Of a stretch of 64,000 nucleotides of DNA, positions 1 through 64,000 are shown one piece after another. Below the pieces are notes generated by a model. That model was not told where the DNA came from. It saw only the letters and a program-made list of their open reading frames with translations, and did not search any database. Source of the stretch: an uncultured Chloroflexia bacterium (GTDB taxonomy: Bacteria; Chloroflexota; Anaerolineae; JAAYZQ01); assembly GCA_963700285.1 (NCBI GenBank), contig CAVOXA010000010.1, positions 1,248,001-1,312,000 of the forward strand, written 5' to 3'. Numbering within the stretch: position 1 is the stretch's first letter; each line of letters begins with the position of its first letter. Position numbers and translations under genes: made by a program.

Positions 1-1342
1 CTGGAGACCACCTACGCCTCGGACCCGGATGCCGTCGCCCGGCGGCTGGCGGTCCACTATGAGCGGGCAGGCCTGGCGGAGAAGGCGGTTCCCTGCTACC
101 TGCGGGCCGGTCGAGGCGGCCAACCGGATCTTTGCCAGCGACGAGGCCGAGGCCTCCTTCCGGCGGGGACTGGTCCTGCTGGCAGGAGGATCCTGGTCCC
201 CGATCTCAGGAAGCCTGGCGTCGGGAGATGGCGGCCGGGCTCTATGAGGGCCTGGGTGACGCACTGAGGGTGGTCCGGGCTGATGAGGCATGGAAGGCCT
301 ACCAGGACGCGCTCGCAGGCTACTGGCGAGGAAGAGCGGCTGGCACGGGCGCGTCTCCAGCGCAAGATTGGCTTCAACTGGGTGGGGCAGGGGCAGTTCG
401 ACCGGGCCGTGCAAGCCTTCGATCTGGCCGAAGTCTCTCCTGGGCCAGGAACCATTCCAGCCTATTGCCAATTGGTGGCAAGAATGGGGGGACGTACAGG
501 GTCATCGGTTGCACGCCTACTACTGTATGGGCCGCTGGCGCGAGATGGCCCGAGTGTTGGACGAAGCTGCGGCCGACCGTGGAACAATATGGAACAGTCC
601 GGCTTCGTGGCTTCTATCTTTGGCAACCGCGTCGATCATGGCCATGAGGCGGGATCGCTAGTCATCTCTGACGAGACCCTGGCTGATGCCCGGGCTGGCT
701 GGCGACAACACTGGAGCTGGGGATCGATTCTGGATCGAGTGGTCCCACTACCAGTTGGGTTGGCTCCTCGTGCTGCGTGGCGAATTTGAGGAAGCCGAGG
801 AATACTTGCTCAAGGGCCTAACCATGGTCAAGCAGACGCGGAATCTGTGGGTGGAGACCTACATGTTGAACTGGCTAGCCGTGCTCTGGCGCAAGCGCGG
901 GCAGGTACGGGAAGCACGCCGCTACGCCGAGCAAGGTCTGATGACGGCACCTACTGGTGCACCAACTGGAGCAGGTGGCTCTAGCCCAGGCAAATCTGGC
1001 CTGGGTCGCCTGGCGCGAAGGGGACATGGACGAGGCGCAGACCCTGGCCCAGGCTGCGCTGGACTCGTGGCAGCGATCCCAATTGGTCCACGCCTTCCAC
1101 TGGACGGGGCGCTGGCCGCTGTTGGCCATGGCCCTGGACGCGGACAGGCTCTCGGAGGCCCTGGATCACGCGCGGGCGATGCTGGATCCCATGCAGCAGA
1201 AGCTGCCCCGGCCCATGGAATCTGCCCTGGAAGGCGGCCATTCAGGCCGGTGAGGCGGGCCAGCCGGAAGTGGTTCGAGCATGGCTCCAGCAGGCCGTCG
1301 AGGTGGCCCAGGAGGCAGGGGTACTCTGGTAGCAGCTCATGA
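1..1342 (+). CDS. C-terminal TPR-rich part of a large ATPase/transcriptional regulator-like protein (5' end outside window; several frameshifts)
   Basis: Stitched frames read LAVHYERAGLAEKAVPCYLRAG/EAANRIFASDEAEASFRRGL ... LGWLLVLRGEFEEAEEYLLKGL ... ANLAWVAWREGDMDEAQTLAQAAL, typical helical TPR tail of STAND-type regulators. Confidence 0.6.
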
Positions 1343-1621
1343 CCCTGAGCACAGAAGAAATTGTCCCGAGCGGCCAAGGAGGATCTGTCTCTGGGCCGGT
1401 GGAGCGATTCTTCGCTCCTTTCAGTCGCGTCGAGAATGATCATTGAGTGCTAGGCGGTTGGATTTCTGTACATCCAGACAGAGTGCTGGTATTGGCAGTC
1501 CTCAGGAGGTGATGCCTATGCATAACCGGGGGCAGGCTCCCAGGCCCGGGGCCGGGGCGGGAGCTGGCTCGTTCTGTCCAACGGCCCAGCAGATCCACCA
1601 AGAAGAAAGGAGTATAGCATT

Positions 1622-1918
1622 ATGGGTCGCTATCTGGTTATTTGGGAGATTAACAACGCCAGGCTGTCCGATGATCCGCAGGAGAGGGCTGCGGCCGCCA
1701 AAGCGTCCATGCAGGCCGTCCAGCAGGGGATTGAATCGGGTATGATCAAGGAGTGGGGAGCATTCCTGGGCCTGGAGAAAGGTTTTGGCGTCTATGAGGG
1801 GTCTGAGGTGGAGGTGGCTGCCTTCCTGCAGCAATTTGCACCGTGGGCCAGCGACAAAGTCCTACCCTATGTCACGGCGCATGAACTCAGCGCCATGGTA
1901 GACGCCATGATGGCTTGA
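1622..1918 (+). CDS. small hypothetical protein, DUF3303-like
   Basis: 98 aa ORF with AAGGAG RBS; MGRYLVIWE...KEWGAFLG...GFGVYEGSE pattern resembles this family. Confidence 0.65.
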   Translation: MGRYLVIWEINNARLSDDPQERAAAAKASMQAVQQGIESGMIKEWGAFLGLEKGFGVYEGSEVEVAAFLQQFAPWASDKVLPYVTAHELSAMVDAMMA

Positions 1919-1996
1919 TCGCCCGAAAAGCGGGCGCAGGAGCCGGGCTGGCAGCCGTGGAACCCAGCGTCCCGTTGGATTGCCAGCCCTTTTTGT

Positions 1997-3322
1997 CTAC
2001 AAGCTTAACCGCCCCGACCCCTTGCAGACGGGGCAGTTCAGGCCGCCCAGGACCTTGCCGTCGCCACCGCAGAGGGGGCAGCCAATGCCCGACTGCTTGC
2101 CGCTGCTGGCTTGCACAGGCTTGGAGGCTGAGGGCGGCGCGGCCTGCTGGGCCGTCTTGCCTTTCTGCTGCTCGCTCTGTCCAAAGAGCATCCGCACAAA
2201 GGTCACCAGCGCCGTGCCCAGGATCTCGCCCAGGGTGGGACTCCAGCGCTGGACCGTCTCAAAGAACTTGCTGCCCGTGGGCGCCAGCCGGTCCAGCTCG
2301 ATCTTGAGCTGGCTGGCCGAGGGACGTCGCCGCGGGTCAGGATCCAAGCAGCGGTTCACGATTCCGACCACCGCCGGACTGAGGTCGGGCCGCAGCTCAG
2401 AGAGCGGCTGAAAGGTCGCGAAGGAACGCAACAGCTCCATGTCCAGCTCGGGGAAGGCCGTAAAGCGGTCGCGGGGATCCCGCGCCGTGAGCAGGTGGTG
2501 CATGGTCGCGCCCAGGGCATAGATGTCCGACCGGGTGGAGGGCTGCATCTGCCACTGCTCCAAAGGGGTATAGCCGGGCGTGCCGGCGGCCACGGTCTTG
2601 CCCCCGGCGACCATCACCCGTGCCCCGCTGCTGACGGCGGCCCGGGCCAGGCCAAAGTCCACCAGCCATATCCGCTCCTCAGGATCGATGATGATGTTGG
2701 CTGGCTTGATATCGCGGTGGACGACCGGCTCGGGCTTGCGGCTGTGGAGATAGGTCAGCGCGCCCACAACTTCTGTGGCGCAAGAGACGACTTCTGCCTC
2801 CGAAAGGGGGCGCTTGAGCCGTTCCAGCCGCCGCTCGAGGCTTTCGCCCTCGATGTACTTCATCACCAGGTACTGGTCCAGGCCCTCGACGAAATAGCCA
2901 TACACCTCCGGGATGCGGGGATGGCCGGGATGGTTGAGCCGGGCCAGCACCTCGGCCTCGCGCTTGAAATCCTCCTCCGCTTTGCGCCGTTCGCTCTGCG
3001 TGGCGAAAAAGGGGCGCATCTGCTTGACCACGCACAATCGGCCAAAGAGTTCCTCGTCCTTGGCCAGGTAGACGGCGCCCATGCCCCCCTGTCCCAACTG
3101 GCCCATGATCTGGTAGCGGCCGCCCTGAAGCGACTTGCCTGTGGGCAAGGGAGTGGTTCCCCCATCTTCGCTCGGAGCATTTTCCCGGGATTGTTGCTCG
3201 CCAGCCGGTAGGACGCTATCGCTGGCTCTCTGCAGACCGGCGGCCGCGAATCGCACGCCGCACTTGGTGCAGAATCGCGCCTTGGGATCCGCGGGCGCCC
3301 CACACTGCGGACAGTTAGCCAT
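1997..3322 (-). CDS. Hanks-type Ser/Thr protein kinase with N-terminal zinc ribbon and C-terminal CxxCxGxG zinc finger
   Basis: CPQC..CTKC; GQGGMGAVY, HRDIKPAN, DFG, GTPGY; C-terminal CPLCGGDG...CPVCKGSG; ATG overlaps the PP2C stop. Confidence 0.93.
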   Translation of the reverse strand: MANCPQCGAPADPKARFCTKCGVRFAAAGLQRASDSVLPAGEQQSRENAPSEDGGTTPLPTGKSLQGGRYQIMGQLGQGGMGAVYLAKDEELFGRLCVVKQMRPFFATQSERRKAEEDFKREAEVLARLNHPGHPRIPEVYGYFVEGLDQYLVMKYIEGESLERRLERLKRPLSEAEVVSCATEVVGALTYLHSRKPEPVVHRDIKPANIIIDPEERIWLVDFGLARAAVSSGARVMVAGGKTVAAGTPGYTPLEQWQMQPSTRSDIYALGATMHHLLTARDPRDRFTAFPELDMELLRSFATFQPLSELRPDLSPAVVGIVNRCLDPDPRRRPSASQLKIELDRLAPTGSKFFETVQRWSPTLGEILGTALVTFVRMLFGQSEQQKGKTAQQAAPPSASKPVQASSGKQSGIGCPLCGGDGKVLGGLNCPVCKGSGRLSL

Positions 3323-4160
3323 GGCGCTCCTCCACCCGCACCAGCACAACGGTGATATTGTCCTCGCCGCCGGCCTCGTTGGCCGCGTCCACCAACCGGC
3401 GGCAGATCTGGGACGGAGAGCCGCCGCCAGTCAAAAACTCTGCCAGCCAGGCTATTGGCTGGACCATGTCCCACAACCCGTCCGAACAGAGCAGCAACGC
3501 ATCGCCTGGGTACAGTGCAAAAGAGGGATAGATATCCACCTCCAGGTCAGGCTTGAGGCCCAGGCAGCGGTAGAGAACGTTGCGGTGGGGATGGCTTTGA
3601 ACTTCTGCTGGTGTGATCCTGCCCTGCTTGAGCAGCGCCCCTGGCACCGAGTGGTCCTCGGTCAGTTGGCGCAGCCCGCCGTCGCGCCACAGGTAGGCCC
3701 GGCTGTCTCCCACGTGGGCCACGGTAGCCTGGCCGTCCTCCACGACAGCCAGCGTCAGCGTGGTCCCCATGTCCCCGGCCTCTCCCGGGTGGGTACGCGC
3801 ATAGCCCAACAGCACCTGATTGGCCCGTTCCACCGCGTGTTCCAGCAATCGGGCGCGATCGGTCTCCTCCAGACGCACGGTGAACCCGCTGCCCACGGCG
3901 GCCAAGGCTTCGGCATCCAGGCGCCGCGTGGCCGAGGGGTCTTGGGGGCGAAAGAGCGGCGCCAGTTCCCGCTTGAGGGTTTGAACGGTCCACTCGCTGG
4001 CCACCTCGCCTGCCAGGTGGCCGCCCATGCCGTCTGCCACGACAAAGAGGCCGAGAGGCTCCTCGTCGGAAGCCTGGACGACCCGGTAGTAGAAGCGATC
4101 CTCATTCAGTTCTCGCTCGCGGCCAACGTCCGTCAGCCCGGCGACAGAAAGCCAAGTCAT
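3315..4160 (-). CDS. PP2C-family (Stp1/PrpC-like) Ser/Thr phosphatase
   Basis: TDVGRERELNED, VADGMGGH, HVGDSRAY, LCSDGLWD, GGEDNIT motifs. Confidence 0.95.
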   Translation of the reverse strand: MTWLSVAGLTDVGRERELNEDRFYYRVVQASDEEPLGLFVVADGMGGHLAGEVASEWTVQTLKRELAPLFRPQDPSATRRLDAEALAAVGSGFTVRLEETDRARLLEHAVERANQVLLGYARTHPGEAGDMGTTLTLAVVEDGQATVAHVGDSRAYLWRDGGLRQLTEDHSVPGALLKQGRITPAEVQSHPHRNVLYRCLGLKPDLEVDIYPSFALYPGDALLLCSDGLWDMVQPIAWLAEFLTGGGSPSQICRRLVDAANEAGGEDNITVVLVRVEERHG

Positions 4161-4203
4161 AGATGCTACCTTTTGCCAACCCTTGCCCCCTTCGTCGGGG
4201 CGA

Positions 4204-6033
4204 TCAGCCAAACAAACCACTCTTCACACGGAGCCTGACCTCTACCCGCTGGCCCTGCCCGCCGTCGAGCGTAAAGGTCAGGGCGGCTTGCTGTTTCCGC
4301 CCCTGGATCTTGGCCATACGCCCGACCAATTCTACGCTCTGCCGGACGCCAGGTTGCAGGCCAAACTGCTCCGGCTTGACCAGCAGCCACGCCGGAGCGC
4401 CTACGACCCGGCACTGGGCCGCGGCCCGGCTGATGTTGGTCACCGTCACGGTCCTCCGGGGGGTGCTCAACGCTCCCCGGGACACGCGGCCAAAGTCCAC
4501 GATCACAGGTTCAACGCGGATGGCTGCCGTGGTGACGGTGATCTGCACCGACAGGACTTTGGGTGCACCCCCCTCGGGTTCCAGGGTGACGGCAGCCAGG
4601 TGAGCCTGGTTTGGAGCAAGCCCCGTGGTGTCGATCTCGACCAGCACCCGGGCAGCCTGGCCCGGCGGGCAGCCGAACCTGTCGCTGCCTACCTTGAGCC
4701 AGGGCTGGTTGCTCCAAACTTCGCCGCGCAGGTAACCCCCGCCCAGATTGCTGATCTCGATCTGTTGCGGAATCCTCTGGCCCACGCCCACTTGTGGAAG
4801 CCGCAGGATCTCTGTACTCAGTTGCAGCACCCCCGGTGGCAGGGCGGAGGGATCGAGTTGCCGGATAAAGGTGTCCAGGGCGGCATCGGGGTCTTGGGGC
4901 CACTGCACCACCGCTGCCTCCGCTGCCTGGGCGGCTGCCGCATCGTGCAGCGTCCCGCGCAACCAACGGGCCAAGGTCCCATCCTGGAGGATGCTGGCCG
5001 CATAGCGCCAGTGCTCGACCGCCAGGGCCAGGAGGCTGGCGCGGCTGTTGGCCGCATCGCCGTCGGGAAAGGTCAGCGCCCGCAAGGGGGCGTTTCGACC
5101 GCCCACATAACCCTCTAATCGCTGGCGGAACTGGGCTGCTGTCAGGCGCTTGTCGATCTCTTCAGCCAGCGCCGCGCGCAGAATGCCAGCCAGGGCCTGA
5201 GGCAGTGCGGAAAGCTGCGGGTATTGGAAAGGATGATCGCGGGGATCGTCGTCGGTAAGCAGGTGGTAGGCCGTGGCGGCCAGGGAGTAGACATCGGAAC
5301 GGGGTTCCGACTGGCCCCGGTAGAGTTCCGGCGCGGCATAGCCCACGGTGCCGTAGAGGCTGTCCCTGTCGCCATCAGGCTGCCCGGCCGAGTGCAAATA
5401 GCGGGTCTTGGCTGTGCCAAAGTCCACCAGCACCGCCCGCCCGCTGTGCTCGTCGATGATGATGTTGCCCGGCTTGATGTCGTTGTGGATGACGGGCGGC
5501 TGGCGGCCGGCCAGATACTCCAGGACCTTGCAGATCTCGCTGGTATAGTGCAATACCTGTTCCGCCGGGGTAGGACCCCCAGTGATGAGCTGGCCTGTGG
5601 CGCTGTCCTCTCGGGTCAGGCCCTTGCGCAGGTCAGGCCCTTCGATATACTCCATCACCAGGTAGTTGTGCCCGCCCTCGGAGAAAAAGGCGTACAGGTC
5701 GGGCACCCCCGGGTGTTTCAGATCGCCCAGGGTGCGGGCCTCGGCCTCGAAGCGCTGGTCGGCCTTCTGTCGCGCCGCGGCGTCGGAGGGGTCGAAATAG
5801 TCAATGACCTCCTTGATCACGGCCAGCCGGTCGAAGGCTTTGGTCTGGGCCACGAGCCACACGGCGCCCATGCCCCCCTTGCCCAGGGGGCGCACAACGC
5901 GATAGCTGCCGCCGTCCAGCAATTGTCCGGGCTGGAGTGGGGCAGCAGCGGTGGCCAGCGGCGTCTGGCACGAGGCGCAGTAGCGCGCGCCGGGCCGGTT
6001 CACACGCCCGCAATTGGGACAGGTCACGCTCAA
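4204..6033 (-). CDS. Ser/Thr protein kinase with N-terminal zinc ribbon and C-terminal BACON/Ig-like domains
   Basis: CPNC..CASC; GKGGMGAVW, HNDIKPGN, DFG, GTVGYAAPE; beta-rich tail (ISNLGGGYLRGEVWSNQPWLKV); probable TTG start 6 nt after AAGGAG. Confidence 0.9.
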   Translation of the reverse strand: MSVTCPNCGRVNRPGARYCASCQTPLATAAAPLQPGQLLDGGSYRVVRPLGKGGMGAVWLVAQTKAFDRLAVIKEVIDYFDPSDAAARQKADQRFEAEARTLGDLKHPGVPDLYAFFSEGGHNYLVMEYIEGPDLRKGLTREDSATGQLITGGPTPAEQVLHYTSEICKVLEYLAGRQPPVIHNDIKPGNIIIDEHSGRAVLVDFGTAKTRYLHSAGQPDGDRDSLYGTVGYAAPELYRGQSEPRSDVYSLAATAYHLLTDDDPRDHPFQYPQLSALPQALAGILRAALAEEIDKRLTAAQFRQRLEGYVGGRNAPLRALTFPDGDAANSRASLLALAVEHWRYAASILQDGTLARWLRGTLHDAAAAQAAEAAVVQWPQDPDAALDTFIRQLDPSALPPGVLQLSTEILRLPQVGVGQRIPQQIEISNLGGGYLRGEVWSNQPWLKVGSDRFGCPPGQAARVLVEIDTTGLAPNQAHLAAVTLEPEGGAPKVLSVQITVTTAAIRVEPVIVDFGRVSRGALSTPRRTVTVTNISRAAAQCRVVGAPAWLLVKPEQFGLQPGVRQSVELVGRMAKIQGRKQQAALTFTLDGGQGQRVEVRLRVKSGLFG

Positions 6034-6287
6034 TACCTGCTCCTTTGCCACGCCAGGTCGATGGCGAACATGGTGCTCCTTTTCCAAGATTTCACGCACG
6101 AATTCGCGACCCATTATAGCCCGGCCCGGGCGATTTGGCAAAGCGCTTGCAGGATGTAGGGTGCGATGGATCCCGTATCAATGATCAGGGACGACGCACC
6201 ATAGCGACAGATGAAGGATGCTCTTACACAGAATCGCGCAGAGGAGAGAGGTCGACAGAGGGGAGAATCACACCGATCTCAGTCCAT

Positions 6288-6323
6288 AAAAAAACTGCGG
6301 CGGGCCTCAAAACCCACCGCAGT
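6288..6323 (-). terminator. Rho-independent terminator after the small ORF
   Basis: Minus strand ACTGCGGTGGG-loop-CCCGCCGCAGT followed by T-run. Confidence 0.8.
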
Positions 6324-6343
6324 CCGGTCTCCATGCTTCCGAA

Positions 6344-6490
6344 TCAGCTAAAGCGCGCCAACAGCCCCTTCAGAGTCCAATGCGAACCTTGGTTCTTCCT
6401 GTAGAGCGCTGCCTTGCGGGCGTCTTCTGATCGGCGAACCCGTAGCTCGGTCTCTATCCTCGTTGCATCCATATACATCCAGTTGGTCAT
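6344..6490 (-). CDS. 48-aa small protein under c-di-AMP riboswitch control (MTNWMYMDATRIETELRVRRSEDARKAALYRKNQGSHWTLKGLLARFS)
   Basis: Strong GAGGAGG RBS, ATG at 6490, TGA at 6346-6344; sole ORF between riboswitch and terminator; below the ORF-track size cutoff. Confidence 0.75.
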   Translation of the reverse strand: MTNWMYMDATRIETELRVRRSEDARKAALYRKNQGSHWTLKGLLARFS

Positions 6491-6555
6491 TGTGTACCTC
6501 CTCGTCTTGAACGGTGGGTATATGGTTTACCCAGCCTGTGAGGTACCCTTGCACG

Positions 6556-6593
6556 AAAAAGAAGGGCACCCAATCTAATATCGGATGACCTTC
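6556..6593 (-). terminator. riboswitch expression-platform terminator
   Basis: Minus strand GAAGGTCATCCGA-loop-TTGGGTGCCCTTC TTTTT overlapping the aptamer 3' end. Confidence 0.75.
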
Positions 6594-6708
6594 TCCCACG
6601 CCTACGGGGTTAGCTGACGGGCTCGGGCCGAAGAAGATGGCCCTGCGGATAAGACTACCGGTTCGCCCCCTGACTTGGATCCCCCGCTGTATGTGCATTC
6701 GGCGGTAT
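6589..6708 (-). ncRNA. cyclic di-AMP riboswitch (ydaO/yuaA family)
   Basis: Minus strand CGCCGAAT...AGCGGGGGATCC...GGGGGCGAACC...CCCGAGCCCGTCAGCTAACCCCGTAGGCGT.GGAGAAGG matches the conserved ydaO-yuaA blocks. Confidence 0.9.
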
Positions 6709-6733
6709 CAACTATGCAGTTGTTACAGCAGTC

Positions 6734-6762
6734 CTTGTACCATAGGTTGCAGGGTCTGTCAA
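6734..6762 (-). promoter_or_regulatory. sigma70-like promoter for the riboswitch leader
   Basis: Minus strand TTGACA-N17-TACAAG with TG extension. Confidence 0.5.
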
Positions 6763-6845
6763 GCTCGGACACCAGAGTGACTAGATTTGACGCGCTCAAT
6801 GCGAACAGCGTAGACGGCTGGAGTTTGTAGAACATTTGAGCGACT

Positions 6846-6874
6846 TTGACGGAGTAGCCATCCCGTGTTAGAAT
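6846..6874 (+). promoter_or_regulatory. sigma70-like promoter, probably giving a leaderless SH3-lhr transcript
   Basis: TTGACG-N17-TAGAAT with TG extension; ATG at 6881 lies at the expected +1. Confidence 0.55.
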
Positions 6875-6880
6875 GGAGCG

Positions 6881-7288
6881 ATGGACAAGGGACGACAGGG
6901 GAATTGCGAAGAGCCACAGAGTGACAGCCGGCGCATGTGCAAGGTGGTCACCGGCTACCGGTCGGCCTACCCTGAACCCTTTGTAGTGCAGGCAGGAGAA
7001 TCCTTGACCGCCGGCGAAAGGGAGAGCGAGTGGCCCGGCTGGATATGGTGCACGAATCGGGAGGGCGAGAGTCGATGGGTACCGGAAACCTACGTGCAGA
7101 GGCAGGGTGAGACGTGCATCGCCCTCCGCGACTATGACGCCACCGAGCTGACCGTCCGGCCCGGCCAAGAGATCATCCCCGGCGAAGAGGCGAGCGGCTG
7201 GATCTGGTGCACAGATCGAGAGGGACAAAGCGGCTGGGTGCCAGCAGAGTACCTGGTCTGCAATCCAGCCGCGGAGCATAACGAATGA
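6881..7288 (+). CDS. tandem SH3-domain protein
   Basis: Two repeats GWIWCT.REG.S.WVP..Y; RDYDATELTV. Confidence 0.85.
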   Translation: MDKGRQGNCEEPQSDSRRMCKVVTGYRSAYPEPFVVQAGESLTAGERESEWPGWIWCTNREGESRWVPETYVQRQGETCIALRDYDATELTVRPGQEIIPGEEASGWIWCTDREGQSGWVPAEYLVCNPAAEHNE

Positions 7289-10200
7289 CGAATGATGGAC
7301 CACGAATGACCAACAACGAAACTAGTTCTCCCCTGGACGCCTTTCTGCCAGCCGTACAAACCTGGTTCTACGAGACCTTTGGCGAGCCCACGCCGCCCCA
7401 GGCTATGGGCTGGCCGGCCATCCAGCGCGGCGAGCACACCCTGATCCTGTCGCCCACCGGGTCGGGCAAGACGCTGGCCGCTTTCCTGTGGGGCATCGAC
7501 CAATTGTACCGCGAGACCTTGGAGCAAGAAAGCCAGGAAACAGGCGAAAGCCGTGAGGAGGGGGTACGCCTGCTCTACGTGTCGCCGCTGAAGGCGCTGA
7601 ACAACGACGTGGAGCGCAACCTGCGCGCGCCGCTGGCCGGCATCCGCCGCGTGGCCGAGGAGCAGGGCTCACACCTGCCCCGCCTGTCGGTGCTGGTCCG
7701 CACCGGCGACACCCCCCAATCGGTCCGGCGGCAGATGGTCAAGCACCCGCCCCACATTCTGATCACCACACCCGAGTCACTGTACCTGATCCTGACCAGT
7801 CCCGTGGCCCGCGAGATGTTTCGCACTGTGCGGACCCTGATCGTGGACGAGATCCACACCCTGGTCGGCAACAAGCGCGGCGTGCACCTGGCCGTCTCCC
7901 TGGAGCGCGTCGTCGAGCTGGCCGGGCGTCCCATCCAGCGCATCGGCCTCTCGGCCACCCAGCGCCCGCTGGATGAGGTTGCCCGCTTTCTGGGCGGCTA
8001 CGAGTCCCAGGTCAACGCAGAACGCGGTACGCCGTCCGGCGGCCTCGGGGATCCCGTCCCCCGGCCCGTCACCATCGTCGACGCCGGCATGGTCAAACCG
8101 ATGGACCTGAAGGTCATCACCGCCGTGGAGGATTTCAGCGACCTGCCCGGCGGCAGCATCTGGCCGGCCATCATCCCCCAGGTGATGGACCTCATCGAGG
8201 CCCACCGCACGACGCTCGTCTTTGCCAACAGCCGCCGCCAGGCCGAGCGCGCCGCCGACCGGCTCAACGACCTGTACCTGGCCCGACAGGCGGGGCGGGC
8301 CGGCGGCCCCGAGGCAATGATGGAAGGCGGCGCCGTCAAGGGCCTCGGCATCCAGGGCACCGGCGCCGCCGGCGGGCCCTTCCGCGCCCACCACGGCAGC
8401 GTCAGCCGCGAGGCGCGCCTGCAACTGGAGCAGGCGCTGAAGGACGGGCCGGCTGCCGGCGCTGGTGGGCACCTCGTCGCTGGAGCTGGGCATCGACATC
8501 GGCGCCGTGGACCTGGTCGTGCAGCTCCAGTCGCCCAAGGGGGTGGCCCGGGGCCTGCAGCGGGTGGGACGCTCCGGCCACCTGGTGGGCCAGACCAGCG
8601 CGGGCCGCTTTTTCCCCACCCACCGCGAGGACCTGCTCGAGATCGGCGGCCATCGCCCGGGCCATGCTCGAGGGCGACGTGGAGCCGACCTACGCGCCTC
8701 AGAACAGCCTCGATGTGCTGGCCCAACAGATCGTGGCCATGGTCAGCGTGCAGGACTGGGACGTGCCGGCCCTGCTGGACCTGATGCGCCGCGCCTACCC
8801 CTACCACAAGCTGACGCTCCGAGCTCTACCGCGCCGTGCTGGACATGCTGACGGGCCGCTATCCCAGCACCGCCTTCCGCGAGCTGCGGCCGCGCATCGC
8901 CTGGGACCGGGTCCACGACCGGCTCACGGCCCTGCCCGGCAGCCGCCTGCTGGCCATCCGCAACGGCGGCACCATCCCCGACCGGGGCACTTTTGCCGCC
9001 TATCTGCCCGACCGCAAGACGCGGCTGGGCGAACTGGACGAGGAGTTTGTCTTCGAGACGCGTCCCGGCGACGTGTTCACCCTGGGGGCCAGCACCTGGC
9101 GCGTGCAGGAGGTCACCGACGACCGGGTCATCGTCACCCCGGCGCCCGGCTACCTGCCGCGCATGCCCTTCTGGAAGGGGGACGCGCCCCGGCGGGACTA
9201 TCACCTGGGCGAGATCTATGGCCGCTTCCGCCGCGAGCTGGCCGAGCGCATAGCGCAAGGGACCAGGGAGCGGATGGCAGCGGACGGGGCGCACGAGGTC
9301 GTGGACGAAGGGCTTTCGAAGCAGAGGATGCCCAGGCGGAAGCCTGCATTACAGACTGGCTCCAGGAAGACTATCGTCTCGACATCCACTCGGCGCGGAA
9401 CGCGGTCCGCTACGTGGCCCGCCAGATGGACGTACTGGGCACCATCTCGTCCGACCGGACCGTCATCGCCGAGATGTTCACCGATCCCCTGGGCGACCTG
9501 CGGCTGGTGATCCACTCCTGCTTTGGCGCCCGGGTGAACAGCCCCTGGGCGCTGGCCCTGTCCCAGGCCTTTCGCGAGGCCATGGGCCGACCCGGCGCGC
9601 TGGGACCCAGGCCCGAGGTCATGGTCAGCGACGATGGCATCCTCTTCCGCTTCCTGGAGACCGACCAGGAACCGCCCCTGGACCTGATCCGCGAGATGGG
9701 GCCGGCCGAGGCCCGGGAGCGGCTCCTGGTCGAGCTGCCCAACTCGGCCGTGTTTGGCGCCCAGTTTCGCATGAACGCCGCCCGCGCCCTGCTGCTGCCC
9801 GCCGCCAAAGGCGCCCAGAAACGCACGCCTTTCTGGCTGCAGCGCCTGCGGGCCAAGGACCTGCTGTCGGTGGCCAAGGGGTTTGAGGATTTCCCCATCG
9901 TCGCCGAGACCTACCGCGATTGCCTGCGCGACGTGCTGGACCTGGCACACCTGGAGGAGGTACTGCGCGGCATCCAGGGCGGCGAGATCGAGGTGGTGAT
10001 CAACGAGACGATGGTGCCCAGCCCCGTGGCCGGCAGCCTGCTCTACGACATGATCGCCAAGTACATGTACGAGTGGGACCAGCCCAAGGCCGAGCGCCAG
10101 ATGCAGGCCCTGATGGTGGGCCGCGAGCTGCTGTCCCAGCTCCTGGACGACGCCTCGGCGAGGGCTCGCTGCCCGACCTGCTGCGTCCGGAGGCGGTGCG

Positions 10201-12155
10201 CGACGTGGACGCCCGCCTGCAGTACCTGGCCGACGGCAGCCGGGCCCGCACGCCCGAGGAACTGGCCACCATCTTTCTGGCCCTGGGTGACCTGTCGGCC
10301 GAGGAGGCGGCCGCCCGCAGCGACGGCGATGGCGCGGCCTGGGTCGAGGACCTGGCAGCCGAGGGCCGCCTCGCTGCCTCTGGATCTAGCCGGCGACCGC
10401 CGCTACGTCCTGCCGGAGCAGGCGGACGCCTACCGGGCAGCCTTTGGCCCCGCGTCGCCCGAAGGCATGGTGTCAGACGAATCCCGCCGGGCCATCCTGC
10501 GCCGCGTCCTGAGCACCCACGGCCCGCTGACCCGCGGCTGGCTCCTGGCCCGCTATCCCTGGCCGCCCGAGTGGCTCGACGCCGCCCTGGAGGCCCTCGT
10601 CGAAAACGGCGAGGTCGTGACCGGCCAAATCACGCCCAGAGATCCGTCCGGTCCCCAAATTGCCGGCACAGTGGCGAACGAAGCTGAAGCAGTCCGAGCC
10701 CGGATCCCCGGCCCCCAGAATATTGCGACCGCCGCAACCTGGAGCGCATCCACCGCCAGACACTGGCACTGCTGCGCAAAGAGGTCGAGCCGGTGTCCAT
10801 CTATGCCTACGCCGATTTCCTGGCCCGCTGGCAGCACCTCCATCCCGCCGAGCGGCTGTCCGGGCCCGGGGCACTGGTCCGCCTGCTGCAGCAGATGCGC
10901 GGCGTGCCAGCCCCAGGGCTCATCTGGGAGCGGGACCTGCTGCCCTTGCGCCTGGAGGCCTTTGACGCCAGGCGAGCTGGAGGATCTGTGCGGGCAAGGC
11001 GACGTGGTCTGGGTCGGCTCCGGAGGCAAGGACCCGCGACGGGCCCGGGTACGTTTTCTCTTCCGCGGCGAGGGCAACCTGTTTCTGCCTGCCGAGCCGG
11101 ATGAACCCGATCTATCGCCCCCCGCCGCCCAGGTGCTGGCCTTCCTCAGGTCGGAGGGGGCCTGTTTCTTTGCCGACCTGGAAGCGGGGACCGACCTGTC
11201 TAGCAACGAGCTTGAGCGCGGCCCTGGTCGAGCTGGTCATGGCTAGCCTGGTGACCAACGACTCGCTCCAGGCGCTGCGGCAGGTACTGGCCTGGAGCGA
11301 GCTGAGGAGCTTGCGCCCGGCGCAAGCCCCTCAGCTCGCTGGAGGCCGAGCTGTCCGCCTGGCGCAAGACCTCGCCACCCGTTTTGGGAGCGCGCGACCC
11401 GCCCCAGCCGGGCGCGGATCTGCAGCGCGCCCAGCGCACCGCCGGCCGCCGCGTGGAACGGGCGACGGCGCCCCGCTGGCCCGGTCGCTGGAGCCTGGTG
11501 CACCGCATCGGCGTCTGGGGCAGGGAAGTGCCCTTCGAGGAGCGGATCGAGCGCCAGGCGCGGCAGTTGCTGCAGTGCTACGGCATCGTCACCCGGCAGA
11601 GCCTGGAGGGCGACCCCGAGGGCGGGCTGGGATTGGCGCGCGCTCTACCCCCAGTTCCAGTTGATGGAGATGCGGGGCGAGGTACGGCGCGGCTACTTTG
11701 TGCAGGGCCTGCCCGGCGTGCAGTTCGCCCTGCCCGAGGCGGTGGAGCGCCTGCGCGACTGGACTCGCCCCGATGCGGCGGATATCGAGGAACTCGTGCT
11801 GCTCAACGCCAGCGATCCGGCCAACCTCTTTGGCCCGGCCCTGCCGGGCGAGCCGGAGGTGGAGCACGACCCGGCCCGCTTCCTGCGCATCCCGGGCAAC
11901 TATGTCGTGCTGCTCCGCGGCCGGCCGGTGCTGCTGCTGGAAACCGGCGGCGAGCGGCTGACGGTGCTGCCTGGCCATGCGGGCGGCGCGCTCAAGCAGG
12001 CGCTCAAGGTGGCCGTCGAGCACGCGGGCCGCTGGCAGCGGCGCCTGACCCTGAGCGAGTGGAACGGCCAGCCGATCCTGGAGAACCCCCTGGCCCCGCT
12101 GTTGGAAGAAGTGGGCTTCCGCCGCGAGGCACTGGTCTATGTCTGGGATGGATGA
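7285..12155 (+). CDS. lhr: Lhr ATP-dependent DEAD/DEAH helicase, long form with C-terminal winged-helix/glycosylase-like region (multiple frameshifts)
   Basis: [103 protein letters not shown] across shifting frames. Confidence 0.92.
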
Positions 12156-12184
12156 GGGGGATTGGTCGTTCGCCACAGAACAGC

Positions 12185-12213
12185 TTGCATTTGTGCCCAG
12201 GGTGTGCTATACT
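12185..12213 (+). promoter_or_regulatory. tRNA promoter
   Basis: TTGCAT-N17-TATACT 19 nt upstream of the tRNA. Confidence 0.6.
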
Positions 12214-12231
12214 GGCCCTAGTTCAGCCCAT

Positions 12232-12304
12232 GGTGGATGTAGCTCAAAGGCAGAGCACCGGTCTGTGGAACCGGTGGTTGCGGGTTCAACCCCCGTCATC
12301 CACC
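12232..12304 (+). tRNA. tRNA-His (GTG)
   Basis: Acceptor GTGGATG/CATCCAC with G-1 and C discriminator; anticodon stem CCGGT/ACCGG, loop CTGTGGA; T-arm GGTTCAAC. Confidence 0.97.
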
Positions 12305-12314
12305 CAGTGGACAT

Positions 12315-12351
12315 AAACAGGGAGGGGTTACTAACTGCCTCTCCCTGTTTT
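12315..12351. terminator. bidirectional terminator between tRNA-His and abiEii
   Basis: AAACAGGGAGGGG...CCTCTCCCTGTTTT hairpin. Confidence 0.75.
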
Positions 12352-12372
12352 GATTTGTCTGCGCTCTGGTCT

Positions 12373-13177
12373 CTAGTCGAGGACGTGCTTCAGGTTCTCC
12401 GCTGTCAAGAGTCCCGCGTCCCCACTCGAGTCCAGAAATGGCCGTACATCGTCCACGACTTGCTCCCAGGCGACAGCTTGAAGCCGACGGCTGCACGGTC
12501 TGTCGCCAGTTGTCCTCTGTCAACGGTTCGGCTTCCCAGCCTGTCTGTCGCAAGGCATTGTTCAGCAAGGTCAGGTTGGGTGCCGGCCAACCGGGATCGC
12601 TCAGATACCACAACAGGTCGTAGAGGTCGCGCCCCTTGAGATAAGGACGCTGCAAGACGGCGTGCAGTTTGCCTGCCAGAAGCGATGCCCGGTCGTGGTG
12701 ATGAAGCTGCAAGGGTACATGACGGCGGATGACGGTCGTTGCCAGTCCTGCCCCGGCCGGCGGATTGGTGTCCACTTCGATCTTGACGGCCAGCACCTCG
12801 TCCCGGTGAGGCGAAAGCTCCAGCTCGTAGAGCAAGCCGCGAAAGCGGACAAAGGCACTGTGCACTGTTTTCTGATCGCTGACCTTCAGGTCGAGGGTGT
12901 AGCCTTCGGCGGTGAACGTGGATTGGATGGCGCGTAGATAGGCACGAAAGTCATACTGAGATTGGCCTTGCTCCAGGGCAAAGTCCAGGTCTTCCGAGTA
13001 GCGAGCGCTGGCATAGAGGAAACGGAGGGCCGTTCCGCCATGAAAGGCCAGAGGGATCATGGCGCCAGCACGTTGGAGTGTGCCCAGGATTCTGGCCTGC
13101 AAGTATTCCCGAGCCAGGTTTCGTCCGTGGATGGGAGTAGGAGCAGTACGGACAAGGGTAATCAGGTATTCTTTCAT
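12373..13177 (-). CDS. abiEii: AbiEii/AbiGii-family nucleotidyltransferase toxin (type IV TA); one frameshift near the C-terminus
   Basis: REYLQARIL, FHGGTALRFLY..RYSEDLDF, KIEVD, GKLHAVLQR..KGRDLYDL; alternate frame finishes ...VDDVRPFLD...ENLKHVLD*. Confidence 0.9.
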
Positions 13178-13811
13178 AGGGTTTCGTACGCCCTTTCGGC
13201 TGCGCCAGTTTGATGACAAAGGCTGCTGCCCGTCTCAGTTTCTGGCTTGACGCCAGTTCAGCTTGATGCTGCAACTCTTCCAGGTCAAGTCGCTCCATAC
13301 CTTGCAGGCGTAACTCTTGCAGGTATTCGGCGGAATCCCCACCTGGCTGCAGGTGGACCAGATCCAACAATGCCTTTTCCGGTGTGGCCACAAATGCCTG
13401 CTGGTTGCCCCCCAGGTCGACCAACCGGTACCCAACGAACCACTCGGTCTTGATGTGTCGAAACGTGTAGACACCCAACGGCGTCTGCCATTGACCGGGC
13501 CGGCCGGTGGTGATGCTGGTCGTCACAGGCACGACATCTGGAATCAGTCCATAGTACCCGAGTGCCGATTGCAGGCTGACGTAGGAACTACGCATCATGC
13601 GGTTGGCTACGACAAAGGGATGGGGCTTGACCTTCTGGAAGGGTGGGGCCAGGGCGTATAGGCCCCGGCGCAGTTGGTAGAGACGCCCGGCTTTGGTCCA
13701 GCGGGACAACTGGCGGCGCACATCTTTCGAGTCTACTGCACCCGCCAGCAGCAGCCCGGTCTCGAAAACCGGCTCATCGCCGACGATGTCAAGCAAATGT
13801 GTGAATTCCAT
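13174..13811 (-). CDS. abiEi: AbiEi-family antitoxin/transcriptional regulator
   Basis: QLSRWTKAGRLYQLRRGLY, SYVSLQSALGYYGLIP, ATPEKALLD; likely ATGA overlap with toxin after a 1-nt shift. Confidence 0.88.
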
Positions 13812-13817
13812 GCGCAT

Positions 13818-13846
13818 ATTATACCATGAATGGCATATTACTGCAA
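13818..13846 (-). promoter_or_regulatory. abiE promoter with overlapping imperfect inverted repeat (putative autorepression operator), leaderless
   Basis: Minus strand TTGCAG-N17-TATAAT, ATG 6 nt downstream; ATATGCCA..TGGTATA dyad in the spacer. Confidence 0.6.
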
Positions 13847-13882
13847 CAGAACGTCGATGCTGTCTGTAGCGTGGTGCCATTG

Positions 13883-13919
13883 TTTTGGTAACCGGGGGTC
13901 TAACCCCCGTCATCCACCC
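13883..13919 (+). repeat. attR-like copy 1 of tRNA-His 3' end with shared upstream TTGGTAAC motif
   Basis: TTTTGGTAACCGGGGGTCTAACCCCCGTCATCCACCC versus tRNA GGGTTCAACCCCCGTCATCCACCC. Confidence 0.88.
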
Positions 13920-13947
13920 TGTGCGCAACAAAGCGGAGTCACCCCTT

Positions 13948-13980
13948 GAGGGCCTCGTCAGCGGCGAGGCTCTTTTCTTT
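13948..13980 (+). terminator. terminator hairpin following att copy 1
   Basis: GAGGGCCTCG-loop-CGAGGCTC TTTTCTTT. Confidence 0.7.
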
Positions 13981-14049
13981 CTTGCCTCTCTCCACAATCT
14001 TACTATTGATTGTACTGACTGGACAGTGAGACCAACTGACTGCCGATGT

Positions 14050-14086
14050 GACCCCGGTCCTCAGAGATCAGGGCTGGGGTCTTTTT
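14050..14086 (+). terminator. terminator-like hairpin
   Basis: GACCCCGGTCCT-loop-AGGGCTGGGGTC TTTTT. Confidence 0.55.
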
Positions 14087-14291
14087 GCGTTTCTTGGCTT
14101 CTTTATGGAATGGGTATATAATAAACGAGACAAGATACGAGCACCGATTTGCATCCAACTGCTGCGGGCCGCCCCCAACCGATTGTAGACAGTTCGGCCC
14201 GTTGTGGGTCGGGCGCGTGCGGTGCGAGTGGTGGAGCGGTGGGGCGAAAACGGTAACAGGAGACAGGGATCCTGGCAAAGACAACCTGCCC

Positions 14292-14474
14292 ATGTGGCGC
14301 GACCCCGGATTCTGGACCGCACGAGGCTGCGTCATGACCGGCGGCGCGTTTCTGTCGGTGTTGGGCATTGCGGCGGCAGTGTACTAGGCCATAGAGGGGT
14401 ACACCGAAGGGCGGCTGCTGGTGATCGCGATCCTGCTGGCGACGGTCCTGCTTGTGGTGGCCACGAAAGGGTGA
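14292..14474 (+). pseudogene. small two-TM membrane protein interrupted by in-frame TAG
   Basis: MWRDPGFW...FLSVLGIAAAVY*AIEGYTEGRLLVIAILLATVLLVVATKG*; hydrophobic helices either side of the stop at 14385-14387. Confidence 0.4.
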
Positions 14475-14559
14475 CTATTTTGCGCAATCAACCCGGTGTC
14501 CGAAGGCGCGGAGGGTCGGAATGGGCGACGTAGCACACTGACGACTCAAGGGGGCTACT

Positions 14560-15471
14560 ATGAGGAACCTGCTAACAGTGGCAATGATTGCTCTGGCGAG
14601 TCTCGTGGTTTTGATCATGGCATGTATCTGTATGTACTTGGCCTTTGGCAGGGATCTTGTTGAATGGCCGTCGACCAGTTCAACCGGCGTCCCTGCAACC
14701 TCCACACCCAATCCCACCAACACCCCAGTAGCTGTCCCATCCACCGCCAGCGCCGGCGACATCTGGATCCGCCCTGCTGACGGCGCGGTGATGGTTTACG
14801 TTCCAGCCGGTGAGTTTCTGATGGGCAGCCCTGATGATGACCCTGACGCCGCTGACGACGAAAAGCCTCAGCACACCGTCTACCTGGATGCCTTCTGGAT
14901 CGACAGGACCGAAGTGACCAACGCCCAATACCGCCAGTGTGTGGAGTGGGGAGCTTGCTGGGAGCCGCGATACTGGGACGATGACAGTCTGCACGCCCCG
15001 GATGAGCCAGTGCTGTGGGTGAGCTGGAATGATGCGGAATCCTACGCGCAGTGGGTTGGGGGCCGGTTGCCCACGGAGGCCGAATGGGAGAAGGCAGCAC
15101 GGGGCACAGATGGGCGTAGCTATCCGTGGGGGAACAGCCCGCCAGCTTGCTCCAAGGCCAACTATGCGGGTTGTGCGGGTAGCCCGCTCCCTGTAGGCTC
15201 CCATCCTGAGGGAGCCAGCCCCTACGGAGCGCTGGAGATGGCGGGCAATGCACGGGAGTGGGTGGCCGATTGGTATGATGAGGACTATTACGGCCGTTCT
15301 GTTTTCCGCAATCCCAATGGACCGGATTCCGGCACCTTCCGGGTGTTGCGTGGCGGTTCGTACCTCCATGATCAGTCTGTCGGCCGCTGCGCCTATCGCG
15401 ATGGGGGCTATCCTATCAGTAGGAACGGGATCGCCGGGTTTCGGGTGGTGGTGGCCCCTGGCGACCACTGA
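14560..15471 (+). CDS. membrane-anchored FGE-sulfatase (SUMF1/CLec fold) domain protein
   Basis: N-terminal TM, P/T linker, VPAGEFLMGS, DEKPQHTVYLDAFWIDRTEVTN, RLPTEAEWEKAARG, MAGNAREWV, GFRVV. Confidence 0.93.
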   Translation: MRNLLTVAMIALASLVVLIMACICMYLAFGRDLVEWPSTSSTGVPATSTPNPTNTPVAVPSTASAGDIWIRPADGAVMVYVPAGEFLMGSPDDDPDAADDEKPQHTVYLDAFWIDRTEVTNAQYRQCVEWGACWEPRYWDDDSLHAPDEPVLWVSWNDAESYAQWVGGRLPTEAEWEKAARGTDGRSYPWGNSPPACSKANYAGCAGSPLPVGSHPEGASPYGALEMAGNAREWVADWYDEDYYGRSVFRNPNGPDSGTFRVLRGGSYLHDQSVGRCAYRDGGYPISRNGIAGFRVVVAPGDH

Positions 15472-15541
15472 TCCCTTCGGCTTTGCTCAGGGCAGGCTCT
15501 GTCCCTCTGGTCCCTTCGGCCTTGCTCAGGGCAGGCTCTGG
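15472..15541 (+). repeat. two tandem REP-like units CCCTTCGGCYTTGCTCAGGGCAGGCTCT
   Basis: Direct duplication immediately after the FGE stop; inverted copy at 17879-17905. Confidence 0.75.
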
Positions 15542-15761
15542 ATTCCTGATCCGCTGGGCACTCGGTGACGGGTAGCGGACTCACTGGGCTGCTGAGTGCT
15601 GCCAGAGGACGAGCAAGCGATATGAGGATTTACAACGAGCCAGTATGTGGTACTCGGAGGCATTGTAGCGAGGATTGGGAATCACGCAAGCAAGGGAGAT
15701 CAGTCGCCTTGGGAGCAAGCCTGGCGGGTGATCGGTCTCTTGTTTACCGGGGAGGAAACAA

Positions 15762-17320
15762 ATGAGCTACTCAGAGACCCATTTCGTCAAGCAGTACGAG
15801 CCGGGTAGCCAGGCTCGTGTGGAACTGGCAAACGCCCGGATCGTGGACGTGGTTAACGGCCGCTACTATGATACAGGAACGAGCATTATTCTGCAAGGTG
15901 GCAAAAGATCGCGTCCATGCCGGGCCTTGCGGGCGCGCCCCGAGTCCCGGTCGACTTTACGATTGACCTGAAGGGCAAGACCGTACTTCCCAGTCTGTAC
16001 AACACCCACGTTCACCTGCCGGGGACTGGGGCTACGATGGTTCCTGGCCTGCGTGACATGTTGCGTGCGAAAAGACACAGTGAGGAGCAGCTCGTCAAGG
16101 ATCTGGCTGACTGCCTGACCCATGGTGTCACCAACGTCAGGCACGCCGGGTTTGTCGCGGATCTGCGCGCGAATTGGACGCTCAAGGAACGGATCAAGAC
16201 GGGCGAACTGCCGGGCCCGCGCATCTTGCAGGCCGTTGTTGTGGGCCCCACGGGTTCCTATATGCAGGAGAAGCTACCCGCGTGGATGAAGCTTATGGGG
16301 GGTATGCCCCAGGTCGATCCCTCACAAGACTATGCCGGCGCTGTGGCCTTCCCCATAGACGCGCCGGAAGACCAAGTCAGGGATGCCGTTGACATCGCCA
16401 TTGATGAGCGCGGCGCGGAGGTGATCAAGATCGGGGACGATCCCTTCAGCATGATAGGTGGCAAGCCTGTACCGGTGATGAGCATCGAACAGCTCGGCAT
16501 CCTGGCCGATCAGGCGCGCTACCGGGGCGTGCAGTCCACGATGCACCACTCATCCGTCGAGTCCTTTCGGCGCGGGGTAAAGGCCGGCGTGTCATCACTG
16601 GAGCACGTTCCCTGGGATGCCCCGCTCACCCGACAGGATGTAGAGGCTTTCAAGGCATCGGGGTGTCTCAATGATCCGACAATCTCTGCATTCTACGCAA
16701 TCTTTTCCTGGAAGTTGGCGGGAGCTCGTTCGAACGACCATCCGGAGCTCGACAGGTTGACGGCCTTCAGGGACAGGACCTATACCTTTGCGACCATTGC
16801 CGATGAATACTATGTCCCGGAATTGAGGGCCAGCGTGATGAATGGCTACAGGCGGTGCGCCAGCGGCAAACCCAAATCGATGGGCCTCATCGATATGTCC
16901 GGGATGTTTGCTTGGGACACCAAAACGGCCACCGCATTCGAGAACTTTTGTCTGCTCTACAAACATGGCGTTCCTATGGCGACAGGAAACGATACCAAGC
17001 CTCCATGTACACCGGCTATGGTGGGGCTTGAGCTGCGTATGTTTGATCACGTCTTGGAGGGGGATGCGGACAAGGTGCAGTTCAGCGGTGCCGACGCAGT
17101 CAAGATCGCCACCATCAACAGCGCCCGCTCCCTCGGACTGGAGGAGGAGTTCGGCTCGATCGAAAGCGGCAAAACAGCCGACCTGGTGATCCTGGACGGC
17201 GACCCGCTGGATGATTTCCGCGTGATCGGCAGCCGGGTGGCCGCTCTGTTCATGGATGGCAAGCTGGTCATAAACAACTGCGGCCTCGAGGTGGAATCCA
17301 ACGACAAAGCGCAAGGCTGA
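15762..17320 (+). CDS. amidohydrolase-family protein (frameshift near 15905)
   Basis: NARIVDVVNG; IDLKGKTVLPSLYNTHVH; SLEH; ATINSARSLG..GSIESGKTADLVILDGDP. Confidence 0.88.
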
Positions 17321-17474
17321 TATGAGTATCGGCAGCAAATTCAACTGCTCCACGCGCATTTTGGTTGCTTACTTGGCGAAGGTATCACCCCGCAACCGCG
17401 CAGCGGGTGAAGCCAGCCGTTGGACGGCAAAGAAATGTAGTGGTTCGTTCAAAGTCGGAAGGGAGCTTCTCAAA

Positions 17475-17807
17475 ATGGGAGAGCCTACGAAAACGAATAC
17501 TGAACAACCCAAACGCCGCACCGGCCTGTTGATCTGGCTGATCGTCTCGCAATTGCTGGCCGTAGGCTCGCTCTGGTTCTGGGTCGTTTTTGCAGGACTA
17601 TCCGTGATGGCTTTCGACGAAGGCGGAAGCCCTACAGCTTGGGCAATTGTGATCGGCGCTTGGGCTTATCCGCTATTCCCGTTGACCATGGCCATCAGCG
17701 CATGGCTCGCCTTTGCCTTGCGCAAGAACCGGCTGGCAGCCGTGCTCACAGGGCTGACCTTCGCGCCGGCTTGGCTTTTTATTTTGGCTATGATGATCGG
17801 GCCGTGA
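17475..17807 (+). CDS. small integral membrane protein (about 3 TM)
   Basis: Hydrophobic helices, GGGAG RBS before ATG at 17475. Confidence 0.7.
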   Translation: MGEPTKTNTEQPKRRTGLLIWLIVSQLLAVGSLWFWVVFAGLSVMAFDEGGSPTAWAIVIGAWAYPLFPLTMAISAWLAFALRKNRLAAVLTGLTFAPAWLFILAMMIGP

Positions 17808-17878
17808 TTTGGATTCAACACCCCGACATGAGACGGGCGTGACACTCGCCAGATCCTACTTCTCTGAGGCATAGTCAT

Positions 17879-17905
17879 CCCTGAGCAAGGCCGAAGGGAC
17901 CAGAG
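17879..17905 (-). repeat. 27-bp inverted copy of 15505-15531 (REP-like)
   Basis: CTCTGGTCCCTTCGGCCTTGCTCAGGG identical on opposite strands. Confidence 0.8.
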
Positions 17906-17914
17906 TGTCAGTGA

Positions 17915-18664
17915 TCAGAGGTCACCGGGATCCACCACCACCCGAAACCCAGTGTAGGTGACATGGAGGTTCGGATAGCTCCCGTCGCGGAAGGCGCAGC
18001 GCACGTCGCGTAAGGCGCAGCGCACGTCCCCCAGATTGAGGCTGAGCGCCCCGTCTCGCACCACACGATAATCCCCAGACTCTGGTCCCTGGGGGTTCCG
18101 GAATGGAGACCGGGAATAGTAATCATCGTCATACCAGTCGGCCACCCACTCCCTGATATTTGCTGCCATGTCCAACGCGCCGTGTGGGCTGGCTCCGCCA
18201 GTCCCCCGCGCCGCCTTCTCCCACTCCGCTTCCGTCGGCAGCCGGCCGCCAACCCAGGCGGCATAGGCCCTGGCCTCCTCCCAGCTCACGCCCACCACCG
18301 GCTTGTCAGGAGCGTTGTAGACCTCATCACCCCAGTAGCGCGGCTCGTTACAGGCCCCCGCCTCCATGCACTTGCGATACTGGTCGTTGGTCACCTCCGT
18401 TCTATCTATCCAGAAAGCATCCAGATAGACGGCGTGCTGGGGTTTTTCGTCCTGGCCGGCATCTGGATCATCATCGGCGCTGCCCATCCGAAACTCACCA
18501 GCCGGCACATAGAACATCACTGCGCCGTCCTTGGAGCGGGTCAAGGGTTCATCAGCGACAGGTTCGTCCTTGGGGCGGGTCAAGGGTTCATCAGCGACAG
18601 GTTCGCCATTGCAGCCAACCAAGTGAAAGCACAACACGAAAACGAGACCCAAATATCGCTTCAC
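17915..18664 (-). CDS. FGE-sulfatase domain lipoprotein with internal duplications and a deletion
   Basis: LVGC lipobox; DEKPQHAVYLDAFWIDRTEVTN; RLPTEAEWEKAARG; GFRVV; lacks the YPWG segment present in the paralog. Confidence 0.85.
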   Translation of the reverse strand: MKRYLGLVFVLCFHLVGCNGEPVADEPLTRPKDEPVADEPLTRSKDGAVMFYVPAGEFRMGSADDDPDAGQDEKPQHAVYLDAFWIDRTEVTNDQYRKCMEAGACNEPRYWGDEVYNAPDKPVVGVSWEEARAYAAWVGGRLPTEAEWEKAARGTGGASPHGALDMAANIREWVADWYDDDYYSRSPFRNPQGPESGDYRVVRDGALSLNLGDVRCALRDVRCAFRDGSYPNLHVTYTGFRVVVDPGDL

Positions 18665-19131
18665 CTGTCCCCTCCTTCGTGAGTGGCGATTCCGCTCACC
18701 GCCGCCCGGGTTGTGTTATGGCATTTGTGCTGCCATAAGGATTCTAACATTGATTGGCGGAAGTGGCAAAGGGGGATGAACGCGCACAGTTCTCGAGAGG
18801 AGGATGGCATCCCTTCGACGAGATCCCCTCGGCTTGGCTCGGGACAGACAGGACAGGAGCGAACACTTTGGCAATGCTCAGTGCAGGCCTGGTCGAGCGG
18901 TTTTCTGCCAGTAGGTGCCATCGTGTCGCTCCAGAACGTATTGCCTTCTTGTGAACTCTGTAGTACAATGTGCCTGCCTGGCAACCACAACAAGATCCCG
19001 CAGAAGAGATGTAATGAGGGTTTTCACTCCAAGAATCCACCATTGTCCTGCAAAGCCCCCAAAAGCCATTGGCTTTAAGGGTTTTTCTAGCCGCGAGTAA
19101 GCGGAATCGGGACGAACCAGGAGGGAATACC

Positions 19132-19704
19132 ATGCTAACCAACCGTATCATTGGCGCGTTCACGTTCCGCAAGGGCGTGTACGCCGAGGTTGAGAAAGAC
19201 ACGTCATTCACCACAACCGCCTGGGTTCTGGTGGTCGTGGTCGCATTCCTCAACCGACTCGGCTCATTCTCACCTTCTATCGACTGGCTGATCGGCGCCA
19301 TCGTGAGCACGATCTTTTCCATCCTCGGCTTCGCCGTGGGTGTCCTGGTCATCAACTGGCTGGGGCGCACCGTCTTTAACGCCGACGTCAGTTTCGATGA
19401 ACTGATCCGGACGCTGGGTCTGGCCTACGTCTGGCAGGTGATCGGCGTCCTGGGTATCCTGGCCGCCTTCTCCGAAGCTCTGTCCTGCGTGTTGGCTCCG
19501 GTCCAGATCATTGCCATGATCTTGATGATCATCGCCTGGTTCATCGCAGCCAGGGAGGCACTGGACCTGGAGTGGGTGCAGACCATCGTCACGGTCATCC
19601 TGGGCTGGCTGGCCCAGTTCGTGATCACCACATTCATCACCGGCCTGGTGCTGGGCCTATTTGAGCTGGGCGCTGCTGCGATGGGAGGACTGTTTGGCTC
19701 TTAG
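19132..19704 (+). CDS. Yip1-domain membrane protein
   Basis: MLTNRIIGAFTFRKGVYAEVE..., about 5 TM helices, ELIRTLGLAY; GGAGGG RBS. Confidence 0.75.
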   Translation: MLTNRIIGAFTFRKGVYAEVEKDTSFTTTAWVLVVVVAFLNRLGSFSPSIDWLIGAIVSTIFSILGFAVGVLVINWLGRTVFNADVSFDELIRTLGLAYVWQVIGVLGILAAFSEALSCVLAPVQIIAMILMIIAWFIAAREALDLEWVQTIVTVILGWLAQFVITTFITGLVLGLFELGAAAMGGLFGS

Positions 19705-20000
19705 AAGGTGAAGGAATAGCAACCACGCGACGGTACGTCCCAATCGAGGATGGACGCATGGCCTATATCAGAAGCGATGGGGTCCGCTGACGAAGCACTG
19801 AGCTATGCTCTGGTGGCCACTGGCTACTCGGCCAAGTATGCTCCCGAGGACTATCGGCTTGCAGTCTCGGACATTTGCGACCCGGGGCCTGAGCACTATG
19901 ATTATTACACCTATGCTCTTGAGGGTACACACGTGGCCGAGGTCGCAAATGGTTATCACATCAACCTGTCACAAGAAAGCAGAAGGAGACTGATTCCAGA

Positions 20001-20630
20001 ATGGCAAAAGCGACGCAAACCCACCGTTGCCTGGCTATCCTACTGCTCCTCCTTTGCCTGTTCGCTCTCTTGGGATGTATGCCGGTGGTTGTGGTCCGGG
20101 AAGTCGTCTACCGCCCTTCCCCGAGCGATCCCTACGAGCTCTGGCGGGCCCTAATCACCGACTCCGGATTGCTCCTCCTTTGCGGTTCCGTCGATAATGG
20201 CCGCGAGTCAATGGAAGGGATCGTCCGGTACTATAACTTGGCACTTCGCCTTGATGAGACGCTAGATCCCCAGGCCTCCGATGAGATCCAGGTCGTCCAG
20301 ATCAACGATCACCCGTCGCTGGAAATGATCAAGGGGTATCCCTCGGACCTCTGCCAGTTCGACAAGAAACGAGCGACAAAGAGGCCGGAAGAGACAGGTT
20401 GGACCGAGATCTTTCTGGACAACTGGGACGATGGGTACGTCAAGGTTACCCAGTCTGACCTTGACGCGGGAAACTTCCCAATTCCTCCCGCAGAACCCCG
20501 CATAGTAATCTATCAAGTCTATGACAGCGATCCTCCCGCCTATCTCCTGATGGGGCGGCTCCGAGAGGAAGGGCCGGAGCAGGCGGTGCTCCTTATCCTC
20601 GGATCCGAGCACATTGAGGCGATGTGGTGA
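20001..20630 (+). CDS. hypothetical lipoprotein
   Basis: Signal peptide with LLGC lipobox, acidic soluble domain. Confidence 0.6.
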   Translation: MAKATQTHRCLAILLLLLCLFALLGCMPVVVVREVVYRPSPSDPYELWRALITDSGLLLLCGSVDNGRESMEGIVRYYNLALRLDETLDPQASDEIQVVQINDHPSLEMIKGYPSDLCQFDKKRATKRPEETGWTEIFLDNWDDGYVKVTQSDLDAGNFPIPPAEPRIVIYQVYDSDPPAYLLMGRLREEGPEQAVLLILGSEHIEAMW

Positions 20631-20902
20631 GGGCTCGTGTGTGCCTTCAGTCGCAATGCCCACATCCTGTCAGTATTGCACGCCGCAGTGCGGTCCGGGT
20701 CATCACTCAACAGAAACACCCAGCCACGGCATGTCCCGCTCTGCTGTTCACAGCCCCGGTACGAGCTAGAGTCAGCCTCTCATGTCATCGCCATCTTATC
20801 CGTTGAGGCTGCCTCTGGAGGCATTCAGACTTCATCTTCGAACTGATGACAGAGCCAAACCGGCTCATTTCTCGTTGCTCCCAATACCTCAGGAATACAC
20901 GT

Positions 20903-20931
20903 TTGACAATACTCATAGTCTGTGCCATAAT
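20903..20931 (+). promoter_or_regulatory. sigma70 promoter of the GntR-MttB operon
   Basis: TTGACA-N17-CATAAT with TG extension. Confidence 0.65.
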
Positions 20932-21078
20932 ATGATTCATAGACATATTCAAGAAGACAGGCGGCCGCGGCAGCCATAGCCGCCGAAAGTCGTGAGCTGG
21001 AAAGCATCGTAGGCTGGGTGGATGACCCCTTGTGGTGGGCACCCGAGCCTGGCTTCCAGCAGAAAGCCGGAGGAAACC

Positions 21079-21726
21079 GTGACTGCCAATAGCAAGACAA
21101 GCATACTGTACCAGCAGATACGAGACAAGATTGTCTACGGCGAACTCCAGCCTGGGGCAATACTGACGGAAGCCGGCCTGGCCGATGAGTATGGTGTTAG
21201 CAAGGCTCCCGTGCGAGAAGCCCTCGTTCTGCTGGGACACGAGGGACTTGTCGAACCCATGCCCCGGGTAGGACACGTGGTCGCGAGTTTCACTGTGCAG
21301 GATGTGCTAGAGACCTTTCATCTTCGGTCCGTACTGGAGGCTGAGGCGGCAGGCCTGGCTGCGGAGCGGATCTCTCGGGAAGGAATTGCTACGCTCCTAA
21401 AGATCGTAGATGAGGAATCTGGACTATCAAAGATGGCGCTGGAAGATGGTTTCGATGAGAGAGCGTCCGACGAGAGAGCGTATGCGCTAAACACCGAATT
21501 CCATCACCTGATAGCTCGGGCCTCTGGCAATGGCCGGCTGGCTGACCTCATCAAACAGTTGGTGGAGGACATGCAGCGAATGCTGGCTTACGATCCTCGT
21601 CCTACGACACCGCGACAGCACATGGCCATCGTCGAGGCGCTACAGCATGGGGACAGAGCCAGCGCCGAGCAAGCCATGAAAAGACACATGGAGGAAACCA
21701 AATCCCTTGTGTTGGATCGCTTCTAG
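21079..21726 (+). CDS. GntR-family (FCD) transcriptional regulator
   Basis: LYQQIRDKIVYGELQPG..LADEYGVSKAPVREAL; NTEFHHLIARASGN; GTG start after GGAGG. Confidence 0.93.
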   Translation: MTANSKTSILYQQIRDKIVYGELQPGAILTEAGLADEYGVSKAPVREALVLLGHEGLVEPMPRVGHVVASFTVQDVLETFHLRSVLEAEAAGLAAERISREGIATLLKIVDEESGLSKMALEDGFDERASDERAYALNTEFHHLIARASGNGRLADLIKQLVEDMQRMLAYDPRPTTPRQHMAIVEALQHGDRASAEQAMKRHMEETKSLVLDRF

Positions 21727-21742
21727 CCAAAGAGGAGAAATC

Positions 21743-23188
21743 ATGTATTCCCAGACCCCAGACATTGTACCGTTTCCCACATCTTTCAGGGGCGAACTGC
21801 TGTCAAAAGCGGAGCTTGAAACGCTTAAGGGCGGCACGCTGCGCCTGCTGGACGAGGTCGGTGTCCATTTTCCATCCCGCCAGGCGCTGGAGATCATGGC
21901 CGACCACGGCGCCCGGGTGGACATGGAGACAGAGATCGTGCGCATCCCGCCCGATCTGGTGCAAAAGGCCATGTCCACGGCGCCGCGTTCCTTTGTCCTG
22001 GCCGGGCGTGAGCAGCGCTTTGACCTGCTGCTGGACGGGAACAACTCCTACCTGGCCACCGACGGAACCGGGGTACACGTCATCGACCTGGAGACCCGCG
22101 AAATGCGGGCCTCGCGCAAAGAGGACGTGGCCATGATGGCCCGGATATGCGATGCGCTGCCCATGATCAGCTTCTACTGGCCTATGGTCAGCGCGCAGGA
22201 CTATGGCGTGACCGCGCCTCTGCACCAGTGTCACGCCGGGCTGACGAATACGCTCAAGCACGTGCGCGGCGGGATGACAGTGCCCCCGGAATTGGCTCCC
22301 TACGCCGTCGAGATGGTGACGGCGGTGGCCGGCAGCGCCGAGGCGCTGCGAAAGCGACCCCCCATCTGCGCCAACTTCTGTACCATTTCCCCGCTGTCGC
22401 AGGACGGCCACAGCCTCGACACCGCGCTGGCCTATGCCGAGGCGGGCATCCCCATGAGCTTCATGGCCATGCCGACGATGGGTTCGACCGCCCCGGCCAC
22501 GCCCCTGGGCGCCTTGGTCATGGGCGATGCCGAAGTGGTCAGTGCCATGGTCCTGGTACAACTGGCCTATCCTGGCGCGCCTGTACTCTACTCGAACATC
22601 ATCTCGATGATGCACCCCCGCACCGGTGGCTATATCGCCCACTATCCGATAGCCATGAGGTGGATGGTGGTTCAAATGGCCCACGCCTGGGGGGTCCCCA
22701 ACCTGGGCGGCGGCAGTGTGAGCGTCGACGCCACCGGGATTGGCTGGAGCGCGGGCCTGGACACTGCCTCGGGAGCGATGACGATTCCGCTCTATGGCGG
22801 CGAGATCTGCGGCTTCTTGGGGCTGACGGGCAGTTCCATGGTCCTCCAGCCGGAACACATGATTCTGCAGCACGAGGCCTGCCAGTACGCCCACGACCTG
22901 TTGTACGGATTCAAGTTCGATGAAGCGGATATGGCGCTGGACGTGATCGCCGGCGTGGGCCCGCGCAGCCACTTCCTGCTGGAAAGGCACACCGTCAAAC
23001 ACATGCGCGACTTTCCTCTGTCTGCAGCGCAGCGAGAGGACGCGGGTGGCGGCCCCGGAGACGCGCTGGAGGTAGCTCTGAAGGAGCTCAAGCGGCTCAA
23101 CGAGACGCACCGTCCAGAGCCCTTGCCTGACGAGGTACTGGTGGAGCTGGACCGCATCCTGGCAGCGGCAGACTGCGAGGCGGAGTAG
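21743..23188 (+). CDS. mttB: non-pyrrolysine MttB-superfamily (trimethylamine methyltransferase-like) protein 1
   Basis: LLDEVGVHF, TISPL, MPTMGSTAPATPLGALV, QLAYPGAPV, GVGPRSHFL; no in-frame amber. Confidence 0.9.
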   Translation: MYSQTPDIVPFPTSFRGELLSKAELETLKGGTLRLLDEVGVHFPSRQALEIMADHGARVDMETEIVRIPPDLVQKAMSTAPRSFVLAGREQRFDLLLDGNNSYLATDGTGVHVIDLETREMRASRKEDVAMMARICDALPMISFYWPMVSAQDYGVTAPLHQCHAGLTNTLKHVRGGMTVPPELAPYAVEMVTAVAGSAEALRKRPPICANFCTISPLSQDGHSLDTALAYAEAGIPMSFMAMPTMGSTAPATPLGALVMGDAEVVSAMVLVQLAYPGAPVLYSNIISMMHPRTGGYIAHYPIAMRWMVVQMAHAWGVPNLGGGSVSVDATGIGWSAGLDTASGAMTIPLYGGEICGFLGLTGSSMVLQPEHMILQHEACQYAHDLLYGFKFDEADMALDVIAGVGPRSHFLLERHTVKHMRDFPLSAAQREDAGGGPGDALEVALKELKRLNETHRPEPLPDEVLVELDRILAAADCEAE

Positions 23189-23235
23189 ATCTGTCTTCCC
23201 CGGACATGCCAGCTCTACAGAAATGGAGATTAGGG

Positions 23236-25599
23236 ATGCCCAACTCGAACTGTGACCGATATCAAGACGGCATATTGGAGACTCAATCCCCGAGCTTCAC
23301 CATCGAACAAGTTCGAGATATCGCCAACAAGCTATATGGGCTTACTGGTGATTTGTTACCGCTCGCCAGTGAGCGAGACCAGAATTTCCGGTTCAGCACT
23401 GAGGCAGGGGATCAGTTTGTCATCAAGATTGCCAACAGCGCTGAGGATCCAGCGATCATTGATATGCAACTCAAGGCCTTGGAGCATATCGCCGCAGTTG
23501 ATCCTACATTACCTGTACCTGAAGTACTGGTCTCTCGCAACGGACGCGCTATCGAGCAGATTCAAGCTGAGAACGGCACAAATCACAGTATGCGCGTACT
23601 GACCTACTTGTCTGGCGCTCCTCCGAAGGATGATCCCACCGACCACGCGCTGCTCCGTCCGATGGGAACGTGCCTGGCTAGACTCGTTCTGGCTCTGCGA
23701 GGGTTCTTTCATCCTATAGCGAACTATGAACTGCTGTGGGACCTGAAGCATACTTCAAAGCTCAGACGGTATTTGCCCTATATTACCGATGCAGATCATC
23801 ACGAACTGGTCAGCTACTTTCTGGATCGCTTCGATCGGAATGTGCTCCCCCTGATCCCAAAGCTGCGGGCACAGGTGGTTCACAATGACTTTGTGCTCGA
23901 AAATATCCTTGTTGCAGAGAATGATCCTGGACGCATTGTCGGTATTATTGACTTTGGGGACATGACGCATACACCCCTGATCAATGATTTGGCCACTACC
24001 ATCGCACCCATGCTTCTTGAGCAGACTGACCCTGTAGGAGTAGCTGCGGAAATCGTCGCCGGTTACCACGAACTGGTTCCGCTTGAAGAGGCCGAACTGC
24101 GGATACTATACGACCTGATAGCAGCGCGACTGGCAATGCTGAATGTAATTGCATCCTGGCGAGCAACAATCCACCCGTACAATCGAGACTACATTATGGG
24201 GGGAGTCAATGAGACATGGTCCCTTCTTGAGGCATGGCGTGCACAGGATCCGGCAGATGTCACAAAGAAATTCTTCCGGGTCTGTGGTTTATGGGAACTG
24301 GATGAAGGGCATTCGATGCAAGAAGGGGCGAAGGAAACCCTTCAATCTCATCTGGCACGCAGGGCTCGTCTGCTAGGCCCCTGCGCTTACCTGTTCTACG
24401 ATCGCCCATTACATATCGTGCGCGGCGAAGGTGTCTGGTTATATGATGATGATGGCGCGCGATACCTGGATGCATACAATAATGTCGCCCATGTTGGCCA
24501 TTGTCACCCACATGTGGTGAACGCAATTGCCAAGCAGGCGCGGCGACTGAATACCAGCACGCGCTATCTGCACGGGTACATTCTTGAGCTGGCAGAGCAG
24601 ATCACCAAACGGATGCCGGAATCGCTGAGTGTCTGCACGTTTGTGTGTACCGGCTCTGAAGCCAACGAGCTTGCCTGGCAGATGTCGAAGCTGGTATCGG
24701 GCAACAGTGGCGCTCTGATAACCAAATTCTCGTATCATGGTGGCACTGCTGCTACCACACAGTTTAGCACCGAATCCATTCCTGAAGGTAAACTGTCATC
24801 ACACGTGCAAACTCTATTCGCGCCTACCTCGAATTCCACGTTCCGCAAGCCAGATTCTGGCTCAAGTAGCGCGATCTCGGCCTTGGACAAGCACGGGCAC
24901 CAGCCGGCAATGCTGATCTTGGACACAGCTTTTGTCAGCGACGGGATCTACACCTCGCCCAAGGGTTATCTCCAAACTCTCTTTGCAAAGACACATGCTG
25001 CGGGAGGGCTCTGTGTTGCCGACGAAGTCCAGGGCGGTTTTGGACGCCTCGGTCAGCATTTCTGGGGCTTTCAGTTCGATGATGCCATACCCGACATCGT
25101 AACCTTGGGAAAGCCAATGGGCAACGGGCATCCACTCGCTGCTGTAGTAACCCGCCCAGAGATCGCCGAAACCCTCGCCAATGAAACGGGTTACTTTAAT
25201 ACATTCGGCGGTAACCCCGTTTCCTGTGCCGCTGGACTGGCTGTGCTTGAAGTGATCGAAAGAGAAGCGTTGCAGCATAATGCGCTTCAAGTCGGCCAAT
25301 ATCTGAAACAACGTTTGGCCATGCTTCAGCGGGATTATCCTGTGATTGGTGGTTTACACGGTTCGGGACTGCTCCTGGGCATAGATATCATCAAGCCCGA
25401 TGGCGCACCTAACCCGGAAATGGCTGCCCACATCGTGAATCACATGCGCGAGAATGGCGTTCTTATTGGGACCACCGGGCAGAACTACGCAACCCTCAAA
25501 GTCCGCCCACCGATTGTGTTTCAGGAGGAACATGCGGAGATATTGCTTGTGGCCATGACAAAGGTGCTGGACGATGTCTTGAGCCTCAAGTCTGCATGA
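23236..25599 (+). CDS. fusion of APH/choline-kinase-like phosphotransferase and class-III PLP aminotransferase/phospho-lyase (HYKK-PHYKPL-like)
   Basis: SERDQNF, HNDF..ENIL, IIDFGD; [33 protein letters not shown]. Confidence 0.88.
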
Positions 25600-25670
25600 G
25601 ACGGATAGTCCAAAGTGCACAGCGACGATAATTCCGGTGAGTCGCAATCAAAATCCAAAAGGAGGCGATC

Positions 25671-26813
25671 ATGAAAGTACTAGTTCTGGGAGGTGCAGGC
25701 GCTGTCTGTAGCGAGACCACCCGCGACCTGGCACAATACAGCAAGTTCGACGAAATCGTGGTTGCAGACTACAACCTTGATGCCGCCAGCCAGCTCATCC
25801 AGGAGATCGACGACCCAAGGTTGCGAGCTGTCCAATTTGATGCAAACGATTACGACTCAATGCTTAGGCTATTTCCAGGTCATGATGTCGTGATCAGTGG
25901 TTTGCCCTGTGCATATGACCCGGTCGTCACCAAGGCCTGTGTTGAGGCGGGTGTGAATGGATTGGATGTGGCCACAGAAGAAGACCAGTGGAGCCACAAT
26001 GCCGCTGCCAAAGCCAAAGATCTGGTCTATATCCCGGGAGTGGGGGCGACACCCGGCATCACCAATGCTATGGTCAAACATGCGGCAAACCAAATGGATC
26101 GAGTTGACGAAATCCAGATCAATTTCGCCGCCTTCCGCTGCCCTGCACCAGCTCCTGGCTTGTTAGTAACGTTTCTGTGGGAATTCGATCCTAACACGGA
26201 CACCAGGTTCTATTATGAAAACGGAGAGTATCATCGGGTTGGACCTTTTGAAGGACTAAAAACGGTGGACTATGGGGGAGAAATCGGAGTTCAGGAAGTC
26301 TGTTATATCCCTCATCCTGAAACACGAACCATGCCCAAAAGCCTGGGCGTCAAGAATGTCTCCGTGCACGGATGTTTCCCGCCCCAGGCCATGAATCTTG
26401 CCAAGACTCTGCTGGAATGGGGTTTGTTTGACGAGGAACCGTTCACCTACAAGGGTGCTGAGACCAATTCCCAGGAAATGATGTACGAACTTTTGCTTCG
26501 CTCTCCCCGGACCAAGGAAACACCAGTCTGGGGTTATGGATTGGTCGCAGAGGTATTTGGCAAGAAAGACGGTAAAGACTTGAAGATTAAGCTTTGGAAC
26601 GAACACCCACCCATGGCAGAGTGGGGTGGGAAAGCTGCCTATTACAAGAATATCGGCATCCCATTGAGCATCGGTGCGCAGATGATCGCCCGCGGCGATG
26701 TGGGGGTGCGCGGCGTCGTGCCCCCGGAGACAGCCATCGACCCCTTGATCTTTTTCGATGAACTGAAGCTGCGGGGCATCACGATCAGAGAAGAAGTAGA
26801 GTGGCTTGAGTAG
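25671..26813 (+). CDS. saccharopine dehydrogenase-family oxidoreductase
   Basis: MKVLVLGGAGAV Rossmann motif; GVGATPGITN; PHPETRTMP; GVVPPE. Confidence 0.88.
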   Translation: MKVLVLGGAGAVCSETTRDLAQYSKFDEIVVADYNLDAASQLIQEIDDPRLRAVQFDANDYDSMLRLFPGHDVVISGLPCAYDPVVTKACVEAGVNGLDVATEEDQWSHNAAAKAKDLVYIPGVGATPGITNAMVKHAANQMDRVDEIQINFAAFRCPAPAPGLLVTFLWEFDPNTDTRFYYENGEYHRVGPFEGLKTVDYGGEIGVQEVCYIPHPETRTMPKSLGVKNVSVHGCFPPQAMNLAKTLLEWGLFDEEPFTYKGAETNSQEMMYELLLRSPRTKETPVWGYGLVAEVFGKKDGKDLKIKLWNEHPPMAEWGGKAAYYKNIGIPLSIGAQMIARGDVGVRGVVPPETAIDPLIFFDELKLRGITIREEVEWLE

Positions 26814-26835
26814 TTGCCACTAATTACACTGATCC

Positions 26836-26930
26836 TGTCACTGCGAGGCCCGTCGTTTTGGCCGTGGCAGTCCCCGACTCTATCGCAAGGGGGGATTGCT
26901 TCGCCGCAAACGGCGCGACTCGCAATGACA
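26836..26930. repeat. REP-like palindromic intergenic repeat
   Basis: TGTCACTGCGAG...CGTGGCAGTCCCC...GGGGATTGCTTCG...CTCGCAATGACA terminal inverted structure. Confidence 0.7.
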
Positions 26931-26949
26931 GGGTTGAATGGGAGGAAAC

Positions 26950-28394
26950 ATGGACGGTCAAACACCCCAAATAGAACCGATTGTTCCAGCCTATCGGGTT
27001 CGTATCCTCAGCGATGAGAAGCTGGAGACGTTCAAATCAAACACCTTCACAATCCTCGACGAGACAGGTTTTCACTGTCCTTCGGAGAGGGCGCTGAAAG
27101 ATCTATGCAGAACATGGTGCTGTGGTAGATTTTGACACGCAGAGGGTAAAACTGTCGCCGGATCTGATCCTGGATGCCCTTTCTCACGCGCCGCGCTACT
27201 ACACCATGGGGGCGCGAACTGAGGCCTTCGATCTTGATCTGTCAAGGGCGGTCACTTATGTAGGTACGGATGGCACCGGGACCCGGACCATCGACTATGT
27301 GACGCGAGAACTGCGCTCTTCCACCAAGGATGATGTGGCCAAATCGGCCCGGATTTCCGATTACCTGGCTTGCATCAGTTTCTATTGGCCCATGGTCAGT
27401 GCCCAAGATCACCCTATTTCCCCCTCACTGCACGAGTTGGATGCTTCCTTCAACAATACCCTCAAGCACGTCCAGACTCCGACCGTGGTGGAGGAGATTA
27501 CCGCACGCTACGCAGTGGAAATGGCAAAGGTGGTGGCGGGGAGTGAGGAGGAAATGCGGAAACGCCCCCCTCTCTCATTGCTGATCTGCACGATTGCCCC
27601 ACTGGCTATGGATGCTGAAAGTATGGACGCAGCGCTGGTGGCGGCCGAGGCGGGCATACCGGTGGGCTTTATGGCCATGCCCAACACCGGCTCCACGGCG
27701 CCCGCCACATTGGCAGGAACCCTATCTCTTGGCGACGCAGAGATCGTCTCGGCCATGGTGCTGGTTCAGATGGCCTATCCCGGTGCACCGATATACCACT
27801 CCTTGATGCCCGGAATGACTCACCCCCGCACGGGTGCGTACTATGGTCATGACAGCCACGTCTATGCCATTGGTGTCGAGTTGGCTCACATGTGGGGCGT
27901 TCCAACTCTGGCCGGAATGGGTGGCACGGACGCACACGGGCTGGGCTGGGAGAGCGGTATGGGTGGCGGCAAGAGTTCGTTGCTGAGCGCGCTATGTGGC
28001 GCGGAAACTGGCAACGGAATGGGACTGCTGCGAGGAAGCACCTTGTTGTACCCGGAGGCCCTGGTTTTGGATAGGGAAATCTATGACAATGTTCGCGATG
28101 CTGTGGCGGGATTGGATACCAGCCCCGACCATATGGCTCTGGATGTCATTCAGAGCGGTGGGGCCGCGCGGCCATTTCCTCAGGGAAAGGCACACTCGAG
28201 ACCATTTCCGCAAATTGGGTTTTTCAGAGATTGTGTATATTGCAGACACAGGTGGCAGTTACCGGGACCCACTTGAAGTTGCCAAAGAAAAAACCGACTG
28301 GATTCTGGAGAATCACCACCCGGAGCCGTTGGACGAAGCGCAGCAGGCGGAATTCAAGCGCATTCTCCAGGCGGCAGAGCGGGAATTGGCGTAG
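26950..28394 (+). CDS. mttB: non-pyrrolysine MttB-superfamily protein 2 (two frameshifts)
   Basis: Paralog of 21743-23188 (ISFYWPMVSAQD, NTLKHV, MAMP..GSTAPAT, GPRGHFL); shifts near 27100 and 28155. Confidence 0.87.
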
Positions 28395-28436
28395 AGACTG
28401 GCGCGCAGTGAGATACTTATGCAGGAGGCGAAATCG

Positions 28437-30890
28437 ATGACTGAACGATCTTTTCCGACACAGGCACAGGTGGTTATCATTGGCGGCGGCGTGATTGGTT
28501 GCAGCGTGGCCTATCATCTGACGAAACTGGGTTGGCGAGACGTCGTGCTTTTGGAACGCAAAGATCTGACCTGCGGCACCACGTGGCACGCGGCCGGGTT
28601 GGCCGAGAGCGGGCTGTTTGCCTCGGCGGTCAAGAGCGACATGGCGAAATACACGCAGGAGCTCTTCCAAAGATTGGGAGAAGAAACCGGCCAGGATACC
28701 GGTTTCCGCAGGGTTGGCTTCCTCGAACTGGCATCTACCGAAGAGTGGGTGGAAGGGTTACGGCGCGTGGCGGACTTTGGCCGCTACAGCGGTCACGTGA
28801 TCGAAGAACTATCCCCTTCCGAGATCGCAAAGATGTGGCCGCTGCTCAGAACCGATGATTTGCTGGCCGGGTTCTACTGCCCGGACGATGCTCGCGTCAA
28901 CCCGGTGGATGTGACCATGGCTCTTGCAAAGGGCGCTCGCATGGGCGGCGCACTCATTTTCGAGGATACCAAGGTTACGGCGATCAAGCAGAAGAATGGC
29001 CGGGTGACCGGTGTAGTTACTGAAAAGGGAGAAATCACGGCCGAGTACGTGGTCAATTGCGGCGGGATGTGGGGGCGCGAGCTGGGCCAGATGGCGGGTG
29101 TCAATGTGCCCTTGTATGCCGCCGAGCATTATTACCTGATCACCGAGCCGATAGAGGGAATCCATCCGGACTTGCCGATTCTGGATGACGCGGCCCGCTT
29201 TGCCTACTATCGAGAGGAGACTGGCGGGCTGATGATCGGTCTCTTCGAGCCAGTGGCGGCTCCCTGGGGCATGAAGGGCATACCGGAAGGTTTCAAATTC
29301 GACGAACTGACGCCGGATTGGGATCGTATGATCCCGCATCTCGAGCTCGCGATGGAACGTATCCCGGTGTCGAAAACGGCCGGGGTGCACAAGTTCTTCT
29401 GTGGGCCGGAGAGTTTCACGCCGGACCAGGAGCCGTTGATGGGCGAAGCGCCCGAGTTGAAGAATTTCTACGTGGCTGCGGGATTCAACTCGCTGGGCAT
29501 TCTGCTTGGCGGCGGTGTTGGGCAGGTGATGGCCCAGTGGATCGTGGACGGCCTGCCGCCGATTGACATCACTGAGCTGGACATCGCGCGTATGTCCCCG
29601 TTCCAGAACAATCCTCGCTATCTGCGCGACCGGACTGTTGAAGCTCTCGGGCTGCTGTACGCTCAGGACTATTTCAATCTCCAGGCGGAGACGGCTCGCA
29701 ACGTTCGCAAATCACCATTCTACGACCGGCTGGCCGAGGCGGGAGCCTATTTTGGCGCCTATGCCGGCTGGGAGTATGCGGATTGGTTCGCCCCAGAGGG
29801 GGTCGAGCCCAAAGTAGCGTATACCTGGGGGCGGCAGAATTGGTTCGAGTATACCGCCGCCGAGCATCGAGCCGCGCGCGAAGGCGTGATATTGATGGAC
29901 TACTCTGTGATGGGAAAACTGCTGGTGCAGGGGCGGGATGCGGAACAAGCCCTCAACTGGATCTGCGCCAACAATGTGGCGGTACCTGCCGGACAGTGCG
30001 TCTATACCACATGGTTGAACGAACGCGGCCGGATCGAGGCCGACCTGACCGTCACGCGCCTGGCGCAAGATCAATACCTCATCCTCACCGGGGATGGGAC
30101 CATCACCGCGGTCCAGGCCTGGCTGAAGCGGAATATCCCTGCCGGTGCGCACGTAGTTGTGACCAACGTCACCTCTGCCTACAGCGTGCTGAATATCCAG
30201 GGGCCGAAATCCCGCGACCTGTTGGCCGGCGTGACGAATGCTGACATGTCAAACGGTGCGTTTCCGTTTCTAGCCTTGCAGGAGATTGACATCGGCTACG
30301 CCCCAGTCCTCGCCTTGCGGGTGAGCTACGTGGGTGAATTGGGCTGGGAGCTCTATATCCCCACCGAGTTCTCACTCCACGTCTTTGACACCCTCGTAGA
30401 GGCGGGCCAGGACGTCGGACTGGTGTTTGCCGGGCTGCAGGCGCTGGAAACGTTGCGTTTGGAGAAGGCGTATCGTGACTATGGGAACGACGTCGACAAC
30501 TTGGATACGCCGCTGGAGGTAGGATTGAGCCGCTTTGTAGATTTCGACAAGCCTGGCGGGTTCATCGGCAAGGAGGCGCTCTTGCGGCACAAGCAGGCTG
30601 GCGTCAAGCACCGCCTGGTACAGTTCCTGCTGGAGGACCCCGAGCCGCTGCTGTACTACAACGAGATCATCTACCGTGACGGAGAGCCTGTTGGCCGCAT
30701 CCTGGCAGGCGGTTATGGGCACACGCTGGGGGCGTCGGTGGGGCTAGGTTACGTGGAGAATGAAGGTGGAGTCACCGTCGATTATATCAAGAGTGGGAGC
30801 TACGAGATCAAGATAGCGGGCACGCGCTATCCGGCAAAAGCGTCAGTGCAGCCATTGTACGATCCGAAAGGAGAAAGAATCCGTTCCTGA
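28437..30890 (+). CDS. GcvT-family FAD-dependent oxidoreductase (dimethylglycine/sarcosine dehydrogenase-like)
   Basis: VVIIGGGVIG, GTTWHAAG, GPESFTPD, SYVGELGWELY, LRLEKAYRDYG, YDPKGERIRS. Confidence 0.93.
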   Translation: MTERSFPTQAQVVIIGGGVIGCSVAYHLTKLGWRDVVLLERKDLTCGTTWHAAGLAESGLFASAVKSDMAKYTQELFQRLGEETGQDTGFRRVGFLELASTEEWVEGLRRVADFGRYSGHVIEELSPSEIAKMWPLLRTDDLLAGFYCPDDARVNPVDVTMALAKGARMGGALIFEDTKVTAIKQKNGRVTGVVTEKGEITAEYVVNCGGMWGRELGQMAGVNVPLYAAEHYYLITEPIEGIHPDLPILDDAARFAYYREETGGLMIGLFEPVAAPWGMKGIPEGFKFDELTPDWDRMIPHLELAMERIPVSKTAGVHKFFCGPESFTPDQEPLMGEAPELKNFYVAAGFNSLGILLGGGVGQVMAQWIVDGLPPIDITELDIARMSPFQNNPRYLRDRTVEALGLLYAQDYFNLQAETARNVRKSPFYDRLAEAGAYFGAYAGWEYADWFAPEGVEPKVAYTWGRQNWFEYTAAEHRAAREGVILMDYSVMGKLLVQGRDAEQALNWICANNVAVPAGQCVYTTWLNERGRIEADLTVTRLAQDQYLILTGDGTITAVQAWLKRNIPAGAHVVVTNVTSAYSVLNIQGPKSRDLLAGVTNADMSNGAFPFLALQEIDIGYAPVLALRVSYVGELGWELYIPTEFSLHVFDTLVEAGQDVGLVFAGLQALETLRLEKAYRDYGNDVDNLDTPLEVGLSRFVDFDKPGGFIGKEALLRHKQAGVKHRLVQFLLEDPEPLLYYNEIIYRDGEPVGRILAGGYGHTLGASVGLGYVENEGGVTVDYIKSGSYEIKIAGTRYPAKASVQPLYDPKGERIRS

Positions 30891-30964
30891 TTACGAAAAA
30901 CGCACCTGCCGAGGCTGGTTTCTACATGCCGGCCGAATGGGAAAAGCACGAAAGCGCCTAGCTG
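30887..30964 (+). pseudogene. aguA: N-terminal remnant of agmatine deiminase, truncated beside att copy 2
   Basis: Reads ITKNAPAEAGFYMPAEWEKHESA*L; MPAEWEXH is the family N-terminal signature; TAG at the conserved Trp. Confidence 0.7.
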
Positions 30965-30980
30965 AGGACAGACATCCGCG

Positions 30981-31022
30981 TTTGTTGGTAACTGAGGGTT
31001 CAACCCCCGTCATCCACCCAGT
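30981..31022 (+). repeat. attR-like copy 2 of tRNA-His 3' end (perfect 27 bp, 30996-31022) with TTGGTAAC motif
   Basis: GGGTTCAACCCCCGTCATCCACCCAGT identical to 12282-12308. Confidence 0.93.
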
Positions 31023-31051
31023 TTTCCCCGCAAGGGGGAAAATCCTCTACC

Positions 31052-31084
31052 AGAGGCTCGTTCCCGACGGGCCTCTTTTCTTTT
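31052..31084 (+). terminator. terminator hairpin following att copy 2
   Basis: AGAGGCTCGT-loop-ACGGGCCTCT TTTCTTTT. Confidence 0.75.
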
Positions 31085-31286
31085 CCCCATACAGTCGCCG
31101 CTGGGCCTTCCGGCGGAGGTCACAAACGGAACGGCCGAGGAGCCGGTGCTCGAACGCCGGACCCCGGCCTACCGTACCCACCGGGAATACCACGGATAGG
31201 ATCTGACTGTCCGTTTCGTTGCCTACCCTGCCCCGAGCGAGCCAGACACCCAGCAGCGAGTGCCTTTGCACAAAAGGCAGTTCCGG

Positions 31287-32183
31287 CTACGAGGCCAGAA
31301 GCAGACCGATGGCCATCAAGACGGGCGTCGTGATATTGAGCAGTACGTTGAAGCCCATATACTTGAGCAACCTGGGCAGGTCTTCCCCATAGCGGTATAC
31401 ACCCACAGATGCCATGACCGCCAGGGGAAGGGTCAGAAGCCCCAGCAAACTGGCTGCCGGCAGATAGCCAAGCCAGACGCCTATCCCGATCGACAGGTAG
31501 GTCGCCAGCAGGAACAGGCCGTAGATGATGCTGCAGCGTCGCTTGCCGATCAGGATGGGCAGATTCCGCCTGCCCACAGCCTGGTCCACTTCCACATCGG
31601 GGAATTGATTCAGCAGTAACAGGTCGTTGCCCAGGAAGAAGGGAGGGAGTGCGGCAAAGAGGGCGGTCACCGTGTACTCTCCAGTCAGGACATAGTAGGT
31701 ACCCGTGACCATGAGCAGTCCAAACCCCAGTCCGGTGACGATCAGCGAGATCAGGGGTTTGCGAGTGATCCAGCTTGTGTAGGCCACGATGACCAACAGC
31801 CCAAGCAGACCCAAGGGCAGAATGGGCCAACCCCGGACAATTAGGAAGTAGAGCCCGATCAGGGCCGTAACTCCCAGGCATGCCACCGCCACACCCAGCG
31901 CAAAAGGCGCCAGGTCGGGCCTCTCGCGCAAGGTGCCACTGCCACCGCTGAAAGGCGTCGGATCACTCTGCAGGTCGAGACCGCTCTTGAAGTCGAGGTA
32001 CTCATTTAGGGCGTTGACACTGATGTGCGCGCAGATGGCGCCAATGAAGGCCAGGACGAGGTACAGAATGTTGATCTTGCCGTGCGTCCAGACCGCAGTG
32101 GCAGCACCCAGCATGACACAGGCGACGTCCAGATACAAAAAGTCGACCCGCATGGGACCAAGCCACACTTTCAGATCCTTCAT
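31287..32183 (-). CDS. menA: UbiA-family prenyltransferase, MenA-like
   Basis: NALNEYLDFKSGLD, FSGGSG, NQFPDVEVDQAVGRRNLP; multi-TM. Confidence 0.82.
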   Translation of the reverse strand: MKDLKVWLGPMRVDFLYLDVACVMLGAATAVWTHGKINILYLVLAFIGAICAHISVNALNEYLDFKSGLDLQSDPTPFSGGSGTLRERPDLAPFALGVAVACLGVTALIGLYFLIVRGWPILPLGLLGLLVIVAYTSWITRKPLISLIVTGLGFGLLMVTGTYYVLTGEYTVTALFAALPPFFLGNDLLLLNQFPDVEVDQAVGRRNLPILIGKRRCSIIYGLFLLATYLSIGIGVWLGYLPAASLLGLLTLPLAVMASVGVYRYGEDLPRLLKYMGFNVLLNITTPVLMAIGLLLAS

Positions 32184-32456
32184 GTTCCTCTCCGATCAGC
32201 CTTCTCAGCGTTGCTGCTGGGTGGACTAGATTGTACCATTGCCCGCCTGATTCGACAAGCTGCCTCCCCCCTCCGCTTGCAGGATCCGTGTCATACCTCC
32301 ACGGACCTTTTTGCTATTCTCCCGCGGTCTGTGGTAGAATTTAGGCATCCAATAGAACCTCTGCAACAGGGAGGGCGCCGGTGGCCTGGATACCGGGCGA
32401 TCCACCCCATCCCGGAACGGCTGGACTCGGAGCTGGATGTCGTCGAGGAAGGAGCG

Positions 32457-32993
32457 ATGATGGACTTGGTAAGCGACCTAACGGAAGTACAGCGTCTGGC
32501 CGAGGAACTCCAGGATGAGAACTGGGCCTTTCGCGCCTGGATCAAGTCCAACTTTGATCTGGACGATGAGCAACTCATGTCGGTCGTGCAATGGCTGGCC
32601 GTTGAAGTGACGGCGCAAATCGATTGCAGGGCCTGCGCCAACTGCTGCCAGTTGCTGGCGCCTTCCCTAAGCCAGGGCGACATGAAACGGCTGGCCCGAG
32701 CCCTCAAGGTGGATGTTCCTACGCTGCAAGCAACCTACTTGCAACAAGACGAATCGGGGAAATGGGAGCTGCCTGCTCCCTGTCCCTTGCTGGAGGGCAA
32801 GCTGTGCCGCGTCTACGATGCCCGGCCCAAGCCTTGCCGCGAGTATCCCCATCTATACAACGACTTTCGAGCCCACAGCATCGCCCGCATCAGCGATACA
32901 CGCGTCTGCCCCATCGTGTTCAACCTAATCGAGGGCATGAAGGTCGATCTGGGATGGCAGGAAAGTGATGAGTTGGACTGGTTCGACTGGTAG
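32457..32993 (+). CDS. YkgJ-family zinc/iron-chelating cysteine cluster protein
   Basis: CRACANCC, PCPLL..KLCRVYDARPKPCREYP, CPIVFN. Confidence 0.85.
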   Translation: MMDLVSDLTEVQRLAEELQDENWAFRAWIKSNFDLDDEQLMSVVQWLAVEVTAQIDCRACANCCQLLAPSLSQGDMKRLARALKVDVPTLQATYLQQDESGKWELPAPCPLLEGKLCRVYDARPKPCREYPHLYNDFRAHSIARISDTRVCPIVFNLIEGMKVDLGWQESDELDWFDW

Positions 32994-33013
32994 TTGCCTT
33001 GAGGTTCTGCAAT

Positions 33014-36000
33014 ATGAAGCTGAGTGTACACGGCAGTTCCTCGGCTGACGCCTTTTTCGTGTGGGCCGAATCGTCAGAGGCGACACCCCGGAAGCCCGGG
33101 CGCAAGCCCCGGATCCCGCCACATCCCCACGCTGCATCTCCCGCCAGATTGCGCGCCGTGTTACAGGACCTGGCGCCCTCGGTCGAGTGGGAAGCCGTTC
33201 CCAGTGAGGAACGGGTAATCCTGCTGCCCTCGGCAGCGGATGCCCCCTGTCTGCCCCCCTGGCTGGTCCCCGATGCGGTAGATCCAGGAAGCCGAATTGC
33301 ATCTGTCGCCGTGGAAGGTGACCGGCCTGGCTCTGGATCGTGCTGTCGGCCTTGCACTTCCTGGTCGCGCTGCCGCTGGGCGAGGACCAACAGGAGGCCG
33401 TACGCAGCCGGCAGTGGGGCGCAGACCTGCATTACTGGAGCCTGGTGGCCAAGTTTGGGCTCGAGTTGCTGGCCCACCACCGCTATCTGCCGGGCATGGC
33501 GGAGCATGAAGGCCAATACCGGGCCGCGCTGGCTGCCGGTGCTGGAAGATATCCAGGACCAAACACGCCTGCGCAGGCTGGCAGAAGCCATGCCGCCTGT
33601 TTGCCGGGCCGTGTTCGCCGGCAGAAAAGCGCCGGAACCAGAACAGGCCCCCGAACCGCGCGACCTGTTGGACCGTTTTCTCAAGCAGCTTGTCGACCAG
33701 GCCGTGCGCGATTGGGGCCGGCCCCGTCTGGATGGCCGGCGCAAGCCGCCGGAAGGGGTCGCTGGCGCGTGGTGGTCGGCGCTGTGGGATGATGTCCAAG
33801 CCCAGGGGAGCCCGATTGAGGTACCGTTGTCCCAGCGGCGTGATCTGGCGCGCCTGTTCGACGCCTGGCAGGCGTGGATAGGGCAGTTGCGCGGGCTGAA
33901 GGACGTGACCTTCCGCCTTTGCGTCCGGCTGGAGCCACCCGAAGTGGACCCAGAAAGCGGCCAAGTGCTCTCGCCCGACTGGCTCCTGCGCTACATGCTC
34001 CAGGCCAACGATGATCCCAGCCTGCTGGTGCCTGCCGAAAAGGTATGGGACGCGCGGGGCGGTACGCTGCGCATCCTCAATCGCAAGTTCGAGGGGGCAC
34101 AAGAGCGACTGCTGGCCGGGCTGGGGCTGGCTGGACGGCTCTTCCCGCCTATCATGAAGAGCCTGCGCACGGCGCGGCCCGATGCCTGTCCTCTGACCGT
34201 AGACGAAGCCTACGCCTTCCTGCGTGAGGTGGGACCGCTTCTGGAAGGCAGCGGTTTTGGCGTGCTGGTGCCCCCCTGGTGGGACAAACCTGGCGCGCGG
34301 CTGGGCGTGCGAGCCCGATTGCAGACCCCGGACACGGTCGCCGGCCAGGGATTCCTGGGCATGGACACCCTGGTGCAGTTCGATTGGGAATTGGCCCTGG
34401 GCGACGAGGCGCTGACCTACGAGGAATTCCAGCGGTTGGCCGCGCTTAAAATGCCCCTGGTCCAGGTACGCGGCCAGTGGGTGCTGCTCCAGCCTGACCA
34501 GATCGAGGCGGCCATCGCCTTCTGGGAGAAAAAGCGCAAGCAAGCCAAGATGTCTCTGCACGATGCGCTGAGCCTGGCCCTGGGTGCTGACGAGGAGGTC
34601 GCAGGGCTTCCACTGCAGGGCGTCGAGACTTCGGGCTGGTTGGACAGTCTGCTGGATCAGTTGGGGGCTGGCGACCAGATGCAAGAGCTGGTGCCGCCGC
34701 AAGCGTTCGAGGGCCAACTGCGGCCCTACCAGGTGCGTGGCTACTCGTGGCTCCATTTTCTGCGCAAGTGGGGGCTGGGCGCCTGCCTGGCCGACGATAT
34801 GGGCCTGGGCAAGACGATCCAGGCCATCGCCCTGTTGCTGTACGAGCGCCAGGTCGCTGAAAATGGCGTGGAACCGGCGCTGGTGCATCTGCCCCACCTC
34901 GGTCGTCGGCAATTGGAAGCGCGAGATCCAGCGCTTTGCCCCAAAGCTGCGGGTGATGGTCCACCATGGCGGCGACCGGGCCAAGGGCGAAACGTTTGTC
35001 GCTGCTGCCCAGGAATACGACGTCATCATCAGTTCCTACGGTCTGGCCCGCCGCGACGTCGACGACCTGGCCCAGGTGCCGTGGAGCGACGTCATCCTCG
35101 ACGAAGCCCAGAACATCAAGAACCCCCAGGCCAAGCAGACACAGGCCATCCGCAAGCTACCGGCGGCCAATCGTGTGGCCATGACCGGGACCCCGGTGGA
35201 GAACCGTCTGTCGGAACTGTGGTCCATCATGCAGTTTCTCAATCCTGGCCTGCTGGGTTCGCAGGCCGGATTTCGCCAGAGCTTTGCACTGCCCATCGAA
35301 CGCTACCAGGACAGATCGGCCACCGAACGCCTCAAGGGCTTGGTCGGGCCGTTCATCCTGCGTCGCCTCAAGACCGATTCGACCATCATCCAGGATCTGC
35401 CAGACAAGTTGGAGATGAAGGTCTACTGCAACCTGTCTGCCGAACAGGCTACCCTGTACGAATCGGTGGTCCAAGAATCGCTGGTACGGATCACCTCGGC
35501 AGAGGAAGGAATAGAGCGGCGCGGCGTGGTGCTGGGCTCACTCACCCGACTGAAGCAGGTCTGCAACCACCCGGCCCAATTCTTGGGCGACGGTTCGGCG
35601 CTGCCGGGGCGGTCCGGCAAGTTCGACCGGATGGGCGAGATGCTGGAGGAGGCCCTGTCTATCGGCGATCGAGCGCTCGTGTTTACCCAGTTTGCCGAGA
35701 TGGGCCACATGCTACAGGCCTATCTGCAATCCCTGTTTGGCATCGAAGTGTTGTTCCTTTACGGCGGCACGCCCCAGAAGCAGCGGGATCGCATGGTGGC
35801 TCGCTTCCAAGGAGAACGGGCCGGCCCGCCTGTCTTTATTCTCTCGCTGAAAGCGGGTGGCACTGGGCTCAACCTGACAGCGGCCAATCACGTGTTCCAT
35901 TTTGATCGCTGGTGGAATCCGGCCGTAGAGGATCAGGCCACCGATCGGGCTTTCCGCATCGGGCAAACACAGGACGTGCAGGTGCACAAGTTCCTCTGTG

Positions 36001-36143
36001 CCGGCACGCTGGAGGAGCGGATCGACGAGATGATCGAGAGCAAGAAGGCGCTGGCCGAGAGCGTCGTCGGCGCGAGCGAGGGCTGGTTGACCGAGTTGAG
36101 CACCGACGAACTGCGCGACATGATGTCGCTGAGAAGGGATTAG
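33014..36143 (+). CDS. SNF2-family DEAD/DEAH helicase-like ATPase (frameshifted)
   Basis: [69 protein letters not shown]. Confidence 0.92.
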
Positions 36144-36147
36144 GCCC

Positions 36148-37056
36148 ATGGCCAAACGGCGTAGCAGCTACTATGACAGCTACTGGCCGCGGTACGAGCC
36201 GACGCGCCCCATCGATGTCGAGGACGGCATCAAAGCCAAGAGCAAGCGTGGCAAGTTCGTCAAGCACTGGTGGGCCGACCGCTGGATCGCGGCGCTCCGG
36301 CCGCTGATGGATTCCGGGCGGCTGAGTCGCGGCCGGAGCTACGCCCGGCGGGGGCAGGTCATGGACATCCACGTTGCGCCGGGCCTGGTTACATCCCGGG
36401 TGCAGGGTTCTCGGCGCACGCCCTACAAGGTCAACATCCAGCTCCAGCCGCTGAGCGAAAAACAGTGGGATGAGGTGCTCGAGGCCCTGGCCGAACAGGC
36501 CATCTTTGCCGCTCAACTACTCAATGGCGAGATGCCGGCCGACATTGAGCAAGTGTTTGAAACGGTGCAGGTACCGCTTTTTCCTGCTTCGCGGGGTGAT
36601 CTGCGAACTGACTGCTCTTGTCCCGATTGGGCCAACCCCTGCAAGCACGTCGCCGCGGTGTACTATCTCCTGGGCGAGCGCTTTGACGAGGATCCGTTTC
36701 TGCTGTTCGAGTTGCGGGGACGGAGCCTGGAGGAGATTGCCGGCGCCCTTCGCCAGCGCCGGGCTGTGGAGATCAAGGCCGTCAAAGCCGCGCCCTGCAC
36801 GCCGACCTTGGTCAAAGTGGTTGGTGTCCCTGCCCTCGAGGATTCAATGGATCGCTATTGGGCCCTGAGCGCCGATGCGGCCGACATCACAGTGAACATT
36901 GCCCATCCGCGCGTCCCCTTGGCCCTGCTCAAGCGGGCAGGGATACCCGATTTCGACGGTGTGAACCCCCGGAACCTGCAACAGCAAATGGAAAGGGTGT
37001 ATGAGGGCGTGACCCTGGCTGCGATCCAATTGGCCTTTGCCGATCCTGGGGAGTGA
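36148..37056 (+). CDS. SWIM zinc-finger protein
   Basis: RLSRGRSYAR, CSCPDWANPCKH, DPFLLFELRG. Confidence 0.92.
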   Translation: MAKRRSSYYDSYWPRYEPTRPIDVEDGIKAKSKRGKFVKHWWADRWIAALRPLMDSGRLSRGRSYARRGQVMDIHVAPGLVTSRVQGSRRTPYKVNIQLQPLSEKQWDEVLEALAEQAIFAAQLLNGEMPADIEQVFETVQVPLFPASRGDLRTDCSCPDWANPCKHVAAVYYLLGERFDEDPFLLFELRGRSLEEIAGALRQRRAVEIKAVKAAPCTPTLVKVVGVPALEDSMDRYWALSADAADITVNIAHPRVPLALLKRAGIPDFDGVNPRNLQQQMERVYEGVTLAAIQLAFADPGE

Positions 37057-37534
37057 GGGCGAGGGAAAGGCGGCGGACGCAAAGCGCATCGTGTCTATCT
37101 GCTAACCGGGGGACCCGCTCGCTACCACCTCTGCGGACTGCGGCTGATCGGTCAGACCTATGGGCGATACGAGATGCCATACCCGCGCGACGTGGCCGAC
37201 CGGCGAGGCTTTGACTGTCCAGTGGCTGGGCGGAGCACGCAGGCGAGGCCGCTGGATGAACCGGTCGGCGAGTTGTTAGGCCGGCTGCTGCTACCCGGCA
37301 AAGAGGCTAGCCACTACCGTTCCCCTCGGAGAACCCAACGGGAATGGCCGGGAGGCGCGTGATCACCATCCCGGCCCACCACCCCGTCAACGGATCCGGC
37401 TGAGCCGCTGACCCGTTGCCAGCAAAAGAAAGGTCACCAAACAACCGGCTCGCCGGCGGGCAAGGTCTCCCGCAATGGCGGGCCGGTTTTCTATTTCCGG
37501 AGTTGAGCATCCATCCGGTACCATCAGAACAGGT

Positions 37535-39156
37535 CTATTGGTCGTTTCCATAAACCATGGGCAGATAAGCTTGCACCCTCCAGAATTTGATCAGCCGGGG
37601 AGCAAGCGTGAGCGTCGAGTCCGGTCCCCGTTGCGTCCCCTGGCGGATGTACTCGCGCTGTATGATCTTCAGGTAGTGGCAATCCGGGCTTCCAGGACGC
37701 GAGCACAGCGGGAGCGCGGTCGGGGAGATCGAAAAGCAATGACCTCCGGTCAGGTCCTGCACGGTCGAACAATCTCGCGCCAGGTAGTAGACGTAGAACT
37801 TGTCGGCATTGTTCACGGTTCCGGCATAGTCAAGCGCGGTGCCCCGTAGCTGGTCGCTGCTGATGTTCTCGACGCCCTTCAGCAGGAGGCTGTCGTTCAC
37901 CGACAGACCCACGTAGGTCGCGTTGCCTGTCTCGGTGCCAAGCGTGCCTACCACCGCATAGATCTCCCCGCCATCGAGGGGGAGGTTGGGTGTGATTTGA
38001 TACGTCGTGTCCTGGGTGTCGCCCAGGCAGTTCATCCCGATCTCGGTGCATGTGGGCCCGACCAGGTTGATGGGCTGGGGCTTGTAGGTCGAAGAAACTG
38101 GCCGCCCGATCGGAGCAGTCGTCTTTGGCACAGGGCTGTCCCCACCTGCTGTTGACCTCTGCCACGAGCTGGAACAGATCGGCCTTCAATCCGCTCTCGT
38201 CGGCTGCCGATCTGGCCTCCAGCACCGGTGGGCCGTAGGGTTCAGGAAGCCGATCGGGCCGGGTATCCCGCACGCGGAGGATGACGAGGGGCAGGCCCTG
38301 CCGCCAGGTGTCTGAGGCGGTGCCGGGCGCCCCGCCATCCTGGGGTTCGGCGTAGCGAATGACGTTCAGAAGCTCATCAGCCTCCTCCTCGAGGCCCAGC
38401 CTGATCGTATTGGGGATCGGTTCGGTAAAGATGTTTGCGTCCCTCACCGAAACGGCGTCAAAGGCTTCCCTTATCGCATGATCCATCAACCGGTCCGGGG
38501 TGACGATGATGGCCCGTGTCTTGTCAAAGGCGGCGCCCGACTGCCTTTCGATGACGACGTTGTTGTTGCTATTGCTCAGGCTGGCCAGGAGCTGAATGCG
38601 CTTCGGATTTTCGGGAACGGTGGCGAAGAGGAAATGGAGAAAGTCGGGATAGTTCTTTGCCAGAAACTTGTACGTGTCGCTGTTCGTATCGTAGGTGCCT
38701 TCGCGAGTGAACAGGTAGGTCTGTTCGCCAAAATAGGCGGCCTGAGGGGGCAGACGGCCAAAGATGACGATTGCTTCGCGCGGATCGAGCCGGAACGAGG
38801 TATTGTACCCCTCCAACACCTGGCCCAAGGCCAGCTTGGTGGCAGGATCCACAAATTCCTCCGGCCAGGGTGGTACGGCAAAGAGAACATAGGGAGCAGC
38901 AGGGTTGTTGCCGAAGCAGCTCTTCATCGTCGCGTAGGAATCGGCGCAGTCATCTTCGGTGTACAACCTGAAGTAGCCCTGCGAGACCTCATAGCCCTGC
39001 CGGGAGAGCTCGGCGATGAGGCGTTTGGCCGTTCTCTCAATGGGAGCGGGCACCTCGTTCCCTGGCGCGCCAGGCGCACCAGAGGCGTGACCCGTGACCA
39101 GGAGCAAGAGCGGCGAGACACACCAGCCAGACCAAAGTTCTGTTCCGCTTAGCCAT
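37535..39156 (-). CDS. secreted hypothetical protein with C-terminal YLPMV motif (frameshifts near 39115 and 38085)
   Basis: MAKRNRTLVWLVCL signal after GAGGAGG; coherent protein over two long ORFs; ends RVQAYLPMVYGNDQ. Confidence 0.65.
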
Positions 39157-39944
39157 GTTCGTTCCTCCTCTTCCTTGTGTGAATGTCTGTGCCAGGCTGG
39201 GCCCATCTCGGCAAGATGGATCCAGCCAGCCCTGCTGCTGCACCGCAGGCCATCACCAGCAGAGCACCGAACAAGACTCCCTTCTGAGCAAGTTCCAGCA
39301 CCCATGATGGTTCTGCCACGGACCCATTATACCACAAATAGCCAGCTAAACATCCCAATCTTGCGCTCTCACCGTTGCGCAAGTACCAGCCGATCAAGAG
39401 CCGTACACTATGAGCCGATCTGGCAAACGGCTGTCGGCTGGCGCGGGCCGGCTGGGGTCGTAGGGCTCGCGACTTGAGGGATCAACGTGGCGTGCGTCGG
39501 TCGCGTGCGCTCACCCCCAAGCAGCTTTTGTGACGCTATTGCGGCAGGTAGCGGGATTGCGGGAAAAGGAGGGCTGCTTCTTCCTTGTCAAGGGCAAGGT
39601 TTGCCAGTATAATGACAAGAGTTCCAATGCATGAGACCTTGTACTATCCTGCACCACTCTGACCACGGCAGACAAGAAGGGATCAGGTGGTGCGAGGACC
39701 AAACCTACACGAGCAACTGGCTAGAGCCACGTCAAGGGTCTGTCCATGTGGCGCCTTGTATTCTGCTGCATAGTTCTGGGCTTGCTCGCGATAGCCATAC
39801 CCGTAGAACACCAGGGCGGTGCTGATGAGACCCTGGGATCGATTCGGGAAGGGGGTGGTGGATGAGACTCGCTGTACAAGGTACAACTGTCTGTCAAACC
39901 TCGAGCACATTCCTCCGAGGTGCGCTCCAAGGTCGGTTTTGCCG

Positions 39945-40366
39945 CCCCAGGCAACGCGTTCGCCATCACGATGGGGGTCGAAGGTCAAAAGGCTGGCTAC
40001 GAACCAGGCGACGTGTTGGCCGCCAGCGACTTGGGCAGTGGAGCCGCCGTGCGCACGTCAGCAACCTACTCGCCGGCAGTGGTTGGGGTCTATTCGGCAG
40101 CGCCCGCCTTCGTGGGCGGCCGGCCGGTGACGGGAGACGATCCCTCGGCTGGTGTGCCCGTCGCCATCCTGGGCGTCGTGGACTGCAAGGTCTCGGCCGA
40201 GAACGGGCCGATCCGCCCCGGGGACCTGCTGGTCACGTCCGCAACGCCTGGACACGCCATGCGCGCCGACCGCGAGCGCACATTCACGGGTACGATCCTC
40301 GGCAAGGCCCTGGAATCCCTGGACTCGGGCACCGGACTGATCCAGGTGCTCCTGACGTTGCAGTAG
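39945..40366 (+). pseudogene. C-terminal fragment with peptidase G2/IMC-like autoproteolytic domain
   Basis: EPGDVL, VVGVYS, CKVSAENGPIRPGDLLVTS, GTILGKALE; no credible 5' part. Confidence 0.6.
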
Positions 40367-40377
40367 GAGGGGGATCG

Positions 40378-40638
40378 ATGAGAAAATGGTTCATCCCATT
40401 GCTGATCTTGCTCGTTTTCTTGCTCTTGAGCGCGGGCGCTGGCGCGCTGACAGCGCCCCGCTACCAGGTTGAAACAGGGACCATCTCGGGCGGCGGCTAT
40501 CAGCTCACGACTTTCGGGCCACAGACGGGCAACGTCGCCGCCGGGGGCGGCTATCGCCTGCTGGGTCCGGCAGCACCGGCGCTCCGCGGTAGTGGCTGCT
40601 GCTGCACCTACCTGCCCTGCATCGTCCGCAACAGATGA
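40378..40638 (+). CDS. small secreted protein with C-terminal YLPCIVR motif
   Basis: MRKWFIPLLIL signal peptide after GGAGGG; GGGY repeats; CCCTYLPCIVR. Confidence 0.7.
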   Translation: MRKWFIPLLILLVFLLLSAGAGALTAPRYQVETGTISGGGYQLTTFGPQTGNVAAGGGYRLLGPAAPALRGSGCCCTYLPCIVRNR

Positions 40639-40973
40639 GATCGGCCCTCCCGCCAGCCTGGTGACGGGATGGCTTCGTCGGAGCAAAGTTACCTGGCTGG
40701 TGGCTTCTCTCGTAATCAACACGCTATCCAAAGGGGCGGGGAGCCAGAGCGCGGGCTTGCGCTGGCCCTGTTTGCGTGGTACTATTACCGCATAGGTTTG
40801 CCAGTATGCACAGATATGCAGCGCGAATGAAATAACAAAGTCAGGCAAAGTCGGTGAGCAGGCCCGTTCATTAGCAGGTATCAGGGGATATTGATCAAAG
40901 GGGTAATATGGCTAGCGAGCACGGAATAACTCAAAAGAAGGACCGTTTTGACATTGAGGGTTGCAAGACGACC

Positions 40974-42074
40974 ATGAAAGCGGTTGTCACAAACGGCAAT
41001 GGCGGATACGAACAACTGGAGTATCGGGATGTCCCGGTTCCAGAACCTGCCGCCGGGGAGCTTCTTCTGCAAGTCCTCGCGGCTGGCGTCAACAATACCG
41101 AGATCAATACCCGCCTTGGTTGGTACTCATCCGCGGTCACAGCCGGTACAGAAGCTCTGACCAGCTGCCGAGAAAGAAAAGGCGAAAGCAAAGGCAGACG
41201 GCGGCTGGAACGAGGCGACACCATTTCCCTTCATCCAGGGCACAGACTGTTGCGGGCGCGTCGTCGCCGTTGGCCCTGGTGGAGACGAAAGCACCCTGGG
41301 CTTGCGCGTATTGGTGCGGCCCTGCATTCGCCCCTTGGGATTTGACTCCATGGAGAATATCTGGATGGCCTCCGATTTCGATGGTGCGTTCGCTCAATTT
41401 GTGAAAATCGATGCCAGGGAGGTTTTTCCCGTAGACTGCGATTGGAGCGATGCTGAACTTGGCACCATTCCGTGCGCCTACGGTACGGCTGAGAATATGC
41501 TCCACCGGGCAAAGTGTCCAAGGGCGAGCATGTGTTGGTTGCCGGTGCATCGGGTGGGGTCGGGTCGGCCGTGGTGCAACTGGCCAAGCGCCGAGGGGCC
41601 ATGGTAACGGCCATTGCGGGAGAACAGAAAATGGCCCAGGTGCGGTCAATTGGCGCCGATCGCGTCATCGCTCGTGGTGACGATATTGTGGCCGCTCTGG
41701 GCGAGAACGCGGTCGATGTGGTGATTGACAATGTCGCCGGGCCTGCTTTTGGCGGGATGTTGAAGGTGCTGAAGCGAGGGGGACGCTATGCCTCTTCGGG
41801 GGCCATCGCTGGACCGCTCGTGACCCTGGATATGCGCGATTTCTATCTCAAGGATCTGACCTTGATCGGTTGCACCGCCTGGGATGAGCCGGTTTTCCCC
41901 AACCTCATTTCCTATATCGAGAATGGCGAGATACGGCCACTCCTCGCCAAATCATTTCCGCTTGAACAGATCGTGGAGGCTCAGAAGGAGTTCACCAAGA
42001 AGAAGCATGTCGGCAAATTCGTTCTGATTCCGCCGCCGTTGAACGAGTCACAATTGAGCATGATCTCCCGTTGA
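40974..42074 (+). CDS. zinc-binding alcohol dehydrogenase/quinone oxidoreductase family protein (frameshifted)
   Basis: MKAVVTNGNGG, AAGVNNTEINTRLGWY, GASGGVGSA, GKFVL. Confidence 0.87.
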
Positions 42075-42208
42075 GCCAGATGTTTCATGAATCCTTCATC
42101 TCTTCTCGACTGTCACAACGGCGATTTCGTCCGCCTTCAGCCGTCTGAAGTCAATCCGGTATACCGATCCGGAACTGACGCCTGAGAACTGGTGCGAGGT
42201 CCAGCCCT

Positions 42209-42958
42209 GTGCGACGATCAAGGCTCGCCTCGAAGGAGATCATTCTAACGCAACCGTCCTCGACCTTTTTGGTCTACTTGCTTGGAGTTTTGACGATTGG
42301 CGTCGGGCTTGGCTTTCTGTGGCTCCAGGGTGACCAAGGTTCTCGTCTGTGGTGGGGCATCTCTCTGTTGCTGTGGGGGATTGGTGCGCTTCTGGCCGGA
42401 ACCAGCTACCAGGCATTCGGTTACCAGATTAAATGTGCGGGACGGGAGACATGCGCCTGGACCAGTTGGTGGGAGGTGATCTACCTGATGTTCCAGCAGG
42501 TGAGCATGGACGCGCTGCTGGTTGCTGTCGCCCTTTCCTGCACCGAGGGAACATTGCAGATGGTACTGCTGGGTTATGCGCTGCTCAGTGCGGTGGTGTA
42601 CGTCATCCTCACCTTCATCGGGGCGATTGTTCCTGTCAAAACCCTGATCACCTTCGAGTTGATGGTCTGGGTCTCGACTCCGGTCTTTCTGATCATCCTG
42701 ATTATCAACGGTTGGCGGTACTACATGTTCAGCACCCCCATGGATCTGGCACTATTGGGTGCTTGGCTATGGCTATTTTGCACCATGGCGGCCTATTGGC
42801 TCTACGACCATCTGGATATTACACCAAAGCTGTGGGCGAAAGGCAAAGGGATCTGGTTCTCGCAAAATGACGTGCTACACATCGGCCTCATTCTCTGGAT
42901 GATCTACCTTGCAGCGGTTGTGGCCGGACTTGTCCAAGACTATCCTGTGCCCATGTAG
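42209..42958 (+). CDS. polytopic membrane protein of unknown function (N-terminus probably extends upstream via frameshift)
   Basis: About 7 TM helices, SQNDVLHIG motif. Confidence 0.7.
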   Translation: MRRSRLASKEIILTQPSSTFLVYLLGVLTIGVGLGFLWLQGDQGSRLWWGISLLLWGIGALLAGTSYQAFGYQIKCAGRETCAWTSWWEVIYLMFQQVSMDALLVAVALSCTEGTLQMVLLGYALLSAVVYVILTFIGAIVPVKTLITFELMVWVSTPVFLIILIINGWRYYMFSTPMDLALLGAWLWLFCTMAAYWLYDHLDITPKLWAKGKGIWFSQNDVLHIGLILWMIYLAAVVAGLVQDYPVPM

Positions 42959-43000
42959 CAGACCTCGCACCTTCCGCCTGGTGGAGCGCAGGCACCGGCT

Positions 43001-43040
43001 TTTTGGGCAACTAGGGGTTCAACCCCTGTCATCCGCGCAG
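43001..43040 (+). repeat. degenerate attR-like copy 3 of tRNA-His 3' end
   Basis: TTTTGGGCAACTAGGGGTTCAACCCCTGTCATCCGCGCAG; same upstream motif as copies 1 and 2. Confidence 0.7.
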
Positions 43041-43182
43041 TCTTCGCCATAGGGGTATCTGGCACGTCTAAAGAACGCGGCAGTGGCCGCATCCCAGGCA
43101 GGAGGTTGGCCTCCTTCAGATGCACTCAACTGGCTGGTTCAATACGAATGGAGAGGAACAGGAGGATTCGAGAACGACTGCC

Positions 43183-43332
43183 TCAGACAGCGAAACGCAG
43201 CGTCTCAATGGCATCATAAATGTTGGGCCCAGTCCCAGCCGCTACCTGGCTCGCCAGCAGGAGGAGGAGCACAACCATAATGATGAGCAGGATGCAGTAG
43301 AGCACTGGGTAAAGCGGAATCTGCCGTTCCAT
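43183..43332 (-). CDS. 49-aa single-TM small protein
   Basis: MERQIPLYPVLYCILLIIMVVLLLLLASQVAAG...; purine-rich RBS. Confidence 0.35.
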   Translation of the reverse strand: MERQIPLYPVLYCILLIIMVVLLLLLASQVAAGTGPNIYDAIETLRFAV

Positions 43333-43447
43333 GTCTTCTTTCCTCTCCAGCACAACGGCTCGATATGTTTCCCCCATACAGTAGCACGCAACTGCCTACA
43401 AGCTGCATACAGTGGTGGTGGCATCACAACAGGGAGGTCTAGGGAAG

Positions 43448-44173
43448 ATGCTTAAAGATTTGAGTTCGCAAGTAGTCGCCGCATACGATACCTTAGGTGA
43501 ACGGCATGCGTCCCGGGCACTGGACAGCGTCTACAATGACTATTACGAGCGCCCAGTCGTGTATTCTCTTCTGGGCGATGTCACGGGTCGGCGGGTCCTG
43601 GATGCAGGATGTGGACCTGGGAGCTACGCTCAATGGCTAGTTGAACAGGGTGCAACGGTCTTGGCCCTCGATGCCAGTCCCAAGATGCTAGAGCTAGCCG
43701 AGCAAAGACTACTGGGGATAGCAAAGGTTTTGCAAGTGGATTTGAACCAACCGTTGGACTTTCTCGATCCAGGCAGCTTTGACGTGATCTTGTGCGCCCT
43801 GACCCTCGATTACATTCGAGACTGGCACAGACTGTTTGGTGACTTCCACCGAATCTTGGTCGATGGCGGAATGCTGGTGTTTTCGGTACATCACCCCTTC
43901 TTTCTTGATCTAAAGCTAGACGCGAATGTTGGGGAGAACTACTTCTCAATCCAACAAGTACAAGAGGATTGGCTGGCGTTTGGACTAGAGATACCCGCCT
44001 ATCGACGCCCGCTCGGAGCGATGAGCTCGGCGCTGTGCGACTCAGGGTTTGTGATAGAGCGAATCGTGGAGCCGCAACCTATTGAGGCATGCAGAGACGT
44101 CTATCCCAAGCATTACGAGCAGTTGTCGAAACATCCTGTTTTTCTGTGCGTCAGCGCAAAGAAGAGGACCTGA
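43448..44173 (+). CDS. class I SAM-dependent methyltransferase
   Basis: RVLDAGCGPG, LALDASPKML, GGMLVFSVHHP. Confidence 0.9.
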   Translation: MLKDLSSQVVAAYDTLGERHASRALDSVYNDYYERPVVYSLLGDVTGRRVLDAGCGPGSYAQWLVEQGATVLALDASPKMLELAEQRLLGIAKVLQVDLNQPLDFLDPGSFDVILCALTLDYIRDWHRLFGDFHRILVDGGMLVFSVHHPFFLDLKLDANVGENYFSIQQVQEDWLAFGLEIPAYRRPLGAMSSALCDSGFVIERIVEPQPIEACRDVYPKHYEQLSKHPVFLCVSAKKRT

Positions 44174-44311
44174 GGGTACCAACTATCCGTCAACTTGGCG
44201 CAATTGCCTCCAAAGCTGTGCGGATCGTCCTGGACCATTATTCTGGGCAGGCGACTATCTACGGGTGTACCTCCCCTGTCGCCCCTTGAACACTCACCTG
44301 AGGCGGGCTAG

Positions 44312-44884
44312 CTACGCTCTTGGGCACGTTGTATGACGCTGTACTGGTCCCCCTGCTCCGATCACCCCAAACACCTCATCCGCCGTCTCCAGCAGCCAGT
44401 CAACATCCTCCTCCGTATGCGCTGCGCACAGGAACCAGTTGTGGTGCGGGTGCAGGAAAACCCCGCGGGCGATCATCTCCTGGCAGAAGCCACGCATCCA
44501 GGCCAGGTCCTCGTCCCCGGCAATCCTCAGGTACGGCAGCGCCGGCGGCCCGGAGACGGCGACCTGGAAGCCGTTCCCCGCCGCCACCGCCTCCAACCCC
44601 ACCTTCAGCCGGGCGCCCAGGCGGGCCAGGTGCTCAACGGCGCCTGTCTCCTCCAGCACCCGCAGCGTGGCCAGCGCCGCGGCCGTCGGCGCCGGCGCGA
44701 ACCAGAAGGTGCCCGAGATAAAGACCGCCTCGGCGGCCGGGCTGCCGGCAGTCCTGGGGCGGCATGGACCGGGTGGTAGTGGGGCGCAGCGATGAGCGCC
44801 GCGATCTGGCCCGGGTGCTGGGCTGACAGCGCCTCCGCCTCGTCCAGCCGGTTCCAGCCCACAGATCCCGCTCGCGCTGGCCAC
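44312..44884 (-). pseudogene. C-terminal remnant of class-III aminotransferase (GSA aminomutase-like)
   Basis: FISGTFW, RGVFLHPHHNWFLCAAHTEEDVD; 5' part missing and internal deletion. Confidence 0.7.
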
Positions 44885-45133
44885 ATAGAGCAGCCAGGGC
44901 CAGCAGCACGTGTTGGTCGACCGGCAGGCTGGCCAGGTGGCCGGTCAGCTCTTGGCAGGTTGCGCAAAGCACGACCTACCGAGCAACTCGGGGCAGCTAC
45001 GGACCGTGGCAAAACGCCGAAACTGGAAACGATAGCAGTGCCAGACCACCTGAGTTTGCGCAAATGGATCATCTGATGTACCATTTGCAGGTGAACACTG
45101 AACGGCCCACGAGATGTGCGCAGGGGAGGCGCT

Positions 45134-48100
45134 ATGACTCGAGCGGGAACAGCTAGAACAAGCCATCGCCCAGTTGGAGGCACAACGTGCCACCTTGGGC
45201 GATGGTGTTGTCGATGCATCAATTGCTGCCTTGCACGCAAAGCTCGCTGCCCTGGAACCGCTGCCCTCCCGAACAGCGCAAGCAGGCCACCATTCTCTTT
45301 GCCGATGTCTCGGGCTTTACGGCCATGTCCGAGACACTGGACGCCGAGGAAGTGAGCGATGTGATGAACGCACTCTGGCAGCGATGGGATGCGGCCATCG
45401 TCGAGCACGGCGGCGTGATCGACAAGCACATGGGAGACGGCGTGATGGCAGTGTGGGGGGCGTGGAGGCCCGCGAGAATGACCCCGAACTGGCCATCCGC
45501 GCCGCGCTTGCCATGCAGTCGGAACTGGCGGCCTTTTGCGCTGAGTGGCAGGTAGATCTGGCCATACGAGTCGGGCTCAACACCGGCCCGGTGCTGCTGG
45601 GGGATGTGGGCACCACGGGCGAGCTCTCCGCCATCGGCGACGCGGTCAACCTGGCCAGCCGGTTGGAAGCGGCAGCCCCTACCGGCGGCGTGCTGATCTC
45701 CCACGACACCTACCGCCACGTGCGCGGGGTGTTCGACGTGCTGGAGCAAGAGCCGCTCCAAGTCAAGGGCAAGGCCAGGCCGGTGCATACCTACCTCGTC
45801 CAGCAAGCCAAGCCGCGTGCCTTCCGCATGTTGACGCGAGGTGTGGCGGGCATCGAGACGCGCATGGTCGGTCGCGACGCAGAACTGCTTATGCTGCAAA
45901 ACATGTTCCGCGACGCGACTGAGGATGCCGAGGTCCAGGTCGTGACCGTCGTGGGTGACGCCGGGGTGGGCAAGAGCCGGCTGTTGTACGAGTTCGAAAA
46001 GTGGATCGAACTGCTGCCGGAGGGAATTCTGGTATTTCAAGGGGCGTGCCACGCCAGAGACGGAGGCGATGCCCTACGGCCTCATCCGCCGCATGTTCGC
46101 CCACCGTTTCGAGATCCTGGAGAGCGACAGCGCGGCGGAGGTACGGGAAAAGTTTCGCGCCGGGATGGCTGCTGCCCTCAATTCTGACCAGGCGGACCTG
46201 GTCGGGCAGCTGCTCGGTCTTGATTTCTCCGCCAGCCAGGCGGTCCAGGCCCAGTTGGGCAGCGAGTCTTTCGGGGAACTGGCAACAGCCCATCTGACCG
46301 AGTATCTGCAGGCCATAGCCAGCGAACCAACAGTGATCTTTTTAGAGGATATCCACTGGGCAGATGACAGCTCCCTCGACCTGCTCGACTACCTGGTGGC
46401 GGCGGTCCCCGACACGCGGCTGCTGGTGGTCTGTCTGGCACGCCCACCGCTGTTTGAGCGCCGTCCCAGTTGGGGCGAGGGACAGGAGATCCACACCCAG
46501 ATCAATCTCAAACCCCTCTCGCGGCGGGCCAGCCGGGCTCTGGTGGGGGAGATCCTGCAAAAAGCGGGGGGCGTCCCCAGTGAACTGCGCGATTTGATCG
46601 TTGAGGGGGCCGAAGGCAACCCATTCTACGTCGAAGAGCTGATCAAGATGTTGATTGAGGACGGCGTGATCGTGCTCGGGGAGGATCACTGGCAGGTCGA
46701 GTTGGAGCGGCTGGCAGGAGGTGCACGTGCCGCCGACGCTGACCGGGGTACTCCAGGCCCGGTTGGACAGCCTGCCACCCGAGGAAAAAATGCTTCTGCA
46801 ACGAGCCTCGGTGGTGGGACGGCTGTTCTGGGACACGGCGGTGGTTGAATTGGAGGCCAAGGAGGGAAGCGAACTCGACGAGGAGGAGATTGCCTCGCTT
46901 CTGGAGGCTGTACGTGACCGGGAGTTGATCTTTCGGCGGGAGCGTTCTGCCTTTGCAGGGGCGGAAGAGTACATCTTTAAGCATGCTTTGCTGCGGGATG
47001 TGACCTACGAGACGGTGCTGCTAAAGCTGCGCCGGGTGTACCACGGACAGGTAGCACGCTGGCTAGAGGTTGCTGCCGGGAAGCGGATCGGGGAATACCT
47101 GGGGCTGATCGCCGGGCATTACGAGCTGGCAGGAGAGGGGGAAAAGGCGGTAGAGTACCTGCTGCACGCCGGCGACCAGGCCCGTCTGGCCTATGCCTGC
47201 CAGGAGGCGAGCGGCTACTACCACCGGGCGCTTCCATTGCTTGAGGAACAAGGAAAGCCGGACCAGGCGGCGCGGACGTTGATGAAACTGGGCTTGACCT
47301 ATGATCTGTCCTTTGACTTCCAGGAGTCACGCCAGGCTTACGAGCAGGGCTTTGCCCTGTGGCAGCAGGCGGGGGATGCACAGTGGGAAGAGCTGCCGCC
47401 TGCGCCTCATCCCTTGCGGCTCAGTACGACCAATCCAACGACCCTGGACCCAACGATGGCCGAGGACTCGAGATCGAGCACACAAGATCTCAGAACTCTT
47501 TAGCGGGCTGGTGGAGCAGAGGCTAGACCTGGAGGTCGTGCCCGACGTGGCCCAGAGCTGGGAGGTTCTGGAAGGCGGGAAAAAGTACCTCTTTCATCTG
47601 CGGGAGGACGTGCTCTGGAGCGACGGCAGGCCGGTTACGGCCGGGGACTTTGAGTATGCCTGGAAACGTGTGCTGGACCCAGCCCTTGGTATGCCCCTCG
47701 CCAGCCTGCTGGATGACATCAAGGGAGCCAGAGCTTTTCGTCAGGGCAAGGTGTCTGACCCAGACAGTGTGGGGGTAAAGGCACTGGACGAGGTCACCCT
47801 GGCTGTCGATCTGGAAGGTCCGACAGGCTATTTCCTCCACCTGTTGGCCAATACCCTAGCTTTCCCAGTACCCCGGCACGTGGTGGAGCTGCACGGCGAG
47901 GCCTGGGCAGAGCCGGAGAACATTGTCACCTGTGGCCCCTTTAGACTGGAGGCCTGGCAGCCGGGAGAGCGAATGACCCTGGCGCGCAACCCCGACTACC
48001 CCGGCCGGTTCAGGGGTAACCTGGAGCGTGTCGAGTTGCTCCTAACTGATCTTGAACCGGCTGCCAGCTTGGAGATGTACGAGGGGGATCGGTTGGATGT

Positions 48101-48911
48101 GATGGACGTCACGGCATTTGAAGTGGACCGTATGCGACAGAGGTATGCCGGAGAATACCGCCGGTTCCCGCACCTCGTGACCGCGTACCTGCAATTCGAT
48201 ATCAGCCGTCCACCCTTTGACGACGTTCGAGTGCGGCGGGCTTTTGTTCTGGCCACAGATAGGGAGGCCCTGGTCAAGACCACCAGACCCGACTGCTTTC
48301 CTGCCACGGGGGGGTTTGTGCCGCCGGGCATGCCAGGCCACTTGCCGGGAATCGGCCTGCCGTACGATCCCCGGCAGGCGCGTCAACTCCTGACCGAAGC
48401 TGGCTACCCTGGTGGCCAGGGCTTCCCAATTGTGGAGTGTTGTGCACGCACCGATCAGGTTGACCTGGGAGAGAACCTGCAAGCCCAATGGCAGGAGAAT
48501 CTGGGGGTCAGGATCAAGTGGGAGACAGTAGAGTGGCAGGCGATCCTTGCCCGACTGGGTGAGCACGTGCCGCATCTCCTTATCATGGGCTGGATGGCCG
48601 ACTATCCCGATCCAGACAACTTTTTGAGGGCGCGAATCGATCATATACAGCAGCAAAGTGGCTGGCGGAATGAGTGCTACGATAGCCTGGTAAAGCAAGC
48701 CCAGCGCAGCCTGGACCAGGGGGAGAGGATCAACTTGTATGGGGAAGCGGAGCAAATCCTGGTGGAGGAAGCGCCGATCATGCCCATCTTCCACAGGTCA
48801 GTTCGACTGCTGGTAAAACCCTGGGTTACGAGGTTTCCCACGACGGGACTGAGAGAGTGGTTCTTGAAGGATGTCATCATCAAGCCACACTACCCTCCAG
48901 ATCCAGCCTGA
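45134..48911 (+). CDS. class III adenylate/guanylate cyclase + AAA/STAND ATPase + TPR + family-5 ABC substrate-binding domain fusion (frameshifted)
   Basis: ILFADVSGFT, DKHMGDGVM, GDAVNLASRLE; GDAGVGKSRL, FLEDIHWAD, EGNPFYVEE; FKHALLRDVTY; WSDGRPVTAGDF, GPFRL, GWMADYPDPDNFL. Confidence 0.85.
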
Positions 48912-50187
48912 TAGGATGAGGATTCGCCTCGAAGAGTGGCAGGCATACCGTTAACGTAGAGCCTCGGTTCTCCTCGCTGACCAGTTCCAATTCGCCGTCG
49001 AACCGTTCCACAAGCTCTTTTACCCCGGCGAGACCTACCCCTGTGCCTGGGATCTGACTGCGACGGGCGTTGGAAGCGCGGTAGAACTCGGTAAAGATCC
49101 GGTTCAACTCCGCCTCTGGAATACCCATGCCTGTGTCTTTGACCTTCAAGACGACCCAAGATCCTTGTTTGTGCAACAGGACTTGGATGCTTCCAGCGGG
49201 CGTATACTTGATCGCGTTGGAGACGAGGTTGGACAGGATGAGGTGATAGGCTTGCAGATCAATGCGTACGAGCACGGGGGATGCCGGCAGGTCGAGGCTC
49301 AGGGACAATCCCTTCGCTGTCGCCTCGTCTAGGTAGGCTTCGCAGTCGGTTCTGGTTTTGATGACGAGATCATACACATCGATATCACCCAAGGGGCGTC
49401 CCGCTTTGATCTGCGACAAGCGTAGAATATCGTCCACCAGGGTGAGCAACTCATCCATCCGAGCCTCAATCCTGCCGAGCACCGAATTGAGTTTTTCGTC
49501 CTCCCGATTCACATACCGCAGCGCGGCCGCCAGCGATTTTGAGGCACCAACCGGTGCTCTGAGTTCATGCACAAGAATGCGCATGAACTCGGCTTTCTCC
49601 TTCTCCAGGTACTTGAGGGTGGACAGTTCATCGTGCAGCTTGGCGTGATAGAGGGCGTAGGCTACAAAATGGGAGACACTCTTCAGAGGGAGGAGATCGG
49701 CTTCACAAAAAGGGCGCTGTCTGCAGTTGATGACCTGGACCACCCCCATGAGCTCGCCCTTGAAGGTCGCGGGGGCACACATCACGTCCCGGGTGCGGTA
49801 CTGGTTCATTTCGTCCCAGGAACGATCGAATCGAAGGTTGGGGTCTATGGAGCTGAGATTGCCATAGGCGTCGGGAATAACGAACGAGCGGCCAGTTAAG
49901 GCACAGTACCCGGCCAGAGAATCCTCGCGTATGGGGACGCGAATGGTACGAGAGACATTGCCGATGATGGCTGCCGACACGAGTTCCTGGGTGTCTGGAC
50001 GCACCAGGTAGGTTGTGGCGCGCTCTGCCTCGAGGACCTGACGCACAACCTGGGTTGTGTGGTGGAGCACCCGGACGACATCGACCTCGCCCAGCATCTG
50101 ATCGTACAGTTCAAACAGTTGCCCATGTACAACCAGTCTGTGAAGGTCGAGTTCGTTTTCTGGTGTAGCAGCAGGTTTTCCCACCAT
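48880..50187 (-). CDS. GAF-domain sensor histidine kinase
   Basis: GAF (DAY..RFD..WD..YRTRDVMC), HELRAP, NLVSNAIKY, DTGMGI, GTGVGL. Confidence 0.92.
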   Translation of the reverse strand: MVGKPAATPENELDLHRLVVHGQLFELYDQMLGEVDVVRVLHHTTQVVRQVLEAERATTYLVRPDTQELVSAAIIGNVSRTIRVPIREDSLAGYCALTGRSFVIPDAYGNLSSIDPNLRFDRSWDEMNQYRTRDVMCAPATFKGELMGVVQVINCRQRPFCEADLLPLKSVSHFVAYALYHAKLHDELSTLKYLEKEKAEFMRILVHELRAPVGASKSLAAALRYVNREDEKLNSVLGRIEARMDELLTLVDDILRLSQIKAGRPLGDIDVYDLVIKTRTDCEAYLDEATAKGLSLSLDLPASPVLVRIDLQAYHLILSNLVSNAIKYTPAGSIQVLLHKQGSWVVLKVKDTGMGIPEAELNRIFTEFYRASNARRSQIPGTGVGLAGVKELVERFDGELELVSEENRGSTLTVCLPLFEANPHPIRLDLEGSVA

Positions 50188-50296
50188 ATCGATTCCTGTA
50201 AGAACCCCGGAGTTTTCTTCTCTGACCTCTGTTATGATACCATATGTGGGTGGGGAGCGCAAAGAGGGAGGAGGACAGATAGTACAACGACCTGGG

Positions 50297-50605
50297 CTAT
50301 CTGGCGGCCCTGGCGACGAATATGTCCACCTTGAACAGGGTGTCCAGATGGATCAGGTTGAAGGAGCCATGCTGGCGGATGGCGTCGCGCATCGTCTCTG
50401 TATCCGCGTAGAATGCCTCGCCCAAAGCCCGGGCAAAAGGCTCGGCTTGTTCGGGGCGTAGGCCGGCCACCAGGTCGGCATCCATCGTGGCCCGCATCAC
50501 GCCGTGCAGTGCGCTGGCGAAAGAACCACCGATGGCATAGACTACACCAAGGGTCTCAAGGGCATCGGCCACGAGCATTGTCACCGCGATCTGTTCGGTC
50601 AGCAT
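50297..50605 (-). pseudogene. truncated nucleotidyltransferase (MNT-like toxin)
   Basis: YAIGGSFASALHGVMRATMDADLV, KVDIF then premature end. Confidence 0.65.
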
Positions 50606-50722
50606 CAACCTTCTCCCGGTGGCGGGCCATAAGCGCGGCCTGCTAGCTCTGGTCCCAACAGTAGGTCGGCCAGGCGGCGGCGTTGAGCAGGTGTGTCGCC
50701 GGGATGGCGCTGTCGCAGATGC
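50605..50722 (-). pseudogene. C-terminal remnant of the small partner (antitoxin-like) gene
   Basis: LRQRHPGDTPAQRRRLADLLLGPELAGRAYGP...* directly abutting the nucleotidyltransferase start. Confidence 0.5.
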
Positions 50723-50993
50723 GGACAGGCTGTTTCCGGCGGAAACTAGCGGGCATACCGCCCGACCCTTCGCACTTTGAGATTGGCAAGCACCAACAGA
50801 GTAGATTGCATCCGGTCCAGATCTATGGTATCATTCTGCCAGGCACGACATCGCCATCGCCAACGCCGGCGGCCAACCTCCGACACCATCGGGTAGCAGC
50901 CTGCGTGCGCGCGTGGTCCCGATGACCGCCTGCCTGGAGCCAGGTCAGCCCGTGTGATCGGGCCCCAAGATCTGAGGGGTAGGAGGAGCAAAG

Positions 50994-53900
50994 ATGAAGA
51001 AAGCCTTGGTCACGTTCGTTCTAGGACTGGCGTTGTTGGTTGCTGCCTGTGGTGGGGCCGAGCCCACCGAACCCCCGGCACCCACGCCCGTCGCAGCCGC
51101 GACCCTGATCCCTGCTACCACCGAGGCCCTGCCGTCCGATACGGGCCAGGTCACCGGCCTCCAGGACGTCCGATCAGCCACCATCCGCATCCAGGCCGAC
51201 GGCAGCTTCTACGACCCGGATGGCAACGAGTACAGCAGCAAGAGCAACGGCTCGGGCTTTATCATCGACCCCGAGGGCATTGCCGTCACCAACAATCACG
51301 TCGTCGAGGGCGCGGCCATCCTGCATGTCTGGGTCGGCGGCGAAAGCGAGAGCCGCAATGCCCGCATCGTGGGCGTATCGGAATGCGCCGACCTGGCTGT
51401 CATCGACATCGAGGGCGATGGCTATCCCTACCTGACCTGGTACGAGGGCGAGATCAGCCCCGGCCTGGCGGTTTATGCGGCTGGCTACCCCCACGGCGAG
51501 CCCGAATACACGCTGACCCAGGGCATTGTCACCAGAGCCCAAGCTGACGGCGAAAGCGACTGGGCCTCGGTCGACAGTGTCCTGCAGCACCAGGCGCCCA
51601 TTGCGCCCGGCTCCTCCGGCGGCCCGCTGATCACCGAGGAGGGCCAGGTCGTGGCCGTGAACTATGCCTCCGGCGAGGATGCCCTCGAGTTTCTGGCCAT
51701 CACCGGTCCCCAGGCGCTGCCCATCATCGAGCGGCTTCGGGCCGACGAGGACGTTGACTCCATCGGCATCAACCCCCAGGCCGTCACCTTTGAGGATGGT
51801 CTGAACGGCATCTGGGTGACGTCGGTCCGGTCCGGATCGCCGGCTGACAAGACGGGCCTCAAGGCCGGCGACATGATCACCGAGATGGCCGGCATGACGT
51901 TTTTGACCGACGAGACGCCGGACGAGTACACCATGGCCGACTATTGCGACATCCTGCGCACCCACGGCCCGGAAGCCACCATCGACATCAAGGTTGTGCG
52001 TTTCGACACTGAAGAAGTCCTGGAGGGCCAGATCAACGGCCGGCCGCTGGAGGCTGCTTTCTCCTTTGCCGACGCCGGCGAGGACGATGTGGCCGACGCG
52101 GGCGAAAGCTACAGCGACTATGTGCTGTTGAAGGACGACACCGGCGCTATCCAGCTCGAGGTGCCTGCCGAATGGAACGACGTCGACGGCAGACTGTTGA
52201 CCAGGGATGACGGGACACCGCTTGCCGCTTCCATCATCGCCGCGCCCGACCTGGATGCCTATTGGGACTTTCAGGCGCCCGGCATCGAATTCTCTTCCCA
52301 GCCGATCATCCCCGGGAAGCTGACCATCGACCAAGCACTGGAGATTTTTGACTATGGCGATGATTGCGAATATGTGGGCCGCGAGCCCTACAGCGACCCA
52401 CTCTACGAGGGCGCCTATGACCACTATACCAACTGTTCGGGAACCAGCAGCGCGCTCTTTGTCGTCGCCACCTTCCCCGAGGACGAGACCTTTGTCAACA
52501 TTATCGTCATCAAGGCCCTGACCGACGCCGACCTGGACGCGGCCGATTACGCGCTGGCCACGTTCTCGGTCGTCGGCGACCTGCCAGAGCTGGGGCAGGG
52601 CACTGACGGCGACCAGCCTTCCGATGGGTCGCTTGTCTTTACCGTCGGTAACCGGACGCCAGCAGCCGTCTGCTCCATCCACATGGTACCATCCGACGCT
52701 GACGGTTGGGGTGAGAACTGGCTCGGATCCGGCCGGTTAGAGTCGGGCGCCTATTGGTCCCAGGCGGTGGAAGGCGGCACAACCTACGATCTGCTCGTCA
52801 AGGATTGCAGCGACGCCGTACTGGGGGTGCGGTGGAAGATGGACAAGAACATGGTCGTGAATTTCGGCGCGACCAACGAGTCCGTGAACCTGCTCTTCCA
52901 GAACCAGACGGATGTGGAGGTCTGCGAACTCTATGTCTCCCCCTCGGACTCGGAAGACTGGGGCGACGACCTGCTGGGTCAGCCAGACACGGTCGTTACC
53001 CCGGACAAAGCATGGCGCTTCTGGTTGCCGCCAGGCACCTATGACCTGCTGGTCCGCGATTGCCAGGGGCAGGACCTGGAACAGGTCAATGAAGTGGACC
53101 TGACGCAGAACCGGACCTGGACGCTGGGCGGCGGCGGGCAGGAGGGGGACCAGGGCAACGGAGACAAGTTCACCATTACGGTCCACAATCTGTCGCCGCT
53201 GCCCATATGCAGCGTCGCTATCGTTTCGGCCGGGAGTTCCGAGGGGGGCGACAACTGGCTGGGCTCCGCGACCCTGGGGACCGGCCAGAGCAAAGAGTTT
53301 GCCGTCGATGCTGGTTCCTATGACGTCTGGGCCGAGGACTGTAGCAATGCCTATCTGGGTGTGCTGTGGGCGGTGGACCAGCCTGAGGTGCTGACCATCG
53401 GTGGCTCCGGCCGGACCTCGAACCTGTTCGTGCAGAACAATTTGGAGGCCGACGTCTGCGAGATCAAGATCTCGCCGGTCGATGCAGAGGACTGGGGTGA
53501 CGACTGGCTGCAGGAGGAGGGCGCGACGATCAGAACGGGAAGAATCTGGCGCTTCTGGGTGGAGCCGGGCATCTATGATATCCTGGCCCGCGATTGCGAC
53601 GGCGAGGACCTGGAGCGAGTCGACGACGTGGACCTGAACGAGAACCGGTCCTGGACGCTGGGCGAGGAGACCCAGGAAGGAGACCAAAACCTGGGTGCTG
53701 ACCTCTATATCTGGGTCAATAACGATACGCCCCAGCCCATATGCAGCGTCACCATCGCTCCGACCGGTAGCAAAGAGTGGGGCGACAACCTGCTGCAGTC
53801 CGAGCCCCTGAAGGCCGGCGAGGCCACTCCCTTTGGCGTCGATGCCGGCACCTATGACGTCGCTGCCCGGGATTGCGACAGTGCCTTTTTGGGCACGCTG

Positions 53901-54731
53901 TGGGCCGTAGAGGAGAAGGAGGTGCTGACCCTCGGCGGCCCCGGCCGGACCTCGAGCCTGCTTGTACAGAACAACCTGGATGTTAGCGTCTGCGAAGTTT
54001 TGATCGAGCCGAACGAGACGGGCAAGTGGGAAGGCAATTGGCTCCAGGAGGAGGGCGCGGCGATCACGCCCGGCACGGCCTGGCGCTTCTGGGTGGAACC
54101 GGGCGAATATATCGTCGTGGCCCGCGATTGTGATGGCAACCAATTGAAGCTAAGCACCATAGACCTGAGCCAGAACCGGACCTGGACGCTGGGCGGCGGC
54201 CAGGGTGGCGGCCAGAATGAGGGCAGCAACTTTATCATCACCGTCAGCAACGACTCGCACGCGCCCATATGCTCTGTCAGAATCGCTCCCAGCGGAAGCG
54301 ACGATTGGGGCGACAATTGGCTGGGGTCCGCGTCCCTGCAGGCCGGCCAATCCAAGGAGTTTGTCGTCGACGCCGGTACCTACGACGTTGCCGCCCGGGA
54401 TTGCAGCGACGCCTATCTGGGAGTGCTGTGGGAGGTGGACAAGCCCGAGGTACTGACCATCGGCGGCCCCGGCCGGACCTCGAACATGGTCGTGCAGAAC
54501 GACCTGGAGATCGACGTCTGCGAGATCAAGATCTCACCGGCCGATGCGGAGGACTGGGGCGACGACTGGCTGCAGGAGGAGGGCGCGGTGATCACGGCGG
54601 GTACAGCCTGGCGCTTTTGGGTGGAGCCGGGCCTACATGACATCCTGGCCCGCGACTGTGACGGCGAGGATCTAGAGCGGGTCAATGACGTAGACCTTGC
54701 CAAGAACCTGCGGTGGGTCCTTCGGCCGTAG
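50994..54731 (+). CDS. S1C/HtrA-like serine protease lipoprotein with PDZ domain and C-terminal tandem repeats
   Basis: VAAC lipobox; TNNHVV, DLAVI, PGSSGGPL triad; SGSPADKTGLKAGD PDZ; four ~180-aa repeats. Confidence 0.92.
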   Translation: MKKALVTFVLGLALLVAACGGAEPTEPPAPTPVAAATLIPATTEALPSDTGQVTGLQDVRSATIRIQADGSFYDPDGNEYSSKSNGSGFIIDPEGIAVTNNHVVEGAAILHVWVGGESESRNARIVGVSECADLAVIDIEGDGYPYLTWYEGEISPGLAVYAAGYPHGEPEYTLTQGIVTRAQADGESDWASVDSVLQHQAPIAPGSSGGPLITEEGQVVAVNYASGEDALEFLAITGPQALPIIERLRADEDVDSIGINPQAVTFEDGLNGIWVTSVRSGSPADKTGLKAGDMITEMAGMTFLTDETPDEYTMADYCDILRTHGPEATIDIKVVRFDTEEVLEGQINGRPLEAAFSFADAGEDDVADAGESYSDYVLLKDDTGAIQLEVPAEWNDVDGRLLTRDDGTPLAASIIAAPDLDAYWDFQAPGIEFSSQPIIPGKLTIDQALEIFDYGDDCEYVGREPYSDPLYEGAYDHYTNCSGTSSALFVVATFPEDETFVNIIVIKALTDADLDAADYALATFSVVGDLPELGQGTDGDQPSDGSLVFTVGNRTPAAVCSIHMVPSDADGWGENWLGSGRLESGAYWSQAVEGGTTYDLLVKDCSDAVLGVRWKMDKNMVVNFGATNESVNLLFQNQTDVEVCELYVSPSDSEDWGDDLLGQPDTVVTPDKAWRFWLPPGTYDLLVRDCQGQDLEQVNEVDLTQNRTWTLGGGGQEGDQGNGDKFTITVHNLSPLPICSVAIVSAGSSEGGDNWLGSATLGTGQSKEFAVDAGSYDVWAEDCSNAYLGVLWAVDQPEVLTIGGSGRTSNLFVQNNLEADVCEIKISPVDAEDWGDDWLQEEGATIRTGRIWRFWVEPGIYDILARDCDGEDLERVDDVDLNENRSWTLGEETQEGDQNLGADLYIWVNNDTPQPICSVTIAPTGSKEWGDNLLQSEPLKAGEATPFGVDAGTYDVAARDCDSAFLGTLWAVEEKEVLTLGGPGRTSSLLVQNNLDVSVCEVLIEPNETGKWEGNWLQEEGAAITPGTAWRFWVEPGEYIVVARDCDGNQLKLSTIDLSQNRTWTLGGGQGGGQNEGSNFIITVSNDSHAPICSVRIAPSGSDDWGDNWLGSASLQAGQSKEFVVDAGTYDVAARDCSDAYLGVLWEVDKPEVLTIGGPGRTSNMVVQNDLEIDVCEIKISPADAEDWGDDWLQEEGAVITAGTAWRFWVEPGLHDILARDCDGEDLERVNDVDLAKNLRWVLRP
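52633..54722 (+). repeat. four intragenic ~540-bp repeats (eight ~90-aa subunits)
   Basis: Recurring V.N....VC.....P.....WG.(N/D)WL...YD....DC and WRFWVEPG.YD..ARDC.G.DLE.V..VDL..NR.WTL. Confidence 0.85.
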
Positions 54732-54769
54732 GGAGGGAGCCGCCTCTGAAAACCGTAGGCGCCTGACCC

Positions 54770-55060
54770 TCCGGCCTTGATCAGTCCGGCCGGCGAGGCG
54801 CACACGGCGGACAGGATGCTGGTGCTGGCCTGCCAGGCCAGCACCAGCCTGGCCGGCTACCTGCTGAATTTTAGCGGCGCCGTGCTGGACGCAGGCGCCG
54901 TCACTCACCCTAGCATGGGCCTCTTGGGCTACGAGACCTTTGCCTGGACGATGGCGGCCTACGATGTCCTGGGCAACCGTAGCGCCTATGCCAGCCCCTG
55001 GTCCTTCACCATCGAGCCGCAGCGCTTGTATACCTGCCGCTGGTGGTGAAAGCACCCTCT
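54770..55060 (+). pseudogene. remnant of secreted Ig/Fn3-like protein C-terminus with YLPLVVK motif
   Basis: WTMAAYDVLGNRSAYASPWSFTIE then TACCTGCCGCTGGTGGTGAAA (YLPLVVK) in shifted frame. Confidence 0.45.
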
Positions 55061-55584
55061 TCACGCCGGATCTGATCGTGGTGGACATCCTCGCTTCCAG
55101 GGACCACGTCTCGGTAGAGGATATTGCTTAGCCAGAACTCTGACGCGGGGGCCTACGGTAGCGGGATTGCTGATACTCGGGCTTGGGGCGTGGGGCTCCT
55201 GGACGTGCCCGGTCCGACCGCCCCCTTCACCGCAAGGCACGCCTTGTATCTGGGCTCTGGCCAGGCCTCGTACCTCTAGATGTGACTGGGTTGCCGGCCG
55301 CAGTGCCGGTCTGTGCAGGATTTCGCTAGGCCCGGATATCTTGAACACCGGACCAGTGATCCCGCCTCCCACCGTGACGAGGGGCGCCAGGTGGAGCTGG
55401 ATGGGCCGGGACTGCAATAACGCCTATCTCCGGTAGGGTACAACCCCATCCTCCAGATGGATGCGGCCCGCTGCAAATTGTGGTATACTCGAAGCAGCGA
55501 CTGGGATCGACCAGGGGCTTCAGGCAGGGTCGATCGACTGTGTCATCCGGCCTTCCGGCAAGGTCTCTGAGCGGGGTACACAGA

Positions 55585-57090
55585 ATGGATTCTCTTGGGA
55601 ACAGGTTGAGCAGCACCTTCCGCCAACTGCGCTGGAGGCTCACACTCAGCTACACAGCCGTCACTCTGGGAACCTTGCTGGTTTCATTGTTTGTCCTGGC
55701 AGTCCTGGCACTCTCGACCATCTTTTTGCCCTACGACCAAACCCCCCTGGAGATGTGGGTACAGGCTGCCGACGAACAGGCTGTGCCCCTGGCGCGCATG
55801 CTCCTCTCCGAATCCCCGCCCAACACCGCGGGGCTCTCCGACCTCGTGAACTACTCCGATGCAGCCAAGTTCGAAAGCCTGGATCTCTTGAGCATGGGCA
55901 ACGTCACCCTGTACGTACGGGCCACCTCTGCGGTCGAGATGTTCATCTTTGACTCCCGGGGGCTGCTGCTGGGTAGAACAGGCCATCCGCCGTTTCCAAG
56001 CTCGGGGCAGCAATTCGACGTACGGTCGGTGCCCAGGCTGGAGCCTCCCCTTCGAGCAGCACTGGCTGGCGAGCGCGACGCAACCCGTCTCGTGTCTGCC
56101 GGCGGTCCCGGTGAGGCGTGGGTCGTGGCCGTTCCGGTTTTTGGCTCCGGCCAGCACGAGGGTCAGCTCCTGGGAGCTGTCGCCTACATCCTCGAGTCCA
56201 TGCCCACCGAGGGTGAGATTTCGTCCCACGCGCTGGGGCTGTTGGCCAGGAGCCTCGTCTTGTTTCTGCTGGGTGCTGGCATCGTAGGGACTCTCTTTGG
56301 TTTCCTGACGGCCAGCAGCATGGTGAGGCGATTTCGTCGCCTGTCCAGCGCGTCGGAGGCCTGGAGCCAGGGGGATTTCTCAGCGTTCATCGACGATCCC
56401 ACGGGAGACGAGATTGGCCAGCTTGCCCATCGATTGAACAGCATGGCAGAACAATTACAGAACCTGCTCAAGCGACGTCAGGCCATGGCCATTTCTGAGG
56501 AACGAAACCGCTTGGCGCGCGACCTCCACGACAGTGCCAAGCAACAAGCGTTGGCCGCCTCTTTCCAGTTGGGAACAGCCATCACATTGTTCGAGCGCGA
56601 TCCGCAGGGCGCCAGAAAACACCTGATGGAGGCCGACACATTGGTGGATTCGGTCCGCAAGGAGTTGACCGATCTGATCCTTGAACTGCGCCCGCCAGCG
56701 ATGAACGGGCGGGACTTGGCCGAAACCCTGAATGAATACGCTATCGAATGGGCGCATCAGAATGCAATAACCGTTGACGTCAACGTGCATGGACATGACG
56801 GACTGCCCTCAGAGATCATGCAAACACTCTTCCGCATTATGCAGGAGGCTCTGGCCAATGTTGCTCGTCACAGCTCTGCCAGCAACGTGAATGTGAACCT
56901 GAGCTATGGCTCAGACAATGTCACACTGACCATCACCGACGATGGGTGTGGCTTTGACACTGGCCAGTTGCATGACGGAATGGGGCTGCATTCCATGCGT
57001 GAACGCGCCGGGTCGCTGAATGGTGGTTTCACCATCGAAAGCAGGCCAGGCCAGGGTACCAGTGTTTCTGTGACTTTCCCGACAAGCTGA
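55585..57090 (+). CDS. membrane sensor histidine kinase (HAMP, HisKA_3; LiaS/NarX-like)
   Basis: Two TM, DEIGQLA HAMP, ERNRLARDLHDS, QEALANVARHS, DDGCGF, GMGLHSMRER. Confidence 0.93.
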   Translation: MDSLGNRLSSTFRQLRWRLTLSYTAVTLGTLLVSLFVLAVLALSTIFLPYDQTPLEMWVQAADEQAVPLARMLLSESPPNTAGLSDLVNYSDAAKFESLDLLSMGNVTLYVRATSAVEMFIFDSRGLLLGRTGHPPFPSSGQQFDVRSVPRLEPPLRAALAGERDATRLVSAGGPGEAWVVAVPVFGSGQHEGQLLGAVAYILESMPTEGEISSHALGLLARSLVLFLLGAGIVGTLFGFLTASSMVRRFRRLSSASEAWSQGDFSAFIDDPTGDEIGQLAHRLNSMAEQLQNLLKRRQAMAISEERNRLARDLHDSAKQQALAASFQLGTAITLFERDPQGARKHLMEADTLVDSVRKELTDLILELRPPAMNGRDLAETLNEYAIEWAHQNAITVDVNVHGHDGLPSEIMQTLFRIMQEALANVARHSSASNVNVNLSYGSDNVTLTITDDGCGFDTGQLHDGMGLHSMRERAGSLNGGFTIESRPGQGTSVSVTFPTS

Positions 57091-57127
57091 CGGCCATTAG
57101 CAAATGGCGTATGGGGAGGATCTTTGT

Positions 57128-57784
57128 ATGCCTGACCCAATCACTGTGATGATCGTCGATGACCATGAGATGGTTCGCCAGGGTGCATCAGGTTATCTCG
57201 AGGCCCAACCCGATATCACCGTGGTCGCAGAAGCAGAATCGGGGGAAGAGGCCATCCGGCTGGCTCGAGAACACGTCCCGGACGTTGTATTGATGGACTT
57301 GGTTATGCCTGGGATGGATGGTGTGGACGCCACCCGCCAGGTCAAGGATGCCAGCCCTCGCTCCCAAATCATCGTCTTGACGTCGTACCATCAGGATGAG
57401 CACATCTTCCCCGCGCTCCAGGCAGGAGCGATCTCGTATCTGCTCAAGGACGTAAGGGCCAGGGAACTGGTCGAAGCCATATATCGTGCAGCCCAGGGGG
57501 AGGCCACGCTTCACCCCAGGGTTGCAGCGCGCGTCATAAAAGCGTTCCGTTGTGAGGGTCTCGACAAGAGCAGCCCCTTCACGGTGCTGACCGAGCGCGA
57601 GATGGATGTGCTCAAGTTACTTGCCAAGGGGTATGCCAACAGCAAGATCGCCGAAGAACTGGTTATCACAGTGGGCACCGTCAAAGGCCACGTCAGCAAC
57701 ATACTGAGCAAATTGCATCTCGCCGACCGTACCCAAGCCGCAGTCTATGCCTGGCAAGAAGGCATAGTCCGCCGCGAGACGTAG
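57128..57784 (+). CDS. NarL/LiaR-family response regulator
   Basis: VDDHEMVR, DVVLMDLVMP, LTEREMDVL..GYAN..IA..TVKGHVSNIL. Confidence 0.95.
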   Translation: MPDPITVMIVDDHEMVRQGASGYLEAQPDITVVAEAESGEEAIRLAREHVPDVVLMDLVMPGMDGVDATRQVKDASPRSQIIVLTSYHQDEHIFPALQAGAISYLLKDVRARELVEAIYRAAQGEATLHPRVAARVIKAFRCEGLDKSSPFTVLTEREMDVLKLLAKGYANSKIAEELVITVGTVKGHVSNILSKLHLADRTQAAVYAWQEGIVRRET

Positions 57785-57950
57785 GATAGGCCCAGAGACA
57801 TATCTTGCGACAGGCAAAAAAACTTCCTCCAGACCCGTGTCATCCCTCACACTCTGTGCTATGCTGCACACAGCACTCTGTTGTCAGTGGCACCTGAGGG
57901 ATTAAGCCGCGATGGGGCGACAGCCACCATCCCGGAAAGGGGAGGAGAAT

Positions 57951-58598
57951 GTGAACAAGCAGCGAGAAAAACCCAGTGGCTGGTACTACGGACTTGCCGC
58001 TCTGATTCCCGTGCTAGGCGGTCTGACGGCAGCGGCCCTGGTGTGGCAGTGGTTTCCAGGCCTGCCAGGCACCTTTGAAGCCAAGATGGACCTGGACAAC
58101 CTGACTCAAGTCGTGGTTCCCGGCTCAGCAGAGATCACCTTCGCCGAGCGCGGGGCCTACGCGGTCTATTACGAATACCGCAGTGTGGTCGACGGTGTCA
58201 TCTTTGCCAGTAGCGAGACACCGCCGGCGCTGGCCTGCAGCCTGACCTCCAGGGCCACCGGCGCGGACATCGCAGTCGTCCCTGACTATGTCAAAACCAA
58301 CACCTACGCAACCAAAGATCGGGAGCGCGTGGGCGTGTTAATCCGGAGCATTCCCATAGATGAGCCGGGCACCTACACCATCTCCTGCCGCCATGTGGAT
58401 GGCAGTTCGCAACCGGGGATTGTGCTGGCCGTCGGTCCGAACCTGGATTGGGAGTTCTTGAGCATCGCGGCAAGAACTGTCTTGACGGCCTTGGCTGGCC
58501 TGGCCATGCTACACGGGTCCAGCGCCCTCGCCGTCATCATCGTGATTGTGGTTGCCGTTGGACGGCGAAAGTCGAGACCGGCTATCGCGGCAGGATAG
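57951..58598 (+). CDS. hypothetical membrane protein (two TM, extracytoplasmic beta domain)
   Basis: GTG start after GGAGGAG; hydrophobic segments at both ends. Confidence 0.7.
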   Translation: MNKQREKPSGWYYGLAALIPVLGGLTAAALVWQWFPGLPGTFEAKMDLDNLTQVVVPGSAEITFAERGAYAVYYEYRSVVDGVIFASSETPPALACSLTSRATGADIAVVPDYVKTNTYATKDRERVGVLIRSIPIDEPGTYTISCRHVDGSSQPGIVLAVGPNLDWEFLSIAARTVLTALAGLAMLHGSSALAVIIVIVVAVGRRKSRPAIAAG

Positions 58599-58644
58599 CC
58601 CAGGAAAGAAGGTGGGGCATGAACCGATACCGGATCGACCAGGC

Positions 58645-60897
58645 CTACCACTTGAACAAGACCGTCCCCTCATCTGCCACCACGCGCCCATACGCCTGCT
58701 CGCCGTTCAGGCTGCCGCGCTCCGTGGGCAGCGGCCTGCCACCACACTCCGCCCTGGCAAACCACCCCGGCTCCACCCCCACGCGCCGTACCGATACCTG
58801 GCGCCCCACGGGCGAACCGGAGATGGTCATCGTCCTGGTCCGCCTCATTCCAGGCAAACTCGGTGCCATCGTGCAGGCGGAAGCGCCCATCGGCCCCAGG
58901 ATACAAGTCGAGGCGCAGGTCGTCACCCGCCTGCCGCACCCCCGCCTGGGTCGCCGGCAGCAGCGTGTCCGGAGAGGGATCGAGACGGGGGATGATGGCA
59001 CCTGCTCGGGCGAAAACCGGGATCTGTCTCTACCTCCGCCCGGTGCCGGACCACCCGCCCGCCCTGCAGCAGCTCGCCGGTCCAAAAGTCGCGCCACAGG
59101 CCCTGCGGCAGGTAGACCAGCCGCGTGCGGCTGAAGCCATAGTACACCGGTGCCACCAGCAGCTCCGCGCCGAAAGCAGTACTGGTGCTCGGCCAGGTCG
59201 CCCCACGCATCGGGCTCGTCAGGGAATTCCAGCGGCATGGCCCGCATGATGGGCAGGCCCGTCCGCGAAGCCTCGCGGGCATAGGCATAGATGTAGGGGA
59301 AAAGGTCGGTGTGCAGTTGGGCATAGCGCCGGTAGACGTCCAGGGTCTGCTGCGAAAAGGTCCAGGGCTCGCGGCGGCCGGCGCCGTGGACCATCATGAT
59401 GGGCGAAAAGGCGCCGAACTGCGACCAGCGTTTATAGACCTCGTCGCGAGGGCGTGCCAAAGTAGCCGCCGATGTCGCTGGTCCAGTAGGGGAACCCCGA
59501 CATCCCTGCGCTCAGCCCGGCCACGATGGCCGTGCGCAGGCCGCTGGCGTGGGCAAAATCAGAGGTCTGGTCGCCGGCCCAGATGGCCGACAGCCGCTGC
59601 GAGCCATGCCAGCCTGACCGCGCCAGCAGCACAGCCGGCTGGGTCGTCTGCATGGCCTCGTAGGTGAGTCTCGTTGTAGAGCCGGGGGTAGATGTTGTGC
59701 ATCTCGCGCCCGGTCCGCCCATCGTGGAACAGGGCATCCTCGGGCACCTGCTCCCCAAAATCGGTGTTGAAGCCGCTGACGCCCATCCCGGCCAGGCGGC
59801 GGATCTTGTCCTGCCACCAGGCGACGGCCTCGGGGTTGGTGAGGTCGATGCAGGAGCCGACCAGCATCGGGTTGTTGCCCAGCCGGTGGACATAGACCTC
59901 ACCCTCCGGGTTCTTGATCAGATAGCCCCGTTCGGCGCAGGCATCATAAGGCGTCGTTGGGATCGTCGCTCGTTGTCCACCGCCATCCAGGGCGAGATCC
60001 ACACCACCAGGCGGCTGCCGTGGGCGTGGATGTGGTCGATCATGGCCGGGGGTCCGGGAACTTGCACCGGGTCAAACTCAAAGGTGTGATAGGCGACTTC
60101 CCAGCGGGCGTCGATCAGCTTGACCGTGGCCGGCAGGCCCAGCTCGTGCTGCTATCTCCACGTCCTCGCGGATCCCGGCCTGGTCGGCCGTCTGCCAGTC
60201 GCGCGATTTCCACGGACCAAATACCCAGACTGGCGGCACCTCGGGCCGGCCGGCGATGGCCGTGTAGCGCGACAGGATCTCCTTGGGCGTCCGGCCGGGG
60301 AGGACGGTCAGGCTCAGGGCCGGCGCCGCGTTGCGGATCGAGACCACCCCGGGATCGTCGGGCGTCGCCATGCGGGCCACGCAGCGGACGTCGGTGTCGA
60401 TGTGCAGGCCATAGCCCGCGCTCGACAGGTAAAAAGGGCACGGGGATGTAGGTCAGACCTCCCTGGGCGCCATCCTCCACCCACAGGTCCACCTCCTTGC
60501 CCCGCTGGTCCAGCGAATCGAAACGCTCGCCAAAGCCCAGATAGTGCTCGTCGGGCCGGGCGTGAAGGTCCGCCGCCAGCCAGGTTGCGCCCCCGAAGTC
60601 AGTACGTAGATCGACCCGCACCTGGTCCCCGGTCAAGGAGATCTGGGCGAAAATGATTGCGCCATCTTCAGCCACGAACTGCAGCGCCACCCTGCCGGCC
60701 TCCGCTTCCACCAGATCCGCCCGGTCCGCGCGCTGCCAGGCACCCCCCTCGGGCAGGAGCCGCACGGCCTGCATCTGCCATATCACATCGCCTTGGGCGG
60801 CATCAGATAGGGCGCAGGCAAAGGGCGAGGTCCACACGCGGAGCAGGTATTTGTCTGAGGTGAGGGTAACAGCCTCGAGCATAGGATCCAGGTCCAT
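58645..60897 (-). CDS. glycoside hydrolase family 31 (alpha-xylosidase/glucosidase-like), multiple frameshifts
   Basis: GFGERF, FNTDFGE, HNIYP, IWAGDQ, YWTSDIGGYF, RWSQFGAFSP, PIMRAM, LLVAPV. Confidence 0.88.
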
Positions 60898-61068
60898 CAG
60901 CAATCTCCTTATCGCCTGCCAGCTTCAGAAGACCCAGCACCCGTTCGTAGTAGGCACTTTAGTGCCGTTCTTCTCAACTTCTCAGTGTGTCCTGAGGCAC
61001 TGAAGCACATCCTGAGTATATTCCGAGTCTTCAAAGGATCTGTCGAAAGACTTGTCCAAGGGTGCCCA

Positions 61069-62256
61069 CTACGAACCATCATCGCGCCTACGGAGTATGG
61101 GATACTGGCCCATCTCTCGCGCGGTGTCCAGCATGGCCATATAGTACGCCGGTTTGACGCCCGGGTGGACCGAATTGCTGGTGGACAGCACAAAGCCGCC
61201 GCCCGGCGCGGCGGTCTCGATCACCCAGGCGGTCTGCTCGCGCACCGCCTCGACCGGACCCTCCACCAGGACGGTGCCACAATCCACGTTGCCAATGAGC
61301 GTCAGCCGCTCCCCATACTCGAGCTTGATCCGGGCGATGTCCATGCCGGCGCCGGGCTCGATGGCCTGGAAGCCATCCACGCCAGCCCTGACCATCCTCT
61401 CCAGGAGGATGTTGACGTTGCCGTCGGTGTGCTTGATATAGGGCACGCGGTAGCGGTGGCAGAGATCGGTGATCTGCCGGAGGCGAGGGAAAACAAACTG
61501 GTCGAAATGGCGCGGCGAGAACATGGGACCGGCCTTGGCGGCCCAATCGACGCCGCCGATCACGCCATCCACCCCCCGCTCCAGCACCGCTTCCAGCAGC
61601 ATGAGGGTCACGCGCAGGTGGGCGTCCAGGTAGCGGTGGATCAGATCCGGGGCCTTGATCAGGCCCACCAAAAAGTGCTCGGCCCAGTCCCAAGTGGAGC
61701 CCAAGGCCACGTCCGCCTCGCCCATCACAAACCGGTCCCGGCCCATTTCGGCCAGCACTGTGTCCACCGGGGCAAAATCCCAGTCCTCCAGGCGCGGTGT
61801 GCTGGCTTCCATGGCTGCCGTGACCCGCTCCAGTTCGGCCAGGCCGTCCTGGCGGAGGGAAGAATCCACCTGGTCGTAAATGTCGCTGTCGGGCGCGTGA
61901 CGGTAGAGGCCCCATTGTCCGCTGGCCGGATCGGTGAAACGCCAGGCATGTTCCTCCACCTGTTCCGGCACCAGGGGACAACGCGACACAGGGTGGATGC
62001 TGCCCAGCGCGTCCAGGTCCAGGGCGCGCCACAGCTCGATCTCATCGGCGACGCGCTGCCGGTGGTACTCGGTAATACGGCCCGCCATCAACGCCTCGTT
62101 CTGGGCCACGCCACGGGCGCGGCCGCCAAAGCCACACAGATTGGGCCGGCCCAGGACCTGCTCCGCGGTGGGATTGTCGATGGTCAGCGCCATGACCGGC
62201 ACCCGGTCCGGTTCCCGGTGGGCAAATGCGGTCTGGATCCGTTCTTTGCTGTTCAC
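61069..62256 (-). CDS. uroporphyrinogen decarboxylase-superfamily protein (MtbA/CmuA-like)
   Basis: NSKERIQTAFAHREPDRVPV, MFSPRHF, KHTDGN, LIGNVDC, GGGFVLSTSNSV; GTG start at 62256. Confidence 0.87.
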   Translation of the reverse strand: MNSKERIQTAFAHREPDRVPVMALTIDNPTAEQVLGRPNLCGFGGRARGVAQNEALMAGRITEYHRQRVADEIELWRALDLDALGSIHPVSRCPLVPEQVEEHAWRFTDPASGQWGLYRHAPDSDIYDQVDSSLRQDGLAELERVTAAMEASTPRLEDWDFAPVDTVLAEMGRDRFVMGEADVALGSTWDWAEHFLVGLIKAPDLIHRYLDAHLRVTLMLLEAVLERGVDGVIGGVDWAAKAGPMFSPRHFDQFVFPRLRQITDLCHRYRVPYIKHTDGNVNILLERMVRAGVDGFQAIEPGAGMDIARIKLEYGERLTLIGNVDCGTVLVEGPVEAVREQTAWVIETAAPGGGFVLSTSNSVHPGVKPAYYMAMLDTAREMGQYPILRRRDDGS

Positions 62257-62257
62257 G

Positions 62258-63649
62258 CTAGATCTCTCGTTCCTTCCACTTGCCCCTTCTAAACCACGTG
62301 ATAAAAAGGATTCCGTTGGCGATGTTGGCCAGGGCGCGCCCCAACCAGATCCCGGCGAGGCCCAGCCCCAGCCCGCTGGACAGGACCAGGGCGGCCGGGA
62401 TCTGGAGCACCCACAGGGTAAGGAGATTGATGGTGGCCGCCGGCAGCGTGTTGCCTGCACCGTCGAGACCGCGATTGAGGGCAAAGCCAACCCCATCAAG
62501 TACGAGGGAGAAGGCGATGATGCGGATAAACCCGACACCGATGGCCACAACCTCTGGCGTCGCATCAAAGGCCGCGATGAGCGGCCTGGCGAGCACAAAG
62601 GCGAGGGCCGCGACCGCCAGCATATAGACAGCAACGTAGGCGCTGACCCACCAGGCGCTGCGTTCGGCCCGTTCCGGTTTCTCGGCGCCCAGATTCTGGC
62701 CGACCAGGGTACCCGCGACGTTGCCCAGGCCAAAGCAGGGAACCAGGGCGACGTACAAGAAGCGGTCGGCCAGGCCAAAGGCAGCGGTGGCAAAGGTACC
62801 GTGGGCGCCCACCATCGACAGAACGACGATGTTGGATGCGGATCGAAACGTCATCTGGACGGCGCTGGGCAGCGCGATGCCTGTAATGCGGGCCATGAGG
62901 GGCAGGTCGGGCCGCAGATGTCTCAATCTCAGTCCGATGCAGGCTCTGCCCCTGATCAGGATGGCGACCTGCATCAACAGGCCGCAGCCCATGCCCAGGA
63001 CGTAGGCAGCGGCCGAGCCGGCGATGCCAAACCTGGGCATGGGGCCCAGGCCCAGGACGAGGACCGGTTCAGAGACGATGGTCGTCACTGTGGTTACCAG
63101 CAGAACCCACATGGCCAGTCGCGCATCTCCGGCGCCGCGCAGCATGGAGTTGATGACATAGACCAGCACCCAGACGAAAGAGCCAAGGAAGGTGATGCGC
63201 AGGTAGGTCATCCCCAGCGCCTGAACTTGGGCATCGGCGCCCAAGAGCTGCAGCAGGGGACGTGCCAGCGCCAGGCCGAGGGCGGCCAAAAGGATCGAGA
63301 CGAGGATGCCCAGCAGGATGGTCTGGCCGGTCGCGTGATCGGCAGCATCCCGGTCCCGGGCGCCGATGCGCCGGGCTACGACCGCCAGGCCACCAATACC
63401 CAAGCCCATAGAGGTACTTTGGGCGAACCAGCGGATGGCTATGCCCATGGTGACAGTAGCCAGGGCCGCCGAGCCAAGGCGGCTGACCCAATAGACGTCG
63501 AGTAGATCGGCGACATTCAGGATGCCGGCCTCGAGCACCATGGCCGGCGCCAGGTACCAGATGGCCCGATGGATACTGCCGGTGGTCAGGTCCCTGTCCG
63601 GGACCTCCTGGCGAGGGCGGGGGCAGCTATAGGTCGTCTCGACGGCCAT
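62258..63649 (-). CDS. MATE-family efflux transporter
   Basis: DLTTGSI, RGAGDA, GIAGSAAA, VGQNLGA, FRRGKWK; about 12 TM. Confidence 0.93.
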   Translation of the reverse strand: MAVETTYSCPRPRQEVPDRDLTTGSIHRAIWYLAPAMVLEAGILNVADLLDVYWVSRLGSAALATVTMGIAIRWFAQSTSMGLGIGGLAVVARRIGARDRDAADHATGQTILLGILVSILLAALGLALARPLLQLLGADAQVQALGMTYLRITFLGSFVWVLVYVINSMLRGAGDARLAMWVLLVTTVTTIVSEPVLVLGLGPMPRFGIAGSAAAYVLGMGCGLLMQVAILIRGRACIGLRLRHLRPDLPLMARITGIALPSAVQMTFRSASNIVVLSMVGAHGTFATAAFGLADRFLYVALVPCFGLGNVAGTLVGQNLGAEKPERAERSAWWVSAYVAVYMLAVAALAFVLARPLIAAFDATPEVVAIGVGFIRIIAFSLVLDGVGFALNRGLDGAGNTLPAATINLLTLWVLQIPAALVLSSGLGLGLAGIWLGRALANIANGILFITWFRRGKWKEREI

Positions 63650-63779
63650 GCGCCCGCGCCTGCCACGAGGGACTCGTCAGGCTTTTTCCCTCGCCTTTGC
63701 CCTCGCGACTGTCTTCGATACTTGGTTGTGGCGCTGGCCCGCAAAACATCTCGCCGGCCAGCGAATCTGCACCATGCGA

Positions 63780-63941
63780 ACGCCGACTAGACAGCCACGC
63801 GCCTATCTCGTCCAGCGAATAGGCGCCATAGCGCGAGCCAGGGATGTCGTGCGAAATCTTGGCCCAGGCTTTCTTGATCTCGTCCTGATACCGCTTCAGC
63901 AATGCGGCCAATTCTGGCGCTCTCGGCGCGTTCGTGATCAT
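63780..63941 (-). pseudogene. N-terminal remnant of a sensor protein (RsbRD-N-like helical domain)
   Basis: LAALLKRYQDEIKKAWAK...YGAYSLDEI then loss of coding character. Confidence 0.3.
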
Positions 63942-64000
63942 CAGTGGATCCCTACACCGGCTGATGAGTTTCCTGGCAGCAGCGCTGATATCCTTTCCCA

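What the first reader, a model, noticed from the sequence alone, without database searches (positions are those of the whole stretch)
6288..6762. c-di-AMP riboswitch controlling a stand-alone unannotated 48-aa protein
Seen: a complete minus-strand unit of promoter, ydaO-type aptamer, overlapping terminator, GAGGAGG RBS, 48-codon ORF and its own terminator. The peptide is predicted helical, with a charged middle (RIETELRVRRSEDARKAA) and an amphipathic end (WTLKGLLARFS). Established: ydaO/yuaA riboswitches usually regulate K+/osmolyte transporters and cell-wall hydrolases. Inference: a novel small effector of c-di-AMP signalling, perhaps membrane-associated or a modulator of the adjacent kinase operon.
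Basis: partly seen in the sequence, partly recalled or inferred. Interest (0 to 1): 0.7.

Follow-up and report, generated by a model that had tools for sequence, protein, structure and literature searches.

The report
Likely ON-type c-di-AMP switch, micro-protein family
A sensor RNA of the c-di-AMP class sits in front of a conserved, unnamed 48-residue protein gene, and its layout is predicted to turn the gene on when the messenger is high, the reverse of the natural examples in the papers I could read.

Summary
Observation confirmed. RF00379 matches 6584-6714(-) at 84 bits (cut-off 38). The 48-codon ORF is protein-coding. It belongs to an unnamed 42-52-aa Anaerolineae family with pooled dN/dS 0.35 (0.12 against its nearest orthologue). 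The family follows 13 of 16 riboswitch hits in the host family, whose 23 genomes all encode a diadenylate cyclase. The kinase link is not supported: the kinase follows only 3 of 45 loci and has its own promoter.

The new point is the logic. The attenuator hairpin takes its base from the pseudoknot strand that ligand stabilises, so binding should dismantle the terminator: a predicted ON switch. In a pattern-free sample this layout precedes 17 of 19 small ORFs and 7 of 11 ABC exporters, but only 1 of 51 other genes (osmolyte synthesis and uptake; 25 have the OFF layout). The direction rests on modelling only. A ribosome-site layer fits this locus and the exporter loci but not the small-ORF set as a whole.

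The protein's job is inferred: a helix plus an amphipathic membrane-surface helix, partner unknown. The scan noted a 47-aa Anaerolineae case of the same kind on other DNA (e1-7004287).

The parts
6734..6762 (-). sigma70-type promoter: -35 TTGACA (6762-6757), 17-nt spacer, extended -10 TG-n-TACAAG (6739-6734)
   Evidence: sequence; TTGACA conserved in 15 of 16 relatives with enough upstream DNA; not passed by the consensus scan
6584..6714 (-). c-di-AMP (ydaO) riboswitch aptamer, RF00379
   Evidence: 84.1 bits, E 4e-18
6630..6636 (-). P7 loop CUUCUUC, 5' strand of the pseudoknot
   Evidence: 98.7% of cells paired over 44 leaders, 4 of 7 pairs with two-sided change, 0/500 shuffles
6590..6596 (-). 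GGAGAAG: 3' strand of the pseudoknot, and also the base of the attenuator hairpin (the switch element)
6556..6596 (-). attenuator: hairpin (inner stem 6587-6567, basal G-C pairs 6590/6589 with 6564/6565) and U-tract 6563-6556
   Evidence: -19.2 kcal/mol, z -4.1; 5' arm and U-tract present in 78 of 78 leaders although not part of the search pattern
6540..6550 (-). Z element (GGGUACCUC): can pair with the hairpin's 3' arm GGUGCCC or with the ribosome site
   Evidence: 7/7 complement in 58 of 68 leaders vs 0 of 68 control stretches; effect on the ribosome site mixed across loci
6497..6503 (-). ribosome-binding site GAGGAGG
   Evidence: sequence; GGAGG-type site at the same place in relatives
6344..6490 (-). 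48-aa small protein (P0001): helix 3-33, break, amphipathic helix 37-47
   Evidence: dN/dS 0.12 vs nearest orthologue, pooled 0.35; 94 family representatives; AlphaFold2 pLDDT 70
6286..6325 (-). intrinsic terminator after the ORF
   Evidence: RNA-library contigs of 4 studies end at 6329-6338 (weak hint)
6113..6141 (-). separate promoter of the downstream kinase operon (not part of the unit)
   Evidence: TTGCCA-17-TATAAT, 11 of 12

Best explanation
A c-di-AMP-class riboswitch precedes a conserved, protein-coding 48-codon gene and is predicted to switch it ON when c-di-AMP is high; the product is likely a membrane-surface helical effector that would help lower turgor or adjust transport. Mechanism: without ligand, the purine strand GGAGAAG(G) just behind the aptamer is free and completes the attenuator hairpin down to the U-tract, so transcription would stop at about 6558. 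With ligand, that strand is held in the pseudoknot with CUUCUUC. The hairpin loses its basal G-C pairs and ends 3 nt short of the U-tract, and polymerase would read through. The downstream Z element can then pair with the hairpin's 3' arm instead of the ribosome site. Shown: aptamer, coding selection, linkage, dual complementarity of the switch strand, independence from the kinase. Inferred: ligand binding (about 0.9), ON direction (about 0.68), and the protein's membrane and transport role (about 0.35).
For: Aptamer at 84 bits. Cyclase in 23 of 23 family genomes; DarA-type receptor and RCK_C domains in the own genome. Coding selection: pooled dN/dS 0.35 over 11 disjoint pairs; third-position mismatches 126 vs 75 and 67. 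Linkage: 13 of 16 family hits; all 9 strong profile matches in the family lie behind a riboswitch; 42 intact + 2 frameshifted small ORFs among 78 distinct leaders. The pseudoknot covaries, and the same strand pairs 95.8% with the hairpin base and U-tract vs 70% when slid by one. Closure of the terminator base 0.75 free vs 0.18 with the strand blocked, 62 of 78 leaders in that direction. In 81 hits found without the DNA pattern, the ON layout precedes 17 of 19 small ORFs, 7 of 11 ABC exporters and 1 of 51 other genes; unrelated hairpin sequences keep the overlap at L218, L228, L231. The OFF-layout or other genes are osmolyte synthesis/uptake and DarA, and c-di-AMP is known to activate export (KhtTU; PMC10117811, passages). 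The pseudoknot is the most ligand-sensitive part, and an engineered stem competing with it made an ON switch (PMC11963983, passages and section 6). C-terminal hydrophobic moment 0.53 vs 0.39 shuffled.
Against: The folding program cannot form pseudoknots. I modelled the bound state by blocking the strand, which can only weaken a hairpin that uses it, so the test shows overlap, not kinetics. In 13 of 78 leaders the change ran the other way. The overlap involves only 1-2 G-C pairs plus the U-tract pairing, and the 8-bp inner stem survives in the bound state. The terminator helix shows no covariation above shuffles (147-277 of 500), partly because my pattern fixed its 3' arm. The ribosome-site layer is not consistent across small-ORF loci (easier to open in 13-19, harder in 9-23 of 44, depending on the 3' end), and one fold of the window without the pseudoknot strand still hid the ribosome site. 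Three close pairs give dN/dS 0.76-1.24. The window's own C-terminal moment is low (0.31). Kin are not independent in any of these counts. No partner was identified.
Confidence: 0.6

Rival explanations
1. An ordinary OFF switch. The bound aptamer leaves the inner hairpin able to terminate, and the free aptamer supplies an antiterminator (for example the P7 5' strand pairing with GGUGCCCU), so the small protein is made when c-di-AMP is low.
For: The natural cases in the papers I read are OFF (PMC9960051, PMC10117811, PMC11963983; passages). The inner stem forms at 0.98 in the bound model vs 0.81 free, and 13 of 78 leaders close the base better when bound.
Against: No antiterminator dominates the free ensemble (inner stem 0.81, base closed 0.75). 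The bound hairpin ends 2-4 nt before the U-tract in 24 of 30 small-ORF/ABC leaders, whereas 25 of 51 other leaders keep a separate, intact terminator. C residues inside the U-tract mostly sit opposite G of the pseudoknot strand.
Confidence: 0.25
2. The aptamer is a variant that senses another ligand (or mainly Mg2+ or K+), which would explain its distinct gene set.
For: The subtype has its own platform and genes. The window has C at two junction positions where the Rfam consensus has U (GAAC for GAAU, CAGGG for UAGGG).
Against: The core motifs, the P5 change (two-sided) and the pseudoknot fit the consensus. Most subtype members keep both U's. A cyclase is present in 23 of 23 family genomes.
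Confidence: 0.07
3. The switch is as described, but the protein is a soluble regulator: it docks on a transcription factor, the cyclase or a phosphodiesterase, or binds nucleic acid, giving feedback on c-di-AMP itself.
For: Residues R19, A21, E22 and R25 are the best-conserved polar face; median net charge +4. Distant relatives without a riboswitch often sit beside regulator-like genes (labels recalled from sequence, not from a call).
Against: The C-terminal helix is amphipathic across the family. No cyclase, phosphodiesterase or regulator gene was recognised as a recurring neighbour in the printed flanks (read by eye, not scanned).
Confidence: 0.3
4. The protein modulates the adjacent Ser/Thr kinase-phosphatase operon.
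For: Same strand and adjacent in the window, its congener and one close metagenome contig.
Against: Kinase downstream in 3 of 45 loci; the paralogue in the same genome lies elsewhere; a terminator and a separate promoter lie between them.
Confidence: 0.04

Closest known systems
c-di-AMP (ydaO/kimA) riboswitch class, Rfam RF00379; B. subtilis kimA, C. glutamicum nlpC, Streptomyces rpfA and Thermoanaerobacter leaders
   Same: Aptamer sequence, structure and P7-loop pseudoknot; host makes c-di-AMP.
   Different: Described members are OFF and control transporters or wall hydrolases (PMC9960051, PMC10117811, PMC11963983; passages). Here the terminator base is built from the pseudoknot strand (predicted ON) and the gene is a 48-aa protein.
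Engineered ON-riboCdA biosensor (PMC11963983)
   Same: A stem competes for the pseudoknot 3' strand; ligand lets the pseudoknot win and switches expression on.
   Different: That one is synthetic and translational. This one is natural and mainly transcriptional, with a possible second ribosome-site layer.
Fluoride and ZTP riboswitches (ligand-gated strand displacement of a pseudoknot by the terminator; PMC11077080, passages)
   Same: Overlap of the pseudoknot with the terminator's 5' arm.
   Different: Different aptamer and ligand. The overlap here is short (1-2 G-C pairs plus U-tract pairing) and its kinetics are untested.
Cyanophycin-associated ABC exporter + DUF1854 (NF052233, PF08909)
   Same: The same platform precedes a relative of this pair in 30 of 78 leaders. 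It was proposed to export an amino-acid polymer (bioRxiv 10.1101/072470, passages).
   Different: The match is partial and far below the NCBIfam cut-off (198 vs 880 bits on truncated proteins). DUF1854 was not found in 23 of 23 genomes of the window's family, so the peptide is not its subunit here.
Riboswitch-led or transport-modulating small proteins such as E. coli MntS, MgtS and KdpF (recalled)
   Same: A tiny protein as the output of an ion or osmotic signal.
   Different: No sequence match; no transmembrane helix (3 of 84 members pass a hydropathy cut).

Membership tests
c-di-AMP riboswitch (RF00379) | covariance-model score above the gathering cut-off over the full model | tested here: met
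   84.1 vs 38 bits, positions 1-134
c-di-AMP riboswitch (RF00379) | pseudoknot between the P7 loop and the 3' purine strand | tested here: met
   7 pairs, 98.7% paired, 4 with two-sided change, 0/500 shuffles
c-di-AMP riboswitch (RF00379) | host encodes a diadenylate cyclase | tested here: met
   PF02457 at 150 bits in the own genome; 23 of 23 family genomes
c-di-AMP riboswitch (RF00379) | ligand-contacting nucleotides intact | tested here: inconclusive
   core motifs match the consensus, but two junction U's are C in the window; the structure papers were not held
c-di-AMP riboswitch (RF00379) | binds c-di-AMP | not testable with these tools
   needs in-line probing
canonical OFF-type c-di-AMP leader | terminator lies beyond the aptamer and stays complete in the bound state | tested here: not met
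   the base uses the pseudoknot strand; the bound hairpin ends 3 nt before the U-tract; modelled only
pseudoknot-gated ON switch (fluoride/ZTP-like mechanism) | terminator 5' arm overlaps the ligand-stabilised pseudoknot | tested here: met
pseudoknot-gated ON switch (fluoride/ZTP-like mechanism) | ligand raises read-through | not testable with these tools
   needs in vitro transcription
any named protein family | Pfam or NCBIfam match | tested here: not met
   0 families for P0001; no family hit by more than 2 of 32 or 1 of 84 members, all weak; Atlas on a homologue gave only unnamed clusters below 0.9
single-pass membrane peptide or type I toxin | 19-residue hydrophobic helix | tested here: not met
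   maximum hydropathy -0.34 in P0001; 3 of 84 members above 1.6
leader peptide of a downstream operon | fixed downstream gene, no terminator or promoter in between | tested here: not met
   own terminator and separate kinase promoter; neighbours vary; amino-acid-level selection

The most novel reading that the evidence does not exclude
Anaerolineae carry a natural ON subtype of the c-di-AMP riboswitch, so one aptamer runs a two-sided regulon: OFF leaders shut osmolyte synthesis and uptake, while ON leaders induce an exporter or an undescribed family of 50-residue amphipathic proteins that act as dedicated c-di-AMP-induced effectors.
Probability: 0.6. Interest if true: 0.78.

Novelty: new variant of a known kind. 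Interest (0 to 1): 0.64.

Why it matters
c-di-AMP riboswitches are treated as OFF switches, and an ON version had to be engineered for biosensing (PMC11963983). A natural ON platform would widen the known logic of this messenger and supply a ready biosensor part, and it is testable in one transcription assay. It also sorts the Anaerolineae regulon into repressed (osmolyte gain) and induced genes, and puts an unnamed micro-protein family among the induced outputs. In this genome both riboswitch copies control that family and nothing else.

Tried and rejected
Kinase-operon link: rejected.

Peptide as a subunit of the ABC/DUF1854 exporter: rejected for this family. DUF1854 was found in 0 of 23 genomes (completeness 71-95%), and no N-terminally extended ABC was found in the own genome.

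Family libraries and Atlas: no name. The Atlas result is for homologue P0036, not the window's protein.

Homodimer prediction: no answer, score 0.00; it counts neither way. Fold search was not run, because a 48-residue helix pair would give meaningless matches.

More paralogues in the own genome: only the two riboswitch-linked copies among 11,562 small ORFs. No TrkH-type channel was found in the own genome, which is 89% complete. The exact platform pattern was found in 0 of 400 other genomes of a phylum-wide sample.

Transcript evidence: contigs from 4 RNA-library runs of 4 studies cover 6329-6658 with no other letters, and nothing else in 5900-7300. The runs were chosen with this stretch, and no wider control could be laid, so DNA carry-over is not excluded; this is a weak hint only.

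The first automatic pseudoknot caller mis-registered six leaders and was replaced. Two scripts stopped on a parsing error; only their printed parts are used. One search covered 56 of 78 leaders; one search repeated it on 70.

Literature: searches returned no natural ON c-di-AMP switch and no such small protein. Nelson 2013 and the three structure papers were not held, and their supplements (gene-association lists) may bear on novelty.

Full report
OBSERVATION. Rfam RF00379 matches 6584-6714(-) over the full model at 84.1 bits, cut-off 38. Upstream lies TTGACA-17-TG.TACAAG. The consensus scan did not pass it, but TTGACA recurs at the same distance in 15 of 16 relatives with enough upstream DNA. 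The attenuator hairpin folds at z -4.1 and the terminator after the ORF at z -4.7. The ORF 6344-6490 encodes 48 aa. Records carrying the same leader are titled Anaerolineae or Chloroflexota. The genome encodes a diadenylate cyclase, a DarA-type receptor and 16 RCK_C matches; all 23 genomes of the family have the cyclase.

THE ORF IS A REAL GENE. The genome has two riboswitch copies, and each precedes a member of the same small family. In the family, 14 of 23 genomes give 16 hits: 13 are followed by a 42-52-codon ORF (one with a frameshift) and 3 by a phosphate-binding-like protein or a fragment of one. Four of the 13 (L008, L012, L015, L016) are divergent. The profile did not recover them, and L008 aligns only over the first helix (probability 53%). 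Conversely, all 9 strong profile matches in the family lie directly behind a riboswitch. Among 78 distinct leaders (15 loci plus pattern scans 18 and 28), 42 lead to an intact small ORF, 2 to a frameshifted one, 30 to an ABC exporter, 1 to no ORF, and 3 are cut by contig ends. Codon analysis of 32 members gives dN/dS 0.12 for the window against its nearest orthologue, and 0.35 pooled over the 11 of 16 disjoint pairs under 35% divergence. Three close pairs give 0.76-1.24. The profile finds 94 representatives at 50% identity, mostly 47-52 aa, and 52 proteins in the 90% set, named at most 'hypothetical'. No Pfam or NCBIfam family fits.

SHAPE AND WIDER FAMILY. AlphaFold2 gives helix 3-33, a break, and helix 37-47 at pLDDT 70 (one long helix with the narrower alignment). 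There is no transmembrane segment. The C-terminal helix is amphipathic across 84 members (0.53 vs 0.39 shuffled), though weakly in the window's own copy (0.31); median net charge is +4. A wider profile hit 36 of 401 class genomes. Of 26 loci read outside the family, 4 have the riboswitch (3 by Rfam among the 20 scanned; L162 just under the cut-off). The others mostly match the first helix only, and several sit beside regulator-like genes (labels recalled). The riboswitch-linked proteins are therefore a branch of a broader set of uncharacterised small helical proteins.

NOT A KINASE APPENDAGE. The kinase follows 3 of 45 small-ORF loci (35 have at least 500 nt downstream), all closest kin, and it has its own promoter. 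A terminator follows the ORF in 19 of 32 loci by my rule. In one clade an amidohydrolase gene follows closely (7 of 45).

THE SWITCH. The purine strand 6596-6590 has two partners. With the P7 loop CUUCUUC it forms the pseudoknot: 98.7% paired in 44 leaders, two-sided changes in 4 of 7 pairs, 0 of 500 shuffles. With the far side of the attenuator it forms the basal G-C pairs and pairs into the U-tract: 95.8% paired vs 70% when slid by one, but with no covariation above shuffles. The hairpin's 5' arm and the U-tract were not in my search pattern, yet occur in 78 of 78 leaders. When the strand is blocked, the hairpin ends 3 nt before the U-tract. Base closure falls from 0.75 to 0.18 on average, with 62 of 78 leaders in that direction and 13 against. 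The pseudoknot is the most ligand-sensitive element of this aptamer, and a stem engineered to compete with it turned the switch ON (PMC11963983, passages and section 6). Fluoride and ZTP switches use such overlap naturally (PMC11077080, passages). I infer an ON switch.

PATTERN-FREE CHECK. I classified 81 distinct hits from Rfam and protein-profile searches; gene classes were set by hand beforehand. The ON layout precedes 17 of 19 small ORFs, 7 of 11 ABC exporters and 1 of 51 other genes. Of those 51, 25 have a separate terminator that stays intact when bound, 13 have none called, and the other 12 are unclear, abutting or unparsed. Three ABC leaders were unparsed; two of them show the overlap, with hairpin sequences unrelated to the window's. 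Genes behind the other leaders include nucleotidyl-transferases, inositol-1-phosphate synthase, an opine dehydrogenase, amino-acid permeases, a binding protein and DarA. Repressing solute gain and inducing export fits c-di-AMP biology (KhtTU activation; PMC10117811, passages). Relatives are not independent, so these counts are not a statistical test. The exporter resembles the cyanophycin-associated ABC and pairs with DUF1854, proposed to export an amino-acid polymer (bioRxiv 10.1101/072470, passages). DUF1854 was not found in any of the 23 family genomes.

SECOND LAYER. An element after the U-tract is a full 7-nt complement of the hairpin's 3' arm in 58 of 68 leaders (0 of 68 controls) and also pairs with the ribosome site. 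Blocking the pseudoknot strand lowers the cost of opening the site by 1.9-5.2 kcal/mol in the window and in 17-20 of 26 ABC leaders, but not consistently in small-ORF leaders (13-19 easier, 9-23 harder of 44). One fold of the window still hid the site. This layer is plausible, not established.

LIMITS. The folding program cannot form pseudoknots, and blocking a strand can only weaken a hairpin that uses it. The direction is therefore a structural inference (about 0.68). Two junction U's of the consensus are C in the window, and the structure papers were not available to judge them. RNA-library contigs of 4 studies cover only 6329-6658, but the runs were chosen with this stretch and lack a wider control. 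The protein's action is the weakest step. I commit to a membrane-surface effector on transport or turgor (about 0.35); a soluble feedback partner is nearly as likely.

WHAT IS KNOWN. The natural switches described in the papers I read are OFF (PMC9960051, PMC10117811, PMC11963983; passages. PMC7266159 and PMC9481103, passages, add nothing to the contrary). Searches found no natural ON example and no such protein; subscription papers and the Nelson 2013 supplement were out of reach. This scan has unchecked notes on similar units on other DNA: a 47-aa Anaerolineae protein (e1-7004287), probably this family, and a zinc-ribbon case whose cut-off text hints at a switch direction (e1-2776478). My ON reading was written down before that call.

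VERDICT. A real riboswitch and a real small gene; a new variant of a known kind because of the predicted ON platform and the unnamed protein family. Interest 0.64.

Noticed in passing
G000:C10:2050423-2050808 (L002): Second riboswitch of the same genome with the same platform and a 50-aa paralogue (35% identical), in unrelated surroundings; these are the only two RF00379 hits in the genome.
   Followed up: yes
L074:8224-11093, L075:3525-6424 and 28 more leaders: The same platform precedes an N-terminally extended ABC exporter, followed by DUF1854 in the two loci read far enough; a cyanophycin-associated-like pair under c-di-AMP control was not found in my paper searches.
   Followed up: partly
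   Followed up: no
L207:265-924, L225:916-1242: c-di-AMP riboswitches in front of DarA-type c-di-AMP receptor genes (PF06153), a feedback link.
   Followed up: partly
L212:257-418: A 54-aa distant family member behind a riboswitch with a different, terminator-less platform; the same genome (G114) has five riboswitches, three with small ORFs.
   Followed up: partly
L119, L205: A close variant of the platform followed by a hairpin and no ORF.
   Followed up: no
L162, L232, L233 (G151): Aptamers with an extra hairpin inserted before the conserved CAGCUAAC-like core score just under the Rfam cut-off (33-37 bits) yet keep the platform.
   Followed up: partly
L017, L097: Small ORFs with a frameshift; near-identical intact versions exist (L129, P0018), so these are probably sequence errors.
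   Followed up: partly
L159-L181: Riboswitch-free small helical proteins sharing the first-helix motif, with a longer amphipathic tail, often beside regulator-like genes; an uncharacterised wider family in Anaerolineae.
   Followed up: partly
window 1997-6141 (-): Operon of two Ser/Thr kinases with zinc-ribbon-like N-termini around a PP2C phosphatase, with its own strong promoter.
   Followed up: partly
window 6881-7288 (+): Divergent 135-aa tandem SH3-domain gene with promoter TTGACG-17-TAGAAT (6846-6874), followed by a helicase-like gene that appears split over several frames (7285-12155).
   Followed up: no
window 12233-12304 (+), 12296-13997 (-): A tRNA gene overlapped at its end by a two-gene nucleotidyltransferase/regulator pair resembling an AbiE-type module (label recalled), a possible insertion site.
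   Followed up: no

Follow-up and report, generated by a model that had tools for sequence, protein, structure and literature searches.

The window analysed here, 64,000 nucleotides from the genome of an uncultured Chloroflexia bacterium, contains three segments stacked behind a tRNA-His(GTG) gene (12233..12305, + strand), each ending in the same 37-base site. How did these segments come to lie behind the tRNA, and which enzyme placed them there? Judging from sequence comparison, we consider it moderately probable that the repeats are junctions of non-autonomous derivatives of an element that carries the gene for a large serine recombinase (LSR), stacked at tRNA-His by an LSR supplied in trans. 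The gene upstream of tRNA-His encodes an Lhr helicase.

The sites behind tRNA-His

The 3' half of tRNA-His is the putative integration target. Copies of its 3' end recur at 13894-13919 (near-identical), 30996-31022 (identical over 27/27 bp) and 43015-43040 (degenerate), with copy-to-copy spacings from the tRNA of 1,614, 17,100 and 12,019 bp. When all 22 contigs of the assembly (7.05 Mb) were searched with the last 25 bp of the gene, allowing up to five mismatches, only the tRNA and these three copies matched. All three are preceded by one common 24-bp left arm that is not part of the tRNA. Site 1 (13883..13919, + strand) consists of a 24-bp element arm and the 13-bp tRNA end, and the 37-base site 2 (30983..31019, + strand) closes segment 2. 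Site 3 (43002..43038, + strand) is decayed and has no hairpin downstream. A site matrix trained on 102 sites of other genomes, with the window's own sites left out, gave sites 1, 2 and 3 scores of 45.9, 43.2 and 21.0, while the next-best genomic position scored 7.3 and the best position of a reversed-genome control 22.7. By score alone site 3 is at chance level; it is identified by its position and by an orthologous decayed site in the congeneric genome G001 (G001:C9:264896). The direct repeats of the original prediction are found by the assembly-wide search, and sites 1 and 2 also by the matrix. The upstream motif that it described as common to all three copies was confirmed as well, since the left arm alone scored 18.4, 11.9 and 6.4 at sites 1-3, far above the -14.2 of the tRNA; these scores were reached by 0, 2e-5 and 2e-4 of 200,000 random positions.

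Hairpins lie 3' of the tRNA, copy 1 and copy 2 (z -4.7, -2.3 and -5.6), and none is supported behind copy 3 (z -0.4). The predicted hairpins behind copies 1 and 2 are thus present, but they do not close the preceding segments: the terminators are the left end of the segment that follows. The left ends of segments 1 (12306..12352, with a T tract), 2 (13920..13980) and 3 (31020..31085) each carry such a terminator-like hairpin on the + strand.

The 37-base site was found in 9 of the 23 genomes of the source genome's family and in dozens of metagenome contigs. Across 105 distinct non-tRNA copies it is conserved from -24 to +13, including positions that were free in the search pattern (T-21 91%, G-19 93%, G-9 81%, C-3 95%). 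Conservation of the left arm extends to exactly -24, where contigs stop matching. The earlier claim that the copies behave as recombination junctions with a conserved, element-derived arm is supported. Among 13 loci of the genome collection, L023 and L031 were dropped as chance matches and nine as repeats of loci already counted. Of 68 loci from metagenomes, three overlaps of L083, three without a matrix hit, two under the score cut and identical duplicates were left out. The site logo excludes two inverted decayed copies in L009. In a class-wide pattern search (401 genomes, two mismatches), exact matches occurred only in the source family among the matches listed, and the other matches listed lie near the reversed-pattern background. 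Two pattern matches in a viral collection, both within coding genes, were read as chance.

The two halves of the site are complementary at distances 3-5 and 7-13 (0.67-0.95) around CC|CC, its symmetry centre, which in tRNA-His falls between 12292 and 12293. The outer 9 bp of the left arm, at positions 16-24, are conserved, and this outer motif is mirrored on the right side only in a minority of sites. In serine integrases, the LSR zinc-ribbon domain is described as binding an outer 9-bp motif at positions 16-24 of an attP of about 48 bp, with the motif shifted 5 bp inward in attB (PMC3783163). The site agrees with such an attP; in the tRNA, the stretch most similar to the arm motif (7/9) is shifted by 3 bp, against the 5 bp described for attB. 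We suggest that crossover would take place at the central CC. The G001 tRNA differs from the G001 sites at -3, which disfavours a 6-8-bp overlap but may reflect later drift. In G015 the tRNA 3' end is a variant, and both downstream sites carry the identical variant.

Segments and cassettes in the window and in relatives

Segment 1 is a toxin-antitoxin cassette. It encodes a type IV AbiEii nucleotidyltransferase toxin (12296..13177, - strand; Pfam PF08843, E 1e-25) and an AbiEi antitoxin (12951..13811, - strand; PF13338, E 3e-5, just under the cut-off). The same cassette lies inside the metagenome array L039, 92.8% identical and of equal length, and its left end also opens segments in L076 and L079 as well as in L039. 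Compared with the L039 copy, the AbiEii frame has 293 instead of 267 aa, with one indel near 12492, and the AbiEi frame 286 instead of 214 aa, with one indel near 13200 that is either real or an assembly error.

Segment 2 (13920..31019, 17.1 kb) carries two FGE-sulfatase-domain genes, an amidohydrolase, Yip1, GntR, two MttB methyltransferases, an APH/aminotransferase, a saccharopine-dehydrogenase-like gene and GcvT/DAO. At its end lies a deiminase-family gene of which only 11 initial codons are left (30926-30961); the remnant in G001 is longer and matches PF04371. Its left end is also present in G001, where a counterpart of the segment lies between two sites at a different locus.

Segment 3 (31020..43038, 12.0 kb) encodes UbiA, a CxxCxxCC protein, a split SNF2 helicase, a SWIM protein, a zinc dehydrogenase and a membrane protein, and is probably a fusion of several former units. 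It also contains two LSR fragments on the + strand, one covering the zinc-ribbon region (37057..37299; profile E 5.7e-25, 60% identity to P0008 over 82 aa) and one the C-terminal tail (39494..39592; E 6.8e-5). They account for two of the three matches to the LSR-subclade profile at E<=0.01 in the 7-Mb assembly. The segments had been described as lacking recombinases, which holds for intact genes but not for these fragments. No intact serine recombinase was found in the source genome, and the array is therefore probably frozen until a helper arrives.

The arrays yielded 48 complete site-to-site segments of up to 17 kb, with a median of 1.9 kb and most under 3.5 kb. None of them (0/48) contains an intact recombinase. 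Genes lie on both strands within cassettes, and toxin-antitoxin genes are found in 28 of the 48 segments and in 22 of the 29 that are shorter than 2.5 kb. A 0.77-kb ParE-type cassette was seen six times, with five different neighbours on its upstream side and five on its downstream side, and the order of two cassettes is reversed between G014 and G020.

The tRNA locus of G001 shares the distal site with the source genome and lacks segments 1 and 2 as well as the proximal portion of segment 3. Array content and order differ between relatives at boundaries marked by the sites, as the original prediction anticipated. Searches for the site located only the source array in the assembly, and further arrays in relatives. 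The idea that the most distal copy is the oldest does not hold strictly: farther out than its decayed site, G001 carries another that is better preserved.

These arrays could also be static remnants: larger integrase islands would have shrunk by deletion to their ends and addictive toxin-antitoxin genes, and later differences in order would stem from co-transfer with neighbours or homologous recombination instead of single cassettes moving. Three-step decay and accretion is the origin described for CIMEs (PMC5704250). Segment 3 and the cassettes bearing LSR stubs are visibly deletion products, and the toxin-antitoxin genes of the short segments resist loss. However, cassettes of fixed length and ends recur amid different neighbours, and the counterpart of segment 2 sits between two sites at another G001 locus. 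One left-end junction is moreover common to cassettes with unrelated cargo, which argues that cargo was exchanged after the LSR was lost. The original prediction would be refuted if each segment proved to be a deletion remnant of an integrase-carrying island; this is the case for segment 3 and for five or more cassettes of other arrays. We regard static decay as a rather unlikely account of the arrays as a whole.

The candidate recombinase

LSR traces extend beyond the window. In 5 of 107 left ends an LSR C-terminal stub follows right behind the terminator (16-95 bits), whereas 0/107 on the opposite strand and 0/97 further downstream reach 3 bits. About 95 of the 107 left ends are without an LSR trace. 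Since all five stubs share one junction, they represent one event rather than five. The stub in L101 is 94% identical to the full-length LSR P0001, and the 549-bp L101 cassette consists only of a left end, the LSR tail and a right end, so that even this small derivative still shows descent from a serine-recombinase gene. All four LSR fragments tested had their best match in the same subclade. The best NCBIfam match of this LSR is CcrB (E 1e-40, far below the cut-off).

Directly behind tRNA-His, G019 carries an element that encodes ParA, HU, primase-polymerase and an LSR with 62% identity to P0001, all on the tRNA's strand and with the LSR at the far end. Its left end is common to a 1.3-kb toxin-antitoxin cassette. 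The left end of segment 3 resembles that of the G019 element (score 54, z 10.3, fourth best of 113), and that of segment 2 does so weakly (score 41, z 5.5). A frameshift near residue 381 interrupts the LSR gene of G019, and the contig ends before any site is reached. An intact LSR beside a right-hand site was not seen: 0/20 other family LSR loci and 0/30 class-level LSR loci carry the site, and no contig joined an LSR tail to a right-hand site (in L101, reads left 5250-5571 uncovered). Related LSRs adjoin tRNA-Asp in 6 of 30 loci, and no attR partner in direct orientation was found in these six loci. The closest LSR match in the viral collection is truncated at a contig end, and the 8 kb upstream of it contain no site. 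G001 has at least five sites and no LSR profile match. The LSR fragments could be passengers, since islands collect unrelated debris. Excised circles, which had been suggested as a check, were not seen among 15 of 35 joints listed in four read runs.

The original prediction named a tyrosine recombinase as the agent, and this is where the evidence departs from it in favour of an LSR. No tyrosine-recombinase hit at E<=1 was obtained in 638 kb of site-bearing sequence (76 loci). A tyrosine integrase acting in cis was sought by tblastn and by profile; none was found near the arrays, either in the window or on the array contigs of G014, G018, G019 and G020. A tyrosine-recombinase gene in G001, 16 kb from a site, adjoins tRNA-Lys, has no second site and was rejected as cognate. 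A host enzyme could still act in trans, as for dif-exploiting elements, be it XerC/XerD-like or the Xer-like paralogue beside prfB and rpoC (C10:1211588). Such an enzyme would explain arrays in genomes without an LSR, and the layout of the inner site can be read as 11-6-11. The source family has four conserved Xer-like genes. Orthologues of the paralogue, 56-93% identical, are found in 18 of the 22 other genomes of the family, against 40-46% matches in only 4 of 38 other-family genomes, a range roughly like that of the site, but it also occurs in genomes in which no array was found. Its position is conserved, while its catalytic residues are altered: in the aligned family members, Lys replaces the first catalytic Arg and Gln the first His. 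A TTATGT motif lies 3' of 38/105 sites, 1-5 nt from the core, but is missing from 67/105. Dehalococcoides dif sites are unlike the site; the compared set includes no Anaerolineae dif. No clear terminus emerged from the GC skew of the draft contigs. Taken together, we consider a host tyrosine recombinase unlikely.

We thus favour an LSR as the cognate enzyme. The cassettes would derive from an LSR-encoding mobile element, of which each keeps only the two ends. Each cassette would enter the tRNA-His 3' end as a circle, inserted by this LSR, which an intact visiting element likely supplies as helper. The left end would restore the 13 terminal bases of the tRNA and supply a terminator, and the right end would carry the 24-bp arm, a mirror of the tRNA end about the central CC. 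Each insertion at the tRNA would push older cassettes downstream, and the target would be regenerated, as the new left end resembles the old one. Toxin-antitoxin cassettes would persist best. Classical serine integrases are described as not recombining attP with attL (PMC3783163), and repeated stacking would need this reaction unless the left ends mimic attB. If it moves single cassettes in trans, this LSR would act again at the tRNA on the site that it has itself produced, unlike classical one-way serine integrases.

Comparison with known systems

A description of tRNA-His cassette arrays in Anaerolineae was not found in the largely open-access literature, general reviews aside. Chromosomal integrons are rows of small recombinase-less cassettes that include many toxin-antitoxin pairs, vary in order and enter at one end; their attC sites fold as single-stranded hairpins. 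The array layout, the variable order and the small, toxin-antitoxin-rich cassettes without recombinase found here resemble them, and the most symmetric site (L041) folds well as single-stranded DNA (z -3.5). However, the window's three sites fold no better than shuffles (z -1.6, 0.4 and -1.1), and there is no tyrosine recombinase near any array. In contrast to integrons, the arrays have neither IntI nor attC-type hairpins, have their own terminators at cassette starts, contain cassettes on both strands and of up to 17 kb, and are entered at a tRNA. A true integron with folded single-stranded sites and an IntI-like enzyme is therefore highly improbable. We tentatively raise the possibility of a serine-integrase counterpart of the integron, in which an LSR on a transient helper element would capture host genes and toxin-antitoxin pairs between a pair of short element ends and would excise and re-insert single cassettes at tRNA-His, and sediment Anaerolineae would share and reorder a common pool while the entry site is regenerated. 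If an LSR moves single cassettes in trans, this would offer a directly testable path by which integrative elements give rise to integron-like gene pools.

Among decayed elements, CIMEs are defined as segments without integration or transfer genes that keep attL and attR (PMC5704250), and the segments here fit this definition. Both have lost their integration genes and pile up at one target. However, CIMEs are described as decayed passengers of neighbouring ICEs, whereas here many sub-kilobase units have shared ends and exchanged cargo, and neither an ICE nor conjugation genes were seen in the arrays examined. In staphylococci, SCC composite islands and elements without ccr at rlmH likewise show LSR-driven tandem insertion at a single site with internal att boundaries, the newest element nearest the target and recombinase-less members (PMC13739063). 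Their protein-coding target, CcrAB/CcrC complexes, large elements and composites in 5.9% of cases set them apart, and the arrays here are not members. In the tycheposons of Prochlorococcus (bioRxiv 10.1101/2020.12.28.424599), serial tRNA insertion also leaves partial tRNA copies, with older material outward, but they are defined by their integrase (910/937 tyrosine), whereas the units here are without any.

The closest known system is the ssrA islands of Dehalococcoides (PMC3146451), in the same phylum. These are tandem islands bounded by 3'-end direct repeats of a structural RNA gene, and every repeat is immediately preceded by a conserved motif that stems from the element. Insertion probably takes place in or near the T-loop, the LSR (DsiB) is CcrB-like, and 15 of 31 islands are without an integration module. 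CcrB is a distant match of both DsiB and the LSR here. The target here is tRNA-His instead of ssrA, and no segment (0/48) has an intact integrase. The six-gene integration module, which in the ssrA islands lies on the reverse strand next to attL (PMC3146451), is not present here; in the single LSR element seen, the LSR shares the strand of the tRNA and lies farthest from it. Segments here are mostly under 3.5 kb and rich in toxin-antitoxin genes, and they are found again in other arrays in a different order. Tandem islands at a structural RNA gene, some with an integrase and some without, are thus already known, also in Chloroflexota, and if only decay is at work the arrays would be a well-resolved example of island accretion. 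The new aspect relative to known islands is the small, reordered toxin-antitoxin cassettes, and sub-kilobase cassettes of this kind with fixed ends and differing orders across genomes are unusual.

The tRNA-His 3'-end repeats and their site

The single tRNA in the window, as predicted by ARAGORN, is tRNA-His (12233-12305). Its 3' end had been noted to recur downstream, which was confirmed: a search for its last 25 bases, allowing up to five mismatches, found three downstream copies and no others in the 7.05-Mb, 22-contig assembly (G000). Spacings between the 3'-end copies are 1,614, 17,100 and 12,019 bp. The upstream non-tRNA motif said to be common to these copies is also real, as the left arms of the three window sites score 18.4, 11.9 and 6.4 versus -14.2 for the tRNA itself, using a matrix trained on 102 sites, all from other genomes. 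The third copy is weak (21.0 overall, versus 22.7 for the best match in a reversed-genome control), but G001, a congeneric genome, carries an orthologous copy.

The strict site pattern is present in 7 of 23 family genomes. Matrix scans added G015 and G005, giving 9 of 23 genomes and 6 of 16 genera, all counted in drafts that are often broken at these repeats. Scanning a genome collection for the exact pattern yielded 13 loci, of which 11 are titled Anaerolineae or Chloroflexia, and a metagenome scan yielded 68 loci, many with two to four sites. After removal of duplicates, tRNAs and weak matches, 105 distinct sites were conserved from -24 to +13 around the centre CC|CC, a conservation that is partly imposed by the search pattern. 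Positions free of this constraint were still conserved across the 105 sites (T-21, 91%; G-19, 93%; C-3, 95%). The right 13 bases track the host tRNA: in G015, where the tRNA end is a variant, both sites carry that variant as well. Among contigs from four sediment-type runs, likeness is confined to the 35-37-bp site and the flanks differ on both sides. The outer conserved 9 bp of the site occupy positions 16-24, where the attP of large serine recombinases (LSRs) has its zinc-ribbon motif (PMC3783163). A hairpin lies behind 75 of 107 left ends versus 4 of 103 control stretches, as it should if any unit has to be capable of occupying the place next to the tRNA.

Some sites occur in other settings. 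An intact His-type site lies within a prophage-like region of G001 (L005:13840 and L104) that has its own tyrosine integrase, adjoining tRNA-Lys. Two decayed sites of inverted orientation in G020 (L009:4307 and 7688), 35-38 kb upstream of tRNA-His, bracket a peptidase-S74 gene resembling one in the array of that genome. A 4.5-kb contig titled Gammaproteobacteria (L025), with a typical HTH_17-type right end and a site nearly identical to metagenome copies, is probably mis-binned.

Segments and their arrangement in arrays

Across 72 loci we found 48 complete site-to-site segments of 230-17,100 bp (median 1,898 bp). Toxin-antitoxin genes, called by a Pfam match or by DNA likeness to a segment having one, are present in 28 of these (HicAB, ParE/RelB, PIN, BrnT, AbiE, HepT and Gp49), and in 22 of the 29 complete segments under 2.5 kb. 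The smallest unit, of 230 bp (L049:2902-3132), is without a called gene. Of the three window segments, the first is an AbiEi/AbiEii pair, the second a methylamine/amino-acid metabolism block that breaks off 11 codons into a deiminase-family gene, and the third has mixed gene content.

The original proposal of cassettes stacked at the tRNA by a tyrosine recombinase acting in trans is partly supported, in that the segments behave as units and the arrays vary. One 0.77-kb cassette was seen six times, next to five different neighbours on its upstream side and five on its downstream side. In G020 a HicAB cassette comes after a peptidase-S74 cassette; in G014 the order of the two is reversed. Segment 1 matches a mid-array cassette of the same length in another locus (L039) at 92.8% identity. 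At the tRNA-His locus of G001, segments 1 and 2 are missing, as is the proximal part of segment 3, whose distal part and decayed site are kept; the counterpart of segment 2 lies 160 kb away, between two sites in a tRNA-Val island. Some units were shown to be deletion-derived, and it is conceivable, if rather unlikely, that the segments are static decay products moved only together with their neighbours. The most distal copy had been proposed as probably the oldest. A rough polarity stands but a strict order does not: past its decayed site G001 has another that is better preserved, and segment 2 has diverged between G000 and G001 (87-91% identity) to the same extent as core DNA.

In a single low-depth contig the tRNA end runs straight into a segment-2-type left end. 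A segment-2-type right flank is joined to such a left end in 4, 6 and 13 records of three runs; these joints may represent circles or tandem neighbours, and read joints in the sequencing runs demonstrated no excised circle.

The tRNA-Val(CAC) island region (G000:C20:7305-17364 and L004/L108) has a duplicated 66-84-aa gene bracketing variable blocks, which hold Fur and catalase in G000 and the segment-2 counterpart in G001, where there is also a 70-bp tRNA-Val 3' copy. Within segment 2, two FGE-sulfatase-domain genes in inverted orientation (arms 74-86% complementary) flank an amidohydrolase (14560-18664), with 39-bp tandem duplications at 15465-15542 and 18526-18603; this block is missing from the G001 counterpart. 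The G001 homologue of 45043-50317 ends at an additional site, and none is detectable here; therefore, a fourth segment (43039-50320) may have lost its boundary site. Frameshifts are frequent in the window (Lhr, 7306-12155; SNF2, 32999-36143; adenylate-cyclase-like, 45174-48911; the AbiE pair), as in rpoC outside it. The probable cause is indel errors of long-read sequencing, and this restricts what can be said about pseudogenes.

Recombinase candidates

Pfam identified no recombinase among the 51 window ORFs, and scanning the 76 site-bearing loci (638 kb) with a tyrosine-recombinase profile gave no match at E<=1. The proposed enzyme class was changed from tyrosine recombinase to LSR. Host Xer-like enzymes are present in the family, and action of a host tyrosine recombinase on the sites seems improbable. 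One such protein, adjoining prfB and rpoC, is conserved family-wide (G000:C10:1211588-1212535, 48 kb upstream of the window; L194-L216); in aligned family members its first catalytic Arg is Lys and its first His is Gln, with the Tyr kept. A second degenerate Xer-like paralogue lies at C10:222185. Two tRNA-Pro(CGG) copies 6.4 kb apart (G000:C1:1837770-1845430) enclose a frameshifted tyrosine integrase together with several small genes of TA-like type; this is a second, separate tRNA island.

An LSR profile matched the window at 37057 and the beginning of cassettes in L101 and L081. P0001, a full-length LSR, has a tail that shares 94% identity with the L101 stub; the P0001 subclade, of about a dozen proteins, has resolvase, recombinase and zinc-ribbon domains and CcrB as its best, distant NCBIfam match. 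Its intact members include P0003 (MFC2015544.1, on a 41.5-kb contig), P0075 (on a 116-kb contig), P0086, P0089 and P0014 (MBN1659195.1). A subclade profile has three matches in G000, two of them inside segment 3. LSR stubs stand at the start of 5 of 107 left ends, at the same junction and followed by unrelated cargo, with no match in two controls. The 549-bp cassette of L101 holds nothing but an LSR tail between its left and right ends, and in L070 a right-hand site is closely preceded by an LSR tail. In G019, a ParA/HU/primase/LSR element, its LSR 62% identical to P0001, stands directly behind tRNA-His. Its left end also occurs in a TA cassette and resembles the left ends of segments 3 and 2. 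This likeness of left ends is what had originally been noted as similar terminators.

Other results fall short of an LSR or speak against one. No intact LSR was seen beside a right-hand site in 20 other family and 30 class-level LSR loci, the G019 LSR gene is frameshifted, and no right-hand site follows it before the contig end. The arm-like motif in the tRNA is shifted by 3 bp instead of the 5 bp known from LSR attB sites. Domain searches found no resolvase/recombinase domain in G000 (assembly 89% complete), and the subclade profile has no match in G001. Classical LSRs do not insert into attL (PMC3783163), although LSR elements stacked in tandem have been described in Dehalococcoides (PMC3146451) and staphylococci (PMC13739063). 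In two relatives without arrays, the terminator behind the tRNA is of the type found in the commonest left end, which would make attL resemble attB. We consider it most likely, with reasonable probability, that the arrays are built from derivatives of an LSR element that are not autonomous. An intact element would provide the recombinase, and the derivatives would then enter at tRNA-His.

Four CRISPR-like repeats with 75-77-bp spacing lie just behind the G019 LSR gene (L012:18077-18328), with no cas gene seen in that locus. A 64-69-aa HTH_17 (excisionase-like) gene, a candidate directionality factor or regulator, precedes one class of right ends (L025:3845-4045, L041, L045, L052, L074, L079, L092, L095, L005, L006 and L011); the arm of this class mirrors the left end of the G019 element. 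Related LSRs adjoin tRNA-Asp genes in several Anaerolineae families (L125, L131, L138, L141, L150, L151, L182, L185, L189 and L192), which suggests a wider tRNA-targeting LSR group.

Relation to known systems

This tRNA-His system was not described in any of the literature searched. The arrays are laid out like integrons but fail the tests for IntI and attC, and an integron-type reaction is highly improbable. CIMEs (PMC5704250), SCC composites (PMC13739063) and tycheposons (bioRxiv 10.1101/2020.12.28.424599) each have part of the picture in common. The closest known system is the ssrA island array of Dehalococcoides (PMC3146451). Its islands share the tandem arrangement, the 3'-end repeats and a conserved upstream motif with the tRNA-His arrays; they have a CcrB-like LSR, and 15 of 31 are without an integration module.
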